Shown: in pieces, positions 1 through 64,000 of the stretch
Position numbering within the stretch: position 1 is the stretch's first letter
Layout of the letters: each line of letters opens with the position of its first letter
From: Elusimicrobiales bacterium
GTDB lineage: Bacteria; Elusimicrobiota; Elusimicrobia; Elusimicrobiales; UBA9959
Direction of reading: 5' to 3'
Assembly: GCA_028688015.1 (NCBI GenBank)
Contig: JAQTZB010000006.1
Location: 107,381 to 171,380, forward strand
DNA: 64,000 nt
Notes under the pieces: model-generated
Databases searched by the model: none
Told to the model about the DNA's origin: nothing
What the model saw: the letters and a program-made list of their open reading frames with translations, nothing else
Made by a program: the position numbers and the translations under genes

Positions 1-2
1 CC

Positions 3-423
3 GACCTGAACGCTGTGATAACCTCCACGCAGCCATTGGGAAACTCGGGGAATTGGGACACGGCCTACGGCTGGGGTAACCACGCGGCCGCCGGTTATGC
101 CGCCAGCGCCTCGCTGAACGGGGTAATAGCGTCCACCCAGCCCCTGGTAAACTCTGGGAATTGGGACACGGCCTACGGCTGGGGCGACCACGCGGTCGCC
201 GGTTATGCCGCCAGCGCCTCGCTGAACGGGGTAATAGCATCCACCCAGCCCCTGGTAAACTCGGGGAATTGGGATACGGCCTACGGCTGGGGCGACCACG
301 CGGCCGCCGGTTATGCCGCCAGCGCCTCGTTAAGCGCCGTGATAGCGTCCACGCAACCATTGGTAAACTCGGGGAATTGGGACACGGCCTACGGCTGGGG
401 CAACCACGCGGCCGCCGGCTATG
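3..423 (+). repeat. In-frame 108-bp tandem repeat, about 4 copies, array continues upstream of the window
   Basis: The 'tcc ac[gc] cag cc' unit recurs at 24, 132, 240 and 348, an exact 108-nt period. Copies 2 and 3 differ at only a handful of positions at DNA level. Confidence 0.9.
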
Positions 424-956
424 AAACTACGGCTGCGCACCTAGCCAGCCTCGCGTCTTACGCAGAGCTGACTTCGACTCAGGCTTTAAGCGGCTCTAAT
501 TCTTTCACCTCAATAAGCGCCACCGTCCCGGGGGTCACCATCTCTTCGGGCCTGGTTGTGGGTGCCGGCCGCACCGGCATAGGCACGGCCGCGCCGAATT
601 CCACCTTGAGCGTGAATGGTTCGGTTTCTTTGCCGGTGAGGGTAGTCGCGGCGGACTATGTCCTGACGGAGGCGGACGTAACCGTCCTGGTGGACGCTTC
701 GCTTGGGGATGTTACCGTGACGCTGCCTCCTGCCGCAGGCGCTGTCGGGCGCGTCTACAAGGTGAAGAGGATAGACTCAGACCCGGGCGCGACCTCTGTT
801 ACTTTGGCCGCCTCTGCGGGGGAGACCATCGAAGGCCAGGCCAGCGGGGATATAAGCACTCAATTCCAGTCGGTCATGGTGCAGAGCGTCGGACTGGTAG
901 ACTGGGACAATGATACTATCGCTACCCCTACCTGGATTATCCTTGTAAACAACTAG
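3..956 (+). CDS. 5'-truncated repeat-containing secreted / tail-fibre-like protein (function unknown)
   Basis: The frame is open from nt 3. The first residues DLNAV match the end of the internal repeat, so the gene continues upstream of the window. Four 36-aa repeats IASTQPLVNSGNWDTAYGWG[DN]HA.AGYAASASLNGV are followed by a ~175-aa non-repetitive C-terminal domain. The stop is followed by a hairpin terminator. Confidence 0.6.
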   Translation, partial: DLNAVITSTQPLGNSGNWDTAYGWGNHAAAGYAASASLNGVIASTQPLVNSGNWDTAYGWGDHAVAGYAASASLNGVIASTQPLVNSGNWDTAYGWGDHAAAGYAASASLSAVIASTQPLVNSGNWDTAYGWGNHAAAGYETTAAHLASLASYAELTSTQALSGSNSFTSISATVPGVTISSGLVVGAGRTGIGTAAPNSTLSVNGSVSLPVRVVAADYVLTEADVTVLVDASLGDVTVTLPPAAGAVGRVYKVKRIDSDPGATSVTLAASAGETIEGQASGDISTQFQSVMVQSVGLVDWDNDTIATPTWIILVNN

Positions 957-979
957 GCGCAGGTTCCACGGGATAGCGC

Positions 980-1012
980 GGGCCTGGGCAGACACCCAGG
1001 CCCTTTTATTTA
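980..1012 (+). terminator. Rho-independent terminator
   Basis: Stem gggcctggg (980-988), loop cagaca, stem cccaggccc (995-1003), followed by ttttattta. Confidence 0.75.
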
Positions 1013-1092
1013 TATAATTGATACAATTAGCCTCTCGCTGAGCAGCTGCGGGCGGCGCCTGATTTTATCACTACCTAAGGGGAGTTCCACTA

Positions 1093-4000
1093 ATGTACCT
1101 CAAAGCGCTTGAAATTTACGGTTTTAAATCCTTCGCCAACAAGATCAAGATGCCGCTTAAGCCCGGCATCACCTGCATAGTCGGCCCCAACGGCTGCGGC
1201 AAGTCCAACGTGGTGGATTCCATCAAGTGGTGCATCGGCGAAATGAGCTGGAAATCGCTGCGCATGCCCTCCATGCTGGACGTCATCTTCGCCGGCACCA
1301 CCAAGCGCCAGGCGCAGAACATGGGCGAAGTCTCGATGATCTTCGACAACTCCTCGCGCAAACTGAACCTGGACTTCGAGGAAGTCGCCGTCACCCGCAA
1401 GATCTTCCGCTCTGAAGAGTCCGAATATTTCATTAACAAGGTGCAGTGCCGCCTCAGGGACATCCGCGAGATGTTCCTCGACACCGGCATCGGCACGGAC
1501 GGCTACGCCATCATAGACCAGGGCGAGGTGGAGACCGTGCTGAGCTCCTCCGCCGAGCAGCGCCGCGAGCTGTTCGAGGAGGCCGCCGGCGTCTCCAAAT
1601 TCAAGGCCAAGCGCGAAGAGGCCGCCCGCAAGCTGGAGAAGGTGGAGAACGACCTGAACCGCCTGGCCGACAGCATGGTGCTGCTCGACGAACAGATCAA
1701 GAAGCTCGACAAGGAGGCCGCGAAAGCCCGCCTGCAGCAGAAATACAAGGAAGAGCTGACCGGCGCCGAGGTGGCCGTGCTGCTGAAAGACAGCGACGCC
1801 TACGCCGCCCGGACCGCCGAGGCCGAGGCCCGCCTGGAGCCCGTGAAGAAAGAGCTCGCCGAGATAGCCGTGGCCATCACCGGCCTGGAAGGCGAGATCG
1901 CCGCGCTGAACCTGACGCTGGTGCAGAAAACCGAGGAGCAGCGCGTGCTGAAGGAAGCCATCAGCACGGTCAAGACCGACAAGGTGCAGGCTGAGGGCAC
2001 CATCGTGCGCGGCGAAGAGTTCGTGGCCGACATCGCCAAGCAGCGCGAGCAGCTGGCCGCGGCCGAGCGGCGCAACGCCGAGAAGTTCGCGGCCACCGAG
2101 CCCCGCATCGCCGAGCTGCGCGCCCGCCTGTCCTCAGACGAGGGCGGCCTGCCCGCCCTGCAGGCCGAGTACGACGCCGCCGAGGCTGCGCTGGCCGGCG
2201 TGGCCGAGCAGATGCGCGTCACCGACGAGGCTGCAGAAGCCATAAACCGCGAGATGAACGAGGCCTATTCGCGCCACATGGAGATCTCAAACAAGATCGC
2301 CGCCACCGGCTCGAGCATCGGCCACTACACCGAGGACAAGGCCGGCCTGGAAAAAGATATTAACGACCTGACGGGCGCCGCGGGCGGCATCGAGGCGCGC
2401 ATAGAGGAAATGAAGGCGCGCTCCGCCGCGCTGGGCGCCGAGCTGGCCGCCGAAAAAGAGAAAGAGGCCGCGGCCGAAGCGCAGGGCAAAGCCCTGTCCG
2501 CCCGGCTGGAAGAGATCTCCGCCCGCCAGGCCAGGCTCCGCGAGGAGAAGGCCTGGAACCAGAGCCGCCTGGAGGCCATCCTGGCGCAGGGCGAGCACGA
2601 CTCCTACTGGGTGGGTATCAACGGCGTGCTGAACTCCGGCGCCGCCGGCGTGCGCGGCACGCTGCGCCACCTGCTGTCCATCCGCAAGGAGGACCGCCTG
2701 GCCGTGGACGAGGCTCTGGGCCGCTTCCTGGATTCCATAGTCTGCGACAACGCCGCCGCCGCCGAAGAGGCCATCAATTACCTCAAGCACCTGGGCAAGG
2801 GCCGGTGCCGCTTCCTGATCCTGGACCGGGCCCCGCAGGCCGCGCCGCAGCAGGAGGGCTGGAACGCCCCCGGCGCGCAGCGCGTGCTGGAGAAGATCTC
2901 CTGCGACCAGCAGTACCTGCCGCTGGTGAGCGGCCTGCTCTCCGGCGTCTACGCCGCGGGCGGCTCGGTGCACGGGCCCTTCTGGGTTACCGGCGGCGTG
3001 GAGGAGATCGCCTCCAACGAGCCCTACTGGGAAGAGGCCGACGACCTGAAGGAACTGCTGAAGAAGTCCGACGAGGAGCACGCAGCGCTTGAGGCCGAAA
3101 AGGCCGCGCTGCAGCCGCAGTTCGAAGGCGCGCTGGCCGCCGAGGCCGCCGCCGAGGACCGGGTGCGCACGCTGGACCTGGATTTCCACAAGAACGGCAA
3201 CGACGTCGCCTCCACCGGGGAAGAGCTGCGCATAAAGCGGGAAAACCTCGCCCTGTCGCAGGCGCAGAAGGAGAAGGCCGAGGCGAATATCCGCCAGGCC
3301 GAGGCCGAATTCGCCGCGCTGCAGGAACAGAAAGCCGCGGCCGGCGCCGTCACCGAGGCCAAGCGGGCCGAGCAGGCCGCGCTGGGCGAGAAGAAGGACG
3401 CCCTCCACGCCGAGCACGGCCAGAAGAAGGAAGACCTGGGCGGCCGCAGGGCCAGCCTGGACAATTACCGGCAGAACCTCGAGGCGCTGAAGGGCGAGCT
3501 GGCCCGCGCCGAGGGAGACCTGGCCGCGCTGACCGAAGAAAAATCCCACTTCGAAGGCACCCGCGCCGAGCAGAACGCGCGCGACGAGCGCTACAAGGGC
3601 GAGATCGCGGCCGCGCGGGCCCGCCTGGCCGAGCTGATGCACGACCTGGCCGAGAAAGAGATCATCGACCGCTCCATGGAGGACGAACTGAACGAGCTGC
3701 GCGGCACGGCGGCCCGCCTCACCCAGAACCTCAAGGACAGCCAGGACCTGGCCAAGGAGAGCGAAAGCGCCAGCTACCGCATCCAGACCGAACTGGCCAC
3801 CATCGCCGCCCACGCCGAGGATGTCGCCAAGCGCATGGCAGAGGAATTCGGCGTCACCGCGGCCGAGGCGCGGGAGCGCTTCGCCGGCGTGCAGGCCGAC
3901 GCCGAGCGCGTGGCCTTCCTGAAGCGCCGCATCGCGGAGATGGGCAACGTCAACATGACCGCCCCCGAGGAATACGAGACCCTGACCGCCCGCTTCAACT

Positions 4001-4578
4001 TCATGAACTCGCAGGTGGAGGACCTCAACAAGGCCAAGGCGGACCTGCGCTCGGCCATCAACAAGATTAACGACACCACGCGCGAGAACTTCAAGATCAC
4101 CTTCGACAAGGTGCGCGGCTACTTCAAGGAGATCTACTCGCTGCTCTTCAACGGCGGCGAGGCCGACCTGGTCCTGACCATGCCGGAGAACCTGCTGGAG
4201 ACGGGCGTGGAGATCCTGGCCCACCCGCCGGGCAAGAAGCTAGTCAGCATCTCGCAGCTTTCCGGCGGCGAGAAGGCCCTGACCGCGCTGGCGCTGCTGT
4301 TCAGCTTCTTCCGCGTGAACCCCTCGCCCTTCTGCGTGATGGACGAGGCCGACGCCCCGCTGGACGAAGCCAACGTGGAGCGCTTCGTGCGCCTGATCCG
4401 CGAGTTCTCCTCCACTACGCAGTTCATCGTGATCACGCACAACAAGCGCACGATGGAGGCGGCCGACACCCTGTATGGCGTGACGATGGAAGAGCTCGGC
4501 GTCTCCAAGCTGGTGGCCGTGGACCTCAAGCGCGCCTCCAACCTGGTGGACAACAAGGACCAGGGGGCCATTAACTAA
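1093..4578 (+). CDS. smc: Chromosome segregation protein SMC
   Basis: 1161 aa. N-terminal Walker A FKSF...GPNGCGKSN, long Ala/Glu/Lys-rich coiled coils, a central hinge, a C-terminal signature motif LSGGEKALTALALLF and Walker B FCVMDEADAPLD. Confidence 0.95.
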   Translation: MYLKALEIYGFKSFANKIKMPLKPGITCIVGPNGCGKSNVVDSIKWCIGEMSWKSLRMPSMLDVIFAGTTKRQAQNMGEVSMIFDNSSRKLNLDFEEVAVTRKIFRSEESEYFINKVQCRLRDIREMFLDTGIGTDGYAIIDQGEVETVLSSSAEQRRELFEEAAGVSKFKAKREEAARKLEKVENDLNRLADSMVLLDEQIKKLDKEAAKARLQQKYKEELTGAEVAVLLKDSDAYAARTAEAEARLEPVKKELAEIAVAITGLEGEIAALNLTLVQKTEEQRVLKEAISTVKTDKVQAEGTIVRGEEFVADIAKQREQLAAAERRNAEKFAATEPRIAELRARLSSDEGGLPALQAEYDAAEAALAGVAEQMRVTDEAAEAINREMNEAYSRHMEISNKIAATGSSIGHYTEDKAGLEKDINDLTGAAGGIEARIEEMKARSAALGAELAAEKEKEAAAEAQGKALSARLEEISARQARLREEKAWNQSRLEAILAQGEHDSYWVGINGVLNSGAAGVRGTLRHLLSIRKEDRLAVDEALGRFLDSIVCDNAAAAEEAINYLKHLGKGRCRFLILDRAPQAAPQQEGWNAPGAQRVLEKISCDQQYLPLVSGLLSGVYAAGGSVHGPFWVTGGVEEIASNEPYWEEADDLKELLKKSDEEHAALEAEKAALQPQFEGALAAEAAAEDRVRTLDLDFHKNGNDVASTGEELRIKRENLALSQAQKEKAEANIRQAEAEFAALQEQKAAAGAVTEAKRAEQAALGEKKDALHAEHGQKKEDLGGRRASLDNYRQNLEALKGELARAEGDLAALTEEKSHFEGTRAEQNARDERYKGEIAAARARLAELMHDLAEKEIIDRSMEDELNELRGTAARLTQNLKDSQDLAKESESASYRIQTELATIAAHAEDVAKRMAEEFGVTAAEARERFAGVQADAERVAFLKRRIAEMGNVNMTAPEEYETLTARFNFMNSQVEDLNKAKADLRSAINKINDTTRENFKITFDKVRGYFKEIYSLLFNGGEADLVLTMPENLLETGVEILAHPPGKKLVSISQLSGGEKALTALALLFSFFRVNPSPFCVMDEADAPLDEANVERFVRLIREFSSTTQFIVITHNKRTMEAADTLYGVTMEELGVSKLVAVDLKRASNLVDNKDQGAIN

Positions 4579-4579
4579 A

Positions 4580-5311
4580 GTGAGATACGGCGTTTTTTCC
4601 GACGTGCACGGCAATTACGAGGCCCTCAAGGCCGTGCTCGATTTTTACCGGAAGAACGGCGTGGAGAATTTCGTCTGCTGCGGCGACATAGTGGGCTACG
4701 GCCCGCAGCCCAGCGAGTGCGTGGAGGCCCTGCGCGGCATGAAGGGCCTGACCGCGGTGCTGGGCAACCACGACGCGGCCGTGGTGGGCAGGATGGACGT
4801 GAAGTGGTTCAACACTAACGCTGCCTGGGCCATAGAGTTCGCCCGCAAGAACCTGACCGGCGAGGCGCTGGACTTCATAGCCCGCCTGCCGGAGCGGGCC
4901 GAGACCGCGGAGTTCACCGTGGTGCACGGTTCGCCGCGCAAGCCGCTGACCGAATACCTGCTCAATGAGTCCCAATTCGCCGACAACGCCAAGGGCTGGA
5001 CCGTTTCGCCGTGCTTCATCGGCCACAGCCACATGCCCATGTTCTTTCGCAACAAGGAAGGCATCCCGGCGGTGAATTTCATGCTGTCCATGGACCGGGT
5101 GGCCATTCCGGAGGGGCCGGTGATGTTCAATCCCGGCTCGGTAGGCCAGCCCCGCGACGGTGACCCCCGGGCCTCCTGCGCCATCTACGACCCGGCCCGC
5201 AAGCTGTTCGACCATTTTAAGGTTTTTTACGACGTGGGCGCCACCCAGCAGCGCATGGCCGACCTCAAGATGCCCGGCATGCTGGCCGAACGCCTCAGCT
5301 ACGGATTCTGA
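4580..5311 (+). CDS. Metallophosphoesterase (YfcE/MJ0936-like)
   Basis: Motifs SDVHGN, CCGDIVGYGP, GNHD and GHSH in the canonical order. GTG start 2 nt after the smc stop. Confidence 0.8.
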   Translation: MRYGVFSDVHGNYEALKAVLDFYRKNGVENFVCCGDIVGYGPQPSECVEALRGMKGLTAVLGNHDAAVVGRMDVKWFNTNAAWAIEFARKNLTGEALDFIARLPERAETAEFTVVHGSPRKPLTEYLLNESQFADNAKGWTVSPCFIGHSHMPMFFRNKEGIPAVNFMLSMDRVAIPEGPVMFNPGSVGQPRDGDPRASCAIYDPARKLFDHFKVFYDVGATQQRMADLKMPGMLAERLSYGF

Positions 5312-5313
5312 CT

Positions 5314-5697
5314 ATGCCAACCACCATCCTGATAGTAGACGACGACGCCAACTTCATAGAGACGCTGCGCGACGGCCTCAAGCTCAAGCGCGTGGAGGCC
5401 GAGATCACGGTGGCCAAGAGCGCCCGCGAGGCGCTGGACGCGCTGTCCGGGGAAGTGCCTTCCGCCATCATCCTGGACATCCAGCTGCCGGACATGCACG
5501 GAGTTGAGTTCCTGCGGGTGCTGCGCGAGTCGGCGCGCCTCAAGAAGGTGCCCGTGATCTTCATCTCGGCCAAGTACACCGAGCCGGCGGACCGCTCCGA
5601 GGCCATGCTGGCCGGCGCCGGCGCCTTCTTTTCCAAGCCGGTGGACATAGATGAGCTCTGGAAGGAGCTGCTCTATCTCCTTGACAAGAAAAAGTAA
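5314..5697 (+). CDS. Single-domain response regulator (REC/CheY-like)
   Basis: 127 aa. ILIVDDD acidic pocket, phospho-acceptor context IILDIQLPDMHG, conserved K in FFSKP. No output domain. Confidence 0.85.
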   Translation: MPTTILIVDDDANFIETLRDGLKLKRVEAEITVAKSAREALDALSGEVPSAIILDIQLPDMHGVEFLRVLRESARLKKVPVIFISAKYTEPADRSEAMLAGAGAFFSKPVDIDELWKELLYLLDKKK

Positions 5698-5759
5698 GTC
5701 TTATACCATTGAGTATCTCTGCCGCTTTTCGGTATTTTAATCAGCAAGCGAGGCAAAAC

Positions 5760-6086
5760 ATGTCAAACGAAATACAGCTCACGGACGCGAATTTCGAGGC
5801 GGAAGTCGTCAAGAGCGACAAACCCGTCCTGGTGGATTTCTGGGCTCCCTGGTGCGGCCCCTGCCGGATGATCGGCCCGGTGATAGAGCAGCTCGCCGCC
5901 GAGTACGCCGGCAAGGTCAAGGTCTGCAAGCTCAATACCGACGAGGCCCAGGACACCGCCGGCAAGTACCAGATCTCTGCGATACCCACCATCCTGCTCT
6001 TCAAAGACGGCCAGGTCAAGCACCAGCTGGTGGGCCTGCAGCCCAAGGAAGAACTTAAGAAGTATCTCGACGAACTGCTCGGCTGA
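5760..6086 (+). CDS. trxA: Thioredoxin
   Basis: WCGPC active site and typical 108-aa length from the internal ATG at 5760. The ORF-track TTG start at 5709 adds 17 atypical residues. Followed by a strong terminator. Confidence 0.9.
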   Translation: MSNEIQLTDANFEAEVVKSDKPVLVDFWAPWCGPCRMIGPVIEQLAAEYAGKVKVCKLNTDEAQDTAGKYQISAIPTILLFKDGQVKHQLVGLQPKEELKKYLDELLG

Positions 6087-6093
6087 CCCGACT

Positions 6094-6126
6094 GCCCGCC
6101 GCGCCCAAGCGCGGCGGGCTGTTTTT
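6094..6126 (+). terminator. Rho-independent terminator
   Basis: Stem gcccgccgcgc (6094-6104), loop ccaa, stem gcgcggcgggc (6109-6119), then tgttttt. Confidence 0.85.
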
Positions 6127-6147
6127 CTCCCCTTTGCTCCCCAAAAA

Positions 6148-8718
6148 ATGGCTTCCCGCGTTTTTATAATAGACGCTCACGCGTTCCTGCACAGGAGTTA
6201 CCACGCCCTGCCCAAGTTCTCCACCTCCAAGGGGGAGGAAGTGGGCGCGCTGTTCGGCTTCACGCGCCTGCTGCTGAAGATCCTGCGTGAGAAGCGTCCC
6301 GAGTACGTGGCCGTCTGCTTCGACTCTAAGGGCGGCAGTTTCAGGGACGACCTGTACGGAGAGTATAAAGCCAACCGCAAGGAGACGGAGCCCGGCCTGC
6401 TGGGTCAGCTCAATACCGCGCGCGACCTGGTGGCGGCGCTGGGGCTTAAGGGAATCTATCTTAAAGGCTACGAGGCCGACGATTTGATAGCCACGCTGGC
6501 CCGCCGCGCCGCGGCGGCCGGCCTGGAAGCCGTGATAGTTTCCGGCGACAAGGACGCGGCGCAGCTGGTGGACGACAAAGTGAAGATGTGGGACGGGACC
6601 AGCACGGACTTTTCCGGCCCCGAGGCGGTGGAGAGAAAGTACGGCCTGCCGCCGGCCCTGCTGCCGGAATATTTCGCGCTCACCGGGGACTCTTCCGACA
6701 ACGTGCCCGGCGTGGCCGGCGTGGGCCCCAAGAGCGCCGTGAAACTGGTGCAAACCTACGGCGTGCTGGAGAAGATCCTGGCCGCCGCCATGGATCCTTC
6801 GCTGACGGCGGCCGACAAGGCGCTGGCCAAGGTGGCCAAGGACATGGAGAACGCCCGCCTCTCGCGCCGCCTGGTCACCCTGGAAGGCGACGCCCCGATA
6901 GAAGGCGGATTGGAGATTTTAAAACCCGCTGTGCCCGGCGGCACCGGGCTGGAGGAGATGGCCAGGCGCCTGGAGTTCAAGGAACTGCTGGCGCTGGCCG
7001 GCGCGGCTCCCGCAGAGCGTAAACCCGTGGCCCTGCCGCCGGTGCGGACGCCGGAGGAAGTGCTGCCTGGCGCCACGGGTAATGTCTCTTTCGCGGCCCT
7101 CGGCGACGCCCTGGCCATAGGGGGGGAGGAAGCCGTCTGCCTTCTCCGGCCCGGCTTTTTCAGCCCCGGTCAGGCCGCAACTGCCGCGAGACTGTTGGCC
7201 GACGAAGGCATTTCTAAAGTCACCTTCGGGCTGAAGCAGGTGCTGCGCCTGCTGGACCTGCCCGCCGGCTTCCTGCCGCAGAACTATTTCGACGCCGAGG
7301 CCGCCGCCGAGCTGCTGGCGGCCGGCCGGACCACCCCGCTGCCGCAGACGGTTTTTGAGCGCCTTGCGCTGCCCCTGCAGCTGCCGGGCTCCGACGAGGA
7401 GGCCGCGCTGTGCTGCGCGGCGCTGCCCGAGCTGGCCGCGCTGCTGAAGGCGGAGCTGGATAAGGCCGGCATGGCCAAAGTCTTTAACGAGCTGGAGCTG
7501 CCGCTGCTGCCGGCCGTTTACGCCATGGAGCGCACCGGCGCCGCCGCCGACACCGCCCTGCTGGGCGAGCTGTCCTCGCGGTTCGAGCGGCAGCTGGCCG
7601 GGCTGCAGGCCGAGTCCGAGAGGCTCACGGGTGCGCAGGTAAATCTGAATTCCCCCAAGCAGGTGGGCTTCCTGCTTTACGAGAAACTTAACCTGGGCCT
7701 GGGCGAGGCGCAGAAGAAGCAGTTCAAGAACAAGGACGGCGGCTACTCCACCGGCGAGGAAGCGCTGCAGTACCTGAAGGCGGCGCACCCGGTGGTGCCG
7801 CTCCTGCTGGAATACCGCGAGATCTCCAAGCTGAAATCCTCCTTCGTAGATAATCTGCTGGCTGCGGCCGGCCCCGACGGCCGCCTGCATACCACCTTCG
7901 ACCAGCTGGGCACGGCCACGGGCCGCTTCTCCAGTTCCAAGCCCAACCTGCAGAACATCCCGGTGCGCTCGGAGGCCGGGCTGCTGGTGCGCAAGTGCTT
8001 TGTCGCGCGGGAGGGCTTTACGCTGCTCTCGGCGGACTACTCCCAGATAGACCTGCGGGTCCTCGCGCACCTCAGCGGCGACCGCAACCTGACTGACGCT
8101 TTCAGGAGCGGAGAGGACATCCACCAGCGCACGGCGTCGGAGATCTTCCACTGCGCCCCGCAGCTGGTCACGCCCGAGATGCGCCGCGCGGCCAAGGCCA
8201 TCAACTTCGGCATCGTCTACGGCAAGACGGCCCAGGGCCTGTCGCAGGACCTGGGCATCAGCCGCGCCGAGGCCGCCAGCTACATCAAGCATTATTTCGA
8301 GGCCTGCCCCGGCGTGAAGGACTGGAGCGAGCGCACGGTGGCCGAGGCCAAGCGCACCGGGCAGGTGGCTACCTTCACCGGGCGCCGCCGCCTGCTGCCG
8401 GAGCTGACGGCCTCCAACCCGCACCTGCGCGGCTTCGCCGAGCGCGCGGCCATCAACACGCCGGTGCAGGGCGGCTCGGCCGAGATCATCAAGAAGGCGA
8501 TGATAGAGCTGTTCCGGAAGTTCCTCGGCTCGGCCGACGTCTTCATGCTGCTGCAGGTGCACGACGAACTGGTGTTCGAGGTGCGCGCCGGCCACCTGAA
8601 GCAGGCGGCCGCGCAGATCAAGAAGGCCATGGAAACCGCCTACGAGTTGGCCGTGCCTCTTGTCGCCGATTTCAAGACCGGGCCCAATTGGCGGGACATG
8701 GAAAAGTATGCGCCTTAG
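6148..8718 (+). CDS. polA: DNA polymerase I (5'-3' exonuclease + polymerase; the proofreading domain looks inactive)
   Basis: 856 aa. N-terminal 5' nuclease (YGEYKANR, GDSSDNVPGV). C-terminal family-A polymerase motifs (DYSQIDLRVLAH, RRAAKAINFGIVYG, QVHDELVFE). Confidence 0.95.
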   Translation: MASRVFIIDAHAFLHRSYHALPKFSTSKGEEVGALFGFTRLLLKILREKRPEYVAVCFDSKGGSFRDDLYGEYKANRKETEPGLLGQLNTARDLVAALGLKGIYLKGYEADDLIATLARRAAAAGLEAVIVSGDKDAAQLVDDKVKMWDGTSTDFSGPEAVERKYGLPPALLPEYFALTGDSSDNVPGVAGVGPKSAVKLVQTYGVLEKILAAAMDPSLTAADKALAKVAKDMENARLSRRLVTLEGDAPIEGGLEILKPAVPGGTGLEEMARRLEFKELLALAGAAPAERKPVALPPVRTPEEVLPGATGNVSFAALGDALAIGGEEAVCLLRPGFFSPGQAATAARLLADEGISKVTFGLKQVLRLLDLPAGFLPQNYFDAEAAAELLAAGRTTPLPQTVFERLALPLQLPGSDEEAALCCAALPELAALLKAELDKAGMAKVFNELELPLLPAVYAMERTGAAADTALLGELSSRFERQLAGLQAESERLTGAQVNLNSPKQVGFLLYEKLNLGLGEAQKKQFKNKDGGYSTGEEALQYLKAAHPVVPLLLEYREISKLKSSFVDNLLAAAGPDGRLHTTFDQLGTATGRFSSSKPNLQNIPVRSEAGLLVRKCFVAREGFTLLSADYSQIDLRVLAHLSGDRNLTDAFRSGEDIHQRTASEIFHCAPQLVTPEMRRAAKAINFGIVYGKTAQGLSQDLGISRAEAASYIKHYFEACPGVKDWSERTVAEAKRTGQVATFTGRRRLLPELTASNPHLRGFAERAAINTPVQGGSAEIIKKAMIELFRKFLGSADVFMLLQVHDELVFEVRAGHLKQAAAQIKKAMETAYELAVPLVADFKTGPNWRDMEKYAP

Positions 8719-9457
8719 CGCGGCGCCGCTGAGGGAACTGCCGCCGGTCACGCGGTGGCTGGCGGGAGCTATCTTCGCGGGCTGGCTGGTAAAGATCTTT
8801 TTTGGCTACCGGGCCAGTTTCTACCTGGGCCTGGTCCCGTTCAACCTGACGGAGCGCTTCTGGCTCTGGCAGCCCCTCACCTACCAGTTCCTGCATGCGG
8901 ACTTCTTCCATTTCCTGTTCAACGGCTTCATGCTGTGGATGCTGGGGCGCATCCTGGAGCCCCACATGGGGCCGCGCAAGTTCCTGGCTTATTTCCTCGG
9001 CTGCGGCGCCGCTGCGGCCCTGCTGACCGCTGCCTGGCAGCCAGGCTCGCTGACGCCGGTCATCGGGGCTTCGGGCGCGGTCTACGGCCTGCTGGGGGCT
9101 TTCGCCTATCTCTACCCGGAGGCGCAGGTCTACTTTTATTTCCTGTTCCCGATGAGCGCCCGCACCATGGCTATATTGCTGGGCGCGCTGGAATTCTTCA
9201 TGACCCTCTCCCGCGACGGCTCCCGCATCTCCAACATCACCCACCTGGGCGGGCTGGCGGCCGGCCTGCTGTGGCTGTGGGGCGAGCGCCGCTGGCGGCA
9301 GCGCCCGGTAAGGCAAGAGCCTGACCCGGCGGCGCTGGAGCAGCTGGAGATAGACCGCCTGCTGGAGAAGATCTCGCGCCAGGGCCAGGCCTCGCTGTCT
9401 CAGGGCGAGCTGCGGCGCCTGGACGAGTACGCGAAGCGCAAGGGGGGGCGGGCGTGA
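8708..9457 (+). CDS. Rhomboid family intramembrane serine protease
   Basis: Multi-pass membrane protein with HFLFNGFMLW, catalytic GASGAVYGLLGAF and downstream HLGGLAAG. The ATG at 8708 overlaps the polA stop by 11 nt. The ORF-track start at 8660 lies inside polA. Confidence 0.85.
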   Translation: MRLSAAPLRELPPVTRWLAGAIFAGWLVKIFFGYRASFYLGLVPFNLTERFWLWQPLTYQFLHADFFHFLFNGFMLWMLGRILEPHMGPRKFLAYFLGCGAAAALLTAAWQPGSLTPVIGASGAVYGLLGAFAYLYPEAQVYFYFLFPMSARTMAILLGALEFFMTLSRDGSRISNITHLGGLAAGLLWLWGERRWRQRPVRQEPDPAALEQLEIDRLLEKISRQGQASLSQGELRRLDEYAKRKGGRA

Positions 9458-10080
9458 AAAAATTCAAGCTGCCGGCCGGCAGGGCCGTGATAGGGCTGAC
9501 GGGGCCCATCGCCTCGGGCAAAAGCCTGGCGCTGGACCTCTTTATTAAGGAAGGTGCGCTGGGCATTTCGGCCGACGCGGTGTCGGCTTCCTTATTGACA
9601 GACCCCGCTTGTTATAATAGAATTCTTAAGAAGTTCAGCCCTGGTAAAATCCTCACAAACGGAAAACTGGACAAAAAGAAGCTGGCGGCCGAGATCTTCG
9701 GCTCACCGGCGAAGCGAAAATGGCTTGAAGCCCTGCTGCACCCGCGGATCCTGAGAAGAATTCACTCCCTAATAACCGGCTCCACAAAAAAAATAGCGGT
9801 TGTCGAGACGCCCCTGCTCTTCGAAGCGGGACTCGCGGAGTGTTTTACGTTCACGGTCTGCCTTGCGGCCCCGGCTAAAGTGCTGGAGGCCAGGGCCCTG
9901 GAGAGGGGCTGGAGCAGGGCGCAGTACCGCGGGCGGGTAAAGGCGCAGCTGACGGCGGAAGAAAAATACCGCCTGGCCGACATCGTCCTGGAGAATACGG
10001 GTTCCCGGCGCGAGCTGGCGAAAAGAATAAGCTTTATCTGCCGTTTCCTGAAGGAGACGGCCCAAGGAAAAAGGAAATAA
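9454..10080 (+). CDS. coaE: Dephospho-CoA kinase
   Basis: P-loop [11 protein letters not shown] near the N-terminus and ~200 aa length. GTGA overlap with the rhomboid stop. Confidence 0.8.
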
Positions 10081-11537
10081 TGAACGACTCACAGCAGGAA
10101 GAAAAAAAATTTCACCGGAGCCAGAACGGGGCTCCCAACGGCGGCCAGCGCCAGAACAACGGCGGCGACCAGCGCCGCGACGAGAGGGGAAACCAGAGAA
10201 TGAACGATAACAGGCAGCAGAACCAGGGCCAGGGCCAACAGGGCCAGCAGGGACAGAACCCCAACCCCAACCTGCCCAAGCTCGACATAGCCGGCATGAC
10301 CAAGATGACCGTGGCCGAGCTGGTAAAGATCGCCGAACAGTTCAACATGGAAGGCGTGGCCTCCCTGCGCAAGCAGGAGCTCATCGGCAAGATCATGGAA
10401 GCCCAGGCCAAGGCCAACGGAGTGGCCCAGGGCGAGGGCGTCCTCGAGGTGCTGCCGGACGGCTTCGGCTTCCTGCGCTCGCAGGAATACAACTACCTGT
10501 CCAGCCACGAAGATATTTACGTCTCCCCGTCGCAGATCAAGAAGCTCGGCCTGCGCAAGGGCGACGCCGTCAACGGCCTGATCCGCCCGCCCAAGGACGG
10601 CGAGCGCTTCTTTGCGCTGCTGCAGGTGAAGACTGTCAACGGCGTGGAGATAGAGAAAATAGCCCACCGCCCGCTGTTCGAGAACCTGACCCCGCTGCAC
10701 CCCAACAAGCGCTTCCTGACCGAGACCGCCAAGGGAGAGATGACCGGCCGCGTGATCGACCTCATCGTGCCCGTCGGCAAGGGCCAGCGCCAGCTCATCG
10801 TGGCCGCGCCCAAAACCGGCAAGACCATGATCCTGCAGCGCATCGCCAATTCCCTGGCCACCAACCACCCCGAGATCGAGCTCATCGTGCTGCTCATCGA
10901 CGAGCGCCCCGAGGAAGTCACCGACATGAAGCGCTCCGTGAAGGGCGAAGTGCTGGCCTCCACCTTCGACGAGCCGGCCGACCGCCACGTGCAGGTGGCC
11001 GAGATCGTGCTGGAGAAGGCAAAGCGCATCACCGAGATGGGCAAGGACGTCGTCGTGCTGCTCGACTCTATCACCCGCCTCGCGCGCGCCTACAACACCG
11101 TGGCTCCGTCTTCGGGCCGCGTGCTGTCCGGCGGTCTGGAATCCACTTCCCTGCAGCGCCCCAAGCGTTTCTTCGGCGCCGCCCGCAACATCGAGGAAGG
11201 CGGCTCCCTGACCATCATCGCCACCGCCCTCGTAGAGACCGGCAGCCGCATGGACGACGTGATCTTCGAGGAATTCAAGGGCACCGGCAACTCGGAAATT
11301 TACCTAGACCGCAAGCTGGCCGACCGCCGCATCTTCCCCGCCATCGACATCAACCGCACCTCGACCCGCAAGGAAGAGCTGCTGATGACCGACGACGAAC
11401 TGAATAAGGTGTGGATCCTGCGCAAGGTGCTGGCGCCGCTGTCCCCGGTGGACTCCATGGAGCTGCTGCTCTCCAAGCTGAACTCCACCAAGTCCAACAA
11501 GGACTTCCTGAAGTCCATGGAGATGGGCGGGCGCTGA
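10080..11537 (+). CDS. rho: Transcription termination factor Rho with a ~65-aa Q/N/G/R-rich N-terminal extension
   Basis: Rho N-terminal helix bundle ([13 protein letters not shown]), CSD-like RNA-binding domain ([14 protein letters not shown]), Walker A APKTGKT, Walker [11 protein letters not shown], and C-terminal RKEELL. Confidence 0.95.
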
Positions 11538-12463
11538 TGACGGCTGGGCGCTGGAAGATAGCCGCCGCGACGGGGGTGCTGCTGGCAACGGCGGCGCTCT
11601 CCTCGGCCGTGCTGCCTCCCATCTCGCCCTTCTACTACGCGCGCTTCTCCGTGCTGGTCCCGCCCGGGCCCGTGGAACCCCCGCCCGAGGCCTTTCGCCT
11701 GATCCCACGCCTCATCCACGCGCCGCACAAGGTGGTGAAGGGCGACAACGTGCGCAAGCTGGCCGCCGACTACGGCACCGACGTGCGCTCGCTGCAGAGC
11801 ACCAACGGCAACGAGTTCATCTTTATGAGCCGCGGCGGCAAGATCCGCGTGCACAACGGCAAGGGCCTGCTCTACGAAGTGACCGCCAACGGCGAGACCC
11901 TCGCCGGCATCGCCTCCCGCTACTGCTCCAAGGGCCGCGACCTGAAGGACTTCAAGTCGGAGATAGTGGCCGAGAACGGCCTGCCGCCCTCGGCGCTGCT
12001 GACCAACCATAAATTCGCCAAGGGCGACCGGGTCTACCTGCCGGCCGTCTATCTGAACCTGGACGCCTACCAGATGCCGCTGCGCAGTTTCGGGCGCATC
12101 AGTTCCAGCTTCGGCCGGCGCTATCACCCCATCCTCAAGCGCCGGGTCTTCCACAACGGCACCGATATCCCGATGCCGCTGGGGACGCCCGTTTATCCGT
12201 CCCGCTCCGGCATAGTGACTTTCTCCGGCTGGAAGGGGGGCTACGGCAACGTGGTGGAGGTCAGGCACAAGGACGGCTCCAGGTGCCGTTACGGCCACCT
12301 TTCCGAGACCAAAGTGGCCGTGGGCGAGGAGGTCCAGAAGTCCAGGACCCTGCTGGGCAAGGTAGGGTCTACGGGCCTTTCTACGGGGCCCCACCTGCAT
12401 TTCGAGATCCTGACCCCTTCCGGCAAGTCGATCAACCCGATGTCGAAAATAGGCCGGAAATAG
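11537..12463 (+). CDS. LysM-domain M23 family metallopeptidase
   Basis: Signal/TM segment, then two LysM-like segments ([17 protein letters not shown] and [17 protein letters not shown]). M23 motifs [16 protein letters not shown] and GPHLHFEI. The ATG overlaps the rho stop (TGATG). The ORF-track start at 11411 lies inside rho. Confidence 0.85.
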
Positions 12464-12491
12464 CGGCCCGGCCCTTTGGGGCCAGGAATTA

Positions 12492-12500
12492 TGCTATAAT
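12492..12500 (+). promoter_or_regulatory. Candidate extended -10 promoter element (TGcTATAAT) for rpmE
   Basis: tgctataat lies 35 nt upstream of the rpmE ATG. No good -35 was seen. Confidence 0.4.
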
Positions 12501-12534
12501 TTACTTTCGCACCACTAATTTAGAGGACAAGACT

Positions 12535-12900
12535 ATGAAAAACGACATACACCCCAAGTACACTCTCTGCGAAGTCACCTGCGTCTGCGGGAACGCCTTC
12601 CAGACCCGCTCCGTGAAGCCCGCCATAAAAGTCGAGATGTGCTCGGCCTGCCACCCTTTCTACACCGGCAAGCAGAAGATGCTCGACACCGCCGGCCGCG
12701 TGGAGCGCTTCAACAAGAAGTTCGCCGCCACCGAGGGCAAGATGGTGGAGCGCAAGGTAAAGGCCACGGCCGTGAAGTCCGTGACCCCGCGCCACACCGC
12801 CAAGCGCAAGCTGACCTCCGCCGCCGCCGTCGCCAAGAAAGACGACAAGGCCCCGAAGGCCGCCGCCCCCAAGGCTGCGCCGAAAGCCGAGACGAAGTAG
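12535..12900 (+). CDS. rpmE: 50S ribosomal protein L31 (Zn-ribbon type) with a Lys/Ala-rich C-terminal extension
   Basis: MKNDIHPKY... start, Cys pairs C-V-C and [10 protein letters not shown]. The core of ~70 aa is followed by ~50 aa rich in K/A/P. The ATG at 12535 is preceded by agaggacaag. The ORF-track start at 12283 is an artefactual extension. Confidence 0.9.
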
Positions 12901-12911
12901 CGCCGCTCGAA

Positions 12912-12946
12912 GAACGGGCGTTCCGTAACCGGGACGCCCGTTTTTT
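12912..12946 (+). terminator. Rho-independent terminator
   Basis: Stem aacgggcgt / acgcccgtt with loop tccgtaaccggg, followed by tttttt (12941-12946). Confidence 0.75.
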
Positions 12947-12975
12947 CATGTCTGGGTACCGCAGCGTAGCCGCCT

Positions 12976-14023
<1,048 letters not shown>

Positions 14024-14049
<26 letters not shown>

Positions 14050-14866
14050 CTCAGAGGCGCGCCTTAGCGAAGCCGGGGTGGAAGAGCCGGGGCTGAACGC
14101 CCAGTGGCTGCTGGCCGACGCCATGGGCGTGGAGCGCCTGAGGCTGCTGGCCGAGCCGGACCTGCCGGTGCCGCCCGCCGCTCTGAAAAAATTCAAGGCC
14201 GGCCTGCTGCGCAAGGAGCAGGGGCTGCCGCTGGCCTATATCCTGGGCTGGCAGGACTTCCGCGGCCTGCGCATCGGCGTGGACGAGCGGGTGCTGGTGC
14301 CGCGCCCCGAGACCGAAGAGCTGGCGGGCCACGCCGCCGATTTCCTGGCCGGCAGGAAGGGCGAACTTTCCGCGCTGGATTACGGCGCGGGTTCCGGGGC
14401 CATAGGCCTCTGGCTGGCGCACCGCTTTCAGGGCCTGCGCGTGACCGCGGCGGAAATTTCCGCCCGCGCCCTGGCCTGCGCCCGGGAGAACGCCGGAGAG
14501 CTGGGCCTGGCGTCCCGCATGAAATTCGTCAAGGCCGCCACGCTCGGGCCGCTGCGCGGCCCTTTCGATGTGATAGTTTCCAACCCGCCCTATATCCCCA
14601 CCCGCGTGATCCCGGGCCTGGCGCCCGAGGTGCTCAGCGAGCCCAAGGTGGCGCTGGACGGCGGCAGCGACGGGCTGGATATCGCCCGCATGCTGACGCG
14701 GCTGGCGCCCGCGCGGCTGAAGCGGGGCGGCGCGCTGATCCTGGAGCTGGGCGGCGGGCAGCCGAAGACGCTGCTGGCCGGGCTGCCGGACAAACTCTGG
14801 AAGGAAAAGAAAATGTTCAGGGACATCTGCGGGATAGAACGGTTCCTGTTCGCGAGGAAAAACTAA
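14024..14866 (+). CDS. prmC: Release factor glutamine N5-methyltransferase
   Basis: SAM-binding [10 protein letters not shown] and catalytic NPPY (VSNPPYIP). Sits directly after prfA with a 26-nt overlap. Confidence 0.9.
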
Positions 14867-16122
14867 TGGATAATTTCGTGATCCGCGGCGGCAGGCCGCT
14901 GAACGGCCAGGCGACGATCAGCGGCTCCAAGAACGCGGCCCTGCCCATCCTGGCGGCCACGCTGCTGACGCGCGAGAAATCCGAGATCAAGAACGTGCCG
15001 GAGCTGATGGACATAAAGTCCACCTTCGAGCTGCTCAACTACCTGGGCAAGAACTGCTTCTACGGCTACGGCAACTTCGTCGTGGAGGAGCGCGCGGGCC
15101 TGAAGCAGCACGCCCCGTACGACCTGGTGCGCAAGATGCGCGCCTCGGTGCTGGTGGCCGGCCCGCTGCTGGCCCGGTTCAAGAAGGTCCGCTTTTCGCT
15201 GCCAGGCGGCTGCTCCATCGGTATGCGCCCCATAGACATCCACCTGGAAGGCTTTAAAAAGCTCGGCGCCGTGGTCTCTTACGAGAAGGGCGACGTGATC
15301 CTGTCCGCCAGGAAGCTTAAGGCCGGCAGGGTGAAGTTCCGCTTCCCGAGCGTTGGGGCCACCGAGAACCTGATGATGTGCGCCGCGCTGATCGAGGGCA
15401 CCACCGTCCTGGAGAACTGCGCGCGGGAGCCGGAGATAGAGGATCTGGCCGCGGCGCTGGTCAAGATGGGCGCTAAAGTCGAGGGGGCGGGCTCTCCCAC
15501 CATAAAGGTGACCGGCGCCGCCAAGCTCAAGGGCCTGAAGCATACCGTGATGCCCGACCGCATAGAGACCGGCACCTTCATGCTGCTGTGCGCGGCCGCC
15601 GGCGGCCGCGTGCGCCTGCTCAACACCGCGCCCAAGACGCTGACCGCCCTGATAAAGGCCATGCAGAAGGCCGGCGTGAAGATAAACTGCTTCAAGGATT
15701 CCATGGAGGTCGTAGCCCCGCACGGCCGCCCCAAACCGGTCAGCGTGGACACCAAGCCGCACCCGGGCTTCCCTACGGATCTGCAGGCCCCGTGGATGGT
15801 TTTCATGGCCCGGGCCAACGGCACCAGCGAGGTGCACGAACATATTTTCGAGAACCGCTTCATGCACGCGCCGGAGCTGGTGCGCATGGGCGCCGACATC
15901 ACCGTGCTCGACCGCAAGGCCGTGGTGCGCGGTGTGCCCCAACTGCTGGGCGCGCCGGTGATGTGCTCCGACATCCGCGCCGGCGCCGCCATGGTGGTGG
16001 CCGCCGCCGCGGCGAAAGGCAAGACGCTGATCCGCCGCATTTACCACATAGACCGCGGCTATGAGAAGCTGGAACACAAGCTCAAGGACTTGGGCGTGGA
16101 CGCTTCCAGGGTAAAAGCGTAG
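14866..16122 (+). CDS. murA: UDP-N-acetylglucosamine 1-carboxyvinyltransferase
   Basis: [34 protein letters not shown] is a classic MurA N-terminus. 418 aa from the ATG at 14866 (TAATG overlap with prmC). The 254 upstream residues of the ORF-track entry are an out-of-frame read through prmC. Confidence 0.95.
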   Translation: MDNFVIRGGRPLNGQATISGSKNAALPILAATLLTREKSEIKNVPELMDIKSTFELLNYLGKNCFYGYGNFVVEERAGLKQHAPYDLVRKMRASVLVAGPLLARFKKVRFSLPGGCSIGMRPIDIHLEGFKKLGAVVSYEKGDVILSARKLKAGRVKFRFPSVGATENLMMCAALIEGTTVLENCAREPEIEDLAAALVKMGAKVEGAGSPTIKVTGAAKLKGLKHTVMPDRIETGTFMLLCAAAGGRVRLLNTAPKTLTALIKAMQKAGVKINCFKDSMEVVAPHGRPKPVSVDTKPHPGFPTDLQAPWMVFMARANGTSEVHEHIFENRFMHAPELVRMGADITVLDRKAVVRGVPQLLGAPVMCSDIRAGAAMVVAAAAAKGKTLIRRIYHIDRGYEKLEHKLKDLGVDASRVKA

Positions 16123-16158
16123 CGCCGGAGGGGCAGGGGGAGGGAGACCGCAAGCCCG

Positions 16159-17433
16159 ATGACTTTCGAAGAAGCTAAGAAGATACTCATCTCGCGGCAG
16201 GATTTCGTCAAGAAGGACGGGTTCGGCCGCGTCTACGCCTGCCTGGACAGACTCGGCAACCCGCAGCAGCGGCTGAAGACGGTGCACGTCACCGGTACCA
16301 ACGGCAAGGGCTCCGCCTGCGCCCTGCTGGAGGCCGCCGCGCGCGCGGCCGGCCTGAAGACCGGGCTGTTCATCTCGCCCCACCTGGTCAGCATGACCGA
16401 GCGCATCAGGGTCTCCGGAGTCAATATAACAGAGGCGGACTTCGCCGCGCTCTTCTCCGAGGTCTATGCCGCCGGCCCCGACCTCAGCTTCTTCGAGCTG
16501 CTCACCTGCATGGCCTTCGTGCATTTCGACCGCGTGAAGACGGACCTGGCCGTGATAGAGGTGGGCATAGGCGGCCGCTTCGACACCACCAACGTGCTGG
16601 CGAAGCCGGAACTGAGCCTGATAACCTCCATAGCTTTCGACCATAAGAAATACCTGGGCCACACCCTGGGCGAGATCGCGGCGCAGAAGGCCGGCATCAT
16701 CAAGCCCGGCGGCATCTGCGTGGCGCCTATCCTGCCGCCGGAGGCCCGGGTTGAGATCTCGCGGGAGGCGGCGGAGCGGGGCGCACAGTGCCATTTCTTC
16801 GCGCCGAGCTTCGAGATAGCGGACCGGGACTGGGAGAAGAGCCGCCTGCTGCTGCGGCACAAGAAGACCGGAGAGCTTTACCCCTTCGGCATCATGGGCG
16901 AGCGGCAAGTCTCCAACGCCACGGTGGTCTGGGAGGCCTTGGAGCTCCTGCGAGGCCTGGGCTGGCCCATCAGCCGCGCGCACGCCGCCGCGGGCTTCGC
17001 TTCGGTTAGCTGGCCGGCCCGCTTCCAGGCGCTGCGGGCCGGGGCCGCCTTCGGGGGCGCGCTGTTCGTGGTGGACGGGGCCCATAACGAGGAAGCCGCG
17101 CGCGCCTTCGCCGCCACCTGGACGCAGTCGCCTTTCGCCGCTAAAAAGCCCGCTTTCGTGATGGGCATGCTGCAGGATAAGGAGCGCCGCGGCATCCTGG
17201 AGCTGCTGGCGCCGCTGGCGGATAAATTCGTTTTTACGCAGCCGGATTCCTCGCGCGCCGCGGACCCGTGCGCGCTGGCCGACGAACTGACGGCCCTGCG
17301 GCCAGGCGCCGAGGCCGAGGTGCAGGAAGACATAAGGGCGGCGCTGAAGGCGGCGTCCGCCGCGGGCACGGCCGCCGTAGTGGGCTCGTTCTACCTGGCG
17401 GGCTCGGCGCTGGAAATACTAGGGGAGAAATAG
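16159..17433 (+). CDS. folC: Bifunctional folylpolyglutamate synthase / dihydrofolate synthase
   Basis: Mur-ligase family P-loop HVTGTNGKGS and 424 aa with FolC-like organisation. Confidence 0.85.
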   Translation: MTFEEAKKILISRQDFVKKDGFGRVYACLDRLGNPQQRLKTVHVTGTNGKGSACALLEAAARAAGLKTGLFISPHLVSMTERIRVSGVNITEADFAALFSEVYAAGPDLSFFELLTCMAFVHFDRVKTDLAVIEVGIGGRFDTTNVLAKPELSLITSIAFDHKKYLGHTLGEIAAQKAGIIKPGGICVAPILPPEARVEISREAAERGAQCHFFAPSFEIADRDWEKSRLLLRHKKTGELYPFGIMGERQVSNATVVWEALELLRGLGWPISRAHAAAGFASVSWPARFQALRAGAAFGGALFVVDGAHNEEAARAFAATWTQSPFAAKKPAFVMGMLQDKERRGILELLAPLADKFVFTQPDSSRAADPCALADELTALRPGAEAEVQEDIRAALKAASAAGTAAVVGSFYLAGSALEILGEK

Positions 17434-17441
17434 GAGAAGAT

Positions 17442-18386
17442 ATGCTGGGCATAGGCATAGACATTGGCGGCACCAACACCAAGCTGGTGGTGGTCAACCG
17501 GGCCGGCAAGGCGCTGGCGCACGAGAGATTTAAAACGGAAGCCTGCGAGGGCCCCGCCTCCTTCCTGAAGCGGCTGGGCGCCGCGGTAGGGGAGCTGCGG
17601 CGCGATTACGGCCGGCAGCTGGTCTCCATCGGCATGGGCGCGGCGGGAGACGTGGACCCGGAGCGCGGCGTGCTGCGCTTCGCCCCCAACCTGGGCTGGC
17701 GCAACGTGAAGCTGGCCGGGCCGCTGGAGAAACTCACCGGCCTGCCCTGCGCCATGGAGAACGACGCCAACATGGCCGCGTGGGGCGCCTACGAGATAGA
17801 GCTTGGCCGCAAATACGAGGACGTGCTCGCGCTGACCCTCGGCACCGGCATCGGCTCCGGCATGATCCTCGGCGGCAAGCTTTACCACGGCGCCAGCGGC
17901 ACCGCCGGCGAGGCCGGGCACATGAAGATCGTGCCTGCAGGCCGCCTGTGCGGCTGCGGCGGCAAGGGCTGTTTGGAGGCCTACTGCGGCAGCCACGCCA
18001 TCATGGCGCGCGCCGGCGAATTGATAAAGAACGAGGCCGCCTTCGTTAAAAAATATGCGGCCCCGGACCGGCAGCGCTTCAACACCATCTGCCTGACCAA
18101 CGCCGCCGAGGCCGGCCACGCCGCGGCCCGCCGGGTCTGGGCCGAGACGGGCCAGTACCTTGGCGCCGGCATCGCCGCGCTGATCCTGGTGCTGAACCCC
18201 GGCTGCGTAGTGCTGACCGGGGGCGTCTCCAGGGCTCGCAAATGGTTCCTCCCCTCGCTGCGCAAGGCGCTGTGCGGCCAGCAGATAAGGACGCCCTTCG
18301 AGCGGGTTAAGATAAAGATCTCCGGCGACGCCGACCTGGGTTCCAACGGCGCGGCGTTGTTCGGGCTGGAGCGGGCGCTCAAGTAA
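17442..18386 (+). CDS. ROK family sugar kinase (glucokinase-like)
   Basis: N-terminal GIDIGGTNTK, ROK signature and zinc motif GHMKI...CGCGGKGCLE. The ATG at 17442 follows ggagaagat. The ORF-track start at 17268 lies inside folC. Confidence 0.85.
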   Translation: MLGIGIDIGGTNTKLVVVNRAGKALAHERFKTEACEGPASFLKRLGAAVGELRRDYGRQLVSIGMGAAGDVDPERGVLRFAPNLGWRNVKLAGPLEKLTGLPCAMENDANMAAWGAYEIELGRKYEDVLALTLGTGIGSGMILGGKLYHGASGTAGEAGHMKIVPAGRLCGCGGKGCLEAYCGSHAIMARAGELIKNEAAFVKKYAAPDRQRFNTICLTNAAEAGHAAARRVWAETGQYLGAGIAALILVLNPGCVVLTGGVSRARKWFLPSLRKALCGQQIRTPFERVKIKISGDADLGSNGAALFGLERALK

Positions 18387-18395
18387 AGGAAACCT

Positions 18396-20477
18396 TTGAA
18401 CAAACTGCTCGCCGCCGTCCTGCTCGCCGCGGCCGCCGTTAACTCGGCGGCCTACGAGCTGCCGTCCTCCACCGGCACTCACCGCGTGCGCTTCGAGGCG
18501 GACGCCGCCGGCTTCAACGAGTACACCCGCGAGATAGACCTGGAGGGAAACGTCCGCCTGGAAGAGCTCTCGCCCGAAGGCAAGCAGCTCAAGCTGGTGC
18601 GGGCCCGCCGCCTGGCGGTGAGCATGTCCAGCCGCACGGTGACGGCGCCGGAAGATTTTGTGATGGACGACGACACCGGCACCGTCTACGGCCGCAGCGG
18701 CTTCTACGACTACGGCAACAGCGCGGGCGTCATCAACGACGGCCGCTTCCTGATAAAGAATTTCGTCTTCCGCGGCCGCTCGGTCAGCTTCGACCGGGAC
18801 GGCTACACCTACAAGCGGGCCAGCCTGACCAGTTGCGACGAGGACCCGCCCCATTACCGGCTGCGCGCCTCGCGCATCTACCTCTACCCGGACCGCTACT
18901 TCCTGGCCTACAACACCGTGTTCTTCCTGGGCAAGATCCCGGTCTTCTACTTCCCTGTCGTCTATAAGCCCATGGGCCGCGGCACGCCCTTCGTCAGCAG
19001 CTTCTTCCCCGGCTACGACGAGCGCAACGGCTTCTTCATCAAGTCCAACTACCTCTACCGCGTCAACCCCAACATCCGGGTCAAGGCCTACCTGGACTAT
19101 TTCGCCCGGCGCGGCGTGGGCATGGGCGGAGAGTTCGATTACCGCCAGCCGGAGAAGAACATCTCCAACATCTCGGCCTACCGCATCCGCGAGTATGGCC
19201 GCGAGACCGACCGCTGGGGCCTCAACGGCGGTTACTGGCACTCTTTCAACAAGTTCAACGAGTCCGACCCGGCGCAGTACTACAGCCAGGCCTTCTTCCG
19301 GCTGATCTCGGACCCGTCGTTCAACAATGATTTCTTCCGCACCAACCCGTTCGCGGTCAGTCCGGACAAGCAGGCCAGCGTGGCCTTCACGCGCAAGACC
19401 AACTACACGGTCACGCGCGTGAGCGCCTACGGCCGCGACGAGCGCGACCCGGCGGACCCGGAAAAGTTCAAGAAGGCCTACGAGTCGGCCCCGCGCCTGG
19501 ATTTCAATACGGTGCCGTTCAAGGTGCTGAAGCTGCCCGTGCTCAATTCCTTCACCGGTTACTTCGAAAACGCCAAGGACGTCGGCGTGCCTTATTACCA
19601 GACGAAGGGGCGCGGCGCCTGGACCGTCTCCAAAACGCTGCCGCTCAGCCGCCGGGTGACGGCGTCCCCCTCGGTCTTTTACGACCAGGCGGTGTTCCTT
19701 TCCACCGCGCCTGCGACAGAGAACGCCTGGGTGGGCCGCTACGGCGGCGCGCTGAACCTGCGCTACGACCGGATGTGGGGTTCGCTGGACCTGCGCTACT
19801 CCTACGCGCGCCGGCTGCGCCCCAACAAGCTCTCCGACGACCTTTCCGCCGCCGACAAGGGCCAGGAGGCCGACTCCGTGGCCGCCGACCTGTTCCTCAT
19901 GCCGCGCCGCAACGCCTATTTCCGGGCGCGGACCTCGTACGACCTGCGCAATTATTACACGGCGCAATTCTCCAGCCGCCTGTCGCCGCTGATCACCGAG
20001 GCCTATTACGCGCCCCGCGCCACCCTGGACCTGTACGCCCAGAATTCCTTCAACTTCGCCTCCGGCAACCAGGCTTTCGTGGCGCAGGCCACCGCCGGCG
20101 GCAAAGAGACCTACTTCGGGGCGGGCCTGGCCAACTACAACACCGATTCCGAGGCCTGGATAGTGAGCAACACCTTCGGCTTCCGCCCCTGGCGCTCCTC
20201 CAAATGGCGCGCCGAGGCCATCCTGCGCTACCGCGCGGTGCCGGGGCACCTGCCGCAGTTCAAGACCTTCAAGTTCTTCGAGAAGGCCGTCACGCTTTAC
20301 AGGGATTTCCACGACTTCCGCACGCGCTGGGATTTCCGCGTGCGCTCCGGCGGCGTCAACGAGTTCTTCTTCTTCGTCAATCTGAAGATGAACGACCCGG
20401 TGCGCTACGACAGCCTGGAGGAGAAGTCGCGCCAGTTCTGGCGCCCGTGGCGCCAGGAAGGCGCCGTAAGGGATTAG
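18396..20477 (+). CDS. lptD: LPS-assembly outer membrane protein LptD (OstA family)
   Basis: Signal peptide and an OstA-like N-terminal domain. The characteristic segment LTSCDEDPPHYRLRASRIYLYPDRYF...GKIPVFYFPVVYKPM is present. The C-terminal region is large and aromatic-rich, consistent with a beta-barrel. TTG start preceded by aggaaa. Confidence 0.75.
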   Translation: MNKLLAAVLLAAAAVNSAAYELPSSTGTHRVRFEADAAGFNEYTREIDLEGNVRLEELSPEGKQLKLVRARRLAVSMSSRTVTAPEDFVMDDDTGTVYGRSGFYDYGNSAGVINDGRFLIKNFVFRGRSVSFDRDGYTYKRASLTSCDEDPPHYRLRASRIYLYPDRYFLAYNTVFFLGKIPVFYFPVVYKPMGRGTPFVSSFFPGYDERNGFFIKSNYLYRVNPNIRVKAYLDYFARRGVGMGGEFDYRQPEKNISNISAYRIREYGRETDRWGLNGGYWHSFNKFNESDPAQYYSQAFFRLISDPSFNNDFFRTNPFAVSPDKQASVAFTRKTNYTVTRVSAYGRDERDPADPEKFKKAYESAPRLDFNTVPFKVLKLPVLNSFTGYFENAKDVGVPYYQTKGRGAWTVSKTLPLSRRVTASPSVFYDQAVFLSTAPATENAWVGRYGGALNLRYDRMWGSLDLRYSYARRLRPNKLSDDLSAADKGQEADSVAADLFLMPRRNAYFRARTSYDLRNYYTAQFSSRLSPLITEAYYAPRATLDLYAQNSFNFASGNQAFVAQATAGGKETYFGAGLANYNTDSEAWIVSNTFGFRPWRSSKWRAEAILRYRAVPGHLPQFKTFKFFEKAVTLYRDFHDFRTRWDFRVRSGGVNEFFFFVNLKMNDPVRYDSLEEKSRQFWRPWRQEGAVRD

Positions 20478-20536
20478 CGGCCTTCGTTCTGAAGGCGGCG
20501 CTTCGCGGATAATTTAATTTTTATGGCGCGGCCGGG

Positions 20537-22051
20537 TCAGGCCGCGTCGCGGAGGAATTTCAGCGCTTTGCCGATGGTATAGGTTTCGTGCCCCGGCGGC
20601 AGCTCGGCGGTCAGTTCCCTGGCCGAATCCAGGTCCTCTCCCAAAGTCACAATGGCGGGCTCTACGTAGCCGCCCTGCTGCACCTGCGGCACGCCCGCGG
20701 CGGCCAGCAGGGCGTTGCACAGGCACACGCGGCCCTCGGTGTTCTGCGCCCGGCCGCCCTTGGCGGTGAACGCCTCAACCGGCTCGGCGGGGCAGCGGTA
20801 ACCCAGGGAGCCGTCGGGCTTGAGATAGGCGGCCTGCAGCAGGCCTATGTCGCAGCAGCGGCGGCGGGCCTGGTAAACGGCCGGCTCTGAAACGGTGCCG
20901 GGCACCTGGGCGACTTTGAAAGGGAACCCTGTGGGGGAGACAAGTTCGTTGGTAACTTTAAGCTCGCCGGCCCGCAGCAGCTTAAGCACCCGCGAGCGAA
21001 GGACGGGCTCCATACCGGACTGGGAAGAGAGGGCGGCCAGCGTGCCGAACTGGATGCCGACCGCGCCCAGGCCCTGCGCCGCTTTAAGGCGCGCGTGGCT
21101 GGCGTAGGCCCCGGCCAGCCAGAAAGGCAGGCCCAGCCCGGCGATCGCGCCGATGTCGGCGCGGTCTTTGTCCGTATAGACCAGCAGCGGCTTGCCCGCG
21201 CCGTCGAACTGCATCTTGGAAGGGGCTGCGCTGTGGCCGCCGGCCTCAGAGCCCTCTATCACGAAGCCGTATGGTCGGGTGTCGGGGTTGGCGGCCAGCT
21301 CTTTGGCCAGCCCGTAGGAGGAGACTATGGCCAGGAACTTCGGGGGGGGCAGCTTCTCGCCGCCGGTTTTCAGGAGCTGGGGCCGCACCGTGGCGTAGAA
21401 GCCGCCGGAATCGGAGCGGGCACCGTAGACCTTGAACGACATCGAAGCGGGCTCGTGCCGGGACAGCTTTTCTATCATGCCCGGCAGTTCGTCGGGGCTG
21501 CCGGCGCCCACTATCACGTAGGCCGCGCCGGCCAGCAGCGCGCCGTACAGGGCCCACGGCAGGGGGCGCTCCACCTTGCGCAGGAAATTTATGCCCACGG
21601 GCCGGTCATGGCCTTCCCTCGCCAGCCAGACTTCCGAAAAATTGGCCGCCAGCACCAGCACCTGCATCTCGCTGGGCAGCTCCCAGAAAGAATCGGGGCC
21701 GGGGCGGAAATTCTCTATGCGCGTAAGCCTGCAGGCCGGCACGTGCTTATAGGGGGCGCCGGGGGGGCGGCCGCCTTCGATATAATACTTGTTGAACAGT
21801 TCCCAGACCGGGCCGGCCAGGGCGGGCTGCCGCCGGACCAGCTCTGTGAAGGCGCGGCGCACGTGGCCGCCGGGATCCCCGTCCTGCAGCAGGCGCGGGT
21901 AGACTATCTCCAGGCCGGTGCCCGAGACTACGCCCAGGCCGCCCATCATGGAGACGATCCTGGACATGACCCAGTAGGAAATGCGCACGCCCATGCCGCC
22001 CGAAATGATGGCGGGGTCGATGGCGGTCTGTCGCTGTTTGTCTGTTGTCAC
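20537..22051 (-). CDS. Nitronate monooxygenase / NAD(P)H-dependent flavin oxidoreductase family protein (long form)
   Basis: N-terminal IISGGMGVRIS...GGLGVVSG and later GAGSPD, GSEAGGH and WLAGAY segments typical of the NMO TIM-barrel family. 504 aa. Confidence 0.6.
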   Translation of the reverse strand: MTTDKQRQTAIDPAIISGGMGVRISYWVMSRIVSMMGGLGVVSGTGLEIVYPRLLQDGDPGGHVRRAFTELVRRQPALAGPVWELFNKYYIEGGRPPGAPYKHVPACRLTRIENFRPGPDSFWELPSEMQVLVLAANFSEVWLAREGHDRPVGINFLRKVERPLPWALYGALLAGAAYVIVGAGSPDELPGMIEKLSRHEPASMSFKVYGARSDSGGFYATVRPQLLKTGGEKLPPPKFLAIVSSYGLAKELAANPDTRPYGFVIEGSEAGGHSAAPSKMQFDGAGKPLLVYTDKDRADIGAIAGLGLPFWLAGAYASHARLKAAQGLGAVGIQFGTLAALSSQSGMEPVLRSRVLKLLRAGELKVTNELVSPTGFPFKVAQVPGTVSEPAVYQARRRCCDIGLLQAAYLKPDGSLGYRCPAEPVEAFTAKGGRAQNTEGRVCLCNALLAAAGVPQVQQGGYVEPAIVTLGEDLDSARELTAELPPGHETYTIGKALKFLRDAA

Positions 22052-22214
22052 TTTTTCTCGCTGCCGGCTAAAGCTCCCGCTGGCCCAGAGGGCTTACGAT
22101 ATTCTACCTTTTCCGTGGCCTCCCGCGCCTCTCCCCCGCGGTGCGGCCGCCGGCCGGCTGTTTTAAACTTAATTTTGAAAATGATAAACTGTAGGCGGGA
22201 GTATAAATAAATAT

Positions 22215-23168
22215 ATGAAAAAACCTCTTTGGCTCGTTACCGGCGGCGCCGGGTTCATCGGCTCCAATATCGTCGAGGAATTGCTGCGGCGCGGCGAACG
22301 CGTGCGCGTCTTCGACAACTTCTCCACGGGCAAAAAGGAGAACCTTGAGCCCTTCAAGGGCAGGCTCGAACTGGTCACGGGCGACCTGCGCGCCCCTAAG
22401 GACCTTGCGAAGGCGATGAAGGGTGTCACCTACGTCCTCCACCAGGCCGCCTTCCGCTCCGTCCCCAAGTCCGTGGATAACCCGCTGGCCGCGCACGACA
22501 ACAACGCCACCGGCACGCTGAACGCGCTGATGGCGGCGCGCGACGCCGGCGTCAAGCGCTTCGTCTACGCCGGCACCAGTTCGGCCTACGGCGAGTGCAA
22601 GGTGTTCCCGCAGACCGAAGGTCTGCCCACCCTGCCGGTCTCGCCCTACGCCGTCAGCAAGCTGGCCGGCGAGAACTACTGCCGCGTCTTCTCCCGCACC
22701 TACGGCCTGGAATGCGTTACGGTGCGCTACTTCAACGTTTTTGGCCCGCGTCAGAACCCCGAGTCCATGTACTCCGCGGTCATCCCGCGCTTCATGGAAC
22801 TGTTCCTGCAGGGCAAGCCGCTCGAGATACATTGGGACGGCAGGCAGTCGCGCGACTTCACCTACGTCGCCAACGTGGTGGACGGCAATATCCGCGCGGC
22901 GCTCGCGCCAGCGCGCGTCTCCGGCCTGACTATCAACGTGGCCACCGGCACCAATATCTCGCTGCTGGATATCGCCCGCGAGCTGGAGAAGATCACCGGC
23001 AGGAAAGCGGGGAAGGTTTTCTCCCCGAAGCGCAAGGGCGATATCCGCAAGACCTATTCCGACATCTCGCTGGCCCGCCGCGAACTGGGCTACAAACCCC
23101 TGGTTAAATTCCCCGAGGGGCTGCGGCTGACCTGGGACTACTTTTCCGCCAAGTGGGGGAAGAAATGA
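22215..23168 (+). CDS. NAD-dependent nucleotide-sugar epimerase/dehydratase (extended SDR, WbpP/GalE-like)
   Basis: Rossmann motif VTGGAGFIGSN and catalytic YAVSK. 317 aa. Confidence 0.8.
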   Translation: MKKPLWLVTGGAGFIGSNIVEELLRRGERVRVFDNFSTGKKENLEPFKGRLELVTGDLRAPKDLAKAMKGVTYVLHQAAFRSVPKSVDNPLAAHDNNATGTLNALMAARDAGVKRFVYAGTSSAYGECKVFPQTEGLPTLPVSPYAVSKLAGENYCRVFSRTYGLECVTVRYFNVFGPRQNPESMYSAVIPRFMELFLQGKPLEIHWDGRQSRDFTYVANVVDGNIRAALAPARVSGLTINVATGTNISLLDIARELEKITGRKAGKVFSPKRKGDIRKTYSDISLARRELGYKPLVKFPEGLRLTWDYFSAKWGKK

Positions 23169-23728
23169 TCTTTAACGTATCCTCGGCTTCGGGCTGGATA
23201 GAGGTTGTCTGCGGCAGCATGTTCTCGGGCAAGACCCAGGAACTGATCCGCCGCCTGAAACTGGCCAACATAGCCAAGCAGAAGGTGCAGGTGTTTAACT
23301 CGCACCTCGACGTGCGTTACGCTAAGGAGCACCTGGTCTCGCACGATAAGTCCACGCTGGCCGCGCACCCGGTCAAGACCGCCAAAGAAATCCTCAAGGA
23401 AGTCGACAAGGACACGCAGGTCGTGGGCATAGACGAGGCGCATTTCTTCGGCCCAGAGATAGTGGAAGTGGCCCAGAAGCTCGCCAATTCCGGCCGCCGG
23501 GTGATAGTGGCCGGCCTGGACCAGGACTACCGCGGCGAGCCGTTCGACAACATGGCCAAGCTGATGGCCGTGGGCGAGTTCGTCACCAAGAACCTGGCCA
23601 TCTGCATGGTCTGCGGCAACCCGGCTCATTTCAGCCAGCGCCTGACCGATTCCGGCAAGCGCATCGTTGTCGGCGCCGGCGACAAATACGAGGCCCGCTG
23701 CCGCAAGTGCTTCCAGCCGGAAAAATAA
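23165..23728 (+). CDS. tdk: Thymidine kinase
   Basis: P-loop GSMFSGKT, VIGIDEAHFF, and the C-terminal Zn-ribbon cysteines CMVCG...ARCRKC. ATGA overlap with the epimerase stop. Confidence 0.9.
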   Translation: MIFNVSSASGWIEVVCGSMFSGKTQELIRRLKLANIAKQKVQVFNSHLDVRYAKEHLVSHDKSTLAAHPVKTAKEILKEVDKDTQVVGIDEAHFFGPEIVEVAQKLANSGRRVIVAGLDQDYRGEPFDNMAKLMAVGEFVTKNLAICMVCGNPAHFSQRLTDSGKRIVVGAGDKYEARCRKCFQPEK

Positions 23729-23729
23729 A

Positions 23730-24227
23730 ATGTACCGCTCCGAAAAATTCAACCCCACGCTGTTCGGCAAGCTCTTCCACCTTGGCGCCAAGCTGTCCGA
23801 CTCCAACCGCTGGCTGAAGCTGGCCGAGCTGCTGCCTTGGGAGAAACTGGACGCCGAGTACGGCCGCTACTTCGCCTCCGGCGCCGGCCGCCCCGCCAAG
23901 GACGCCCGCCTGGTCTGCGGCCTGCTGGTGGTAAAACAGCTCAAGGTGCTCTCCGACGAGGACGCCGTGGCCGAGTTCATGGAAAGTCCCTACATCCAGG
24001 CTTTCTGCGGCCTGGAGTATTTCGCGCTGGAGGACGTCATCAACCCCGGCATCCTCTCCGAGCGCCGCAAGCGCCTGGGCCCGGACTTCCTGGCCCTGCT
24101 CGACTCCGAGCTGGCGGCTGCCCTTAAAACGGCCAAGGACCTCAAGTTCAGATCGGCGCGGCCGGCCGCGGCCGGCGAGGGCTTCTGGGCCTCCGTGCTG
24201 GGCAAGTTGCGTTCCTTCTTCCCGTAG
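23730..24227 (+). pseudogene. Orphan IS5/IS1182-type transposase N-terminal domain (DUF772-like) without a DDE catalytic domain
   Basis: The segment RWLKLAELLPWEKLDAEYGRYF..GAGRPAKDARLVCGLLVVKQLKVLSDEDAVAEFMESPYIQAFCGLEYF resembles the InsH-type N-terminal domain. The ORF ends after 165 aa. No DDE region and no terminal inverted repeats were seen nearby. Confidence 0.5.
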
Positions 24228-24243
24228 CGCCGCCCCTGCAAAT

Positions 24244-24274
24244 AAAAAAAGCGGAACACAGTTCCGCTTTTTTT
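24244..24274. terminator. Bidirectional rho-independent terminator between convergent genes
   Basis: aaaaaaa-gcggaac-aca-gttccgc-ttttttt: a perfect 7-bp stem flanked by an A-tract and a T-tract. Confidence 0.85.
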
Positions 24275-24292
24275 ATTTCCTGACCGGCCCCG

Positions 24293-25579
24293 CTAGGGAG
24301 ACCAGGCCGGGGTGAAGGAATTTCCTTTCATGTCGGTCAGCGGGTGCGGGGCGCTGCCATCGGCGTCCATCAGGAAGATCTCCCGCTTGCCGCGGCGGGT
24401 AGAGGTGAAGGCTATGAACCTGCCGTCCGGAGACCAGGAGGGATCCTCGTTGTCGCCTGCGGCGTTGGTCAGGCGGCGAATCTGGCTGCCGGTCAGGTCC
24501 GTGATGAAAATATTGAGTTTCTCTTTCGCGGTTTCCCTGCCGGCGAAAACTATCCAGTCCCCGGCCGGAGACCAGGAGGGCGAGTCGCACCAGTTCATGC
24601 GCGTAAGCTTGCGCGTCTTCCCGCTAGCCACGTCGAGCACGAAGATCTGCGGGTTGCCGGAGCGGTCCGAGACGAAGGACACCTCCTTGCCGTCCGGCGA
24701 CCAGGTGGGCGAGGAACTTACGCCGAATCCTTTCAGCAGCCTCTTGACCTGCTTGGTCACCACGTTCAGCGTGTAGATGCCCGGGTCCTCGCCGCGCGAG
24801 AGCGTCATCACCATCGTCATGCCGTCGGGCGAGAAGCCGCCTGGGATGTTGAGGCCCTGGAAGGTGGTGAAGGGCTTTATCTTGCCGGCCTTCATGTCGA
24901 TCTCGAACATGTCCGGGTTGCCGTAGCGGTAGGTGGTGTAATAGATGCGCGTGGCGTCGGTTGACCAGCGGGGGAGCAGGTTGATGCTGTTGTCCGAGGT
25001 GAGCTTGGTCAGGTTCTCGCCGTCGTAATCCGCAATCCAGATCTCCTTGCGGCCGGTGGCGTTGTTGGCGAAGGCCAGCTTGGAGTGCGCTATGCCGGGC
25101 TTGCCGGTCAGGCGCCGCACCACGTCGTCGGCGAACAGGTGCGCCGCGCGGCGCAGCGCGCGCTTCTCGCCCTGGTAGAACTTCTCGATCACTTTTTTCC
25201 CGGTCGCCAGGTCGTAGAGGCTGGCGGTGAAGGTCCAGACGCCGCCGGCGTCCTGCGCGCGCCCGGTGATCAGGTGGCCGGCCAGGCTCTTCCACCAGGC
25301 CAGCGACTGCTTGCCCGTGTCCAGGTTGGCGGGGGCCAGGGGGTCTTCTTTTATTTCGAAGTAGCGGGAGGAGTAGAGGTCGGCGCGGACTATCTCGCGG
25401 AAGGTTTCGGCGATCGCCAGGTCGGCTGGGTTCTGCGGCCGGGCGGGGTGGAAGCTGGCCAGCGCCAGGGCGTCGCGCTTGCCCTCGAGGGCCGGCGAAA
25501 CGCCGATATAAACCTCGGTGCCGGCAAAGGCGCCGGGAGCCAGCGCGAAAATCGCGGCTGCCAGTACCGTCTTTAACAT
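24293..25579 (-). CDS. tolB: Tol-Pal system beta-propeller protein TolB
   Basis: Signal peptide and a TolB N-terminal domain, followed by repeated P.WSPDG propeller blades (SPTWSPDGKEVSF, SPSWSPAGDWIVF, DPSWSPDGRFIAF). Confidence 0.9.
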   Translation of the reverse strand: MLKTVLAAAIFALAPGAFAGTEVYIGVSPALEGKRDALALASFHPARPQNPADLAIAETFREIVRADLYSSRYFEIKEDPLAPANLDTGKQSLAWWKSLAGHLITGRAQDAGGVWTFTASLYDLATGKKVIEKFYQGEKRALRRAAHLFADDVVRRLTGKPGIAHSKLAFANNATGRKEIWIADYDGENLTKLTSDNSINLLPRWSTDATRIYYTTYRYGNPDMFEIDMKAGKIKPFTTFQGLNIPGGFSPDGMTMVMTLSRGEDPGIYTLNVVTKQVKRLLKGFGVSSSPTWSPDGKEVSFVSDRSGNPQIFVLDVASGKTRKLTRMNWCDSPSWSPAGDWIVFAGRETAKEKLNIFITDLTGSQIRRLTNAAGDNEDPSWSPDGRFIAFTSTRRGKREIFLMDADGSAPHPLTDMKGNSFTPAWSP

Positions 25580-25582
25580 CGT

Positions 25583-26356
25583 TTAGCCTTTCTTGGGCGG
25601 AGCTTTCTTGGCCGGGGCTTTAGCGGGGGCGGCCGGTTTGGCGGGCGCCGGGGTAAGCCTGGCTATGTAGTCCTTGGCGGTCTTGGCTTCCTGGGACTGC
25701 GGGAAATCCCTGACCACGGACTGCAGATACTTCAGGGCCTCGCCCTTCTTGTCCTCTGGCAGCTTCAGCAGGGCCATGGCGTACTTGAGGCGCGCGGCCG
25801 GCACGCGGTTGCCTTTCGGGAACTTCTCCAGGACGTTGGCGTAGGCCAGCGCGGCTTCCTGCCAGCGCTCTTTCAGGTAGAGAGATTCGCCCAGCTGGAA
25901 GTAGGAACTTTCGGCCATCTCGCCGTTGGGGAACTTGGCCAGGTAGGACTTGAAGCCCGCGGCCGCGCCTTCGAAGTTGTTGTTGAGGAAGGCGGTGTTT
26001 GCGTCGTTGTAGATCTTGGCCGGCAGCAGCGAGGTTTCCACCTCTTCCTGCTGCTTGCGGATGGTCTGGCCTATGGCGTTGACGCGCTTGTTCATTGAGG
26101 TGTCTATCTCGTCGAGGCGCGTCGTGAGGCGGTCCATCTGGGTGGAGATGTCCTTCATGCTCTCCGAGGAAGCGTTGAGGTTCTTTGAGAGGTCTTCCAT
26201 CTTGACGGCGAGCTCGGCCTGGTTCTTCTGCATGTTGGTCAGGCTGGTGTTGAGGTCGTCCATCTGGCTCTGCATCTGCAGCATGTCCTGCTGCGTGGCC
26301 ACGCAGCCGGACGCCAGCAGGCAGGCCGGCAGGAGCAGCAAGTATTTCCTGGACAT
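25583..26356 (-). CDS. cpoB: Tol-Pal system protein CpoB/YbgF (lipoprotein, coiled coil + TPR)
   Basis: Lipobox LLASGC, an N-terminal coiled coil, C-terminal TPR-like repeats (YNDANTAFLNNNFEGAAAGFKSYLAKFPNG...) and a Pro/Ala/Lys tail. Confidence 0.8.
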   Translation of the reverse strand: MSRKYLLLLPACLLASGCVATQQDMLQMQSQMDDLNTSLTNMQKNQAELAVKMEDLSKNLNASSESMKDISTQMDRLTTRLDEIDTSMNKRVNAIGQTIRKQQEEVETSLLPAKIYNDANTAFLNNNFEGAAAGFKSYLAKFPNGEMAESSYFQLGESLYLKERWQEAALAYANVLEKFPKGNRVPAARLKYAMALLKLPEDKKGEALKYLQSVVRDFPQSQEAKTAKDYIARLTPAPAKPAAPAKAPAKKAPPKKG

Positions 26357-26899
26357 TTATTTACCTTTGACCTTGGTTTCGGCGCGGCGGTTGCTCAGCC
26401 AGCACTCGTCGGTCTGCTCGGAGCAGAGGGGTTTCTCTTCGCCGTAGGAGATGGTGCCCATCACGGCTTCCGGCACGCCGAGGCGCACGTAGTAGTCGCG
26501 CACGGACTTGGCGCGCTTCTGGCCCAGCGCGAGGTTGTATTCGATGGTGCCGCGGTCGTCGCAGTGGCCTTCCACCAGCACGGTCCAGTCCTTGCGGGCC
26601 TTGAGCAGCACGGCGTTGGCCTGCAGCACGGCGCGGGACTCCTCGGAAAGTTCGTAGCGGTCGTAATCGAAGTTGACGGTCTTGATGGTCTCGAAGGACT
26701 GGAAGTCCCCGCCGCGGATGTCGCCTTCGGAGGAGGCGGTGTCGGTGCTCTCCGAAATGTCGAGCCCCGGGATGGTGGCGGTGTCGGTGATCATGTCGGT
26801 GCCGTCGCCGGCGGCATTCTTGACGTTCTTCTTGTTGCAGGCGGACAGGGCGAGGGTAAGCGGCAGGACGAAAGCGAGGAGCAGGATCAATTTCTTCAT
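26357..26899 (-). CDS. pal: Peptidoglycan-associated lipoprotein Pal (OmpA family)
   Basis: Lipobox LALSAC. OmpA-like C-terminal domain (VNFDYDRYELSEESRAVL...GHCDDRGTIEYNLALGQKRAKSV...NRRAE). The internal ATG at 26899 gives MKKLILLL. Confidence 0.9.
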   Translation of the reverse strand: MKKLILLLAFVLPLTLALSACNKKNVKNAAGDGTDMITDTATIPGLDISESTDTASSEGDIRGGDFQSFETIKTVNFDYDRYELSEESRAVLQANAVLLKARKDWTVLVEGHCDDRGTIEYNLALGQKRAKSVRDYYVRLGVPEAVMGTISYGEEKPLCSEQTDECWLSNRRAETKVKGK

Positions 26900-27045
26900 T
26901 ATGTCTAAAACCTCCGTAAACTTAATACAACCCATACTTTATAAAAATCCCCGCGCCTTTACAATCAAAATCTAATTATGGGAGCGCCAACTTCACGCGC
27001 ATCGTTAAATTCTGCGGCCTAACGTAAGGGGCAGGAACGCAGGGA

Positions 27046-27388
27046 CGCTCGTTGGTTGGCGGCCTACCGCAGGAGCGGGCCGGCGAGGGTATGCCTTCTC
27101 CGGGTACGCTCGCCACACCGTGGCTCGCTCTGTCAGATCGGCCCTCGCGCTTACGCAAGCTCGGGCCGACTGAGGCCCCTACGAAGGCACACCCTCGCCG
27201 TCCCTCCGGCTCTGTAAGTACGATACCAAGCGAGCAACCAGCGGAGACCGCAGGGGGTAGGGTTAGCAAAACCCTCGTGAGGAGGAGGTTTGCGTAGCGC
27301 CGACGACGAATGCGGAGGGGAGGCCACGGTGTGGCCGACCCGCGTTTTGCGTTCCTACCCCCTGCGGTAGGCCGCCAAACCACGAGCG
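27046..27388. repeat. ~340-nt element bounded by inverted repeats and rich in dyads (candidate structured ncRNA or MITE-like element)
   Basis: A 28-nt inverted repeat (27046-27073 cgctcgttggttggcggcctaccgcagg vs 27361-27388 cctgcggtaggccgccaaaccacgagcg) matches at 26 of 28 positions. Nested dyads: 27082-27098 / 27183-27199 (16/17); hairpins gccacaccgtggc (27112-27124) and ggccacggtgtggcc (27322-27336); 27247-27261 is complementary to 27354-27368. The ORFs across it translate to Arg/Pro/Gly-rich nonsense. Confidence 0.55.
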
Positions 27389-27463
27389 CCCCTCCCCTGC
27401 TGGCCCCGACTGGGCACCTCGCGGATATCTAATGGTAATCCGGCATGACTGCCGGGGTGTGAG

Positions 27464-28318
27464 TTAGGCTGTGAAGTAGAGGCCGGCGGAGAGGAGGAGG
27501 CCGTAGATGGCTACCAGTTTGGCGGTTTCGGGGACCAGGGGGGAGAAGTCGTTCCTGGAGACCATTTTGTAAAGCTTTACAGCCAGCGGCAGGGACAGGG
27601 CGCAGAGGAGGCCCGGCCAGACACTGCCAAACGAGAAAGCGAAAAGATACGGGACGAGTATCAGTATAAAATAGTATCTTTTGGAGTTTATGGGGCCCAT
27701 CTCGGCCGCTATAGTGGAGATTTTGGCCTCATTATCGCCTTTCACATCCCGCATATTGTTGGCGTGTACAATGGCCACTATCAACAGACCTACCGGGATG
27801 GAAGCCCAGAGCGCTTCGGGCAGGACAGCGCGGGCCTGGATCAGCGCCGTGCCCGTCACTATGAACGGCCCGAAAGCGAAGAAGATGCCCACGTCGCCCA
27901 GCGCGCGGTACTTATAGGCGAAACCGGTAGCCGTATAGAACCAGGCCAGCGCGAAACCGGCCGCTCCCAGCCAGATAAGCCCGGTTACCCCGTTCTTGAA
28001 CGCCAGCAGCAAGCCTATGGCCGCCCCGGAAGCGAAGAGGGCTAAGGTCAGCCGCAGCATGGCCTTCGGCGAGATCAGGCCGTCGACCAGGCCCCGGTCG
28101 TCGGCCGTTTCTTTCCGGTCCACGCCCTTCTTGAAATCGAAGTAGGTATTGGCCATATTGGCGGCCGAATGCACTATCAGCGCCGCCAGGAAGGTAAGGG
28201 TGAAATCCAGCCTGGAAAAACTGCCGTGCCGCCCGGCTATCACGGAGCCCAGCACCACGGGTACCAGCGAGGCGGGCCAGGAGTAGGCGCGCAGAATGAT
28301 CATCCATTTCTTTATCAT
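27464..28318 (-). CDS. menA: UbiA-family prenyltransferase, MenA/UBIAD1-like (1,4-dihydroxy-2-naphthoate polyprenyltransferase)
   Basis: ~9 TM segments. First Asp-rich motif NTYFDFKKGVD. Segments YKYRALGDVGIFFAFGP and HANNMRDVKGDNEAKISTIA are collinear with MenA. Confidence 0.7.
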   Translation of the reverse strand: MIKKWMIILRAYSWPASLVPVVLGSVIAGRHGSFSRLDFTLTFLAALIVHSAANMANTYFDFKKGVDRKETADDRGLVDGLISPKAMLRLTLALFASGAAIGLLLAFKNGVTGLIWLGAAGFALAWFYTATGFAYKYRALGDVGIFFAFGPFIVTGTALIQARAVLPEALWASIPVGLLIVAIVHANNMRDVKGDNEAKISTIAAEMGPINSKRYYFILILVPYLFAFSFGSVWPGLLCALSLPLAVKLYKMVSRNDFSPLVPETAKLVAIYGLLLSAGLYFTA

Positions 28319-28334
28319 TTAAGAGTACCTCGGT

Positions 28335-29300
28335 TCAGGCCCGGCGTTCGCCGAGCGCCAGCAGGAAGTCTTTGAGGGCGGCGGCGCCGGTTTTGTCGGG
28401 AAAAGCGTCTATCACGGGGGAAAGGCCCTTGAGCTTGTCGGCCGCGGCCCTGCGTGCGGCGCCTGAAAAACCGCCCTTCCTCACCAGGTCCGCCAGCTCC
28501 AGCGCCGGCGCCAGGTCGGCCGCCGGCCCGGCCTTGATGGCGGCCAGCAGCGCCTCCGCCTTCGGCCCTGCCTGGGGGTCTGCCAGAGCCAGGATCAGCG
28601 GCAGGGTGAACTTGCCCTCCTGCACGTCTTTCAAAGTCTCTTTGCCGCAGGCCTCGGCGTCGCCCTCGAAATCCAGCACGTCGTCCACCAGCTGGAAGGC
28701 CACGCCGGCCTCTTCTCCCAGTCTGGCGCAGGAGGCCAGCAGCTCCGGCCTGTCCGCCAGCCGGCAGGCGGCCAGCGCGCACCAGCGGAACAGCGCCCCG
28801 GTCTTGAAAACCACGATCTTCTCCGCCTGCGCGGCGGTGAGCGCCCTGCCTTTCGAATTTTCCTCTATCAGCGCGCCCTCGGTCATGCGGCGCACGGCCT
28901 GCACCAGGCTTTCCGGCAGGTCCGGGGCGGCCCGGCCGGCCCAGTCGAAGGCCATGGCGATGAGCAGGTCCCCGACCAGGATGGCGGAATTGACCCCGAT
29001 CTGGTCGTAGAGCGTCGGCAGGCCACGGCGGTAGCGGGCCTCGTCCAGGCAATCGTCGTGCAGGAGCGAGGCGGTATGGGTCAGTTCGGCCGCCGCCGCC
29101 GCTTTCTCGGCCCGCGCGCGGTCCACGCCCAGGGCGTCGGCGACCAGCAGCGTGAAGCGGGCGCGCGCCGCCTTGCCCAGGAAACTGAACGGGTGGCGGC
29201 CGAAGTCGAAAACGCCGCGGTCGATGGCGTCCAGCTCGGCGGAGATATAGCCGCCCACGGCGCGCAGCGAATCTTCAATGGTCGGGGCGGTCTTTTCCAT
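28335..29300 (-). CDS. Polyprenyl diphosphate synthase (trans-isoprenyl, long-chain type)
   Basis: FARM motif LLHDDCLDE and SARM motif FQLVDDVLD, 321 aa from MEKTAPT. The ORF-track entry 28335..30455 runs a further 385 codons antisense to czcD and is not credible. Confidence 0.85.
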   Translation of the reverse strand: MEKTAPTIEDSLRAVGGYISAELDAIDRGVFDFGRHPFSFLGKAARARFTLLVADALGVDRARAEKAAAAAELTHTASLLHDDCLDEARYRRGLPTLYDQIGVNSAILVGDLLIAMAFDWAGRAAPDLPESLVQAVRRMTEGALIEENSKGRALTAAQAEKIVVFKTGALFRWCALAACRLADRPELLASCARLGEEAGVAFQLVDDVLDFEGDAEACGKETLKDVQEGKFTLPLILALADPQAGPKAEALLAAIKAGPAADLAPALELADLVRKGGFSGAARRAAADKLKGLSPVIDAFPDKTGAAALKDFLLALGERRA

Positions 29301-29333
29301 ATTATGACGGAATATTTTAGCATTTAAAAATAA

Positions 29334-29339
29334 TATAAT
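29334..29339 (+). promoter_or_regulatory. Candidate -10 box (TATAAT) 10 nt upstream of the czcD ATG; possible leaderless transcript
   Basis: taatataattcccatataATG sits in an AT-rich 48-bp divergent intergenic region. No Shine-Dalgarno sequence is visible. Confidence 0.3.
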
Positions 29340-29348
29340 TCCCATATA

Positions 29349-30353
29349 ATGGGACATCATCACGATCACGCGCACGACCACGCCGGCCACGTTTCCCACG
29401 CCGGGCACGACCATTCCCCTCATACAGCCCGCGATCACTCCTCCCACGGCGGCCACGCCCATTCCTGCTCCCACGGCCACGGGGGCCAGGCCCAGCGCAG
29501 CGCCATCACCGCCGCTTTCTTTATCACCGCCGGCTTCATGCTGGTGGAGGCGGCCGGCGGCCTGTTGACGGGCAGCATGGCGCTGCTGAGCGACTCCATG
29601 CACATGCTCACCGACGCCGCCGCGCTGGGCATGAGCTTTTTCGCCTCCCGGCTGTCCGCGCTTAAGCCGGATTCCTCCCGCACCTACGGCTACCGGCGCG
29701 CGGAAGTGGTGGCGGCGCTGGCCAACGCCATGCTGCTGTGGCTGCTCTCCGGCTACATGCTGCGCGAAGTCTACGAGCGCTTCCAGAACCCCGTGCCCGT
29801 GCTGTCCGGACCCATGCTGGCCGTGGCGCTCCTGGGCCTGCTGGCCAACCTGGCCAGCGCGTGGATCCTGCATGGCCACAGCGAAGACAACATCAACATC
29901 CGCGGGGCCTTCCTGCACGTGGTCAGCGACCTGGCCGGCTCGGTGGCGGCCATCATAGCCGGCGCGGTCATCTATTTCACCGGCTGGTACCTCGCAGATA
30001 CCATCGTCTCGCTGCTCATCATAGGTCTCATCCTGTTCAGCTCCACCCGCCTGCTGCTGGAGGCTTTCCATATACTTATGGAGGGGGCACCCAAAGGTCT
30101 TTCCCTGAAGGCGCTGGAGCGGGAACTGCTGGCCATAGACGGCGTTTCCGGAGTGCACGAGCTGCACGCCTGGAGCCTCTCTTCCGGCTACAACGCCCTC
30201 AGCGCCCACCTGGTGGTGAAAGACCCCGCCAAGCAGCAGGCCGCCCTGCAGGTTGCCGCCTGCCGCGTAGCCCCGGCTTTCGGCCTGAAGCACACCGTCT
30301 TCCAGGTAGAGACCGAACCGGTGGCTAACGCCTCCTGCGACACGTGCGCCTGA
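29349..30353 (+). CDS. czcD: Cation diffusion facilitator family metal efflux transporter (CzcD/ZitB-like) with a His-rich N-terminus
   Basis: N-terminal MGHHHDHAHDHAGHVSHAGHDH.... Six TM segments with SDSMHMLTD and HVVSDLAGS metal-site motifs. C-terminal cytoplasmic domain (GVHELHAWSLSSG). Confidence 0.85.
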   Translation: MGHHHDHAHDHAGHVSHAGHDHSPHTARDHSSHGGHAHSCSHGHGGQAQRSAITAAFFITAGFMLVEAAGGLLTGSMALLSDSMHMLTDAAALGMSFFASRLSALKPDSSRTYGYRRAEVVAALANAMLLWLLSGYMLREVYERFQNPVPVLSGPMLAVALLGLLANLASAWILHGHSEDNINIRGAFLHVVSDLAGSVAAIIAGAVIYFTGWYLADTIVSLLIIGLILFSSTRLLLEAFHILMEGAPKGLSLKALERELLAIDGVSGVHELHAWSLSSGYNALSAHLVVKDPAKQQAALQVAACRVAPAFGLKHTVFQVETEPVANASCDTCA

Positions 30354-30472
30354 CCGGCTTAAAAAGATATGAACTTTTCTTGACCTTCCCCGGACCTTTA
30401 TCGGAGCCGCGGGGGCTAAAATTAATGTGGAGGGTTTTAGTGCGGATGTTACCAAGGTTACACAAGTTACGA

Positions 30473-30500
30473 TTGACAGTTCTCAAGTCAATGTTATATT
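30473..30500 (+). promoter_or_regulatory. Candidate sigma70-type promoter for module A (TTGACA-16 nt-TATATT)
   Basis: ttgaca at 30473-30478 and tatatt at 30495-30500, in the AT-richer 250-bp gap upstream of the 1621-aa gene. Confidence 0.45.
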
Positions 30501-30605
30501 CTTGCGAGGTATTGCTTTTTCAGGCATCTTAGGGGACTACTTAATTTTCAGTTGTTGTGCGTCTGAGTGCGGCCGTTTTACTGCGGACCGCTATACGGAG
30601 GGACT

Positions 30606-33600
30606 ATGCGTTCATTCACCAAACTGGCGTTAGCCGCGGCTCTGGCAATTTTCTCGTCGGGAGGAGCCATCGCCGCGACCACCTCGCTCACCGTCCACGT
30701 GGCGGACCCTGACGGCGGGAACCTGCCCGGGGTCAAAGTGGCCGCGATACAGTGGGGCATGAACGGGCCTTCAACCTACACCCTCCTGGGCCTGACCGAC
30801 GCCTCCGGAAACAAGGTCTTCAACCTGGAACAGCAGATGGGCTACAGCATTTACGTGACCTCCCACGGTTACTCGCCCACCGTCGCCGAGCAGTTCAACG
30901 ACCCGGAATACAACCCCAACCGGAGTTTCTGGCCCTCCGACGGCACCCCGCTTACCGCCGAGTTCACCTTGACCCCCGGCCTGACCGGAGTGGGCAAGAT
31001 AACCCAGGCCTTTATCAACGCAACGCCCAACAAGGTGCTGATGGGCGGCATGTACAACATGCTCGCCCAGTTGCCCGGCGCCTCCGGCATGGTCTTCACC
31101 AACGGCGCCGGCGCCGGCGTCCTGGAAATGGAGAACGTTCCTTTCGCCCAGGCCAACACCTATAACATCGGCCTCTACGATCCGGAGCTTAACCGCGGCA
31201 TCGGCCGCAACGTGATGAGCGACCTGGGCGACGGCAGCGCCGAATACCCCGGCGTGCCCGCACTCAACTATCCCGCCCTCGACTTCAACCAGTCCATCCC
31301 GCCCTCGCGCGTGGAGACCAACACCCAGCCCGGAGGCTCTTCGGCCGGTTCAGCGGCCGGAGTCAGCGTGGAAGGCGTGATCCATGAATTGAACTATACC
31401 ACCGCTACCGTGAACCATACCGGCTTAGGCATCAAGGCCTGCGTCTCCGGCAACAACTGGAGCAGCTGGGCCAACACCGACGAGAACGGCCGCTTCCAGC
31501 TTTACGGCCTGAACCCCGGCACCACTTATTATTTCAACGTCATGGGCGGCTGCTCCTGGACCCAGAACGGCCCCGGCGCGTGCTATGGCCCGTACAGCAG
31601 CGCGGAGTATAACTCCCAGGATATCTGCCTCCAGAACCCCGCTTCCATAAACACCAACGACCTCCTCTACGTAAGCTCGGACGTAGCCTACCACAGCATC
31701 AAGCTGGTCCGCATGCCCCGCAGCAACGGTCAGATCCGCGTCTACGTGCGCTCCTCGTCGGGGTATACCATCCCCAACGCCAACGTAAACGTGAACCCGG
31801 ACGGCACGCCCTGGCCGCTGTTCGCCAACAGCTGCGACACGCCGAACGACTTCTCTAAATTCACCAGCAACCCCGGCTTCTCCAATGCCAGCGCCAACAC
31901 TTCCGCCACCGGCTACGCCCTCCTCGACGGCCTGCCGAGCGGCAACTACAACGTTAACGTCTGGACGCCCTTCTCCAATAGCAGCAGCGCCAACGGGCCC
32001 ACCGGCTTCAACGCCGGCCCCGACGGTATTTTTGGCAACTGGAACGCCCCGCAGTGGCAGGCCATGCACTGCAATACCCCCGGCGGGGACGACTACCGCG
32101 TGACGATAGATACCACGGCCGTTCCGACCATGAAGATCTACGACAGCAGCGGCACCCTGCTGAACCTGTCCTCCATTACCTATATAGTGGACGCGGGCGC
32201 GGCCAATACCTCCGGCGAGGTGCGCGGCGTCCTGCGGTTCCCCTCCGCGGCGGACCTGCTTAGCGCCCCAATAATGATCACCCTCTACCCGCAGTGCATG
32301 GAGGGCCCCTGCGGCTCCGGCAACTTCGCCGTTATAGACGGCTCCGGTTCCGCCAGTTACCCTTACACCATCCACGTGGCCAGCGGCACCGACTACTGGA
32401 TGAACATCAACTCTCCCGGCTGGGGCCGCCTGCAGAACAACGGCAACAACATGATCACCCTGCAGTCCACCGGCACCGTGGTCCTGAACATGGACTTCGC
32501 GCCGGCCGGCACCGTCAGCGGCACGCTCTACAAGCCCGACGGCACCATCTTCACCCCCGCCGCCAACCAGTACATCCACGTAGGCATGAACAGCGACCGC
32601 GGCGGCAGCGGCACCCAGCTGCAGAGCGACGGCTCCTTTGAGCTCAAGGACGTTCTCTCCGGCGAAGTCCGCGCTTATGTCAGCGCTGGCGGCATGGGCG
32701 AGTTCAACTACGCCCTGCCCACCCCGGCGCCCACCGTCACCGTCACGGCCGGCAGCACGGTCACGCTGAACATCAAGCTGGTCAACGCGGTGTACGTGGG
32801 CGTGCAGCTTAGCACGGCCATGGTGCCCGACCCCTCCATCATCGCCAGCGACTACGACGCGCTGATAGGCTTCAGGGCCATTCCCGTGCCCGCAGGCACG
32901 GTGCTGAAGGGAGAGACGCTTAAGGAAATGCTCTTCGGCAAGGGCGACAACGACAATCGCCTGACTTTCGCCAACCCCACCGGCATGATGGACGGCGGCC
33001 CCTGCGGCAACAGCTGGCCGGGCGGCTTCTGCGCCAAGAGCGTCCCGTCGCCCGCCGTCTACGACTTCTACCTGATGCGCTCCGGCGACTTCGGGGACAT
33101 GTCTTCTTCCACCGCCGCGGCCGTGGCCGCTTACCCGCACTTCACGCTGCTGACCTCCAGCAAGAACGTGATAGTGGACAGCGACCACATCGTGGCCAGT
33201 TCCGTGCGGCCCGGCATGAACGGCGGCACGCTGGCGGACGGCATACCGGTGAACCTGACCCCCGCCACGGACCTCTCCGGGCGCGGCAACGCCGTGCTGG
33301 CCGGCAATGTGAGCGCGGACAACTTCTTCCGTGAAACGGACTACGTCGCCCTCAACGGAGAGCTTGACGACTTCATGGAGTATCTGCCGCTCGTGACGCT
33401 CTACGGTTCCGACGGCGGCTTCAAGGCGGCCGGCATAGTGGTGCCGCCCCCCGCGTTCATACAGCAGCACGACCAGGACTTCAACATCGCCTACGCGCAG
33501 GGGTACCAGACGTTCAAGGCCCTGCTGGACCTGGCCGGCACGTTCGGCTTCGAGATCCGCGGCCTGGCGCCGTCCACCTGCTTCACCGCGGTGGTGACCA

Positions 33601-35471
33601 CGCCCAATTACCCGCCTTACCAGACCAGGGCCTGCACCGGGGTGAACAACTCCACCACCACCATCACGGTGGACCTGGACTCCGCCGTGGGCGCGGGCGC
33701 CACGGTACAGGGCGTGGTGACCAGCACGGCCGGCGTGCTGTTGCCCAACGCCTCCGTGGAACTGCTCAGTGAGGGCTCGGACGCCCGCACCGCGGTTACT
33801 AACTCCTCGGGCGCCTACAGCTTCCTGGGCCTCGCCCCGGGCAATGTAAAGATCAGGGCCTCCATAGACGGTTACGCCTCCGGCGAGACCGAAGAGGACC
33901 TGACCGGCAGCAATACCTATACCAAGAACCTGGCGCTGACCGCGGCCGGCGGCTCGCTCACCGGCACCGTCTACTCGCAGAAGCTGCCCTACGCCAAGGT
34001 GCAGGCCGGCGCGCAGATAGTGGCCTACAACGATACCTATAATGGCACGCACCCCGACTCGCCGCTGCCGTTGATCAGGACCAAGACTGGCGCCGACGGC
34101 AGTTATACCATCTCCGGGCTCATTCCCGGGGACGTCTACAAGGTCTTCCTGAAGGTGCCCGGCAAGTACACGCTGAGCGTCTCCACCCCGGCCGCTGCCG
34201 GCGTGGTGTCCGGCGTGGACTTCACGATGCTGCCCAAGCCGCTCGATATCGAAGTCTTCGCCAAGAAGACCGAGACCGACTTCGAGTTCACGGTGCTCAA
34301 CCCGCAGGACTTCAAGAGCGGCTGGGTCGGCTGGAGCGCTTCGCCCTTCGACGGGGCCTCCGCCTCCACGGTCACGCTGACGCAGCTCTCCAGCGGCGAG
34401 ATGAACGGCAAGATCCCGCTCTCGGCCCTGACCTCCGGCGTCACCTACGTGCTGCAGGGGGTGGCCAAGTCCTACTCCGGCCGCCAGGTCATCCGGGAGA
34501 TCCTGTTCGGCAGCGACTACAAGGGCAATGCCAAACAGCAGATAGACGACGCCATCCTGGGCGACGATACGGACGACGGCTTCGGCCGCAAGAATAACGA
34601 GGTCCCGATGGACCGCAGCGGCGACGACCCGTCGGGCATCATGTTCCCGCCCGGCGCGGTGCAGGCGTCCACCGGCTCCGTGCCCACCTGCTCGTTCAAG
34701 GGCGAGGACAAGGACTCCTCCGCGGTGGCGGCCAAGGTGGCGGCCCTCGGGGCCGACGCGTTCGCCGGCGACCTGTACACGGTGGAACTGGCCAGCGTCA
34801 CGCACAACGAGAACAAGTCCATCGAGATCACGCTGGCCTACGACAAGAGCACCGCTAACCTCGACGACCTGTCCGTGGCCCGCTACAACGACGGCACCGG
34901 CAAGTGGGAGCAGCTCTCCGGGGTGGCCACGGTCAACCCGCTGAAGGGCACCGTGAAGGTGAAGCTGCGCACGCTGGCTTCCGTCCTGTCGGTCCGGCCC
35001 GGCCGGTACCAGGCTAACCGCTTCGACGGCAAGCAGTACCGCGTCTCCGCCGTCGGCAGCAGCACCTCCGGCACGTTCGCCGTGGTGCGGCCGTCCATAG
35101 CGGGCAACGCCTACGCCGGCTCCAAGCTGAAGGTGTTCAACTACCCGAACCCCTTCAACCTCAAGAGCAAGACCGTAAATAACAGCCAGGGCGCGGCCCT
35201 GTCCGGCACTACCGAGGGCACCGTGATCCACGTGGAGGTTCCCGCCGGCAACGGCGGCGAAGGCCATGTGCGCATCTACACGCTCGCGGGCGAGCTGGTG
35301 AACGACCTGCGGACGAACTTCACCGCCGGCGCGCATAACTACGTGCTCTGGGCCGGCAACAACAAGGCCGGGCAGCCCGTGGCAAACGGCGTCTACTACG
35401 GCGTGGTAGAACTGGCCGGCAAGTCGCCGGACCGCGAGGACGCCACCTTCAAGATGGTGGTCGTGAAATAG
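30606..35471 (+). CDS. Giant secreted surface protein (1621 aa): CarboxypepD_reg/Ig-like beta-sandwich repeats plus a T9SS type-A-like C-terminal sorting domain
   Basis: The ATG at 30606 is preceded by ggaggg. Signal peptide MRSFTKLALAAALAIFSSGGAIA. Repeated units of the type GVVTSTAGVLLPNASVELLS...TNSSGAYSFLGLAPGNVKIRAS. The last ~110 aa read KVFNYPNPFNLKSKTV...IYTLAGELV...WAGNNKAGQPVANGVYYGVVEL...FKMVVVK, which fits the TIGR04183/FlgD-Ig-like CTD pattern. Confidence 0.85.
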   Translation: MRSFTKLALAAALAIFSSGGAIAATTSLTVHVADPDGGNLPGVKVAAIQWGMNGPSTYTLLGLTDASGNKVFNLEQQMGYSIYVTSHGYSPTVAEQFNDPEYNPNRSFWPSDGTPLTAEFTLTPGLTGVGKITQAFINATPNKVLMGGMYNMLAQLPGASGMVFTNGAGAGVLEMENVPFAQANTYNIGLYDPELNRGIGRNVMSDLGDGSAEYPGVPALNYPALDFNQSIPPSRVETNTQPGGSSAGSAAGVSVEGVIHELNYTTATVNHTGLGIKACVSGNNWSSWANTDENGRFQLYGLNPGTTYYFNVMGGCSWTQNGPGACYGPYSSAEYNSQDICLQNPASINTNDLLYVSSDVAYHSIKLVRMPRSNGQIRVYVRSSSGYTIPNANVNVNPDGTPWPLFANSCDTPNDFSKFTSNPGFSNASANTSATGYALLDGLPSGNYNVNVWTPFSNSSSANGPTGFNAGPDGIFGNWNAPQWQAMHCNTPGGDDYRVTIDTTAVPTMKIYDSSGTLLNLSSITYIVDAGAANTSGEVRGVLRFPSAADLLSAPIMITLYPQCMEGPCGSGNFAVIDGSGSASYPYTIHVASGTDYWMNINSPGWGRLQNNGNNMITLQSTGTVVLNMDFAPAGTVSGTLYKPDGTIFTPAANQYIHVGMNSDRGGSGTQLQSDGSFELKDVLSGEVRAYVSAGGMGEFNYALPTPAPTVTVTAGSTVTLNIKLVNAVYVGVQLSTAMVPDPSIIASDYDALIGFRAIPVPAGTVLKGETLKEMLFGKGDNDNRLTFANPTGMMDGGPCGNSWPGGFCAKSVPSPAVYDFYLMRSGDFGDMSSSTAAAVAAYPHFTLLTSSKNVIVDSDHIVASSVRPGMNGGTLADGIPVNLTPATDLSGRGNAVLAGNVSADNFFRETDYVALNGELDDFMEYLPLVTLYGSDGGFKAAGIVVPPPAFIQQHDQDFNIAYAQGYQTFKALLDLAGTFGFEIRGLAPSTCFTAVVTTPNYPPYQTRACTGVNNSTTTITVDLDSAVGAGATVQGVVTSTAGVLLPNASVELLSEGSDARTAVTNSSGAYSFLGLAPGNVKIRASIDGYASGETEEDLTGSNTYTKNLALTAAGGSLTGTVYSQKLPYAKVQAGAQIVAYNDTYNGTHPDSPLPLIRTKTGADGSYTISGLIPGDVYKVFLKVPGKYTLSVSTPAAAGVVSGVDFTMLPKPLDIEVFAKKTETDFEFTVLNPQDFKSGWVGWSASPFDGASASTVTLTQLSSGEMNGKIPLSALTSGVTYVLQGVAKSYSGRQVIREILFGSDYKGNAKQQIDDAILGDDTDDGFGRKNNEVPMDRSGDDPSGIMFPPGAVQASTGSVPTCSFKGEDKDSSAVAAKVAALGADAFAGDLYTVELASVTHNENKSIEITLAYDKSTANLDDLSVARYNDGTGKWEQLSGVATVNPLKGTVKVKLRTLASVLSVRPGRYQANRFDGKQYRVSAVGSSTSGTFAVVRPSIAGNAYAGSKLKVFNYPNPFNLKSKTVNNSQGAALSGTTEGTVIHVEVPAGNGGEGHVRIYTLAGELVNDLRTNFTAGAHNYVLWAGNNKAGQPVANGVYYGVVELAGKSPDREDATFKMVVVK

Positions 35472-35494
35472 GCCGGGAAGGCTGAGGAGAAATT

Positions 35495-36400
35495 ATGAAC
35501 CATAAACTTATCCTTTCTGCGGTTCTTGCTCTGGCGGCCGCCTCCGCGCAAGCCGCCGGCCCCGGTACCACCGGCGCCAGCTTCCTCAAGGTGGGAGTGG
35601 GCGCCAGGGAGCTCGCCATGGGTTCGGCCGCCAGCGTCCTCACCGAGGGCGCCGGCGCCGCCAACTGGAACCCGGCGAAGCTCGCCGGGCTCAAGGGCAA
35701 GCACCTCAGCGCCAGCTACAACATGCTGTTCATAGACGAGTCCCAGGGCTACCTGGGCTTCGCCTCGGAACTTAAGGACGACAAGGGCGTGATCGGCGGC
35801 GGCCTGAACTACCTGACCGTCGGAGACATAGAGCGGCGCGCCGGTGACACCGAGACCCCGGATTCGCTGTTCGACAGCAACAACATGGCGCTGGCCTTCA
35901 CCTACGCCCGGGCCGAAGTGAAGCCGGGCCTGGCGCTGGGCGCCAGCCTGAAGTATATCAGCCAGGACCTGGACACGCAGACAGACAAGGCCGTGGCGCT
36001 GGACCTGGGCTCGACCTACAAGCTCAACGACATCTACACCGCCGCCTTCGTGATCCAGAACCTCGGCGGCAAGGTGGGTCCCGACAACCTCCCGCTGCTG
36101 TTCAAGGGCGGCGTGGCCCGCGCCTTCCTCGACGGCAAACTGGCCGCCGCGGCGGATGTGGACTGGCTGGCCTACGACGAGCGCTTTTACCTGGACCTGG
36201 GCGCGGAGTACCAGCTCAACAAGAGCCTGGCCTTCCGGGCGGGCTACCAGGTCGGGCGCGCGCAGGACGAGCTGGGCGGCCTGACCGGCCTCGGGGCCGG
36301 CCTGGGCCTTAAGTTCGACCGCTTCTCCCTGGACTACGCCTATGTGCCTTTCGGCGACCTGGGAGATACGCACAGGATGACTTTGGGTTTCAACTTCTGA
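35495..36400 (+). CDS. PorV/PorQ-family-like outer membrane beta-barrel (module A)
   Basis: Signal peptide, then GASFLKVGVGARELAMGSAASVL...ANWNPAKLAGL. This matches the PorV N-terminal signature (A.FL.I....R..gMG.a......NPA). Alternating amphipathic strands and a terminal aromatic (LGFNF). Starts 23 nt after the cargo stop. Confidence 0.7.
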   Translation: MNHKLILSAVLALAAASAQAAGPGTTGASFLKVGVGARELAMGSAASVLTEGAGAANWNPAKLAGLKGKHLSASYNMLFIDESQGYLGFASELKDDKGVIGGGLNYLTVGDIERRAGDTETPDSLFDSNNMALAFTYARAEVKPGLALGASLKYISQDLDTQTDKAVALDLGSTYKLNDIYTAAFVIQNLGGKVGPDNLPLLFKGGVARAFLDGKLAAAADVDWLAYDERFYLDLGAEYQLNKSLAFRAGYQVGRAQDELGGLTGLGAGLGLKFDRFSLDYAYVPFGDLGDTHRMTLGFNF

Positions 36401-36419
36401 CGCTCCACCGGAGAACAAC

Positions 36420-37643
36420 TTGAAAAAACTTATACTTGCAGTAGTGCTTTTAGCGCCGGCCAACGCCGGCGCTAAAGGTTTTGAGCTTATGGGCCGACTG
36501 GACGTTTTCGGCGGCCAATACTTCTTCGAGGACCAGGCCGGCGCCTTTAACGGCTACGGCATCCTGGACGCCCAACTGGCCAAAAGCCAGTCCTCCAGCG
36601 CCGGTTACTTCATCAGCCTGCGCTCCGTCTACACCGGCTTCAAGCAGGTCAACGAACTCTCCGGCGGCGGAACGCTGTTCCAGCAGAGCATGGACCACTC
36701 GCTCGGCTATAAATATATAAAGCGCTACGAGGGCGGCTGGTCGCTCAAGCCGCGGGCCGGCGTTAAAACCCAGCTCTTCCGCGAAACGAAAGACGAAAAG
36801 TGGGGCAAAGGCCTCTACGACTTTACCCGCTACGAGGCCGGCCTGACGCTGGAGCGCAAGACGCGCTGGGGCCTCTCTTCCCCGTGGACCTGGCAGCTTT
36901 CCTGGGACGCCTATTATACGCGCTACGCGCGGTTCAAGACGCTGGCCAGCCAGTATGGCCAGGAACTGGCCGCCCCGAACCCGGGCAGCCGCACGCTGGA
37001 CACGCTGACCAACCAGCTCTCCTATTCCAGCGAAATGGACCTGCCCAACTTCGTCCGGGCGGATTTCTTCGCTTCGCTGTCCATGATCGGCTACTCCGAC
37101 CAGAAGGTAATCAATTCGGAAGGCCGCTATCTGCCCTCTATGCGCTCGGACTACTATCAGTCCGTGCACGCCGGCCTGTCGAAACGCTACAACGACTTCG
37201 GCCTGCTGGGCGGCGTCCGCCCGATATTCGGCGTAGGCCTGGGTCTGGCCAACACGTTCTCTAACCAGAACCATCTGGACACCGACCCGGCCAGGCTGAA
37301 GTACATCCGCGGCTTCTATGACTATACCGAGGGCCGCGTGACCCCCAGCGCGCAGTTCACTTTCATCGAGACTGGGTTGCTGGCCCGCCTGTCCTACGAG
37401 TACGCCGCCCGCAATTACTCGCAGCGCCTGGCGCAGCGCGGCGACGGCTCTTACACCTCCAAAAAACTGACGCAGCGCTCCGGCAGTTTCACGGCCGAGC
37501 TCTCTTACCCGCTGTTCCGGTCCTTGGACCTCAAGGCCCAGGGCAACTGGGCCGATTCCGGCTCCAATAACGACTACGAGCAGGTTTACCGCTATACCTA
37601 TAAGAGCTCCATGTATTTCGTGGGCGCCGAGTGGAGGTTTTAA
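36420..37643 (+). CDS. Outer membrane beta-barrel protein, unassigned family (module A, 407 aa)
   Basis: Signal peptide MKKLILAVVLLAPANAGA, Tyr/Gly/Ser-rich alternating strands, and a C-terminal OMP signature YFVGAEWRF. Full-length paralog of 40872..42092. Confidence 0.65.
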   Translation: MKKLILAVVLLAPANAGAKGFELMGRLDVFGGQYFFEDQAGAFNGYGILDAQLAKSQSSSAGYFISLRSVYTGFKQVNELSGGGTLFQQSMDHSLGYKYIKRYEGGWSLKPRAGVKTQLFRETKDEKWGKGLYDFTRYEAGLTLERKTRWGLSSPWTWQLSWDAYYTRYARFKTLASQYGQELAAPNPGSRTLDTLTNQLSYSSEMDLPNFVRADFFASLSMIGYSDQKVINSEGRYLPSMRSDYYQSVHAGLSKRYNDFGLLGGVRPIFGVGLGLANTFSNQNHLDTDPARLKYIRGFYDYTEGRVTPSAQFTFIETGLLARLSYEYAARNYSQRLAQRGDGSYTSKKLTQRSGSFTAELSYPLFRSLDLKAQGNWADSGSNNDYEQVYRYTYKSSMYFVGAEWRF

Positions 37644-37646
37644 CCT

Positions 37647-39269
37647 ATGAAAACACTATTGCTCGCTGCAGCGCTGTTAGCGGCCGCCCAGCCCGGGGGC
37701 GCGGCGGTCCCCAGGGGAGTAATGCTGGTGCCGCAGGGAACCGGGGTGGAAACCCGCACGGGCCCCGCCGCCAATTGGGAAAGGGTGGGGGGAAAAGTTA
37801 AGCTGGAAACCGGAGCTGAAGTGCGCACCGACGCCCAGTCCAAGGCCGGGGTTTTCTTTTCCGACGGCTCCGTCTTCCTTCTGGAGAAAGGCAGCGTATT
37901 CGGCGTGGAGGAGACCGGCAAGAAGAAGGCCGGCTTCAGCCTGAAAATGGGGCGCCTTAAGGCCAGGGTCGCGGGCTATTTCGCCAGCAAGTTCTCCGTG
38001 CGCACGCCCACCGCGGTCTGCGCCGTGCGCGGCACTGAGTTCGATATCGAGGTCGCCGACGGCGGCAACACGGAGATGAACGTCTCCGAGGGCCTGGTGG
38101 AGGTCAACGACTCCCAGGGCCGGATGGCGGTGGTGTCGTCCGAAGAAAAGATCAAGATCGGCGCGGACGGCATGTCCAGGCCCGAGACCGTCTCGCTCAA
38201 GGACGAGCGCGCCGGCGACGCCGCGCGGCCCATGGTCGTGCGCCAGGAGACGGCCAGGGAGCGCACCCGCACCATGCTGGAGGAACTGCGCAACCGCGAG
38301 CTCAAGGCCAACGAGGCCCAGCTCGGCAAGGACTCCATAGACGCCTTCGGCCGCCGCGTGCGCCTGGAAGAATACCTGCTGCGGCCCAGCAGTAAGGAAT
38401 TCAAACTGCTCTTCCTCAGCCAGCGGGCCGAAGAGGACCGCCTGGACTGGGGCCACCTGATAGAGCGCTTCAACGCGGATATCCCCGACGACATCAGCCA
38501 GGTGGGGAACATCATAGACGGGATGTATTTCTCGGCCTCGGCGCCGGCCAACTGGCTGAAGTATTTCGAGGTCTACCTGACCAACACCGTGGACAGCATC
38601 AAGGAGACCATCGACTTCACCGCCCCGGTCGCCATTAACTTCTCCGGCTACGGCGCCGGCACCCGGTACTACCCCGGCTCCATAGACTACCGGCAGATCC
38701 TCTCCGGCCCCGGCGTGGCGGCGGCGGCGGGCGCAGGCTCCCTGGTCGGCACCGGCCTGGCCTCGCTGGCCTCCGACGAGCGCGTGCAGTTCCGCCAGAC
38801 GCAGGACTGGAACACCAGCAACCTCAACAAGTTCACCTGGATGCAGAAGGTGGTCAACGGCTCCGGCGTGCTTGCCGACATGTGGGGAGTCACGCTGGAC
38901 CCGACCAGCGCGGGGGATATAGGCGCCTTGGGCACCCAGACCTTCTATGACCCGGCCATAGACCCGGGCGACGCCACAATAACGTATCCCAGCGGGCCCG
39001 GCATGGCGGACTTCAGGGCGTTCTCCACCTACGCGGACGGCTCCACGGTGGGCTCGCGCAAGCTGCTGGTCTCCAACGAAGGCGAGATCCTGAAGATAGG
39101 CGGCAGCGCCAACTCCGACACCTTCCTGGCCGACGGCAGTTTTAACCTGGAGATGATAATAGACTCCAACCTGTTCCAGGGCCGCAACATAGACGTCCTG
39201 TTCGCGCCCGAGATCCTGACCCAGAAGAAGGCGGCGGTGCTGCCGCCCGGCACCTCGAACGTGGATTAA
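37647..39269 (+). CDS. Secreted FecR-domain protein (module A, 540 aa)
   Basis: A signal peptide is followed directly by a FecR-type fold (VRTPTAVCAVRGTEFDIEV...VSEGLVEV), then a charged coiled segment and a ~300-aa C-terminal domain of unknown family. Starts 3 nt after the barrel gene. Confidence 0.7.
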   Translation: MKTLLLAAALLAAAQPGGAAVPRGVMLVPQGTGVETRTGPAANWERVGGKVKLETGAEVRTDAQSKAGVFFSDGSVFLLEKGSVFGVEETGKKKAGFSLKMGRLKARVAGYFASKFSVRTPTAVCAVRGTEFDIEVADGGNTEMNVSEGLVEVNDSQGRMAVVSSEEKIKIGADGMSRPETVSLKDERAGDAARPMVVRQETARERTRTMLEELRNRELKANEAQLGKDSIDAFGRRVRLEEYLLRPSSKEFKLLFLSQRAEEDRLDWGHLIERFNADIPDDISQVGNIIDGMYFSASAPANWLKYFEVYLTNTVDSIKETIDFTAPVAINFSGYGAGTRYYPGSIDYRQILSGPGVAAAAGAGSLVGTGLASLASDERVQFRQTQDWNTSNLNKFTWMQKVVNGSGVLADMWGVTLDPTSAGDIGALGTQTFYDPAIDPGDATITYPSGPGMADFRAFSTYADGSTVGSRKLLVSNEGEILKIGGSANSDTFLADGSFNLEMIIDSNLFQGRNIDVLFAPEILTQKKAAVLPPGTSNVD

Positions 39270-39307
39270 CAGCGCCGGTTACTTTAGTTACAGTTGCTTC
39301 CGGTCAA

Positions 39308-39335
39308 TTGACATCGCACCCCAATGTAATATAAT
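39308..39335 (+). promoter_or_regulatory. Consensus sigma70-type promoter (TTGACA-16 nt-TATAAT) for module B, embedded in the module A terminator hairpin
   Basis: ttgaca at 39308-39313 and tataat at 39330-39335. The FecR-2 ATG lies 70 nt downstream with AAGGAG 6 nt before it. Confidence 0.5.
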
Positions 39336-39353
39336 TGGGGTGCGATGTTTTTT
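39312..39353 (+). terminator. Strong rho-independent terminator after module A
   Basis: 14-bp perfect stem catcgcaccccaat (39312-39325) / attggggtgcgatg (39334-39347), 8-nt loop, then tttttt (39348-39353). Confidence 0.85.
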
Positions 39354-39405
39354 GGGTTAAACCTCGCTATTTCGGGGAAGTTTGCCAGCTTTTTAAGGAG
39401 TTCGT

Positions 39406-40851
39406 ATGAAACTGTTAATCGTTTCAGCGGCGCTGCTTTTTTGCTTCTCAACGTGCGACGCCGCGTATATATCCGCGCTGCGCGGCGAGGTGGAACTTAA
39501 AAAGCCGGGCGCCACGGACTGGGTGATGCTTTCCGGCGATGAGAAGCACAAGCTGCAGCCAGGCGACGAACTGCGCACCTCCCGGGCCTCCACCGTGGAG
39601 ATCCTGATGGACGACGGCTCCAAGGTCAAGGTGGCCCCGCTCTCCGCCTTCAAGATGTCGGAAGAAAACGACAAGGCGGTCTCGATCGGCCTCTATTTCG
39701 GCCGCGTCCGCTCGTGGGTCAAGAAGTTTTCCAAGAAGTTCGAAGTCCGCACCCCGTCGGCGGTCTGCGCCGTGCGCGGTACCGACTTCATGGTCTCGGC
39801 CGACCCCGAGGGCAACAGCCGCGTGGAGGTGTACGAGGGCAGCGTGCTCACTGGCGATTCCCAGGGCAATTCCTCCCTGGTCCGCGAAGGGCAGTTCTCC
39901 GAGATTCCCGCGGGCGGCAAGATGAAGGACCCCGGCAATAACCCGGACGGGCCTGGCGACATGAATTCCGCCGTGGGCAGCAGCCGCGAGATCGCCCGCG
40001 CCGAGATCTACGGCGAGATCTCCAAGGAAGACGTCCTCGCACGCGCGCAGGAAGAGATGAAAGCCTCCGAATACCAGAGCCGCAAGGTGGCTGTGGACGC
40101 CTACGGCAACCGGGTGCGCATGGAGGAGTACACCATCCGCCCCGCCGCCAACCAGTTCAAGTACGTGGTGCTCAACACCCGCGACAACCGCTTCGACTTC
40201 GGCAAGATCCTGTTCACCTTCAACGCGGCCCTGCCCGCCAACCTTTCCGACGCCACGGCCAACATGATAACGGCGCCCGGGGCCGACGCCCCGGCCTGGT
40301 ACCTGACCGACATGAACAGCGTGATGAGCAATACCGTCGACAAGGTCACCGAGGACGCCAGCGGCGGCGCGATGGTGTTCAACAACAGCCTCTCGGACCC
40401 GCGCTACAACCTGATCTTCGCCAACTACGCCTTCTACGCCGCCGGCCCCAGCGAGGCCAACCTGAACGGCGGCCTGGGCCTGCAGCTTTGGGCCAAGACC
40501 AACTACAACGTGCCCAATAACACGCATTCCTCCATCTCGTATTACGGCGGGACCGCCCCGTCCATAACGAGCTCGCAGCCCGGCGGTCCCGACGTGTTCC
40601 ATACCTACGCCCAGAACACCTACAGCGACAACACCTGGATAGCCGCCGAGGACTGGGTGCTGTTCAACGACGGCGACACGCTTTCCACCGGCGACTTTAA
40701 TAACGGCCTGGGGCAGGGCAACACGGTGGACGCCGTGACGGACAAGCTTAATTTCCAGCGCGTCTATACCAGCTCGCTCTTCGGCGGCCGCACCATAGAC
40801 GTGATGTACTCCGCCAAGCTGCTGAAGGAGGCCGGCCTGCTCCGCTTCTGA
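39406..40851 (+). CDS. Secreted FecR-domain protein (module B, 481 aa)
   Basis: Signal peptide, then VRTPSAVCAVRGTDFMVSA...VYEGSVLT. Collinear with 37647..39269 through the C-terminal domain (AYGNRVRMEEYTIRP vs AFGRRVRLEEYLLRP; GRTIDVMYSAKLL vs GRNIDVLFAPEIL). Confidence 0.7.
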   Translation: MKLLIVSAALLFCFSTCDAAYISALRGEVELKKPGATDWVMLSGDEKHKLQPGDELRTSRASTVEILMDDGSKVKVAPLSAFKMSEENDKAVSIGLYFGRVRSWVKKFSKKFEVRTPSAVCAVRGTDFMVSADPEGNSRVEVYEGSVLTGDSQGNSSLVREGQFSEIPAGGKMKDPGNNPDGPGDMNSAVGSSREIARAEIYGEISKEDVLARAQEEMKASEYQSRKVAVDAYGNRVRMEEYTIRPAANQFKYVVLNTRDNRFDFGKILFTFNAALPANLSDATANMITAPGADAPAWYLTDMNSVMSNTVDKVTEDASGGAMVFNNSLSDPRYNLIFANYAFYAAGPSEANLNGGLGLQLWAKTNYNVPNNTHSSISYYGGTAPSITSSQPGGPDVFHTYAQNTYSDNTWIAAEDWVLFNDGDTLSTGDFNNGLGQGNTVDAVTDKLNFQRVYTSSLFGGRTIDVMYSAKLLKEAGLLRF

Positions 40852-40871
40852 TCCCGAACCGCTTTTAAACT

Positions 40872-42092
40872 ATGATCAAAATTTTCAAGACACTGCCCGC
40901 AGCCGCCCTCCTCTTCTGTGTTTCCGCCCTGCACGCCGGGGTCAAGGTCACCCCGGTGGCCGACGTCTCCCTGCTGGGGGGCAAGTATTACCTGGACTCC
41001 GACGCCGCCTCTTTCCAGGGCCGTCTCGACGCCTTCGTTTCCCCGGCGCTGACGCTGGCCGAGGGCCACGACCTGATCCCGGTGTATTCCGGCAACTACT
41101 CCGGCACGCAGGACGTGCAGGAGCTCGCCGGCGGCGGCGTGCTGACGCGCAAGCGCCAGACCCACACCTTCTCCCTGAAGTACGTCTACACCCGCGAGTT
41201 CGACAAGTACAAGCCGCGCCTGTCCTACTCGAAGGCCTCAATCAAGGAGACCAACGACGAGGACTGGGGGGACGGCCTCTTCGATTACACCACGCTGTCC
41301 CTGGGCTTTGAGGCCGAGCAGGAGCGCCCGCACGGCACTTTCAGCGAATCCTACGACTTCTACAAGGTCAGCTACCCCAACTACAGCACGCTGCTCTCCC
41401 AGTCCGCGTCGGTCATAAACGACACCACCACTTTCAACCAGCTCTCCACCAACGCCGGCGAGAACCCCATGGACAACGCGGCGCACCGGGTGGCCCTGGG
41501 CTATACCTGGTTCCCGGACCCCATGACCATGAAGGCCGGCTACGACTTCACCTACCGCTCCTACCCTGACCAGGCCGTGGCGGCCAAACCGGCCACCGGG
41601 ACCTCGCCGTTCAAGAGCGACAAGCGCTGGGACGTGATGCAGAACTTCAGCTTCAAGGCCAGCCGCGCGCTGAAGCCGCTGTTCTTCAGCGCCGGGGCGC
41701 GCCTGGGCTGGCTGAGCTCCAACCAGGGCTCTTACGACTCCTCCCGCAATAAATACATGGAGGACTATTACAGCTACGTGGATTTTTCTATCAGCCCCGC
41801 GGTGGGCATAGCGCTTAAGAACGGCATGCAGTTCAACTTCAACCTGGACTGGCGCCGCGTCTTCTACATCGGGCGCCTCAAGCAGGGCGCCAGCGGCGAT
41901 TACGGCGCCGACAAGATCGACCAGACCTACTGGCTCACGTCCATCTCGGGCCGCTACCCGATAGCCGGCCGCTTCTTCGCCAAGGCCGCCTACAATTACC
42001 AGCTCTCCAATTCCAACATGCGGTATGAGGATAGTTTCCGCTACAACTACAGGGCCAGCACGTACCTGCTGGGCCTGGAGTGGGAGTTTTAG
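40872..42092 (+). CDS. Outer membrane beta-barrel protein, unassigned family (module B, 406 aa)
   Basis: Signal peptide and a C-terminus YLLGLEWEF. Collinear with 36420..37643, for example QELAGGGVLTRK vs NELSGGGTLFQQ and ETNDEDWGDGLFDYT vs ETKDEKWGKGLYDFT. Confidence 0.65.
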   Translation: MIKIFKTLPAAALLFCVSALHAGVKVTPVADVSLLGGKYYLDSDAASFQGRLDAFVSPALTLAEGHDLIPVYSGNYSGTQDVQELAGGGVLTRKRQTHTFSLKYVYTREFDKYKPRLSYSKASIKETNDEDWGDGLFDYTTLSLGFEAEQERPHGTFSESYDFYKVSYPNYSTLLSQSASVINDTTTFNQLSTNAGENPMDNAAHRVALGYTWFPDPMTMKAGYDFTYRSYPDQAVAAKPATGTSPFKSDKRWDVMQNFSFKASRALKPLFFSAGARLGWLSSNQGSYDSSRNKYMEDYYSYVDFSISPAVGIALKNGMQFNFNLDWRRVFYIGRLKQGASGDYGADKIDQTYWLTSISGRYPIAGRFFAKAAYNYQLSNSNMRYEDSFRYNYRASTYLLGLEWEF

Positions 42093-42168
42093 TTCCAGTC
42101 GCGGTCCGTGGGGCGCAGTATTCGGAGATAATAATTTTTAGCGTCGGTATTTCAGCCGGAGATAACTT

Positions 42169-45100
42169 ATGCGCAAGATCAAAAACATTTTCATCAACCT
42201 CCTGGGGGCGGGCCTGCTGACGGCCTGGGCCGCCGGCGCGGCGTTAGCCGGGTTCACCGGGGATTTCTCGCTGCCGGAAGGCGCCAACTTCGACGCCGGG
42301 GACAGCGACAATCCCTCCGAAGTCGCTTATTTTAACAATAACGTCTACGTGGTAGGCCTCTCGTCTCCTACCGGAGGGTTCTTAATCCGCTACAGCACCA
42401 ACGGCGTGATGCAGACCTCCGGCACCCTGCCGGGCGTGGGCCTTTCAGGAGTCGCCGTCAATTCCAACGGTGTTTATGCGGTGGGAACCAGCGGCGCACC
42501 TTCGCGCCTGGTCATAGCGAAGTTCGACCCTGTCTCGCTGATCCTCGTTTCCTCCAAGACCTATACCGGCAACGCCAACCCCGCCACCGCGGCGGACATC
42601 GACCTCAGCAGCAGCGGCGACGCCTACGTGGTGGGCACGGACCTGACCATGAAGGAAGTCGTCTTCGGCATGTACGACTCCGGGCTCAATACTCTCTCCG
42701 AAAGCGGGATCATAAGGACCAGCGACTACGACACCGGCACCGGCGTCACCGTGGACGGCACTAACGTCTATTTCGCCGGCAACAGCCTGCTCGGCAGCGC
42801 TACCAGCTTTATCCTGCAGAAATACAGTCTGACCGATTACCTTTCCGTTATGTACGCTTCCGCCACCCTGGCGGGCATTTCTGTGGACGAGCATGAACTG
42901 GGCGGCAAGATAGACGCCAGCCCGCTTACCCACGATATCTATGCCGCGCTGAACGCTTCCCATACCGAAATGAAACTGGCGCGGTTCAGCCAGTCCCTGA
43001 ACTTGACGGGGACCCAGCCTTTCGGCGCCGCGGCTTATGCGGGGGGCAATAACCTGGTGGTGGACAGCACCGGCAACGTGCTCATGACCGGTTCCATAAA
43101 CGACGGCACCGGCAACGATTTCCCGGTGCTGCTGAAGTACTCCCCTACCCTGGTCTTCATCTCCAGCGCGGCCAGCGTGCAGCCCTACGGCTATGAAGCC
43201 GCGGCCGTGGCTAATAACCCGCTCAACGGGGACAGCTATGTCACCGGCGTCTATTTTTCCGATGGCACCGGCAGCGAGCCCGGTTGGGACATCCGCACCG
43301 TTAAATTCTCCGGCGCTGCAGCCCCCGTCATGCGGCAGATCTCCGGCACCGTTACCTATGCCGGCACTTACGACCCCTCGGCCAGGCTCACGGTCTGGGT
43401 CAGCACTTCGGCCGATTTCAGGGGCGTCCCTTTCTTCGTCAATATCCCTGCTCCGATGGCGTCGCAGCCCTATGCCATTACCAACGTCCCCGCCGGTACC
43501 TATTACATGGCGCTGACCGCCTCCATCAACTGGGCGGTGGCCGACTCCACCGACCCCTGGGGCGTGCACGGCCAGCTCGGCACCCCGACGCCCATAGACG
43601 TCACCGCAGGCGACGCCGCCGGCGTAGATGTGGTTATGATAGACGGCAACTCGGTCCCGAACCCGTGGTCCCTCGAATCGCTGCTGCCCGCCACGGTGAA
43701 CTGCCTCAGCACCTTCAATTTGGGCGGCGAATGCAGCGTTAACGGCGCCACAACCTTCGCCACCGGCATAGCCACGGACCTGTCCGACAACCGGTACCTG
43801 CTGCTCACCAACCTGACCGATTCCGCCATAGTCAAGTTCGACTCCCTGGGCGACGTCGTCTCCTCAGTTACCGTGAAGTACGCCACTTTCAACGGCCTGA
43901 AGTTCAACGCTTATAACGGGGACCTTTACGTGGCCGCGCAGGGCCCTGTTTCCGGCGTGCGCGTTTACCGCTACAGCTCCGCGCTGGCGCTGGTCTCTTC
44001 CGTCACCGTGGCAGGCTACCAGGGCGCCCGCCAGTTGGACTTCGATGCCGCCGGCAACGTCTACACCGTTTCCACCGTGGACAACGTCTCCACCGGCTAC
44101 GACATCCGCGTGGTCAAGTTCCCGGCCGACCTCAGCTTCGTGATGGACGACTGGAGCGAGGCTTCCATCGGCCCCGATCAGGGTTACGGCATTTTCGTGG
44201 ACGGCTCCGATGTCTTCGTGGCCGGCATCCGGCGCCCCGCTTCGGCGGACGAAGTGGTGGTCATAAAGCTGGACGCCATGTCCGCCCTGAGCACCATGGG
44301 CACCGGCGCCGCCGCCACGCCTCCCTTCACTTTCCAGGAGGGTCAGGGCTTCAACAATATCCGCGTCGCGGCCGATTCCTCCGGCGTCTATGCGGCTTAC
44401 AACGCCGACCTGCAGACCAGCACGCGCACGGTCGTCTACCGCTTCGACAGGGCTGACCTGGCCGCAGGCTATTCTTCCGCGACCGTGGCGGGCGCCTCCC
44501 TTTTCGGCGACCTGAAACTCAATGCGGGCTATGTCTACGTGGCCGCCGCCGACATGAACCAGGCGCGCGTAACCAAGTATTCCGCCGCCTCGTTCTCGCC
44601 CGTGGCCTCCAAGACCACCAACGTGCTGCCCTACGGCCTGGCGCCCGGCGCCCTGGCTTTCGGCGTAGTCGGCACCGCCTCCGAGGTATTCCTCGGCGGC
44701 GTCATTCCCGACGGCATGGGCGGCGTCACCGGCGGCGCGGCCGAACTGCCCCTCATAGACGGCCCCGTGCCGTCCGAAGTGGTGCCGCAGGACTATGTGG
44801 AGGGCACCAATAACCTGCTGATGACCCCCGACGGCGTCGGCGGCGCCTACATGGTGTTCGACAGCACCGTGGGGCCAAACGAACTACGCATGGTTTACGT
44901 CAGGCGCGTGGACGCCTCCAACCAGACGCTCTGGGCCTATGACGTTACCCAGACGGCCGTTACCGGCATCAATGAACTCTACGCCCTGCCCGACGGTTCG
45001 GGCGGCCTCTACGCGGGCTGGTTCACCGGCGGCCATGCCTACGCGCAGCACTACGACATAGACGGCAATATCCTGTGGGATATTAACGGCGTGCGCATCT

Positions 45101-48100
45101 CCAGCGGCCCCGTGGACGGCGGGCAGTTCGTCGCCAACCCTCAGGGCGGCTTCTTCGCGGTTTTCGGCTACATCCAGAGCGACGTCAATACTTCCCTGAC
45201 AGCGCAGAGCGTGCGCTCCGACGGCAATTGCAACTGGCCGGCCTACGGCCCGTGCGCCGCAGCGGCGGGCACGCCCATCCCCGCGGTGGACTTCGCCGGC
45301 GAAGGCTCCGGAGTGGCCGGCATAGACGGCTCCATCATGTTCTTCTGGGGCGGAGACACCGACGCCGACGGGCACCTGCAGATCAACGGCGCGAAACTGG
45401 ACTCTTCCGGCGCCCTGGCCTGGTCGCCCACGGTAAAATCTCTCTACACGGCCGGCACCTCCGCCGACCTTGGTTACGACCTAGAAGCAGCGGCCGACGG
45501 CGCGGGCGGCGCCTACGTGCTGTGGAGCAGCTCTGCCTCCAACGCGCGCGCCCTCTACGCGCAGCGCTACAATGCCGCGGGCGGCACGGACTCTCCCTGG
45601 GCCACGCCCGTGCAGCTCACCGGCGCCAGTCTGCCCGCTAACGACTATCTGAGCCTTTCCTTAGCCAGCGACGACGAGGGTTTCGCCGTGATCTATTCCA
45701 GCAGCTCGATGAACGGCTCTTCCGAAGTGCGCGTGGTGCGCGGCCAGGCGGGGCTCAACCAGCTGGCCGCCGGCTTCAGCCTGGGCGGCAACCTGCTGGG
45801 CAGCACCGACGACGGCGCGCACGCGCTGGTCTACGGCGGGACCGTTTACCACATCGCCTGGCAGCAGCACGCCAGCCTGCCGCCTCCCGGCAATAACCAC
45901 CTGGTCGCCTACCAGACCATGGCCAAGGACGGCACTTTCGAATACACGCCCTATTCAAGCGTAGGGGTTTCCTCCGACTGCGTGAAACTGGCCATCTCCA
46001 CCAGCGCCGACGGCGCCTTGGTGGGCTGGATGGAAAAGACCGGAGGCGGAACAGAGACTACCACGCCGCGCCTCCTGGACATGCCTCTCGTAGTCGGGCC
46101 CGTTTCCGTTTATCTGTCCACCGAAAGCGCCGCCCCCGGCAGCTACGTGGCGGGCCAGCCGGCCCCAGCGCTGCTGCTGGACGTGCGCACCGTGGCGGGC
46201 CAGGCAACCCTTGCCAGCCTGCGCGTGCACGTTAACCCCGACGGCCCCTACACCGACGTGGAGGCCGTCAGCGTCTACTCCGACGACGACCAGGACGGCG
46301 TCTGGGACAGCCGCCACACGCTGCTTTCCAGCGCGGCCGTCACCGGCGCCTACGTGGACCTGGCGTTCCCCGCCGGCACTATCGTTAACACCACTCCCGG
46401 CCCCGTGTTTCTGGCACTTACCCCGGCCCAGTCCGCGGCCGGCAACAGCGTTAACCTGGCGCTGGACGACGCCTCGGCGCTGACTACCAGCGGCGAGATG
46501 CAGCTGCAGGGCTTCTACCCTGTCGTCTCCCAGCCGGCGTCCGTCACCATCCAGCAGGCCGTCACCGACCTGGCGACGGAACCCGGCGAGAATTTAAATT
46601 CCGTTTCGCTGTCCTGGACTTACCCGCAGGATATCGCCGCGGGTCATTACCTCATCAAGTACAGCACCGACCCGGCCGACCTGGCCGGCCCCGGGTTCCC
46701 GTCCATCGAGACCCCGATCGAAGCGGCCGCTTCCGGCTATCCCGGCTCCGCCCTGGTGGAGAGCCTGCCCGCTGTCGAAGCTACAGTGGCCGGTGTCACG
46801 CGCGTCTTCCCGTATCACTTCGCCCTCTGGCTCTATAACGGGGCCAGCACTTCTCCGGTCTCCAACCTGGCGCAGAACCTGTACTTCCCGCTGGCCTCGG
46901 CTCAGGCTGGCGACGCGGCGCTGGCCTCCAGCTCCGAGATGACCCTTAACCCCAACACCAGCGTGCGCTCAGTGCACCTGGGCCTGGACCGCTACACGGC
47001 GTTCACTTTCTACGGCTCGCCCGAAGCGTTCCTTACGCTCCGTACCCCGGCCGGCGCCTATTATTACAAGCCCGCTCTCGGCGTGCTGGACCTGAAGGAC
47101 CTGGCCGTCGCCCCCGGCGGCTTCTCCTACGTGCTCGCCCAAGTGGACGCAGACGCCGTCGCGCTTAAGATCGCTCCCAACGGCGACGTTCTGTGGGTGC
47201 GGAACCTGGGCCCCGAGGCGCCCAAGGCCGTCGCTTTCGGCGGCGGCGCGGTTTACGCGGCTACCGAGCTCACCAACGGCAGCGGCGATACCGACGTGAA
47301 GATCTACAAGCTGGACGCCGCTTCCGGCGGCGCGACGCTCTACTCTTACCAGTACGACAGCTCGGCCGAGTACGGCCGCCCTTCCAACGATACCGTGAGC
47401 AGCCTGGAGTACGCCTCGGACCCGCTGCGCGGCTACCTCTACGTCGCCGGCTCCGTGGGCGAGAACTATAGCTACGGCTCTCCGCGCAGGGGCGGCATTT
47501 TTAAACTCGCCGACACCGGCGCCCAGCTCTCCACCTCCACCGCTTACGTCGCCGGCAGCTGGCCCGTGCGCCACCTTAATCCCTCCGGCGACCGCTCCGA
47601 CACGCTGCGCGTGCGCGTGAACGGCAGCGGCGACCTACTGGCCGCCGGCTTCGAGTCCCGCTACGACCTCAACCAAGGCGTGAACGTCTGGCTTAACAAG
47701 TACAGCGCCTCGGGCGCCCAGCTGTTCCCGCAGCCGGCGCGTTTCAACAACCCGCAGTCCAACTGGGACGACGTGCCTACCGGCCTGGACTATGACAACT
47801 TCGGCAATATCTACGTGTCCGGCTATACCGACATGTGGAACCTGGGCCAGGGCTATAACCTGCTGCTGCTCAAGTTCAGCCCGGCCGGCCAGTTCACCGA
47901 CAGCCGGATCTACGATTCGGGCCACTCCCAGGACGGCTGGGGGAGCGACGTCTTCGTCTCCAGCGACAATTACGCCAGCGTCTCCGGACTGTTCCTGGCG
48001 GGCGGCAATTTCGGCGTCTATTCGCTGCCCATAGGCGGTTCCGCCGCCGGGGCCAGCGCCCAGTTCTTCAGCGCGATGGAAGGTCCTTACACCGGCTCGG

Positions 48101-51100
48101 CCGACGTGATGTGGAATTACCCGGCCGCTCTGCCGGCCGGTTCCACCTACTACATCCAGTACAGCGCCGACCCCGCCCCCGTCTGGAACAGGGCTGCCGC
48201 TCAGATAGTTTCGCCCGCCGGGCCCAAATACCCCGGCGAGATGGAGTTCCGCACCGTCGGCGGCCTTGCCACCCTGCGCTATCCCGATCAGAGCGCAGCC
48301 GAAACCCGCGGCCTGCTTTACCAGTTCAAGGTCTGGATAGCCAGCGGCGGCGCGGTTACCGAACTGCCGACGGCGCAGACTTTCGCCAGGACGCCGCAGG
48401 CCTTCGACAATACCCGCTACTTCGGCCGCGAGCGCCTCTCTTACCTGAGCGGCGTCAGCATGCCGCCCAGCGCGCTGACGGTGGACGGCTCGTACGTTTA
48501 CCACGCCTTCTCCGGCCGAGCGGACGGCTCCGCCAACGTGGGTTTCGGCCTGCGCAAGTATAACGCCGACCAGTATCTGGAGTGGACCAAGTTCTTCAAC
48601 CACCGCCTCAACCGGTCCTACCAGGTGGCCGGCAGCACCCGGGACGCTTCCGGCAACTTCTATATTTTCGGCTCCCAGTACCCAGTGGCCGAAGTGATCG
48701 CCGGGCCCGAAGACTATATACCCGGCAAGGACGCCTGGATAGCGAAGCTCGATCCGAACGGAGACCTCTTGTGGTCTTTCACCTCGGACGTCTCGGGCCT
48801 GGGCCTGATGGACGAGATCACCGACGCCGCGGTGGAGGGAAGCTACCTCTACGCGGTGGGCGTGGCTTCCACCTCCTCCACCGGCCTTGACGCCTTCGCG
48901 CGCAAGTACGACCTCACCCCGGCCAATGGCCCGGCCGTGGTCTGGACCTCGGCCCTGCTCAACGGCAGCGCTTCTGAAGACGACTACGCTTACGGCGTGG
49001 CCGTGGGCACCGGCGCGGTCTACATGGCCGGCACCCTGAAGAACGCCACCAAGGACATGTTCATCCGGGCCCTCGGCAAGGCCGATGGTTCCCCTGTCGG
49101 AGCGCTGATAACCCACGACTCCGGCTATCCCGACGAGGGCTACGACCTGGCGATCACCACCACCACCCCGCCTTACCTGTACCTGGGCGGCGCACTGGGT
49201 AAATTGGAAGATATCTACGGCACCGGCTACGAGATGCTGGACGCCGCCCTGCTGCAGTTCACGCTCGACGGCGCGCTGGCGCGCACCATTACCTACGACG
49301 GCAAGGACGCGGCGGACAACGACGCCGTCTACGCGGTGAAGGCTGACGCCTCCGGCGTGATAGTGGCCGGCTACGAGGCCACCGCCGCCGAGGGCAAGAA
49401 CACCATAATCGCCAAGTACGACAACGACCCGGCCGGCAGCGTGCCCCTCTGGAGCCGCAGCCTCAACCTGGTGGACGACGGCGACCCCTACACCGTCAAT
49501 TACGGCGACGACGAGGCCTACGGCCTGGACCAGGGCCCCGACGGCAGGGTGTACCTGCCCGTCTCGCTGTGGGGCAATAACCCCGGCTTCTATTACTTCC
49601 CCGAGCCCAACTTCAACGTGGCGGCCTACCCCGGCCCCGTGCCCGGCTCGGTCAGGCTCGAGTGGATGAACAGGGACTACCTGGTGACTGGGTCTTACTT
49701 CAAGGTCCAGTATTCCACCTTCGCCGCCGCGGCCTGGAGCCCCGATTCCGCGCAGTTCACCCTCCCGGTGGACTACGATATCTACGAGGGCATGAGCGTG
49801 GAGCGCTCGGTCTACGGCCTGGATACGGGCCGCGACCAATACGGCAATTCCGTCGGCCCCGTGTATTACTTCAAGGTCTGGGCCGTGGCTGGCGAGGGCG
49901 GGCAGCTCATCGCCGCCTCACCGCGCCCCAGGGCCGGGGCCCCGCTGCCCGGTGAGCCTGTTCTCGTTTCCGCGGTGCCGGCTTCGGCCCGCGCGGGCGA
50001 GGGCTGGGCCCTAGAGAGCGTGGCCATGTATCCCAACGAGGCCAAGCTGTTCTCCATGGGCGCCCCCGTGTACGGCTACGGCGACTACGAGAAGGAGTTC
50101 CCGGGCGTGGCCCGCGACTCCTCCGGCAACCTGTACACGCTGGCCAACATGAACTGGAACGGCAGCGACGGGTTCGTGGTAAAAAAATTCGCCTCCGGCA
50201 TGATGCCGCTCTGGACCCGCTACTACGCGCCCGGCGAGTGGTACCAGGCCAAGGCCAACAGGATGGCCGCCGACGCCGCCGGCAACCTCTACATAACCGG
50301 CTACGAGCGCTCCATGGCCTCCGAGACCGGCAGGGATATCTTCGTCCTGAAACTGGGCGCCTCCGGCGCCGTCTGGAAAACCCTGCTGGACGGCGAGGGT
50401 TCAGACGACACCGGCTACGGCGTCGCCTTGGACGCGGACGGCAATGTCTTTGTGGCCGGCTCAGTCTACACCTCGGCGCAATATAAGAACGCCTACGTGG
50501 CCAAGCTGGGGCCGGACGGCTCCGTGCTGTCGACCAATACCTACAACGGCACCGCCAACGGCGACGACGAGGCCTACGGCGTGGCCGTGCGCGACGGCGA
50601 GGTGTTCCTGGCCGGCTCGTCCAACGAGACCTCCCTGGGGTCCCAGTTCCTGATGGCCCGCTTCGCGGCCGCCGACCTGGCCGCCCTGGGCGCGTCCGCC
50701 ATCGGCGACGACGCTTCCGGAGCCTACGAGGAAGCGGCTTTCGACGTGGCCGCCGGCAGCGCCGGAGTGGTCTACTTCTCCGGGCAGCTCTACGAGGAAG
50801 AAAGTTATTCTCTGGACGCGGCCGTGGTCAAGAGCTCCGCCGACCTCACCGCCCTCGACTGGGCGGAACCGCTGCGCTTCAACAGCCAGGCCAACGGCGC
50901 CGACTCGGCCCGCGCTATAGCGCTGGACGCCGGCGGCGCGGTCTACGCGGCCGGCTACACCGAGCGCTACGACATCAACCAGGACAAGAACCTGTGGCTG
51001 CGCAAGTACGCGCCCGACGGCGCCGAGTTGTGGACGCAGGAGTTCCACGCCAACCCCGTGCAGGGCGGCGACCCCTACGCCATGGGGCCCAGTTCCGACC

Positions 51101-54100
51101 AGGGCTTTAGCCTCGCGGTGGGTACCATGGGCTTCGTCTCGGTGGGCGGCAAGTACGGCGGTTTCTACGGCATGTACCGCTACCGCCAGACCAACCTGCT
51201 GGCCATCAACCCGACGCTTACAGTGAACGTGGCCAGCGGCTCCGCCTCCGTGCCCTTCGAGGGCGTGCGGGTGGCGCTGATCCCGTTCTCCGCCACCGGC
51301 GGCATCGACGTCTCCGGTTCCACGGTCTCGTTCACCAACGCCTCCGGCGCGGTCTCTTTCCAGGTGCCGGCCGGCAAGCAGTATTTCATAGCGCTGGACC
51401 GGCAGGGCTTCCGCCCCGCCATCAGGGACCAGCTGATGGACCCGTACGGCAGTTACTTCGTGCAGCTCAACTCCGACATGACGAAGAGCTACACGCTGTC
51501 GCCGCGTGCCGCGGCCGACGCCTACTACCCCCTGACGGTCAGGATCTCTTCCGCCGCCGCCAGGGACTTCGTGATGGCCGAGGTGTTCTTCACGGCTACC
51601 GGCGAAAAGGCGGCCTACGGCATAGCGCAGGTGCCCGCCGGGGTGACGGCCACCACCCTTACGGTGACCAACCTCCCGCCGGTCTCAGCGGCCGGCGCCT
51701 ACACGCTGGGCGTGACAATACCGGGCCGCAGCCTGGCGCGCAGCATCGTGATGGACGCCCTGTTCCCGCAGACCAGCTCGTATCAGGTCAGCATGTCCAC
51801 CATGGCCGGCGCGGTAGCCGCCACCGGCGGCTTCGAGGTGGGGGCTTCCACCACGCCGCCTACAGTGGAAGGCGTAGTGCGCAACTTCCGCACCTGGGCC
51901 CCCATAGAACAGGTCCGCGTGCGGCTCTATAACCGCACCGAGCCCTGCAGCAGCGGCATCTGCGAGCATAATAATTACGAGACGCTGACCGACGTGAACG
52001 GCAAGTTCTCGTTCTACAACGTCGTCAGCACCGCCGGCGCTTACAACATCATGGCGCAGAAGGCCGGCTACAAGCGCGGCTGGGCCCCGCAGTTCAACGT
52101 GTTCCCCGGCAGCCTCAGTACCAGCTACCGCGAGTTCCAGCTGGAGGAGGCCACGTACACGCTGCGCGGCTACCTGCGCTACCGCGACGTGCCGGTACCC
52201 AACGCCGACGTGATGGTCTACGGCGACTATAACCCGTACAGCGGCGGCTCCGACAGCTACCGGAATAGCCGCGGCATGGATACCGACGCCAGGACCAAGA
52301 CGGCCGCCGACGGCTCGTTCGTGTTCAGCACGACCACGGCCAACGGTCTGCCCGACGGACAGCTGCGCATGCAGGCGGCTTTCTTCGGCAACTGGATGGA
52401 CCTCAACGAGGGCAACAACCAGAACTGGGCCAGCGTGGACGCCGACGACGTGCGCATAGTCATCTCCAGCCAGGGCGCCACCGGGGTCGCCAACTCGAAC
52501 TGCACCAAGGGCCGCGTCTGGAAGCTGCGCGCCGACACCGGCGCCTGCCAGAGCCTGGCCTCGGGCGAGATCAACTTCAACATCATGCCCCCGTCGCAGA
52601 ACGACTACGCCACGCTGGCCGGCTCCATCACCTTCGTGACCTCCTACACGGTCACGGCAACCAACCCGCTGGTCATCAGCACGGCGCTGCCTATCACGGT
52701 GATGGCCATGGAGGAGTGCACCGACTGCAAGAGCCGCTCGATGGGCTTCGCGGTGGTCAGCGGCACCTACACGGTGAACTACGCCACGTACAGCATCACG
52801 CTGTCCACCGGCATCGCCTACTACACGCGCGTCACCTCCAACGAGTGGGGCGAGGTCAGCTCTTTCGACGACCGCGCCGACTTCCGCTCTACCATGACGA
52901 CCTCCGTCAGGATGCACTTCACCGTGACCAAGGCCGGCAAGCTGACCGGCGTGGTCAAGATGCCGGACGGCTCCAACTATAAGCCAAACACCAACGGCAG
53001 CAGCGACGATCCCTCGTACCACAAGATCGACGTTAATGTTGACGGCGAGAACGTCAGCGTGAACGAGGGCTGGAACGTGGACGAGTACGGCGCTTTCGAG
53101 TTCCCGAACCTGGCGCCCGGCCTCTATTCCATCAGGCTCCGGCCCGAGGGCCAGGGCTTCCGCTGGGCGGCCCCGACCCTGGCCAACGTGTCGGTGGTGG
53201 CGGGCAAGACCACACAGGTGACCCTGCGGCTGGAGGACGGCCTCTACGTGCAGCCGCAGATCATCGGCCTGCCGGAGATCTCCACGCCCACCTGGGCCTA
53301 CATGATGGTCCCTGTGCCCTCCGGCACCGAGATGAACCAGACGAAGATCACGGATATGTTCTTCGGCCAGGACGTCTTCTCGTTCGAGTACAGCACCAGC
53401 ACCCAGGTCTGGCAGAAGCGCGTGATGCAGGTGGGCCAGTACGACTTCTACCTGGTGCTGGGCGCGCGCTACAACCCGGGCATGGGGGACTCTGGTGACC
53501 CCGAGAGCTATGACCACTTCGGCAACTTCATCGGCAAGGTGAGGGGCTTCAACGTGCAGCGCAATGACGCCACTCCGAACCTGGGCACCGAGTTCCAGCC
53601 CATACCGGTAAACGTGCTCGGGTCGCTCGGGCAGGAGACGTTCGAGGGCACCATAGACGGCGACCGCCTCTACACCGACGCCGACCTGCGGCGCATCTTC
53701 TCGAACATCGAGGAGCTGTTCGAGTCCATCCCGGCCGTGATGATCTACGACGCGGCCGGCGACCTGCGCGGCTATACCGCCGGCCTGCCGCGGCAGGCCG
53801 ACTTCCCGCTGTTCTGGAGCAAGATAGGCTCCCAGGACCTGCCGGGAATGAGGTCCTACCTGGGCTCGCACGACAACCGCTTCATGGTTGCGGGGCTGCC
53901 GCCCGGGCGCTATACCGTGGTGTTCAACAACCCCAACTACCCGCCTGTCGCCAAGGAGATAGACATCCCGCTGGCCGCCGGCTACTCGTTCGACTTCGAC
54001 GAACAGCGCGTCCGCGTGGGCACGGTCTACGGCACGGTCAGGAGCACCGTGCCCGTGGCCGGGGTCTACCCGCCGCTGGGCAACGCCACGGTCTACCTGA

Positions 54101-55881
54101 AGCACAAGACCGTGGAGAAGTTCGCCGAGACGGCCGTCGACGGCACCTTCACGTTCGACAACATGCCCGGCGGCATCTACCGGCTGGAAGTCTCGCGCGA
54201 AGGCTTCGTCAAGGCAGGCGAGAAGACCTCGCTGGCGGGCAACGACTCCGTGCGCCTGGACCTCTACCTGACGCCGTCGCAGACCAACATGACCGGCAAG
54301 GTATTCATGAGCAAGTTCCCGTCGCCGGTCACCAGGTCGGGCGTCAAGATCGTGGCGTACGACGAGACCTTCAACGTCGAACACCCTACCGAGTACCTGC
54401 CCAAGATCGAGGCTACCACCAACGACGCCGGCGAGTACGAACTGGCGGGCGTGGTCCCGGGGCATAACTACAAGGTCACCGCGTTCTTCAGCGGCAAGCA
54501 GACCTACACCCTGGACGTGGGCAGCGAAACCGTTACGGAGGGCGTTACCTACCTGCCCGACATCGTGATGCGCGACGTGCCCCCGCAGATAATGGTGAAG
54601 GTGCGCCGCTCGGCCGACACGCTGAACAAGGCCGATGTGACCATCAGGTCCCCCAAGGCCCTGGTAACGACCCCGGTCTGCAAGGTGAACCCCGGCGAGG
54701 TCTACGTGGCGACCTCGGCGGTCAGCCTGGCGCTGGTGCCCGGCACCAACAATACGTACGCGGGCCAGTTCACCATCTCGCAGCACCAGCCCTTCTACAA
54801 CGTCTACGTCGCGGCCGGCGACGGCTCGAGCAGGATGGAGAAATCCGTCACGTTCAGCCCTAACAACTCGGCCAAAACGGAGCAATACATCCAGGACGAG
54901 GCCATCCAGGGCGGCGAGGTCCAGATGGACAAGGAGTCAGAGGAGTATTCCGGCATCGAACTGGATACCGGCGGCCTGGCCTACGACCAGAGCGGCGGCG
55001 CCAGCGCCTCCTCCTTCAGGCCTTCCGAGGCCGACGGCGGCCTCGTGGGCGGCTTCTTCAGCTCGCTCCCGTCGGTGCGCACGGTCAAGACGGCCAAGGG
55101 CAACCTGAGCCTGACGCAGGCCATCACCGACCTGATGGCGTCCGAGATCTACAACATGAGCCTCGACAACGCCTCGGCCAACAAGGAGTTCACGCTGACC
55201 CTGAAGTACGACAAGGACAAGGCGGCGGACGGCGCCAACCTGCGCATTTACCAGTACAACGAGACGACCGGGGCGTGGGAAGAGGTTCCCGGCAACTACA
55301 CCACCGACCCGATGCTGGGCGTGCTCTCCGTGGGCGTGGTAAGCCTGACCGACGCCAGCGCGGGCGCAAGCGCGGCGGCCACGCCTTACGGCCGCAAGCG
55401 CATGGGCATGAGCGCCGTGGTCAACGGCCGTTACGTGCCCTCCGCGGCGGGCACGTCCCAGAGCGGGCGCTTCGCGGTCTTCACCGCGCGGCCTTCGCCG
55501 AGCGTAGCCTACACGGGCGCGGACTACGAGGTGGCCAACCTGCCGAACCCCTTCAACCTGAAGGATAAGACGGTTACCAACCTCGAGGGTACGGCGGCCT
55601 TCAGCGGCGCGACCACCTACGTGACGCGCGGCACGCTGATCAAGTACCACCTGCCGCCCGGCAAGTCGGGCAGCGTGAAGTTCGTGGTCTATAACCTGGC
55701 CGGCGAGAAGGTGCGCACCATCAGCGACGGCGTGCGCGCCGGCGGCGGCATGTATTACTCGGAGTGGGACGGCAAGAACGACAACAACCAGGACGTGGCA
55801 TCGGGCGTCTACTTCCTGCTGACCTACGTGGACGGCGAGAAACTGGGCGCCAAGGCCCACAAGCTGGCGGTCATAAAGTAA
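42169..55881 (+). CDS. Giant secreted surface protein (4570 aa): beta-propeller (SBBP-like) repeats, FN3-like modules, CarboxypepD_reg/Ig-like repeats, T9SS type-A-like CTD
   Basis: A single uninterrupted 13.7-kb ORF with a signal peptide (LLTAWAAGAALAG). Dozens of units resemble GNIYVSGYT....LLLLKFSPAGQ and GAVYAAGYTERYD...LWLRKYAPDGAELW. Three FN3-like modules are present. The C-terminal third has PEGA/CarboxypepD_reg-like units (GTVRS...ATVYLKH...DGTFTFDNMPGGIYRLEVSREGF). The protein ends NLPNPFNLKDKTV...VVYNLAGEKV...WDGKNDNNQDVASGVYFLL...HKLAVIK. Confidence 0.9.
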   Translation: MRKIKNIFINLLGAGLLTAWAAGAALAGFTGDFSLPEGANFDAGDSDNPSEVAYFNNNVYVVGLSSPTGGFLIRYSTNGVMQTSGTLPGVGLSGVAVNSNGVYAVGTSGAPSRLVIAKFDPVSLILVSSKTYTGNANPATAADIDLSSSGDAYVVGTDLTMKEVVFGMYDSGLNTLSESGIIRTSDYDTGTGVTVDGTNVYFAGNSLLGSATSFILQKYSLTDYLSVMYASATLAGISVDEHELGGKIDASPLTHDIYAALNASHTEMKLARFSQSLNLTGTQPFGAAAYAGGNNLVVDSTGNVLMTGSINDGTGNDFPVLLKYSPTLVFISSAASVQPYGYEAAAVANNPLNGDSYVTGVYFSDGTGSEPGWDIRTVKFSGAAAPVMRQISGTVTYAGTYDPSARLTVWVSTSADFRGVPFFVNIPAPMASQPYAITNVPAGTYYMALTASINWAVADSTDPWGVHGQLGTPTPIDVTAGDAAGVDVVMIDGNSVPNPWSLESLLPATVNCLSTFNLGGECSVNGATTFATGIATDLSDNRYLLLTNLTDSAIVKFDSLGDVVSSVTVKYATFNGLKFNAYNGDLYVAAQGPVSGVRVYRYSSALALVSSVTVAGYQGARQLDFDAAGNVYTVSTVDNVSTGYDIRVVKFPADLSFVMDDWSEASIGPDQGYGIFVDGSDVFVAGIRRPASADEVVVIKLDAMSALSTMGTGAAATPPFTFQEGQGFNNIRVAADSSGVYAAYNADLQTSTRTVVYRFDRADLAAGYSSATVAGASLFGDLKLNAGYVYVAAADMNQARVTKYSAASFSPVASKTTNVLPYGLAPGALAFGVVGTASEVFLGGVIPDGMGGVTGGAAELPLIDGPVPSEVVPQDYVEGTNNLLMTPDGVGGAYMVFDSTVGPNELRMVYVRRVDASNQTLWAYDVTQTAVTGINELYALPDGSGGLYAGWFTGGHAYAQHYDIDGNILWDINGVRISSGPVDGGQFVANPQGGFFAVFGYIQSDVNTSLTAQSVRSDGNCNWPAYGPCAAAAGTPIPAVDFAGEGSGVAGIDGSIMFFWGGDTDADGHLQINGAKLDSSGALAWSPTVKSLYTAGTSADLGYDLEAAADGAGGAYVLWSSSASNARALYAQRYNAAGGTDSPWATPVQLTGASLPANDYLSLSLASDDEGFAVIYSSSSMNGSSEVRVVRGQAGLNQLAAGFSLGGNLLGSTDDGAHALVYGGTVYHIAWQQHASLPPPGNNHLVAYQTMAKDGTFEYTPYSSVGVSSDCVKLAISTSADGALVGWMEKTGGGTETTTPRLLDMPLVVGPVSVYLSTESAAPGSYVAGQPAPALLLDVRTVAGQATLASLRVHVNPDGPYTDVEAVSVYSDDDQDGVWDSRHTLLSSAAVTGAYVDLAFPAGTIVNTTPGPVFLALTPAQSAAGNSVNLALDDASALTTSGEMQLQGFYPVVSQPASVTIQQAVTDLATEPGENLNSVSLSWTYPQDIAAGHYLIKYSTDPADLAGPGFPSIETPIEAAASGYPGSALVESLPAVEATVAGVTRVFPYHFALWLYNGASTSPVSNLAQNLYFPLASAQAGDAALASSSEMTLNPNTSVRSVHLGLDRYTAFTFYGSPEAFLTLRTPAGAYYYKPALGVLDLKDLAVAPGGFSYVLAQVDADAVALKIAPNGDVLWVRNLGPEAPKAVAFGGGAVYAATELTNGSGDTDVKIYKLDAASGGATLYSYQYDSSAEYGRPSNDTVSSLEYASDPLRGYLYVAGSVGENYSYGSPRRGGIFKLADTGAQLSTSTAYVAGSWPVRHLNPSGDRSDTLRVRVNGSGDLLAAGFESRYDLNQGVNVWLNKYSASGAQLFPQPARFNNPQSNWDDVPTGLDYDNFGNIYVSGYTDMWNLGQGYNLLLLKFSPAGQFTDSRIYDSGHSQDGWGSDVFVSSDNYASVSGLFLAGGNFGVYSLPIGGSAAGASAQFFSAMEGPYTGSADVMWNYPAALPAGSTYYIQYSADPAPVWNRAAAQIVSPAGPKYPGEMEFRTVGGLATLRYPDQSAAETRGLLYQFKVWIASGGAVTELPTAQTFARTPQAFDNTRYFGRERLSYLSGVSMPPSALTVDGSYVYHAFSGRADGSANVGFGLRKYNADQYLEWTKFFNHRLNRSYQVAGSTRDASGNFYIFGSQYPVAEVIAGPEDYIPGKDAWIAKLDPNGDLLWSFTSDVSGLGLMDEITDAAVEGSYLYAVGVASTSSTGLDAFARKYDLTPANGPAVVWTSALLNGSASEDDYAYGVAVGTGAVYMAGTLKNATKDMFIRALGKADGSPVGALITHDSGYPDEGYDLAITTTTPPYLYLGGALGKLEDIYGTGYEMLDAALLQFTLDGALARTITYDGKDAADNDAVYAVKADASGVIVAGYEATAAEGKNTIIAKYDNDPAGSVPLWSRSLNLVDDGDPYTVNYGDDEAYGLDQGPDGRVYLPVSLWGNNPGFYYFPEPNFNVAAYPGPVPGSVRLEWMNRDYLVTGSYFKVQYSTFAAAAWSPDSAQFTLPVDYDIYEGMSVERSVYGLDTGRDQYGNSVGPVYYFKVWAVAGEGGQLIAASPRPRAGAPLPGEPVLVSAVPASARAGEGWALESVAMYPNEAKLFSMGAPVYGYGDYEKEFPGVARDSSGNLYTLANMNWNGSDGFVVKKFASGMMPLWTRYYAPGEWYQAKANRMAADAAGNLYITGYERSMASETGRDIFVLKLGASGAVWKTLLDGEGSDDTGYGVALDADGNVFVAGSVYTSAQYKNAYVAKLGPDGSVLSTNTYNGTANGDDEAYGVAVRDGEVFLAGSSNETSLGSQFLMARFAAADLAALGASAIGDDASGAYEEAAFDVAAGSAGVVYFSGQLYEEESYSLDAAVVKSSADLTALDWAEPLRFNSQANGADSARAIALDAGGAVYAAGYTERYDINQDKNLWLRKYAPDGAELWTQEFHANPVQGGDPYAMGPSSDQGFSLAVGTMGFVSVGGKYGGFYGMYRYRQTNLLAINPTLTVNVASGSASVPFEGVRVALIPFSATGGIDVSGSTVSFTNASGAVSFQVPAGKQYFIALDRQGFRPAIRDQLMDPYGSYFVQLNSDMTKSYTLSPRAAADAYYPLTVRISSAAARDFVMAEVFFTATGEKAAYGIAQVPAGVTATTLTVTNLPPVSAAGAYTLGVTIPGRSLARSIVMDALFPQTSSYQVSMSTMAGAVAATGGFEVGASTTPPTVEGVVRNFRTWAPIEQVRVRLYNRTEPCSSGICEHNNYETLTDVNGKFSFYNVVSTAGAYNIMAQKAGYKRGWAPQFNVFPGSLSTSYREFQLEEATYTLRGYLRYRDVPVPNADVMVYGDYNPYSGGSDSYRNSRGMDTDARTKTAADGSFVFSTTTANGLPDGQLRMQAAFFGNWMDLNEGNNQNWASVDADDVRIVISSQGATGVANSNCTKGRVWKLRADTGACQSLASGEINFNIMPPSQNDYATLAGSITFVTSYTVTATNPLVISTALPITVMAMEECTDCKSRSMGFAVVSGTYTVNYATYSITLSTGIAYYTRVTSNEWGEVSSFDDRADFRSTMTTSVRMHFTVTKAGKLTGVVKMPDGSNYKPNTNGSSDDPSYHKIDVNVDGENVSVNEGWNVDEYGAFEFPNLAPGLYSIRLRPEGQGFRWAAPTLANVSVVAGKTTQVTLRLEDGLYVQPQIIGLPEISTPTWAYMMVPVPSGTEMNQTKITDMFFGQDVFSFEYSTSTQVWQKRVMQVGQYDFYLVLGARYNPGMGDSGDPESYDHFGNFIGKVRGFNVQRNDATPNLGTEFQPIPVNVLGSLGQETFEGTIDGDRLYTDADLRRIFSNIEELFESIPAVMIYDAAGDLRGYTAGLPRQADFPLFWSKIGSQDLPGMRSYLGSHDNRFMVAGLPPGRYTVVFNNPNYPPVAKEIDIPLAAGYSFDFDEQRVRVGTVYGTVRSTVPVAGVYPPLGNATVYLKHKTVEKFAETAVDGTFTFDNMPGGIYRLEVSREGFVKAGEKTSLAGNDSVRLDLYLTPSQTNMTGKVFMSKFPSPVTRSGVKIVAYDETFNVEHPTEYLPKIEATTNDAGEYELAGVVPGHNYKVTAFFSGKQTYTLDVGSETVTEGVTYLPDIVMRDVPPQIMVKVRRSADTLNKADVTIRSPKALVTTPVCKVNPGEVYVATSAVSLALVPGTNNTYAGQFTISQHQPFYNVYVAAGDGSSRMEKSVTFSPNNSAKTEQYIQDEAIQGGEVQMDKESEEYSGIELDTGGLAYDQSGGASASSFRPSEADGGLVGGFFSSLPSVRTVKTAKGNLSLTQAITDLMASEIYNMSLDNASANKEFTLTLKYDKDKAADGANLRIYQYNETTGAWEEVPGNYTTDPMLGVLSVGVVSLTDASAGASAAATPYGRKRMGMSAVVNGRYVPSAAGTSQSGRFAVFTARPSPSVAYTGADYEVANLPNPFNLKDKTVTNLEGTAAFSGATTYVTRGTLIKYHLPPGKSGSVKFVVYNLAGEKVRTISDGVRAGGGMYYSEWDGKNDNNQDVASGVYFLLTYVDGEKLGAKAHKLAVIK

Positions 55882-55889
55882 AGGGCGAA

Positions 55890-55918
55890 CCGGGCCATGG
55901 CCGCGCGCCATGGCCCGG
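55890..55918 (+). promoter_or_regulatory. GC-rich 12-bp hairpin between the giant gene and its PorV-like gene (possible attenuator or RNA-processing site)
   Basis: ccgggccatggc (55890-55901) / gccatggcccgg (55907-55918) with a 5-nt loop. No U-tract follows. Confidence 0.35.
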
Positions 55919-55968
55919 GGAATCCCCCGATTTGGTTCTCTTCGGTTCGCGGTTACAGAGGTACTTTT

Positions 55969-56898
55969 ATGAGAAAAGCCATTTTAACACTGCTGCTGTC
56001 GGCGCTGCCCGCGGCCGCCTTCGCCTCCGGCGCGGGCACCACGGCGGCGCCCTTCCTGAAGGCGGCCCTGAGCCCGCGTGCGGTTGCGGTAGGCGGGGCG
56101 TTCAGCGCCCTGGCCGACGACTCCGGCGCGGTCTTCGTGAACCCGGCCGGCCTGGTGCAGTTCGACAAGCGGGAGGCCGCGCTGGACTTCAGCACCTACC
56201 TGCAGGACGCGAAGATGGGTAACCTCTCCTACGCGGGCGACGTCAGGGACAACCGGTTCGGCCTGGGCGTGACCTTCATGACGGTGGGGGGGATAGAGCG
56301 GCGCGGGCTGGCGGATGCCACCGGCCTCATCCCGGAGGCCGGCAGCTTCGACGCCAGCGACATGGCCGTCACGCTGGCCTTCGCCAAGAAGGACTTCTCG
56401 CCCGAGTTGCTCAACGGCCTGGACGGCGGCTTCTCGGCCAAGTTCATCCGCTCCTCTATCGACGACGAGAGCGCTATCGCGCTGGCGGTCGACGCCGGCG
56501 CCATCTACCGCGCTACCGAAAAGATCAAGTTCTCCCTGGTCCTGCAGAACCTGGGCACCAAGATGAAGTTCGTGGACGAGTCCGACCCGCTGCCGCTGGT
56601 GATCCGCACCGGCGGCTATTACGCCGTCTCGGAGCGCTTCAAGGTGGCCGGCGAACTGGCCGGCTGGCTGCAGGACGAGAAATTCTACCCGTCCCTGGGG
56701 GGCGAGTACTGGTTCCGCGACGCCCTGGCGCTGCGCGGCGGCTACAAGTTCGGCTACGACACCGCCAACCTGGGCGCCGAGGTGGGGCTCAGCCTCGGCT
56801 TCGGCGTGAAGGTGCAGGGCCTCGGCGTGGATTATGCCTTCCTGCCCTTCGGCGACCTGGGCAGCATCCACCGCTTCGGCGTGTGGATGCAGTTCTAA
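55969..56898 (+). CDS. PorV/PorQ-family-like outer membrane beta-barrel (module B)
   Basis: The ATG at 55969 gives MRKAILTLLLSALPAAAFA. This is followed by the AAPFLKAALSPRAVAVGGAFSAL...FVNPAGLVQF signature and a terminal VWMQF. Paralog of 35495..36400. Confidence 0.7.
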   Translation: MRKAILTLLLSALPAAAFASGAGTTAAPFLKAALSPRAVAVGGAFSALADDSGAVFVNPAGLVQFDKREAALDFSTYLQDAKMGNLSYAGDVRDNRFGLGVTFMTVGGIERRGLADATGLIPEAGSFDASDMAVTLAFAKKDFSPELLNGLDGGFSAKFIRSSIDDESAIALAVDAGAIYRATEKIKFSLVLQNLGTKMKFVDESDPLPLVIRTGGYYAVSERFKVAGELAGWLQDEKFYPSLGGEYWFRDALALRGGYKFGYDTANLGAEVGLSLGFGVKVQGLGVDYAFLPFGDLGSIHRFGVWMQF

Positions 56899-56917
56899 AG
56901 AGAACCGGGCGATAACA

Positions 56918-56954
56918 AAGAAGAAGGGCCGCAGCTGCGGCCCTTCTTCTTTTT
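56918..56954. terminator. Bidirectional rho-independent terminator
   Basis: The near-perfect palindrome aaagaagaagggccgcag/ctgcggcccttcttcttt is followed by tt, between convergent genes. Confidence 0.8.
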
Positions 56955-56970
56955 GGTCCCGCCCCCGCGG

Positions 56971-57594
56971 CTACCTGATGAAATCTTCTCCGGGCCAGTC
57001 GCCGGGCGTCCCTTCCACCGACGCCAGGCGCGGGTCCTCCTGGGAGGTGGCGCTCATTTTCTTGAAGGATTCCTTAAGTTCCGACAGCGAGATGTCAGAG
57101 CGCTTTATGCGCATCAGGACCACGTAGCCGATCAGGCCGGTTACGACGGCGGCCGGCAGGACCGCCGCCCAGAGTGACGCGTTAAGCTGGAAGAGCAGCA
57201 CGGCGCACAGGAAGGTCCAGAAGGAAACGGCGGCGCTCATGCCCATCAGGATGTAGGAGACTATGATCGAATACTCGTAGATCTTCGGGATGGAGATGAT
57301 TATCACCAGCAGCGCGATGTTTATCAGCGTCAGGTACAGCGCCCTGGTGCCCCAGTTCTTCCAGCGCGATTTGGAAATGACTATGGTGCCGTAGATGGGA
57401 TGGTTCACTATCTCGGCGTCCTCGTAGGTGGTTTCGGCGGACGGCTGCACCACTTTGGCCGCCTGCTCGGCGCCGGGGTCGTAGTCGAAGGACTGCTCCT
57501 CCGGGCGTGAGCCCAGCTGGGCCGCCGCCGGAGCGGGGGCCAGGGCCGGCGCCAGGGCCAGCGCGGCGGCGAGCAGCAGTTTATTGGCCGTCAT
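56971..57594 (-). CDS. Hypothetical membrane protein (signal peptide + 3 TM segments)
   Basis: 207 aa. Ala-rich signal peptide and three hydrophobic helices (LYLTLINIALLVIIISI, IIVSYILMGMSAAVSFWTFLCAVLLF, AAVLPAAVVTGLIGYVVL). No recognisable motif. Confidence 0.5.
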   Translation of the reverse strand: MTANKLLLAAALALAPALAPAPAAAQLGSRPEEQSFDYDPGAEQAAKVVQPSAETTYEDAEIVNHPIYGTIVISKSRWKNWGTRALYLTLINIALLVIIISIPKIYEYSIIVSYILMGMSAAVSFWTFLCAVLLFQLNASLWAAVLPAAVVTGLIGYVVLMRIKRSDISLSELKESFKKMSATSQEDPRLASVEGTPGDWPGEDFIR

Positions 57595-57874
57595 CTTCCA
57601 GTTTGGGCACCGCCGGGATGGTGTCGTCGTCCATGCGGTAATACTGCGTGGAGCCCACGCGCAGCTTGGCGGGAGTGAACTGCACGTCGCGCAGCTTGCG
57701 CTGCTGGGGCTCCCGGATCTCTTTGGCCTTGATCTTGATATTCTGCCGCACGGTGATGCGGTCGGAGAAATGCCAGTAGGACGAGACGAAGCCGCCCACG
57801 GTGCAGGCGATGACCACCCCGCCCAGGAAATAATCTTCCCTGTCCTTGCGTATCCAGAACTTGCGTTCTCCCAT
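57581..57874 (-). CDS. Hypothetical small membrane protein (1 TM)
   Basis: 97 aa with one hydrophobic helix (FLGGVVIACTVGGFVSSYW). Overlaps the downstream gene by 14 nt and follows hemW by 13 nt. Confidence 0.4.
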   Translation of the reverse strand: MGERKFWIRKDREDYFLGGVVIACTVGGFVSSYWHFSDRITVRQNIKIKAKEIREPQQRKLRDVQFTPAKLRVGSTQYYRMDDDTIPAVPKLEDDGQ

Positions 57875-57887
57875 TGTGCTCCTTCGG

Positions 57888-58985
57888 TCAGACGAATTCG
57901 CGAAAAACCGCGTTGGCCACGTAGAGCCGGTCTTCCCTGATGCGGACCTGCCGGCCCCGCGTTTCTATCAGGCCCGCCTCGAGCAGGCGATCCAGTTCAG
58001 GCCTAAATTCTATAAATATATCCTCCGGCAGTTCAATTCCGGCGGTTTTGCGCAGGCCGAGCATGACCAGCTCGGCGTTTTTGGCCCTGCCTTGCAGTTT
58101 TTCCCTGTACTGCTCCGGCGGGGGGAGGCCCGCGCCGGCCGCCTCCAGGTAGCCGTTCAAGGCCGGGGCGTTGGCCCGCCGCTCGCCGTCCAGGTAGGAG
58201 GCCGCTCCCGGGCCGAGGCCCAGGTACTCGCCCTGCTCCCAGTAGTTCAGGTTGTGCAGCGACTCCCTGCCCGCCCTGGCGAAATTGGAGATCTCATAGC
58301 GTTCCAGGCCCGCGGCTTTCAGCCGGGCCGCCGCCGCTTCGTACATGGCCGCCGCCGCGTCGGGCGCTTCGGCTACGCTGGCGGAGTGAAAGGGGGTGCC
58401 CTCGTGCACTTCCAGCGCGTAGAGCGAAACATGCTCCGGCGCCAGCCCCAGCAGCCAATCCAGCGACTCGGCGAACTCCGCTTCCGACTGCCCGGGCAGG
58501 CCGCACATCAGGTCGGCGCTGAGATTGTCAAAACCGGCGGCCCGCAGGGTCCGGTACGCCCGGAGGAAATCTTCCCGCATGGCCAGCCGGCCCAGCTGTT
58601 TGAGCAGGCGGTCCTGCGTGGCCTGCAGGCCCAGGCTGACCCGGCCCACACCGGCTTTTTTAAGGAGGACGGCCTTTTCTTCGTCCAGGCTTTCCGGGTT
58701 GGCCTCGAAGGTGCTCTCCCGCAGTCCCGCCAGCGGGCCGGTAAGGCTTTCCAAGACGCCCAGCAGCCTGCCAAACTGGTCCGGAGAGAGCAGGCTGGGC
58801 GTGCCGCCCCCGACGTAAAGAGTGGAGAAGGACCCGGCCAGGCCGTCGTAGCGGGCGGCCTCGGCCGTCAGCGCGTCAAGGTACGCGCCGATATCCGCTT
58901 CGCGGCCTGCCTCGGAGGGAAAGTCGCAGTAGCCGCACTTGGAGCGGCAGAAGGGGATATGGACGTAAAGGCCGCGCATCTTCAT
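57888..58985 (-). CDS. hemW: Radical SAM heme chaperone HemW (HemN-like, oxygen-independent coproporphyrinogen oxidase family)
   Basis: YVHIPFCRSKCGYCDF matches the CxxxCxxC radical-SAM motif. GGGTPS is present, along with a HemN C-terminal domain. 365 aa. Confidence 0.85.
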   Translation of the reverse strand: MKMRGLYVHIPFCRSKCGYCDFPSEAGREADIGAYLDALTAEAARYDGLAGSFSTLYVGGGTPSLLSPDQFGRLLGVLESLTGPLAGLRESTFEANPESLDEEKAVLLKKAGVGRVSLGLQATQDRLLKQLGRLAMREDFLRAYRTLRAAGFDNLSADLMCGLPGQSEAEFAESLDWLLGLAPEHVSLYALEVHEGTPFHSASVAEAPDAAAAMYEAAAARLKAAGLERYEISNFARAGRESLHNLNYWEQGEYLGLGPGAASYLDGERRANAPALNGYLEAAGAGLPPPEQYREKLQGRAKNAELVMLGLRKTAGIELPEDIFIEFRPELDRLLEAGLIETRGRQVRIREDRLYVANAVFREFV

Positions 58986-59003
58986 ATCATTATAGCCCGC
59001 CGG

Positions 59004-59040
59004 AAAAAAAGACGGGAACGGCTGGGCCGTCCCCGTCTTT
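59004..59040 (-). terminator. Rho-independent terminator downstream of the SPFH gene
   Basis: The minus strand reads aaagacggggacgg-cccag-ccgttcccgtc-ttttttt. Confidence 0.7.
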
Positions 59041-59055
59041 AACAGCCGGACCGGC

Positions 59056-59799
59056 TCAGTTCTGGTTCTTCTTCATGAACATCGTCAGCAGGTCTATCGG
59101 CACCGGGAAGATGGTGGTGGAGTTCCGCTCGGTGGCGATCTCGGTGAGCGTCTGCAGGTAGCGCAGTTGGATAGCCGCGGGCTGCTTGCCGATGATCTCG
59201 GCGGCGTCGGCCAGTTTCTGCGAGGCCTGGAATTCGCCTTCAGCGTGGATTACCTTGGCGCGGCGCTCGCGCTCGGCCTCGGCCTGGCGGGCGATGGCGC
59301 GCTGCATCTCCTGCGGCAGGTCCACGTTCTTCACCTCGACGCTGGAGACCTTGATGCCCCACGGCTCGGTATGCTGGTCGAGGATCTCCTGCAGGTTCTT
59401 GTTGATCTTGTCGCGCTGCGCGAGCAGGTCGTCGAGCTCCTGCTGGCCGAGCACGCTGCGCAGCGTGGTCTGGGCGAGCTGGGAGGTCGCGTACATGAAG
59501 TTCTCCACGTTCAGTACCGCGGATTGCGGGTTGACTACGCGGAAATAGACCACGGCGTTGACCTTGACCGAGATATTGTCGCGGGTGATGATGTCCTGCG
59601 GAGGCACGTCCATCACTACGACGCGGGTGCTGATGCGGAACATCTGCTGCACGCCGGGGATCAGGATGATCAGGCCGGGGCCCTTCACTCCGGTGAAGCG
59701 GCCGAACGTCAGCGTGACGCCGCGCTCGTATTCGTTGAGCACTTTGATGCTGGCGAACAGGATCACCACGATGATTATGATTAACGGCGCCAAAGTCAT
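59056..59799 (-). CDS. SPFH/band-7 (stomatin/slipin-like) membrane protein
   Basis: N-terminal TM segment, then [13 protein letters not shown]...[33 protein letters not shown] and a coiled-coil [16 protein letters not shown]. The second ATG (59799) is preferred because GGAGGG lies 4 nt upstream. The ORF-track start at 59835 adds 12 residues. Confidence 0.85.
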
Positions 59800-59923
59800 T
59801 TTCCCTCCAAAACCGCCTCTTTCTTGCTTCTTCAAAGTCTACAAAAGAAAACGCGCCGGGGCAACGGGCGCGCCGGCGGCGCTATCCGTCGTAAAATTTA
59901 GTATCATATCGGTTAAGGTCTTT

Positions 59924-62340
<2,417 letters not shown>

Positions 62341-62349
62341 CCCGCCCAG

Positions 62350-63849
62350 ATGGACAAGACCGCCTACATCAGCGTTTACGACAAGACCGGAGTTGAGGAC
62401 TTCGCGCGCGGCCTCGAGGAACTGGGCTTCGGCATCTATTCGTCCGGTTCAACTTACAAACTGCTGAAGGAAGCCGGCGTTGAAGTCGAAGAGGTGCGCT
62501 ACTCGCCGCCGGTGCCGGCCGCCGTGCTGAAAGCGCTTTCTGGGCGCTTCCCGGCCGTCTCCGAGAACGGCGTGGAGCTGCCGCGCTTTTACGTGGTGGC
62601 CGCCAACCTTTACCCCATAGCCAGCATCGTCGGCCAGGAGGAGTTCGCCGCCGAAGAGCTGACGAACTACCTGGACCAGGCCAACTCTTCCGTGCTGCGC
62701 GCTGCGGCGCGGGATTTCGCCAACGTGGTCACAGTTTCCAGCCCGGTGGACTACGGGCCCGTGCTGCGCGCCTTCAAAGAAGCCGGCGGCCTGGAGCCGG
62801 AGATAAAGAAGCAGCTGGCCGCGCGCGCCTGGCAGACCCTGGCCGCCTACGACGCCACCGTGGCCCAATACCTTTCCGAGACCGGCAGCCTGCTTGGCGA
62901 CGAGGTGGTGCTGAGCCTGCGCAAGGTGGCCGACCTCGACTACGGCGAGAACCGCCACCAGCGGGCGGCGTTTTACGCGCTGAGCGGCGCCCGCCCGCGC
63001 GGCCTCAATGCGGCCCGGGTCCTGTCAGGGCCGGGCTTTAACTTTAACCATTATCTCGACCTGGACACGGCCTTCGAACTGGCGCTGGAGTTTCCGGACC
63101 CGGTCTGCGTCATAGCCAAGCACGACAGGCCGGCCGGCGTCTGCGCCGGCACTACCCAGGCCGAGGGTCTGCGCGGCGCTTTGCGCTGCGACCCCGCCGG
63201 CGCCGTCGGGGGAACCGCGGCTTTTAACCGGCAGATGGACACAGAGACTGCGGCTGTGCTGGCCGGCACCTTCATCGAGAGCGTCATCGCCACTGATTAT
63301 ACGCCCGAGGCCCTGAAGGTCCTGCGGGACAAGGAAGGCCTGAGGGTCATCGCGCTCGCGCCACCGGTGCTCTCGCCCTACGAGGTGAACCTCCGCTCTG
63401 TTTCGGGCGGGGTGCTGATAGAGGCCAAGGACAACCGCCTTTTTTCCGCCGAGCCTGCCTGCGTGACCAGGCGCAAGCCGGGCGAGGGGGAACTGTTCTC
63501 GCTGGCGCTGGCCTGGCGCACGGTTAAGTACGCCAAGACTTACGCGGTGGCCCTGGCCGAGGGCCGCGCCGTCACTGCTGTCAGCGCGGCCGAAAGCTCC
63601 ACCTACGACGCGGTGCGCGGCGCCGCCTGGAAGATGCGCGACAAGCGCCATATCCTGCCGGGTGCGGGCCCGCTGGTGCTGGCCGCCGACGCGGCCCTGC
63701 CGCTGAAGACGCTGCAGGCGGCCCTCGCCGCCGGCGTCACCGCCGTCATCCAGCCCGGCGGCTGGCAGGACGACGAGGACTGCATCCGCCTCTGCGACGA
63801 GAAGGGCGCCGCCATGCTCTTCGCCGGCATCCGCCACTTCAGACACTAG
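62350..63849 (+). CDS. purH: PurH-like bifunctional AICAR transformylase / IMP cyclohydrolase (divergent N-terminal domain)
   Basis: MGS-like N-terminus (YISVYDKTGVEDFARGL, NLYP). AICARFT-type segments (DYGENRHQRAAFY, AKHDRPAG). Canonical C-terminus VIQPGGWQDDEDCIRLCDEKGAAMLFAGIRHFRH. Confidence 0.7.
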   Translation: MDKTAYISVYDKTGVEDFARGLEELGFGIYSSGSTYKLLKEAGVEVEEVRYSPPVPAAVLKALSGRFPAVSENGVELPRFYVVAANLYPIASIVGQEEFAAEELTNYLDQANSSVLRAAARDFANVVTVSSPVDYGPVLRAFKEAGGLEPEIKKQLAARAWQTLAAYDATVAQYLSETGSLLGDEVVLSLRKVADLDYGENRHQRAAFYALSGARPRGLNAARVLSGPGFNFNHYLDLDTAFELALEFPDPVCVIAKHDRPAGVCAGTTQAEGLRGALRCDPAGAVGGTAAFNRQMDTETAAVLAGTFIESVIATDYTPEALKVLRDKEGLRVIALAPPVLSPYEVNLRSVSGGVLIEAKDNRLFSAEPACVTRRKPGEGELFSLALAWRTVKYAKTYAVALAEGRAVTAVSAAESSTYDAVRGAAWKMRDKRHILPGAGPLVLAADAALPLKTLQAALAAGVTAVIQPGGWQDDEDCIRLCDEKGAAMLFAGIRHFRH

Positions 63850-64000
63850 CCATATTCCTAAAACTGTCCCGGTCCGGCTTGCCGCTCGCTCATAAGCGGC
63901 CGCGGCGGAAGAGGGCCTGCGGTCCTCCGCCGGCGGAGAACAAAGACCTGTCGCTGCGCTCCATCCGTCGCGCACACAGTGCGCTCCTCAAACAGTCTCC

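Follow-up and report, generated by a model that had tools for sequence, protein, structure and literature searches.

A composite copy of a dispersed, structured non-coding repeat superfamily enlarges the menA-pal spacer of an Elusimicrobiales genome

The spacer between menA and pal in the 64 000-nucleotide stretch of Elusimicrobiales DNA analysed here (the window, corresponding to C54:107381-171380 of a 3.34-Mb MAG in 58 contigs, denoted G000) is enlarged by a composite copy, ~385 bp in length (27042-27427), of a dispersed non-coding repeat superfamily. This previously undescribed superfamily of an uncultured phylum has no Rfam model and is specific to one family of free-living Elusimicrobia, and its ~130-nt modules keep a conserved, strand-specific branched fold. 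The balance of evidence favours a REPIN/ERIC-like repeat family, in which the modules would be non-autonomous mobile DNA that is probably copied via a folded single strand, much as REP/REPIN or IS200/IS605 elements are.

The menA-pal gap spans 26900-27463 (564 bp). It is bordered by a MenA-like gene of the UbiA family, with its stop codon at 27464-27466, and by a minus-strand gene for a Pal-like lipoprotein of the OmpA family, with its ATG at 26899, after which follow genes for a CpoB-like TPR protein and a TolB-like PD40 protein. The relatives of this Pal come without exception from Elusimicrobia MAGs, the closest public record being GWC2_64_44 (95% amino-acid identity). In 13 relatives menA adjoins pal, and in 12 of these the spacer measures 83-186 bp; only in GWC2_64_44, the nearest relative, is the gap also enlarged (476 bp), with the same module pair present at the same site in flipped orientation. 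Collinearity with GWC2_64_44 extends from pal to 27041 and stops precisely where the repeat begins, and 27042-27427 is therefore inserted DNA. The part of the window spacer that can be aligned with the short spacers of many relatives is confined to the pal-proximal positions 26905-26965. The insert sits between the 3' end of menA and this conserved pal-proximal spacer and is probably neutral for both genes. The features of the region are as follows.

26900-27041, minus strand: ancestral pal-upstream spacer, outside the repeat and collinear with GWC2_64_44
27042-27427, no strand assigned: composite repeat unit of ~385 bp, recurring at C43:13766-14144 and C51:805062-805453
27042-27073, minus strand: End' unit, the left 'arm', a reverse complement of the D2-type 3' tail, CCTGCGGTAGGCCGCCAACCAACGAGCGTCCC
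27077-27207, minus strand: module X, a diverged D2-type module (model R1, 51.7 bits, E 2.6e-9, full length 1-131)
27208-27239, no strand assigned: 32-nt spacer separating the 5' ends of the head-to-head modules, between both R1 matches
27240-27372, plus strand: module D2 core (model R1, 136.2 bits, E 1.2e-27)
27247-27261 with 27354-27368, plus strand: D2 outer helix P1
27266-27272 (GCAAAAC) with 27345-27351 (GTTTTGC), plus strand: D2 helix P2
Within D2, plus strand: P3, a hairpin with loop GUA
27322-27336, plus strand: D2 hairpin P4, GGCCAC-GGU-GUGGCC
27361-27393, plus strand: End unit, the right 'arm', comprising the 3' strand of the D2 outer helices and the tail ...GCCGCCAAACCACGAGCGCCCC
27389-27427, minus strand: A' unit, reverse-complementary to the A end (CCGCGAGRTGCCCAGTCGGGGCCAGCAGGGGAGGGG) with which the 335-nt canonical elements begin
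27440-27455, minus strand: small hairpin CCGGCATGACTGCCGG (CCGGCAGTCATGCCGG), 9 nt past the menA stop and outside the repeat

The ancestral pal-upstream spacer carries a ribosome-binding site (GGAGG) ~10 nt ahead of the ATG and an AT-rich promoter-like stretch. At the other end of the gap, the hairpin at 27440-27455, already pointed out in the sequence-only reading and present in the sequence, is a candidate for a weak terminator of menA and could possibly serve as such; it was not flagged in the terminator scan because it lacks a T-run, and it belongs to no repeat family (own-genome coverage of 1).

The position of the insert upstream of pal and its high degree of structure would suit a cis-regulatory leader or riboswitch of pal-cpoB-tolB, or a single-copy RNA gene such as RNase P, tmRNA, SRP or 6S RNA. 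The predicted minimum free energies of 27010-27420 are -236.5 kcal/mol for the minus strand and -228.9 kcal/mol for the plus strand, compared with about -190 and -185 kcal/mol, respectively, for dinucleotide shuffles (z = -7.25 and -7.16), and none of 100 shuffles folded as well. The leader or single-copy reading, the first form of which had been offered for this gap on the basis of its letters, is nevertheless already refuted by the orthologous spacers and by the copy number, and its probability is negligible. The same gene pair stands without the insert in 12 relatives, which manage with their 83-186 bp; the stronger module, D2, is antisense to pal; and identical modules occur in 58 unrelated intergenic contexts of every kind. 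Downstream of the insert, the conserved pal-proximal spacer and the promoter-like stretch in it separate the insert from pal, and a pal leader is therefore ruled out.

Searches for known RNA families were negative. No Rfam family reached its gathering score anywhere in the window, matches in the gap at E <= 10 were limited to miRNA and lncRNA noise (E 3.6-7.8), and ARAGORN detected no tRNA or tmRNA, in agreement with the previous failure to recognize RNase P, tmRNA or SRP signatures by eye. The curated families considered as candidates and rejected on the gathering threshold comprise RNase P, tmRNA, SRP, 6S, riboswitches, ribozymes, HEARO and the group II intron. A hammerhead-like reading of CUCAUGAG...CGAAUG was also rejected: the bases concerned show the covariation of a helix, the sequence lacks the catalytic G and none of the ribozyme models in Rfam gives a score.

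A BLAST search with 27000-27440 against the window's own genome returned 118 matches, so that dispersed copies, which the earlier reading had named, together with target-site duplications, as the sign of a MITE, are abundant. The whole composite (query positions 43-425 of 434) recurs at the two loci listed above with 90% identity (C43) and 87% identity (C51). In the three-way alignment of the composites similarity starts near 27040 and ends exactly at ...CTCGCGG (27427), and the flanks are unrelated and contain no direct repeat. The core 27226-27393 is common to ~49 loci, and conservation across 49 copies falls past ~27393. Most copies belong to a 335-nt canonical element, represented by 29 full copies with 84-96% identity to the consensus and a sharp left edge, in which the A end (CCGCGAGRTGCCCAGTCGGGG...) is followed by the long D1 hairpin, the D2 core hairpin and the End tail (GCGGTAGGCCGCCAAcCACGAGCGyCCC), which is sometimes present as two or three tandem units. 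An End-type unit closes all 29 canonical copies; a canonical copy at C48:58704-59042 lies in the pgm-metK spacer. Covariance model R1 (131 positions, 39 pairs), built from 34 distinct D2 copies of this genome, matches 59 modules in it, and the forms of the copies include mosaic rearrangements, tandem tail units and truncations. Contigs C43 and C44 end in repeat copies, the assemblies being broken at repeats.

R1 matches D2 on the plus strand and X on the minus strand, which makes the window element a head-to-head pair of a minus-strand module followed by a plus-strand one. Module X, the outer stem of which is formed by 27077-27098 and 27183-27204, differs from D2 in its outer stems and shares the conserved inner hairpins GCUUGCGUAAGCGC and CCACGGUGUGG; further X-type copies are located at C44:90456, C50:50269 and C50:154698. 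Such head-to-head pairs, with the short tail units A and End pointing outward, are the typical arrangement of the modules, and minus/plus pairs were found in at least 13 loci of relatives, with spacers of variable length (~28-60 nt) that appear by eye to be less G+C-rich. In relatives, too, plus-strand modules are succeeded by this CCCCGACTnnGCATCTCGCGG tail, and the assignment of the A' unit is supported by reverse-orientation matches (query 389-427) beside many canonical copies.

This architecture accounts for the dyads that had been noted in the gap. The inverted-repeat arms are present and are longer than the 28 nt claimed (27028-27073 with 27361-27406; 46 nt, 83% complementary), the End' unit being an inverted repeat of part of 27361-27406. 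They do not bound the element as had been proposed; they are two End units, that is, two inverted copies of a module 3' tail, and are internal. The nested dyad likewise extends further than described (22 nt, 91%) and coincides with the outer stem of X. The two small hairpins (27112-27124 and 27323-27335) are exact reverse complements over 13 nt, as stated, and are the P4 tips of the opposed modules. The pairing of 27247-27261 with 27354-27368 is real (15 nt, 100%) but is not an 'alternative' one, as it forms the evolutionarily supported outer helix of D2. The local GGGTT/AACCC hairpin is paired in 82% of cells across copies, but the long-range GCAAAAC/GTTTTGC pairing is better kept (97.5%).

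The apparent boundary of the window copy by 28-46-nt inverted repeats, together with small size, lack of coding capacity, multiple intergenic copies and the existence of occupied and empty sites among many dispersed short copies, recalls a classical MITE, i.e. a deletion derivative of an insertion sequence with a DDE transposase, moved via terminal inverted repeats. In its dispersed, multicopy insertion (59 modules, with 12 relatives lacking the insert in the menA-pal spacer) this option from the earlier reading comes closest in spirit to the results, but the terminal inverted repeats and target-site duplications that define it are lacking. The mobile units have sharp ends, and these ends are not inverted repeats. 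The repeated unit 27042-27427 does not terminate in the arms, its right end being A', and the ends of the composite unit (GGGACGCTCG... and ...CATCTCGCGG) are not terminal inverted repeats. In the 29 canonical copies the ends CCGCGAG... (CCGCGAGATGCC...) and ...CCACGAGCGCCCC (...ACGAGCGCCCC) are unrelated and are not inverted copies of one another. Target-site duplications, proposed beforehand as the mark of a MITE, did not exceed chance: the flanks of the 29 canonical copies share repeats of 0-3 nt, as in a mismatched-flank control, and none was found in the three composite copies. Neither multicopy protein genes or ORFs nor a parent insertion sequence, searched for as an A...End pair more than 1 kb apart, were found in the genome. 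A classical MITE is thus largely refuted, and the chance that this description applies is slight.

Candidate partner enzymes were sought in the same genome and in its relatives. TnpB (PF07282) is encoded in none of 37 genomes, 23 of which belong to the genus of the window, although control genomes respond; a TnpB omega-RNA or an IS200/IS605-derived PATE was rejected on this ground. IS110-family genes (PF01548) occur in only 12 of 41 genomes of the genus and in neither G000 nor G034, and a module occurs within the ~1.5 kb of flank searched at only one of 12 IS110 loci, ~1 kb away, so that an IS110 bridge RNA was rejected because the IS110 genes are not flanked by modules. Y1/RAYT-like genes are common. 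The sole such gene of G000 (C12:218176-218832) carries its own, different 22-nt palindrome (AAAAAGGTGCCAGGCACCTTTTT) in its flanks and no modules, which led to the rejection of RAYT as partner, and no R1 match lies near three Y1-family transposase loci of relatives.

The sense fold of D2, modelled over ~130 nt as 39 pairs in eight helices with one branch point, takes the form of a three-way junction. It comprises an outer stem that is long and variable, an A/U-rich helix and a pair of hairpins. The hairpin loops are invariant (GCGUAGC with loop GUA, and CACGGUGUG with loop GGU), and three symmetric tandem G-A internal loops are conserved, with pyrimidine mismatches in their place on the opposite strand. 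Pair counts were taken from 82 copies from several genera in an alignment fitted to model R1: standard pairs occupy 93.7% of cells, compared with 71% in column shuffles and 33-51% with slid partners; 34 of the 39 pairs show changes on both sides; and the covariation score is 0.528, compared with 0.15 for shuffles and 0.04-0.07 for slid partners. RNAalifold applied to a plain MAFFT alignment of the copies from the window's own genome found compensatory changes in 21 of the 39 pairs. The GCAAAAC/GUUUUGC helix shows covariation towards G/C-rich versions and is preserved better than the local GGGUU/AACCC pairing. Support for the outermost helix P0 (GCGG with CCGC versus GGGG with CCCC) is only moderate because its register differs between genera. 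G-U pairs outnumber A-C pairs by 125 to 34, and the sense strand is the more stable in 70 of 76 copies; its mean advantage amounts to 7.1 kcal/mol under RNA parameters and 3.2 kcal/mol under DNA parameters. The G-U excess and the stabler sense fold indicate that one particular strand, whether RNA or single-stranded DNA, is the functional one. Conservation is higher in the interior of the module than in its outer stems and reaches 80-90% across genera, close to that of neighbouring coding DNA.

These properties would suit a functional RNA. The main rival reading, although an unlikely one, is that D2 represents a family of functional structured RNAs for which dispersal is secondary. Such a family might consist of small RNA genes in many copies, with transcription starting in the variable spacer of each head-to-head pair, or of elements that act at the RNA level on how neighbouring transcripts are processed, stabilized or terminated. 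Strong covariation in all eight helices in several genera, the strand asymmetry, the invariant hairpin loops and tandem G-A loops and the well conserved interior speak in its favour, as does the head-to-head layout, which gives either strand a sense module of its own and is compatible with divergent transcription out of the spacer, and many orthologous copies are kept in several species. A novel structured non-coding RNA had been suggested for the gap from its letters; this may hold in part, as the module shows strong covariation and strand asymmetry, but the element is not a single syntenic gene. The 20-60 near-identical paralogues per genome, with their mosaic, tandem and truncated forms, look like mobile DNA; the pair spacers contain no conserved promoter and no U-tract follows the modules; and there is no matching Rfam family.

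The genomic context also bears on this question. Genes were called with a purpose-made GC3-based caller (2690 genes, 88% coding), and all 58 placed modules of the window's own genome are intergenic. Among the 56 modules with called genes on both sides, 17 lie in convergent spacers, 36 in co-directional spacers (15 sense and 21 antisense) and three in divergent spacers; the corresponding numbers for single modules of relatives are 19 convergent, seven divergent, 13 sense and nine antisense. Co-directional spacers of both sets combined hold 28 sense and 30 antisense modules, and this unbiased orientation speaks against the modules acting in cis on host mRNAs and counts against the functional-RNA reading. 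The avoidance of spacers with divergent promoters is consistent with copies being inserted into 3' regions or tolerated only there, and intrinsic terminators adjoin many copies. On contig C51 all 12 full or near-full-length copies point in the same direction, and on C41 the direction switches once, which hints at a replication-linked orientation bias, with GC and GC3 skews too weak to assign replichores.

R1 modules were detected in 58 of 151 sampled genomes of the order, all of them in one family (f1) and distributed over six genera, including almost every genome of the window's genus. Genomes in which up to 150 candidates were scored contain 16-42 or more modules each. No R1 modules were found among the sampled genomes of the small-genome family f2 or of family f3, and IMG/VR viral contigs yielded no true match, a lone pattern match failing the R1 model. 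Two genomes, G104 and G089, have a single module each, and it adjoins housekeeping genes (murC-like and proC-like) and not mobility genes. Insertion polymorphism was assessed by searching the joined flanks of ten loci of the window's own genome in six relatives. At four of the ten loci G020 or G017 has collinear flanks that enclose no element, and at a fifth a solo A-type unit of ~50 nt is present in G011; the alignments with these three genomes are too diverged in intergenic DNA to define a target motif or exact boundaries. The polymorphic loci are occupied in other species. The occurrence of occupied and element-free versions of the same loci indicates that copies are gained or lost, and the many insertions common to several species indicate that this turnover is slow.

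The reading preferred here remains that of non-autonomous mobile DNA, which the evidence makes somewhat better than an even chance. Under this model a trans-acting enzyme would copy the modules by recognizing their folded single strand and not terminal inverted repeats, with a recognition logic like that of the REP/REPIN-RAYT and IS200/IS605 HUH systems, and the modules would land in, or be tolerated only in, gene-distal 3' intergenic DNA beside terminators. Several observations count against it: the searches found no mobilizing enzyme; the conserved interior and the 80-90% cross-genus conservation are atypical of selfish DNA and characteristic of functional RNAs; and turnover is slow, with insertions common to several species. 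There is perhaps one chance in a few that D2 represents a new class of functional structured nucleic acid, either an RNA or a folded single-stranded DNA signal, acting with an unrecognized protein. If so, it would belong to a new folded-single-strand mobility system or to an RNA-based genome-maintenance or regulatory system, and the 20-60 copies per genome, confined to one groundwater family of Elusimicrobia, would be working parts and not junk.

The largest non-coding gap of the window is thereby explained and a false lead is removed, as it contains neither a pal riboswitch nor a missing housekeeping RNA. A literature search found no paper joining Elusimicrobia with repeat or RNA-motif terms. 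The superfamily shows an unusual mix of traits, combining REPIN-like pairing and dispersal with the deep covariation, invariant loops and strand asymmetry of functional RNAs, and it could reveal a new structure-guided mechanism of mobility or regulation if a partner enzyme or an RNA function were found. Model R1 can be used for annotating these repeats across Elusimicrobia MAGs.

Several known systems invite comparison. The omega-RNAs of TnpB/IscB (HEARO) and the bridge RNAs of IS110 are structured RNAs of 130-250 nt with a conserved scaffold that can be multicopy, as the modules are; however, no variable guide-like loop is evident in the modules, TnpB occurs in none of the 37 genomes, the IS110 genes do not adjoin modules and the HEARO model does not match. 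The BIMEs of Escherichia coli consist of short REP motifs with protein-binding linkers (IHF, gyrase). The present repeats resemble them as mosaics of short motifs (here A, End, D1, D2 and X) in fixed relative orientations at gene 3' ends, and differ in that the modules are long and individually structured.

ERIC (IRU) sequences are reportedly enterobacterial imperfect palindromes of ~125-130 nt in 20 to several hundred copies. They are strictly intergenic in either orientation, their cross-genus conservation is close to that of coding DNA and larger variants arise through internal insertions; they are described as bounded by terminal inverted repeats with a TA duplication. The modules are like them in kind only, as ~127-nt imperfect palindromes that are intergenic in either orientation and conserved across six genera. 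They lack target duplications, the fold of D2 is branched and clearly strand-asymmetric, and, the phylum being different, no sequence kinship is expected.

REP/REPIN sequences are intergenic palindromic units mobilized by RAYT (Y1 HUH) transposases (Bertels & Rainey, 2011, PMC3116915; PMC3337134). A REP unit is a simple hairpin of 20-40 nt, whereas the unit here is ~130 nt in length and forms a three-way junction with conserved internal loops, and the one RAYT-like gene of G000 is flanked by another palindrome and not by modules. The likeness lies in the intergenic palindromic units, arranged in inverted pairs around a short spacer in tens to hundreds of copies; in the absence of terminal inverted repeats of the DDE kind and of target duplications; in the occurrence of tail units solo or in tandem; and in a long vertical persistence within the lineage, with a folded single strand presumably being what is recognized.

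The self-complementary 400-nt pgm–metK spacer in G000, the genome to which the window belongs, is another member of the D2 repeat family, a canonical copy of 335 nt.

G000 C48:58704-59042, canonical 335-nt repeat copy, adjoining metK (C48:57399-58595)

Behind some elements in G000 the End unit, a short tail unit (~30 nt, GCGGTAGGCCGCCAAcCACGAGCGyCCC), is repeated two to three times in tandem, suggesting slippage or repeated one-ended events.

G000 C39:70880-71290, tandem End units
G000 C51:256193-256560, tandem End units
G000 C41:173400-173795, tandem End units
G000 C12:91827-92215, tandem End units

In the related genome G011, the locus orthologous to C51:684786, a site occupied in G000, carries only a solo A-type unit of ~50 nt (CCGCGAGAGGCCCAGCCTGGGCC...; locus L119, G011:C8:5900-6620), and thus tail units can exist alone. 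Repeat copies are interrupted by contig ends at C43 and C44 of G000. This assembly includes 44 small contigs of 2.5-4.8 kb (among C1-C38, C45-C47 and C52-C58), several with gene copies at least 80% identical to genes on large contigs; these duplicates fit a strain mixture or contamination, which software estimates at 6.9%.

Two features lie near the window copy of the repeat.

Window 28335-30455, minus strand, 706-aa ORF adjoining menA
Window 24293-26899, minus strand, pal followed by a TPR (CpoB-like) gene and a PD40 (TolB-like) gene

The polyprenyl synthetase match in the ORF is confined to residues 423-630. Pfam gives no match for the ~420 residues at the N terminus, where GC by codon position is also unusual (GC1 0.77); this N-terminal extension may be genuine, or it may reflect an over-called start. 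The names pal, CpoB-like and TolB-like are consistent with the Pfam domains of these genes, and tolQRA are absent upstream of them.

A gene resembling the transposases tied to REP/REPIN palindromes lies outside the window.

G000 C12:218176-218832, Y1/HUH RAYT-like gene, 218 aa, within region C12:218085-218860

The palindrome AAAAAGGTGCCAGGCACCTTTTT is present on either side of this gene and at four further loci. The gene and its palindromes are a small REP–RAYT system, separate from the D2 repeat family.

What the first reader, a model, noticed from the sequence alone, without database searches (positions are those of the whole stretch)
30473..56954. Two tandem paralogous four-gene modules: giant CTD-bearing surface protein + dedicated PorV-like barrel + unassigned ~406-aa barrel + secreted FecR-domain protein
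Seen in sequence:
- Module A (30606-39269) is cargo (1621 aa), PorV-like (301 aa), barrel (407 aa), FecR-domain (540 aa).
- Module B (39406-56898) is FecR-domain (481 aa), barrel (406 aa), cargo (4570 aa), PorV-like (309 aa).
- Every component has a full-length paralog in the other module.
- The cargo-to-PorV adjacency is kept in both modules (23-nt and 87-nt gaps). The barrel and FecR genes are adjacent in both (3-nt and 20-nt gaps), but their order is inverted.
- Each module has its own TTGACA-type promoter candidate and its own terminator.
- Both cargos end in N[YL]PNPFNLK.KTV ... Y.LAGE.V ... W.G.N..... VA.GVY[YF], the pattern of the T9SS type-A C-terminal sorting domain.

Established knowledge:
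- In Bacteroidota T9SS, one PorV shuttle serves many CTD cargos.
- Cargo-dedicated outer-membrane partners are known only for type-B CTDs (SprB/SprF-like pairs).
- FecR domains normally sit in membrane-anchored anti-sigma factors, next to an ECF sigma factor and a TonB-dependent receptor.

None of those partners, and no porK/L/M/N, sprA/sov or porU, is in this window.

Inference: each giant adhesin-like protein carries its own private set of envelope partners. These would be a shuttle-like barrel, a second barrel and a periplasmic FecR-fold protein. That would make a cargo-dedicated export or anchoring unit, which I cannot match to a described system.
Basis: partly seen in the sequence, partly recalled or inferred. 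Interest (0 to 1): 0.8.

Follow-up and report, generated by a model that had tools for sequence, protein, structure and literature searches.

The report
Elusimicrobial giant-surface-protein envelope operon, duplicated
Two tandem copies of a four-gene outer-envelope operon (giant surface protein, PorV/PorQ-type anchor barrel, new 16-strand barrel, secreted FecR-like protein) are conserved across Elusimicrobiota, a phylum with no described type IX secretion system, and no paper in the searched library describes it.

Summary
All eight ORFs, their sizes, gaps, promoters and terminators are as described. Each protein type has a full-length paralog in the other module (25-35% identity, E 2e-34 to 4e-84).

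The taxonomic frame is wrong: the window is Elusimicrobiota, not Bacteroidota (96% match to MAG GWC2_64_44).

Module B's order, FecR-like > barrel > giant CTD protein > PorV/PorQ-type barrel, recurs in 80 species-level genomes:
- FecR-like next to barrel: 88/88.
- Cargo or PorV-like next to barrel: 76/85.
- CTD gene followed by PorV-like gene: 57/58.

Module A is a lineage-specific, rearranged duplicate.

Family tests:
- PorV/PorQ family membership is met (NCBIfam cutoff; solved PorV, E 1e-27).
- The CTD is type-A/FlgD-Ig-like. It is sub-threshold in the window, but relatives pass.
- The ~406-aa protein is a 16-strand barrel of an unassigned family.
- The FecR-like protein lacks an anti-sigma part. 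No ECF sigma, TonB receptor or T9SS core gene is nearby.
- The FecR-like/barrel pair also occurs alone and beside CHASE2 enzymes.

Best reading: the surface protein is held by its own PorV/PorQ-type barrel, and the second barrel plus FecR-like protein form a surface-signalling-like relay. Export by that pair is the main rival. The kind is a new variant of a known one, and no function has been tested.

The parts
30473..30500 (+). Promoter-like site of module A (TTGACA-16-TATATT, with TG before the -10 hexamer)
30606..35471 (+). A_cargo, 1621 aa. It has a signal peptide, CarboxypepD_reg-type beta-sandwich domains and a C-terminal CTD. The whole protein aligns with the conserved C-terminal core of B_cargo.
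35088..35468 (+). CTD of A_cargo (last ~125 aa). It is FlgD-Ig / T9SS type-A-like and sub-threshold for both models.
   Evidence: FlgD_ig 23.7 bits (cutoff 27); TIGR04183 15.7 bits (cutoff 23); PorZ C-terminus E 1.7e-4.
35495..36400 (+). A_porV, 301 aa, a PorV/PorQ-family outer-membrane barrel
   Evidence: NF033709 163.7 bits against a cutoff of 90. Pfam PorV 29.2 bits.
36420..37643 (+). A_barrel, 407 aa (TTG start), paralog of B_barrel. Unassigned beta-barrel family.
37647..39269 (+). A_FecR, 540 aa. Secreted FecR-domain protein with no anti-sigma domain and no transmembrane part.
39308..39353 (+). 16-bp hairpin plus T-run that terminates module A. A perfect TTGACA-16-TATAAT promoter for module B (39308-39335) is embedded in the same hairpin.
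39406..40851 (+). B_FecR, 481 aa. The N-terminal beta domain (residues ~20-167) resembles the PupR/anti-sigma periplasmic domain. A helical linker follows, then a beta-rich C-terminal domain (223-475) with no known relative.
40872..42092 (+). B_barrel, 406 aa. Predicted 16-strand outer-membrane barrel of a new family. Conservation is concentrated in the long loops.
42169..55881 (+). B_cargo, 4570 aa. It has a signal peptide and a lineage-variable N-terminal extension (SBBP repeats). The conserved core and the CTD follow.
51166..55878 (+). Conserved ~1570-aa core of the cargo (B residues ~3000-4570), shared with A_cargo and with every ortholog examined
55501..55878 (+). CTD of B_cargo (last ~125 aa)
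   Evidence: FlgD_ig 29.3-31.7 bits (cutoff 27); TIGR04183 15.6 bits (cutoff 23); PorU C-terminus E 1e-5.
55969..56898 (+). B_porV, 309 aa, a PorV/PorQ-family barrel
   Evidence: NF033709 167.4 bits against a cutoff of 90. PorV 6h3i_F, E 8.5e-8; family profile, E 1.1e-27; identical NCBI protein named 'PorV/PorQ family protein'.
56920..56954 (+). Perfect 15+15 palindrome followed by TTTTT; terminator of module B
   Evidence: read from the sequence

Best explanation
This is the Elusimicrobiota-wide envelope operon FecR-like > 16-strand barrel > giant surface protein > PorV/PorQ-type barrel. It is present here as the ancestral copy (module B) plus a rearranged, lineage-specific duplicate (module A).

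Proposed working:
1. All four products are exported by Sec.
2. The giant protein ends in an Ig-like C-terminal domain homologous to the T9SS type-A/FlgD-Ig CTD.
3. That domain docks non-covalently on the PorV/PorQ-type barrel encoded directly downstream, which holds the protein on the cell surface. PorQ holds PorZ and PorV holds PorU in the same way.
4. The second barrel and the soluble FecR-like protein form an outer-membrane/periplasm pair that works like a TonB-independent cell-surface-signalling relay. The conserved surface or lumenal loops of the barrel sense the state of the surface protein or something it captures.
5. The FecR-like protein passes this on to inner-membrane CHASE2-type enzymes (cyclase or phosphatase).

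Shown: gene content, paralogy, phylum-wide synteny, family homologies and predicted folds. Inferred: CTD-barrel docking, surface location, and the signalling role of the FecR-like/barrel pair.
For: Organism and conservation:
- Barrel, FecR-like and PorV-like homologs come almost only from Elusimicrobiota.
- Among 92 barrel genes in 80 genome loci, a FecR-like gene is adjacent in 88/88 assessable cases, and a cargo or PorV-like gene in 76/85.
- A CTD-bearing ORF is followed within 600 nt by a PorV-like gene in 57/58 cases, including stand-alone pairs whose bodies are unrelated.

Anchor pair:
- The PorV/PorQ family cutoff is passed, and the family profile hits solved PorV at E 1e-27.
- The CTDs match the C-termini of PorU and PorZ, the two T9SS proteins that PorV and PorQ hold on the membrane (PMC12365241).
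- Relatives reach the TIGR04183 cutoff (34.2 and 24.3 bits against 23).

Relay pair:
- The N-terminal domain of the FecR-like protein superposes on the PupR cell-surface-signalling domain and on anti-sigma factor BDI_1681 (E 6e-6 to 1e-5).
- A CHASE2 cyclase sits directly upstream of the FecR-like gene in 4 loci and directly downstream of the PorV-like gene in 4 more. A CHASE2-SpoIIE gene lies next to the barrel in one further place, seen on two contigs (L083/L084). A cNMP-binding gene lies inside one module.
- FecR-domain/CHASE2 adjacency is already known in Burkholderia (PMC5192318).
- The pair occurs without cargo. One natural FecR-like/barrel fusion exists.
- Barrel conservation is concentrated in long loops: 36% of loop positions are at least 90% conserved, against 14% in strands and 0% in turns.
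Against: - No CHASE2 gene lies in this window or in most Elusimicrobiales loci.
- The barrel has only 2-5-residue, unconserved periplasmic turns. A periplasmic FecR-like partner therefore has little to bind unless it enters the lumen.
- The window's own CTDs are below the TIGR04183 cutoff.
- No route across the outer membrane for a 1621-4570-aa protein is identified under this reading.
- No interaction was modelled or measured.
- PorV/PorQ relatives belong to the FadL-like superfamily, so they could be lipid or small-molecule channels.
Confidence: 0.42

Rival explanations
1. Export/assembly unit. The 16-strand barrel is a dedicated outer-membrane conduit and the FecR-like protein is its periplasmic targeting or chaperone partner. 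Together they thread the Sec-exported giant protein, and perhaps other CTD proteins, across the outer membrane. The PorV/PorQ-type barrel then receives the CTD. This would be a minimal CTD pathway that does not depend on T9SS.
For: - T9SS is reported absent outside the FCB phyla (PMC11285876, PMC4793230), and no core gene lies near the module. Some other route is therefore needed.
- The pair is tightly linked with the cargo across the phylum, and it was duplicated together with the cargo in this window.
- Some barrel family members carry an N-terminal beta-rich domain, an Ala/Pro-rich linker and then the barrel, which resembles an autotransporter.
- The conserved loops could act as a plug.
- Stand-alone CTD/PorV-like pairs lack a FecR-like/barrel pair of their own, as expected if they share one conduit.
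Against: - The pair occurs with no cargo or PorV-like gene nearby and beside CHASE2 signalling enzymes.
- The only characterised role of the FecR fold is signalling.
- The barrel has no POTRA or other known translocator feature, and no specific structural match (best query-normalised TM-score 0.47).
- Three loci carry two FecR-like/barrel pairs for one cargo.
Confidence: 0.28
2. Ordinary T9SS cargo. The genome carries a complete T9SS elsewhere, and the giant proteins are normal type-A cargos. The PorV-like genes are extra PorV/PorQ paralogs. The FecR-like/barrel pair is a functionally separate neighbour.
For: - The CTD is homologous to T9SS CTDs.
- PorV/PorQ family membership is met.
- I could not scan the whole genome for SprA, PorU or GldKLMN.
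Against: - The literature places T9SS only in FCB phyla (PMC11285876; none outside Bacteroidetes among 2,484 genomes in PMC4793230).
- Neither PorV-like protein reaches the PorV or PorQ equivalog cutoffs.
- The 57/58 one-to-one pairing of CTD gene and barrel gene differs from the one-shuttle-many-cargos design.
- The 76/85 linkage with the FecR-like/barrel pair across a phylum is not a chance neighbourhood.
Confidence: 0.1
3. Nutrient-capture unit, analogous to a polysaccharide-utilisation locus. The giant protein binds or degrades an external polymer while tethered by the PorV-like barrel. The 16-strand barrel is the uptake channel, and the FecR-like protein senses the imported product.
For: - The barrel resembles substrate-specific channels only in a general way (CymA, AlgE, OccK).
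- The loops are conserved, as in specific channels.
- Trans-envelope signalling linked to FecR-type proteins accompanies uptake barrels in Bacteroidota PULs (my own knowledge).
- CHASE2 is associated with the pair.
Against: - No catalytic or carbohydrate-binding domain was found in either cargo.
- No periplasmic or inner-membrane transporter genes are conserved beside the module.
- The conserved 1,570-aa core is unusually constant for a substrate-binding protein.
Confidence: 0.1

Closest known systems
T9SS attachment-complex pairs PorZ-PorQ and PorU-PorV (Porphyromonas gingivalis)
   Same: - A PorV/PorQ-family barrel is paired with a protein that carries an Ig-like CTD of the type-A kind.
- The window CTDs and their relatives score best against the C-termini of PorU and PorZ.
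[quoted passage not shown]
   Different: - The phylum is outside FCB, and no T9SS core gene is known or seen nearby.
- The barrels are ~300 aa and fail the PorV and PorQ equivalog cutoffs.
- Pairing is one barrel gene per CTD gene, directly downstream (57/58).
- The partner is a 1.6-4.6-kaa structural protein, not a sortase or an LPS carrier.
- The pair is linked to a FecR-like/barrel pair that T9SS lacks.
Type-B CTD cargo with its PorP/SprF-family barrel (SprB-SprF and PorP-like pairs)
   Same: The gene for a dedicated outer-membrane barrel lies directly downstream of its giant surface-protein gene, and anchoring is by non-covalent binding to a cognate carrier (PMC9143113, PMC12365241).
   Different: - The barrel here is PorV/PorQ family, not PorP/SprF.
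- The CTD is type-A/FlgD-Ig-like. CHU_C scores only 14.8-17.9 bits against a cutoff of 27.
- The organism is not Bacteroidota.
Cell-surface signalling FecA-FecR-FecI / PupB-PupR
   Same: - A FecR (PF04773) periplasmic domain is present, with a structural match to the PupR C-terminal signalling domain.
- It is encoded next to an outer-membrane barrel.
   Different: - The FecR-like protein is soluble. It has a signal peptide but no cytoplasmic anti-sigma domain and no membrane anchor.
- There is no ECF sigma factor.
- The barrel has 16 strands, with no plug, no TonB box and no STN domain.
- The FecR-like protein has an extra ~250-aa C-terminal domain of unknown fold.
Secreted FecR-domain protein plus CHASE2 sensor operons (Burkholderia BiofilmReg; COG4254)
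   Same: A Sec-exported FecR-domain protein is encoded beside an inner-membrane CHASE2 enzyme (PMC5192318). This is seen here in 8 Elusimicrobiota loci and in one further place outside the 80 genome loci, found on two contigs (L083/L084).
   Different: - There is no LysM domain.
- A dedicated outer-membrane barrel is always present.
- CHASE2 is facultative, and it is absent from this window.
Leptospira LipL45 / Lsa33 FecR-domain proteins
   Same: These are the best NCBIfam hits for both FecR-like proteins (E 5e-15 to 1.5e-11). They are secreted FecR-domain envelope proteins from a phylum without T9SS.
   Different: - Scores are far below the family cutoffs (55 against 420).
- The Leptospira proteins are lipoproteins. 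No lipobox is present here.

Membership tests
PorV/PorQ family (NCBIfam NF033709) | Whole-protein score at or above the curated cutoff (90 bits) | tested here: met
   A_porV 163.7 bits, B_porV 167.4 bits
PorV/PorQ family (NCBIfam NF033709) | Sequence homology to a structurally solved PorV | tested here: met
   B_porV against 6h3i_F, E 8.5e-8. Profile of 27 family members against 6h3i_F, E 1.1e-27.
T9SS PorV or PorQ proper (equivalogs NF033710 / NF033711) | Score at or above the equivalog cutoff (250 / 220 bits) | tested here: not met
   PorV 84.6 and 67.1 bits; PorQ 99.2 and 129.6 bits
T9SS PorV or PorQ proper (equivalogs NF033710 / NF033711) | The same genome holds the SprA/Sov translocon, PorU and GldK/L/M/N | not testable with these tools
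   - None of these genes lies in the 64-kb window or in the conserved flanks of 80 loci.
- No whole-genome scan was possible.
- The literature reports T9SS only in FCB phyla (PMC11285876, PMC4793230).
T9SS type-A C-terminal sorting domain (TIGR04183) | Domain score at or above the cutoff (23 bits) at the extreme C-terminus | tested here: inconclusive
   - Window CTDs score 15.7 and 15.6 bits.
- Elusimicrobial CTDs from the same kind of CTD/PorV-like gene pair score 34.2 and 24.3 bits, and one reaches 58.7 bits against the PorZ C-terminus.
- Pfam FlgD_ig passes for B (29.3-31.7 against 27) but not for A (21.1-23.7).
T9SS type-A C-terminal sorting domain (TIGR04183) | The CTD is removed by PorU and the protein is attached to anionic LPS | not testable with these tools
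   Needs proteomics.
Type-B CTD / PorP-SprF pair | A type-B CTD (CHU_C/TIGR04131) together with a PorP/SprF-family barrel | tested here: not met
   - CHU_C scores 14.8 and 17.9 bits against a cutoff of 27.
- The downstream barrels hit PorV/PorQ, not PorP/SprF.
- The 406-aa barrels hit nothing.
FecR-type anti-sigma factor of a FecIRA/CSS circuit | FecR periplasmic domain (PF04773) | tested here: met
   53.6 and 61.6 bits against a cutoff of 24. Structural match to PupR 6ovk and BDI_1681 4m0n.
FecR-type anti-sigma factor of a FecIRA/CSS circuit | N-terminal cytoplasmic anti-sigma domain and a membrane anchor | tested here: not met
   The proteins start with a cleavable-type signal peptide, followed directly by the beta domain.
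FecR-type anti-sigma factor of a FecIRA/CSS circuit | Adjacent ECF sigma factor and TonB-dependent receptor with a signalling domain | tested here: not met
   - Window flanks are CDF transporter, polyprenyl synthase, MenA, Tol-Pal, radical-SAM, HflK-like and LigA.
- The neighbouring barrel is a 16-strand model with no plug or STN domain.
T5SS translocators (autotransporter / TpsB) | Autotransporter beta-domain or a POTRA-bearing Omp85 barrel | tested here: not met
   - No Pfam or NCBIfam hit for either barrel.
- Foldseek gives only generic barrels, with a best query-normalised TM-score of 0.47.
- hhalign against the PorV-like family gives probability 2.7%.

The most novel reading that the evidence does not exclude
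The FecR-like protein and the new 16-strand barrel form the outer-membrane translocon of a minimal secretion-and-anchoring pathway for CTD proteins that does not depend on T9SS. Each cargo would have its own PorV/PorQ-type receptor. This would be either an evolutionary precursor or a stripped-down sister of type IX secretion, living in Elusimicrobiota and possibly Omnitrophota.
Probability: 0.25. Interest if true: 0.9.

Novelty: new variant of a known kind. Interest (0 to 1): 0.66.

Why it matters
- The CTD/PorV-type interaction is regarded as part of the FCB-restricted type IX secretion system. Finding it as a strict one-gene-to-one-gene pair (57/58) across a different phylum suggests that CTD-to-FadL-like-barrel docking is an older, self-standing way to hold proteins on an outer membrane.
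- This gives a simple system in which to study how PorV-type barrels recognise CTDs.
- The module also defines a new barrel family that is always partnered with a soluble FecR-like protein. That pair is either an unrecognised export route or a TonB-independent surface-to-periplasm signalling device linked to CHASE2 enzymes, whose ligands are unknown.
- The module is nearly universal in Elusimicrobiota and carries a consensus promoter. It probably encodes a major, uncharacterised feature of that phylum's cell surface.
- It could be tested in the cultured Elusimicrobium minutum. A related MAG labelled E. minutum carries the operon (L070).

Tried and rejected
- Specific fold for the 406-aa barrel: Foldseek against PDB gave only generic 14-22-strand barrels, with a best query-normalised TM-score of 0.47. 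A profile against PDB sequences gave nothing. Pfam and NCBIfam gave nothing.
- The barrel as a divergent PorV/PorQ: hhalign probability 2.7%. Rejected.
- Cargo relatives with solved structures: none. blastp found no internal repeats in B_cargo.
- C-terminal domain of the FecR-like protein: no PDB match. A weak resemblance of residues ~20-91 to the LapA/MpIBP retention module (NF033682, 21 bits against a cutoff of 50; 5ix9 over 69 columns) was noted. I judged it too weak to build on.
- A hidden TonB/ECF circuit or T9SS genes just outside the module: flanks of the window and of 80 loci hold housekeeping genes only (Tol-Pal, MenA, polyprenyl synthase, CDF transporter, thymidine kinase, epimerase, DUF4175).
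- Annotation of the N-terminal extensions of some barrel homologs: nothing beyond one Fn3 and one FecR domain.
- Literature: no paper links Elusimicrobia with T9SS, PorV, FecR or an S-layer in a relevant way.
- A whole-genome search for SprA, PorU and GldKLMN could not be run.
- Multimer modelling was not available.

Full report
**1. The observation**

- Module A: cargo 30606-35471 (1621 aa), PorV-like 35495-36400 (301 aa), barrel 36420-37643 (407 aa), FecR-domain protein 37647-39269 (540 aa).
- Module B: FecR-domain protein 39406-40851 (481 aa), barrel 40872-42092 (406 aa), cargo 42169-55881 (4570 aa), PorV-like 55969-56898 (309 aa).

The TTG start of the A barrel restores a signal peptide. 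An automatic gene call in the source assembly had removed it.

blastp confirms a full-length paralog for each type:
- cargo: 25% identity, all of A against B residues 3011-4570, E 4e-84
- PorV-like: 35%, E 4e-49
- barrel: 28%, E 2e-34
- FecR-like: 30%, E 6e-51

The window holds no further copies. All eight proteins start with a signal peptide, and all four barrels end in phenylalanine.

Expression signals:
- Promoter-like sites lie at 30473-30500 and at 39308-39335. The second is a perfect TTGACA-16-TATAAT.
- The second promoter sits inside the 16-bp terminator hairpin of module A (39310-39349).
- A perfect 15+15 palindrome plus TTTTT follows module B at 56920-56954.

**2. The organism**

The window has 60-69% G+C. 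Its flanks are housekeeping genes: SMC, PolA, Rho, PrfA, FolC, LptD-like, TolB-CpoB-Pal, MenA, a polyprenyl synthase, a CDF transporter, LigA and PurH.

Homologs of the barrel, the FecR-like protein and the PorV-like protein come almost only from Elusimicrobiota MAGs. The best genome match is Elusimicrobia bacterium GWC2_64_44, at 96% identity.

The literature I could search places T9SS only in FCB phyla (PMC11285876) and found none outside Bacteroidetes among 2,484 genomes (PMC4793230). No paper links Elusimicrobia with T9SS, PorV or FecR.

**3. The parts**

*PorV-like proteins.* Both pass the curated PorV/PorQ family cutoff (164 and 167 bits against 90). Both fail the PorV and PorQ equivalog cutoffs. 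A profile of 27 family members hits the solved Flavobacterium PorV at E 1.1e-27.

*CTDs.* In the window they are weak:
- TIGR04183: 15.7 and 15.6 bits against a cutoff of 23.
- FlgD_ig: 23.7 and 31.7 bits against a cutoff of 27.
- The best NCBIfam matches are the C-termini of PorZ and PorU.

CTDs taken from the same kind of gene pair in other Elusimicrobiota do better. They reach the TIGR04183 cutoff (34.2 and 24.3 bits), and one reaches 58.7 bits on the PorZ C-terminus. The domain family is therefore homologous to the type-A CTD. The window copies are divergent members with a ~25-residue insertion after the PNPF strand.

*The ~406-aa protein.* It has no Pfam, NCBIfam or PDB relative.
- With a 37-sequence alignment, AlphaFold2 gives a confident 16-strand barrel (pLDDT 85, pTM 0.80).
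- Foldseek finds only generic barrels.
- It is unrelated to the PorV-like family.
- Its conservation is unusual for a porin. In the long loops, 36% of positions are at least 90% conserved, against 14% in strands and none in the 2-5-residue turns.

*The FecR-like protein.*
- It has a clear PF04773 domain.
- Its modelled N-terminal domain superposes on the PupR cell-surface-signalling domain and on anti-sigma factor BDI_1681 (E 6e-6 to 1e-5).
- It has no cytoplasmic anti-sigma part and no membrane anchor.
- Its C-terminal 250 residues have no known relative.

*The cargos.*
- They contain CarboxypepD_reg-type beta-sandwiches, and B also has SBBP repeats.
- They have no solved relatives.
- All orthologs share a ~1,570-aa C-terminal core. 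The N-terminal extension varies from nothing to ~3,000 aa.

**4. Conservation**

A scan of one genome per species with the barrel alignment returned 80 loci. I searched their six-frame ORFs with the window proteins.
- Among 92 barrel genes, a FecR-like gene is adjacent in 88 of 88 assessable cases.
- A cargo or PorV-like gene is adjacent in 76 of 85.
- The order FecR-like > barrel > cargo > PorV-like on one strand extends to Endomicrobia and to an Elusimicrobium-labelled MAG, where barrel identity falls to 33%.
- CTD-bearing ORFs are followed within 600 nt by a PorV-like gene in 57 of 58 cases. These include stand-alone pairs whose protein bodies are unrelated to the window cargos.

Score comparisons show that module B is the phylum-wide ortholog. 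Module A (cargo > PorV-like > barrel > FecR-like) is a duplicate found in about ten related genomes.

No other gene family accompanies the module in more than about a third of the loci, and those that do are housekeeping neighbours. The refutation test 'chance adjacency' therefore fails, and so does the test 'TonB/ECF circuit next door'.

**5. The module is two pairs**

The FecR-like/barrel pair behaves as a separable unit.
- A profile search of 1.84 billion representative proteins finds 495 barrel relatives.
- Contexts of distant members again show a FecR-like gene directly upstream.
- The pair occurs without cargo or PorV-like genes in an Omnitrophota MAG (FecR-like gene convergent with the barrel, not upstream) and in an Elusimicrobia MAG.
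- One NCBI protein is a FecR-like/barrel fusion. Other members carry an Fn3 domain, or a ~300-550-aa beta-rich N-terminal domain joined by an Ala/Pro-rich linker.

Signalling genes recur next to the pair.
- A CHASE2 adenylate/guanylate cyclase lies directly upstream of the FecR-like gene in four loci.
- The same kind of cyclase lies directly downstream of the PorV-like gene in four others.
- A CHASE2-SpoIIE phosphatase lies beside the barrel in one further place (two contigs, L083/L084).
- A cNMP-binding protein lies between barrel and cargo in one locus.

Adjacency of secreted FecR-domain proteins and CHASE2 sensors is already known in Burkholderia (PMC5192318). No CHASE2 gene lies in this window.

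**6. Mechanism**

The best-supported step is anchoring.
- In T9SS, PorU and PorZ are held on the outer membrane by binding PorV and PorQ (PMC12365241).
- Here the CTDs resemble the PorU and PorZ C-termini.
- The barrels belong to the same family.
- The gene pairing is almost invariant.

I infer that each giant protein is held at the surface by its own PorV/PorQ-type barrel.

For the FecR-like/barrel pair, I favour a cell-surface-signalling-like relay towards CHASE2 enzymes. The reasons are the fold of the FecR-like protein, the CHASE2 and cNMP neighbours, and the existence of the pair without cargo.

The main rival is that the pair is the export conduit. In its favour:
- It would explain how a Sec-exported protein of 1,600-4,570 aa crosses the outer membrane in a phylum without a described T9SS.
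- It would explain why the pair was duplicated together with the cargo.
- It fits the autotransporter-like variants of the barrel.

The very short, unconserved periplasmic turns of the barrel are awkward for a purely periplasmic contact. They keep the export reading and a plug reading alive. Neither reading is shown.

**7. Comparison and novelty**

The unit works like a PorZ-PorQ or SprB-SprF anchoring pair joined to a FecA-FecR-like pair, but it is a member of neither system.
- The PorV and PorQ equivalog tests fail.
- The type-B CTD and PorP/SprF tests fail.
- The anti-sigma, ECF and TonB features of Fec systems are absent.

NCBI already names the parts 'PorV/PorQ family protein' and 'FecR family protein'. 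I found no description of the module, of its phylum-wide conservation, or of the barrel family. I rate it a new variant of a known kind. There is a one-in-four chance that it is a new export route.

**8. Limits**

- No whole-genome check for T9SS core genes was possible.
- No complex modelling was available.
- There is no experimental evidence.
- Taxon labels come from MAG records. A few are labelled Clostridia or Deltaproteobacteria and are probably mis-binned.

Noticed in passing
window 39308-39353: The terminator hairpin of module A (16-bp stem plus T-run) contains, within its left arm and loop, a perfect TTGACA-16-TATAAT promoter for module B. One 46-nt element could therefore both stop and start transcription.
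   Followed up: partly
window 28335-30455 (-) and 29349-30353 (+): The 706-aa minus-strand ORF is a polyprenyl-diphosphate synthase only in its last ~320 aa. Its N-terminal half is a shadow ORF lying over a plus-strand cation-diffusion-facilitator gene (ZnT8/FieF-like, E 3e-40), which sits directly upstream of module A.
   Followed up: yes
window 24293-28318 (-): TolB, CpoB/YbgF, Pal and MenA lie just upstream of the module. The same neighbourhood recurs in about 20-26 related Elusimicrobiales loci, so the module sits beside the Tol-Pal cluster in this order.
   Followed up: partly
L065, L066, L068, L069 (upstream of the FecR-like gene); L072, L073, L074, L078 (downstream of the PorV-like gene); L083/L084: CHASE2-domain enzymes (adenylate/guanylate cyclase; SpoIIE phosphatase in L083/L084) flank the module or the barrel on either side in other lineages. 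In L086 a cNMP-binding protein lies between barrel and giant protein.
   Followed up: partly
P0471, P0363, P0384, P0399, P0409 (contexts L086, L087, L088): Some barrel homologs carry N-terminal additions. One has a whole FecR-like protein (a fusion) and one has an Fn3 domain. Others have a 300-550-aa beta-rich domain followed by an Ala/Pro-rich linker, an autotransporter-like layout of unknown meaning.
   Followed up: partly
L082 (GCA_026387595.1), L093 (GCA_034723835.1): Barrel homologs occur in two Candidatus Omnitrophota MAGs. In L082 the barrel is convergent with a 1,156-aa FecR-domain protein, and no cargo or PorV-like gene is on the 12-kb contig.
   Followed up: partly
L057, L063, L065, L067, L079: Extra stand-alone pairs of a CTD protein and a PorV-like barrel cluster beside the main module. 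Their protein bodies are unrelated to the window cargos, and their CTDs are more canonical, lacking the insertion.
   Followed up: partly
window 55916-55929: A small G+C-rich hairpin lies in the 87-nt gap between B_cargo and B_porV. It could lower read-through into the barrel gene.
   Followed up: no
L011, L024, L042, L051: DUF4175 proteins of about 1,100 aa lie directly upstream of the FecR-like gene, on the same strand, in four loci.
   Followed up: no
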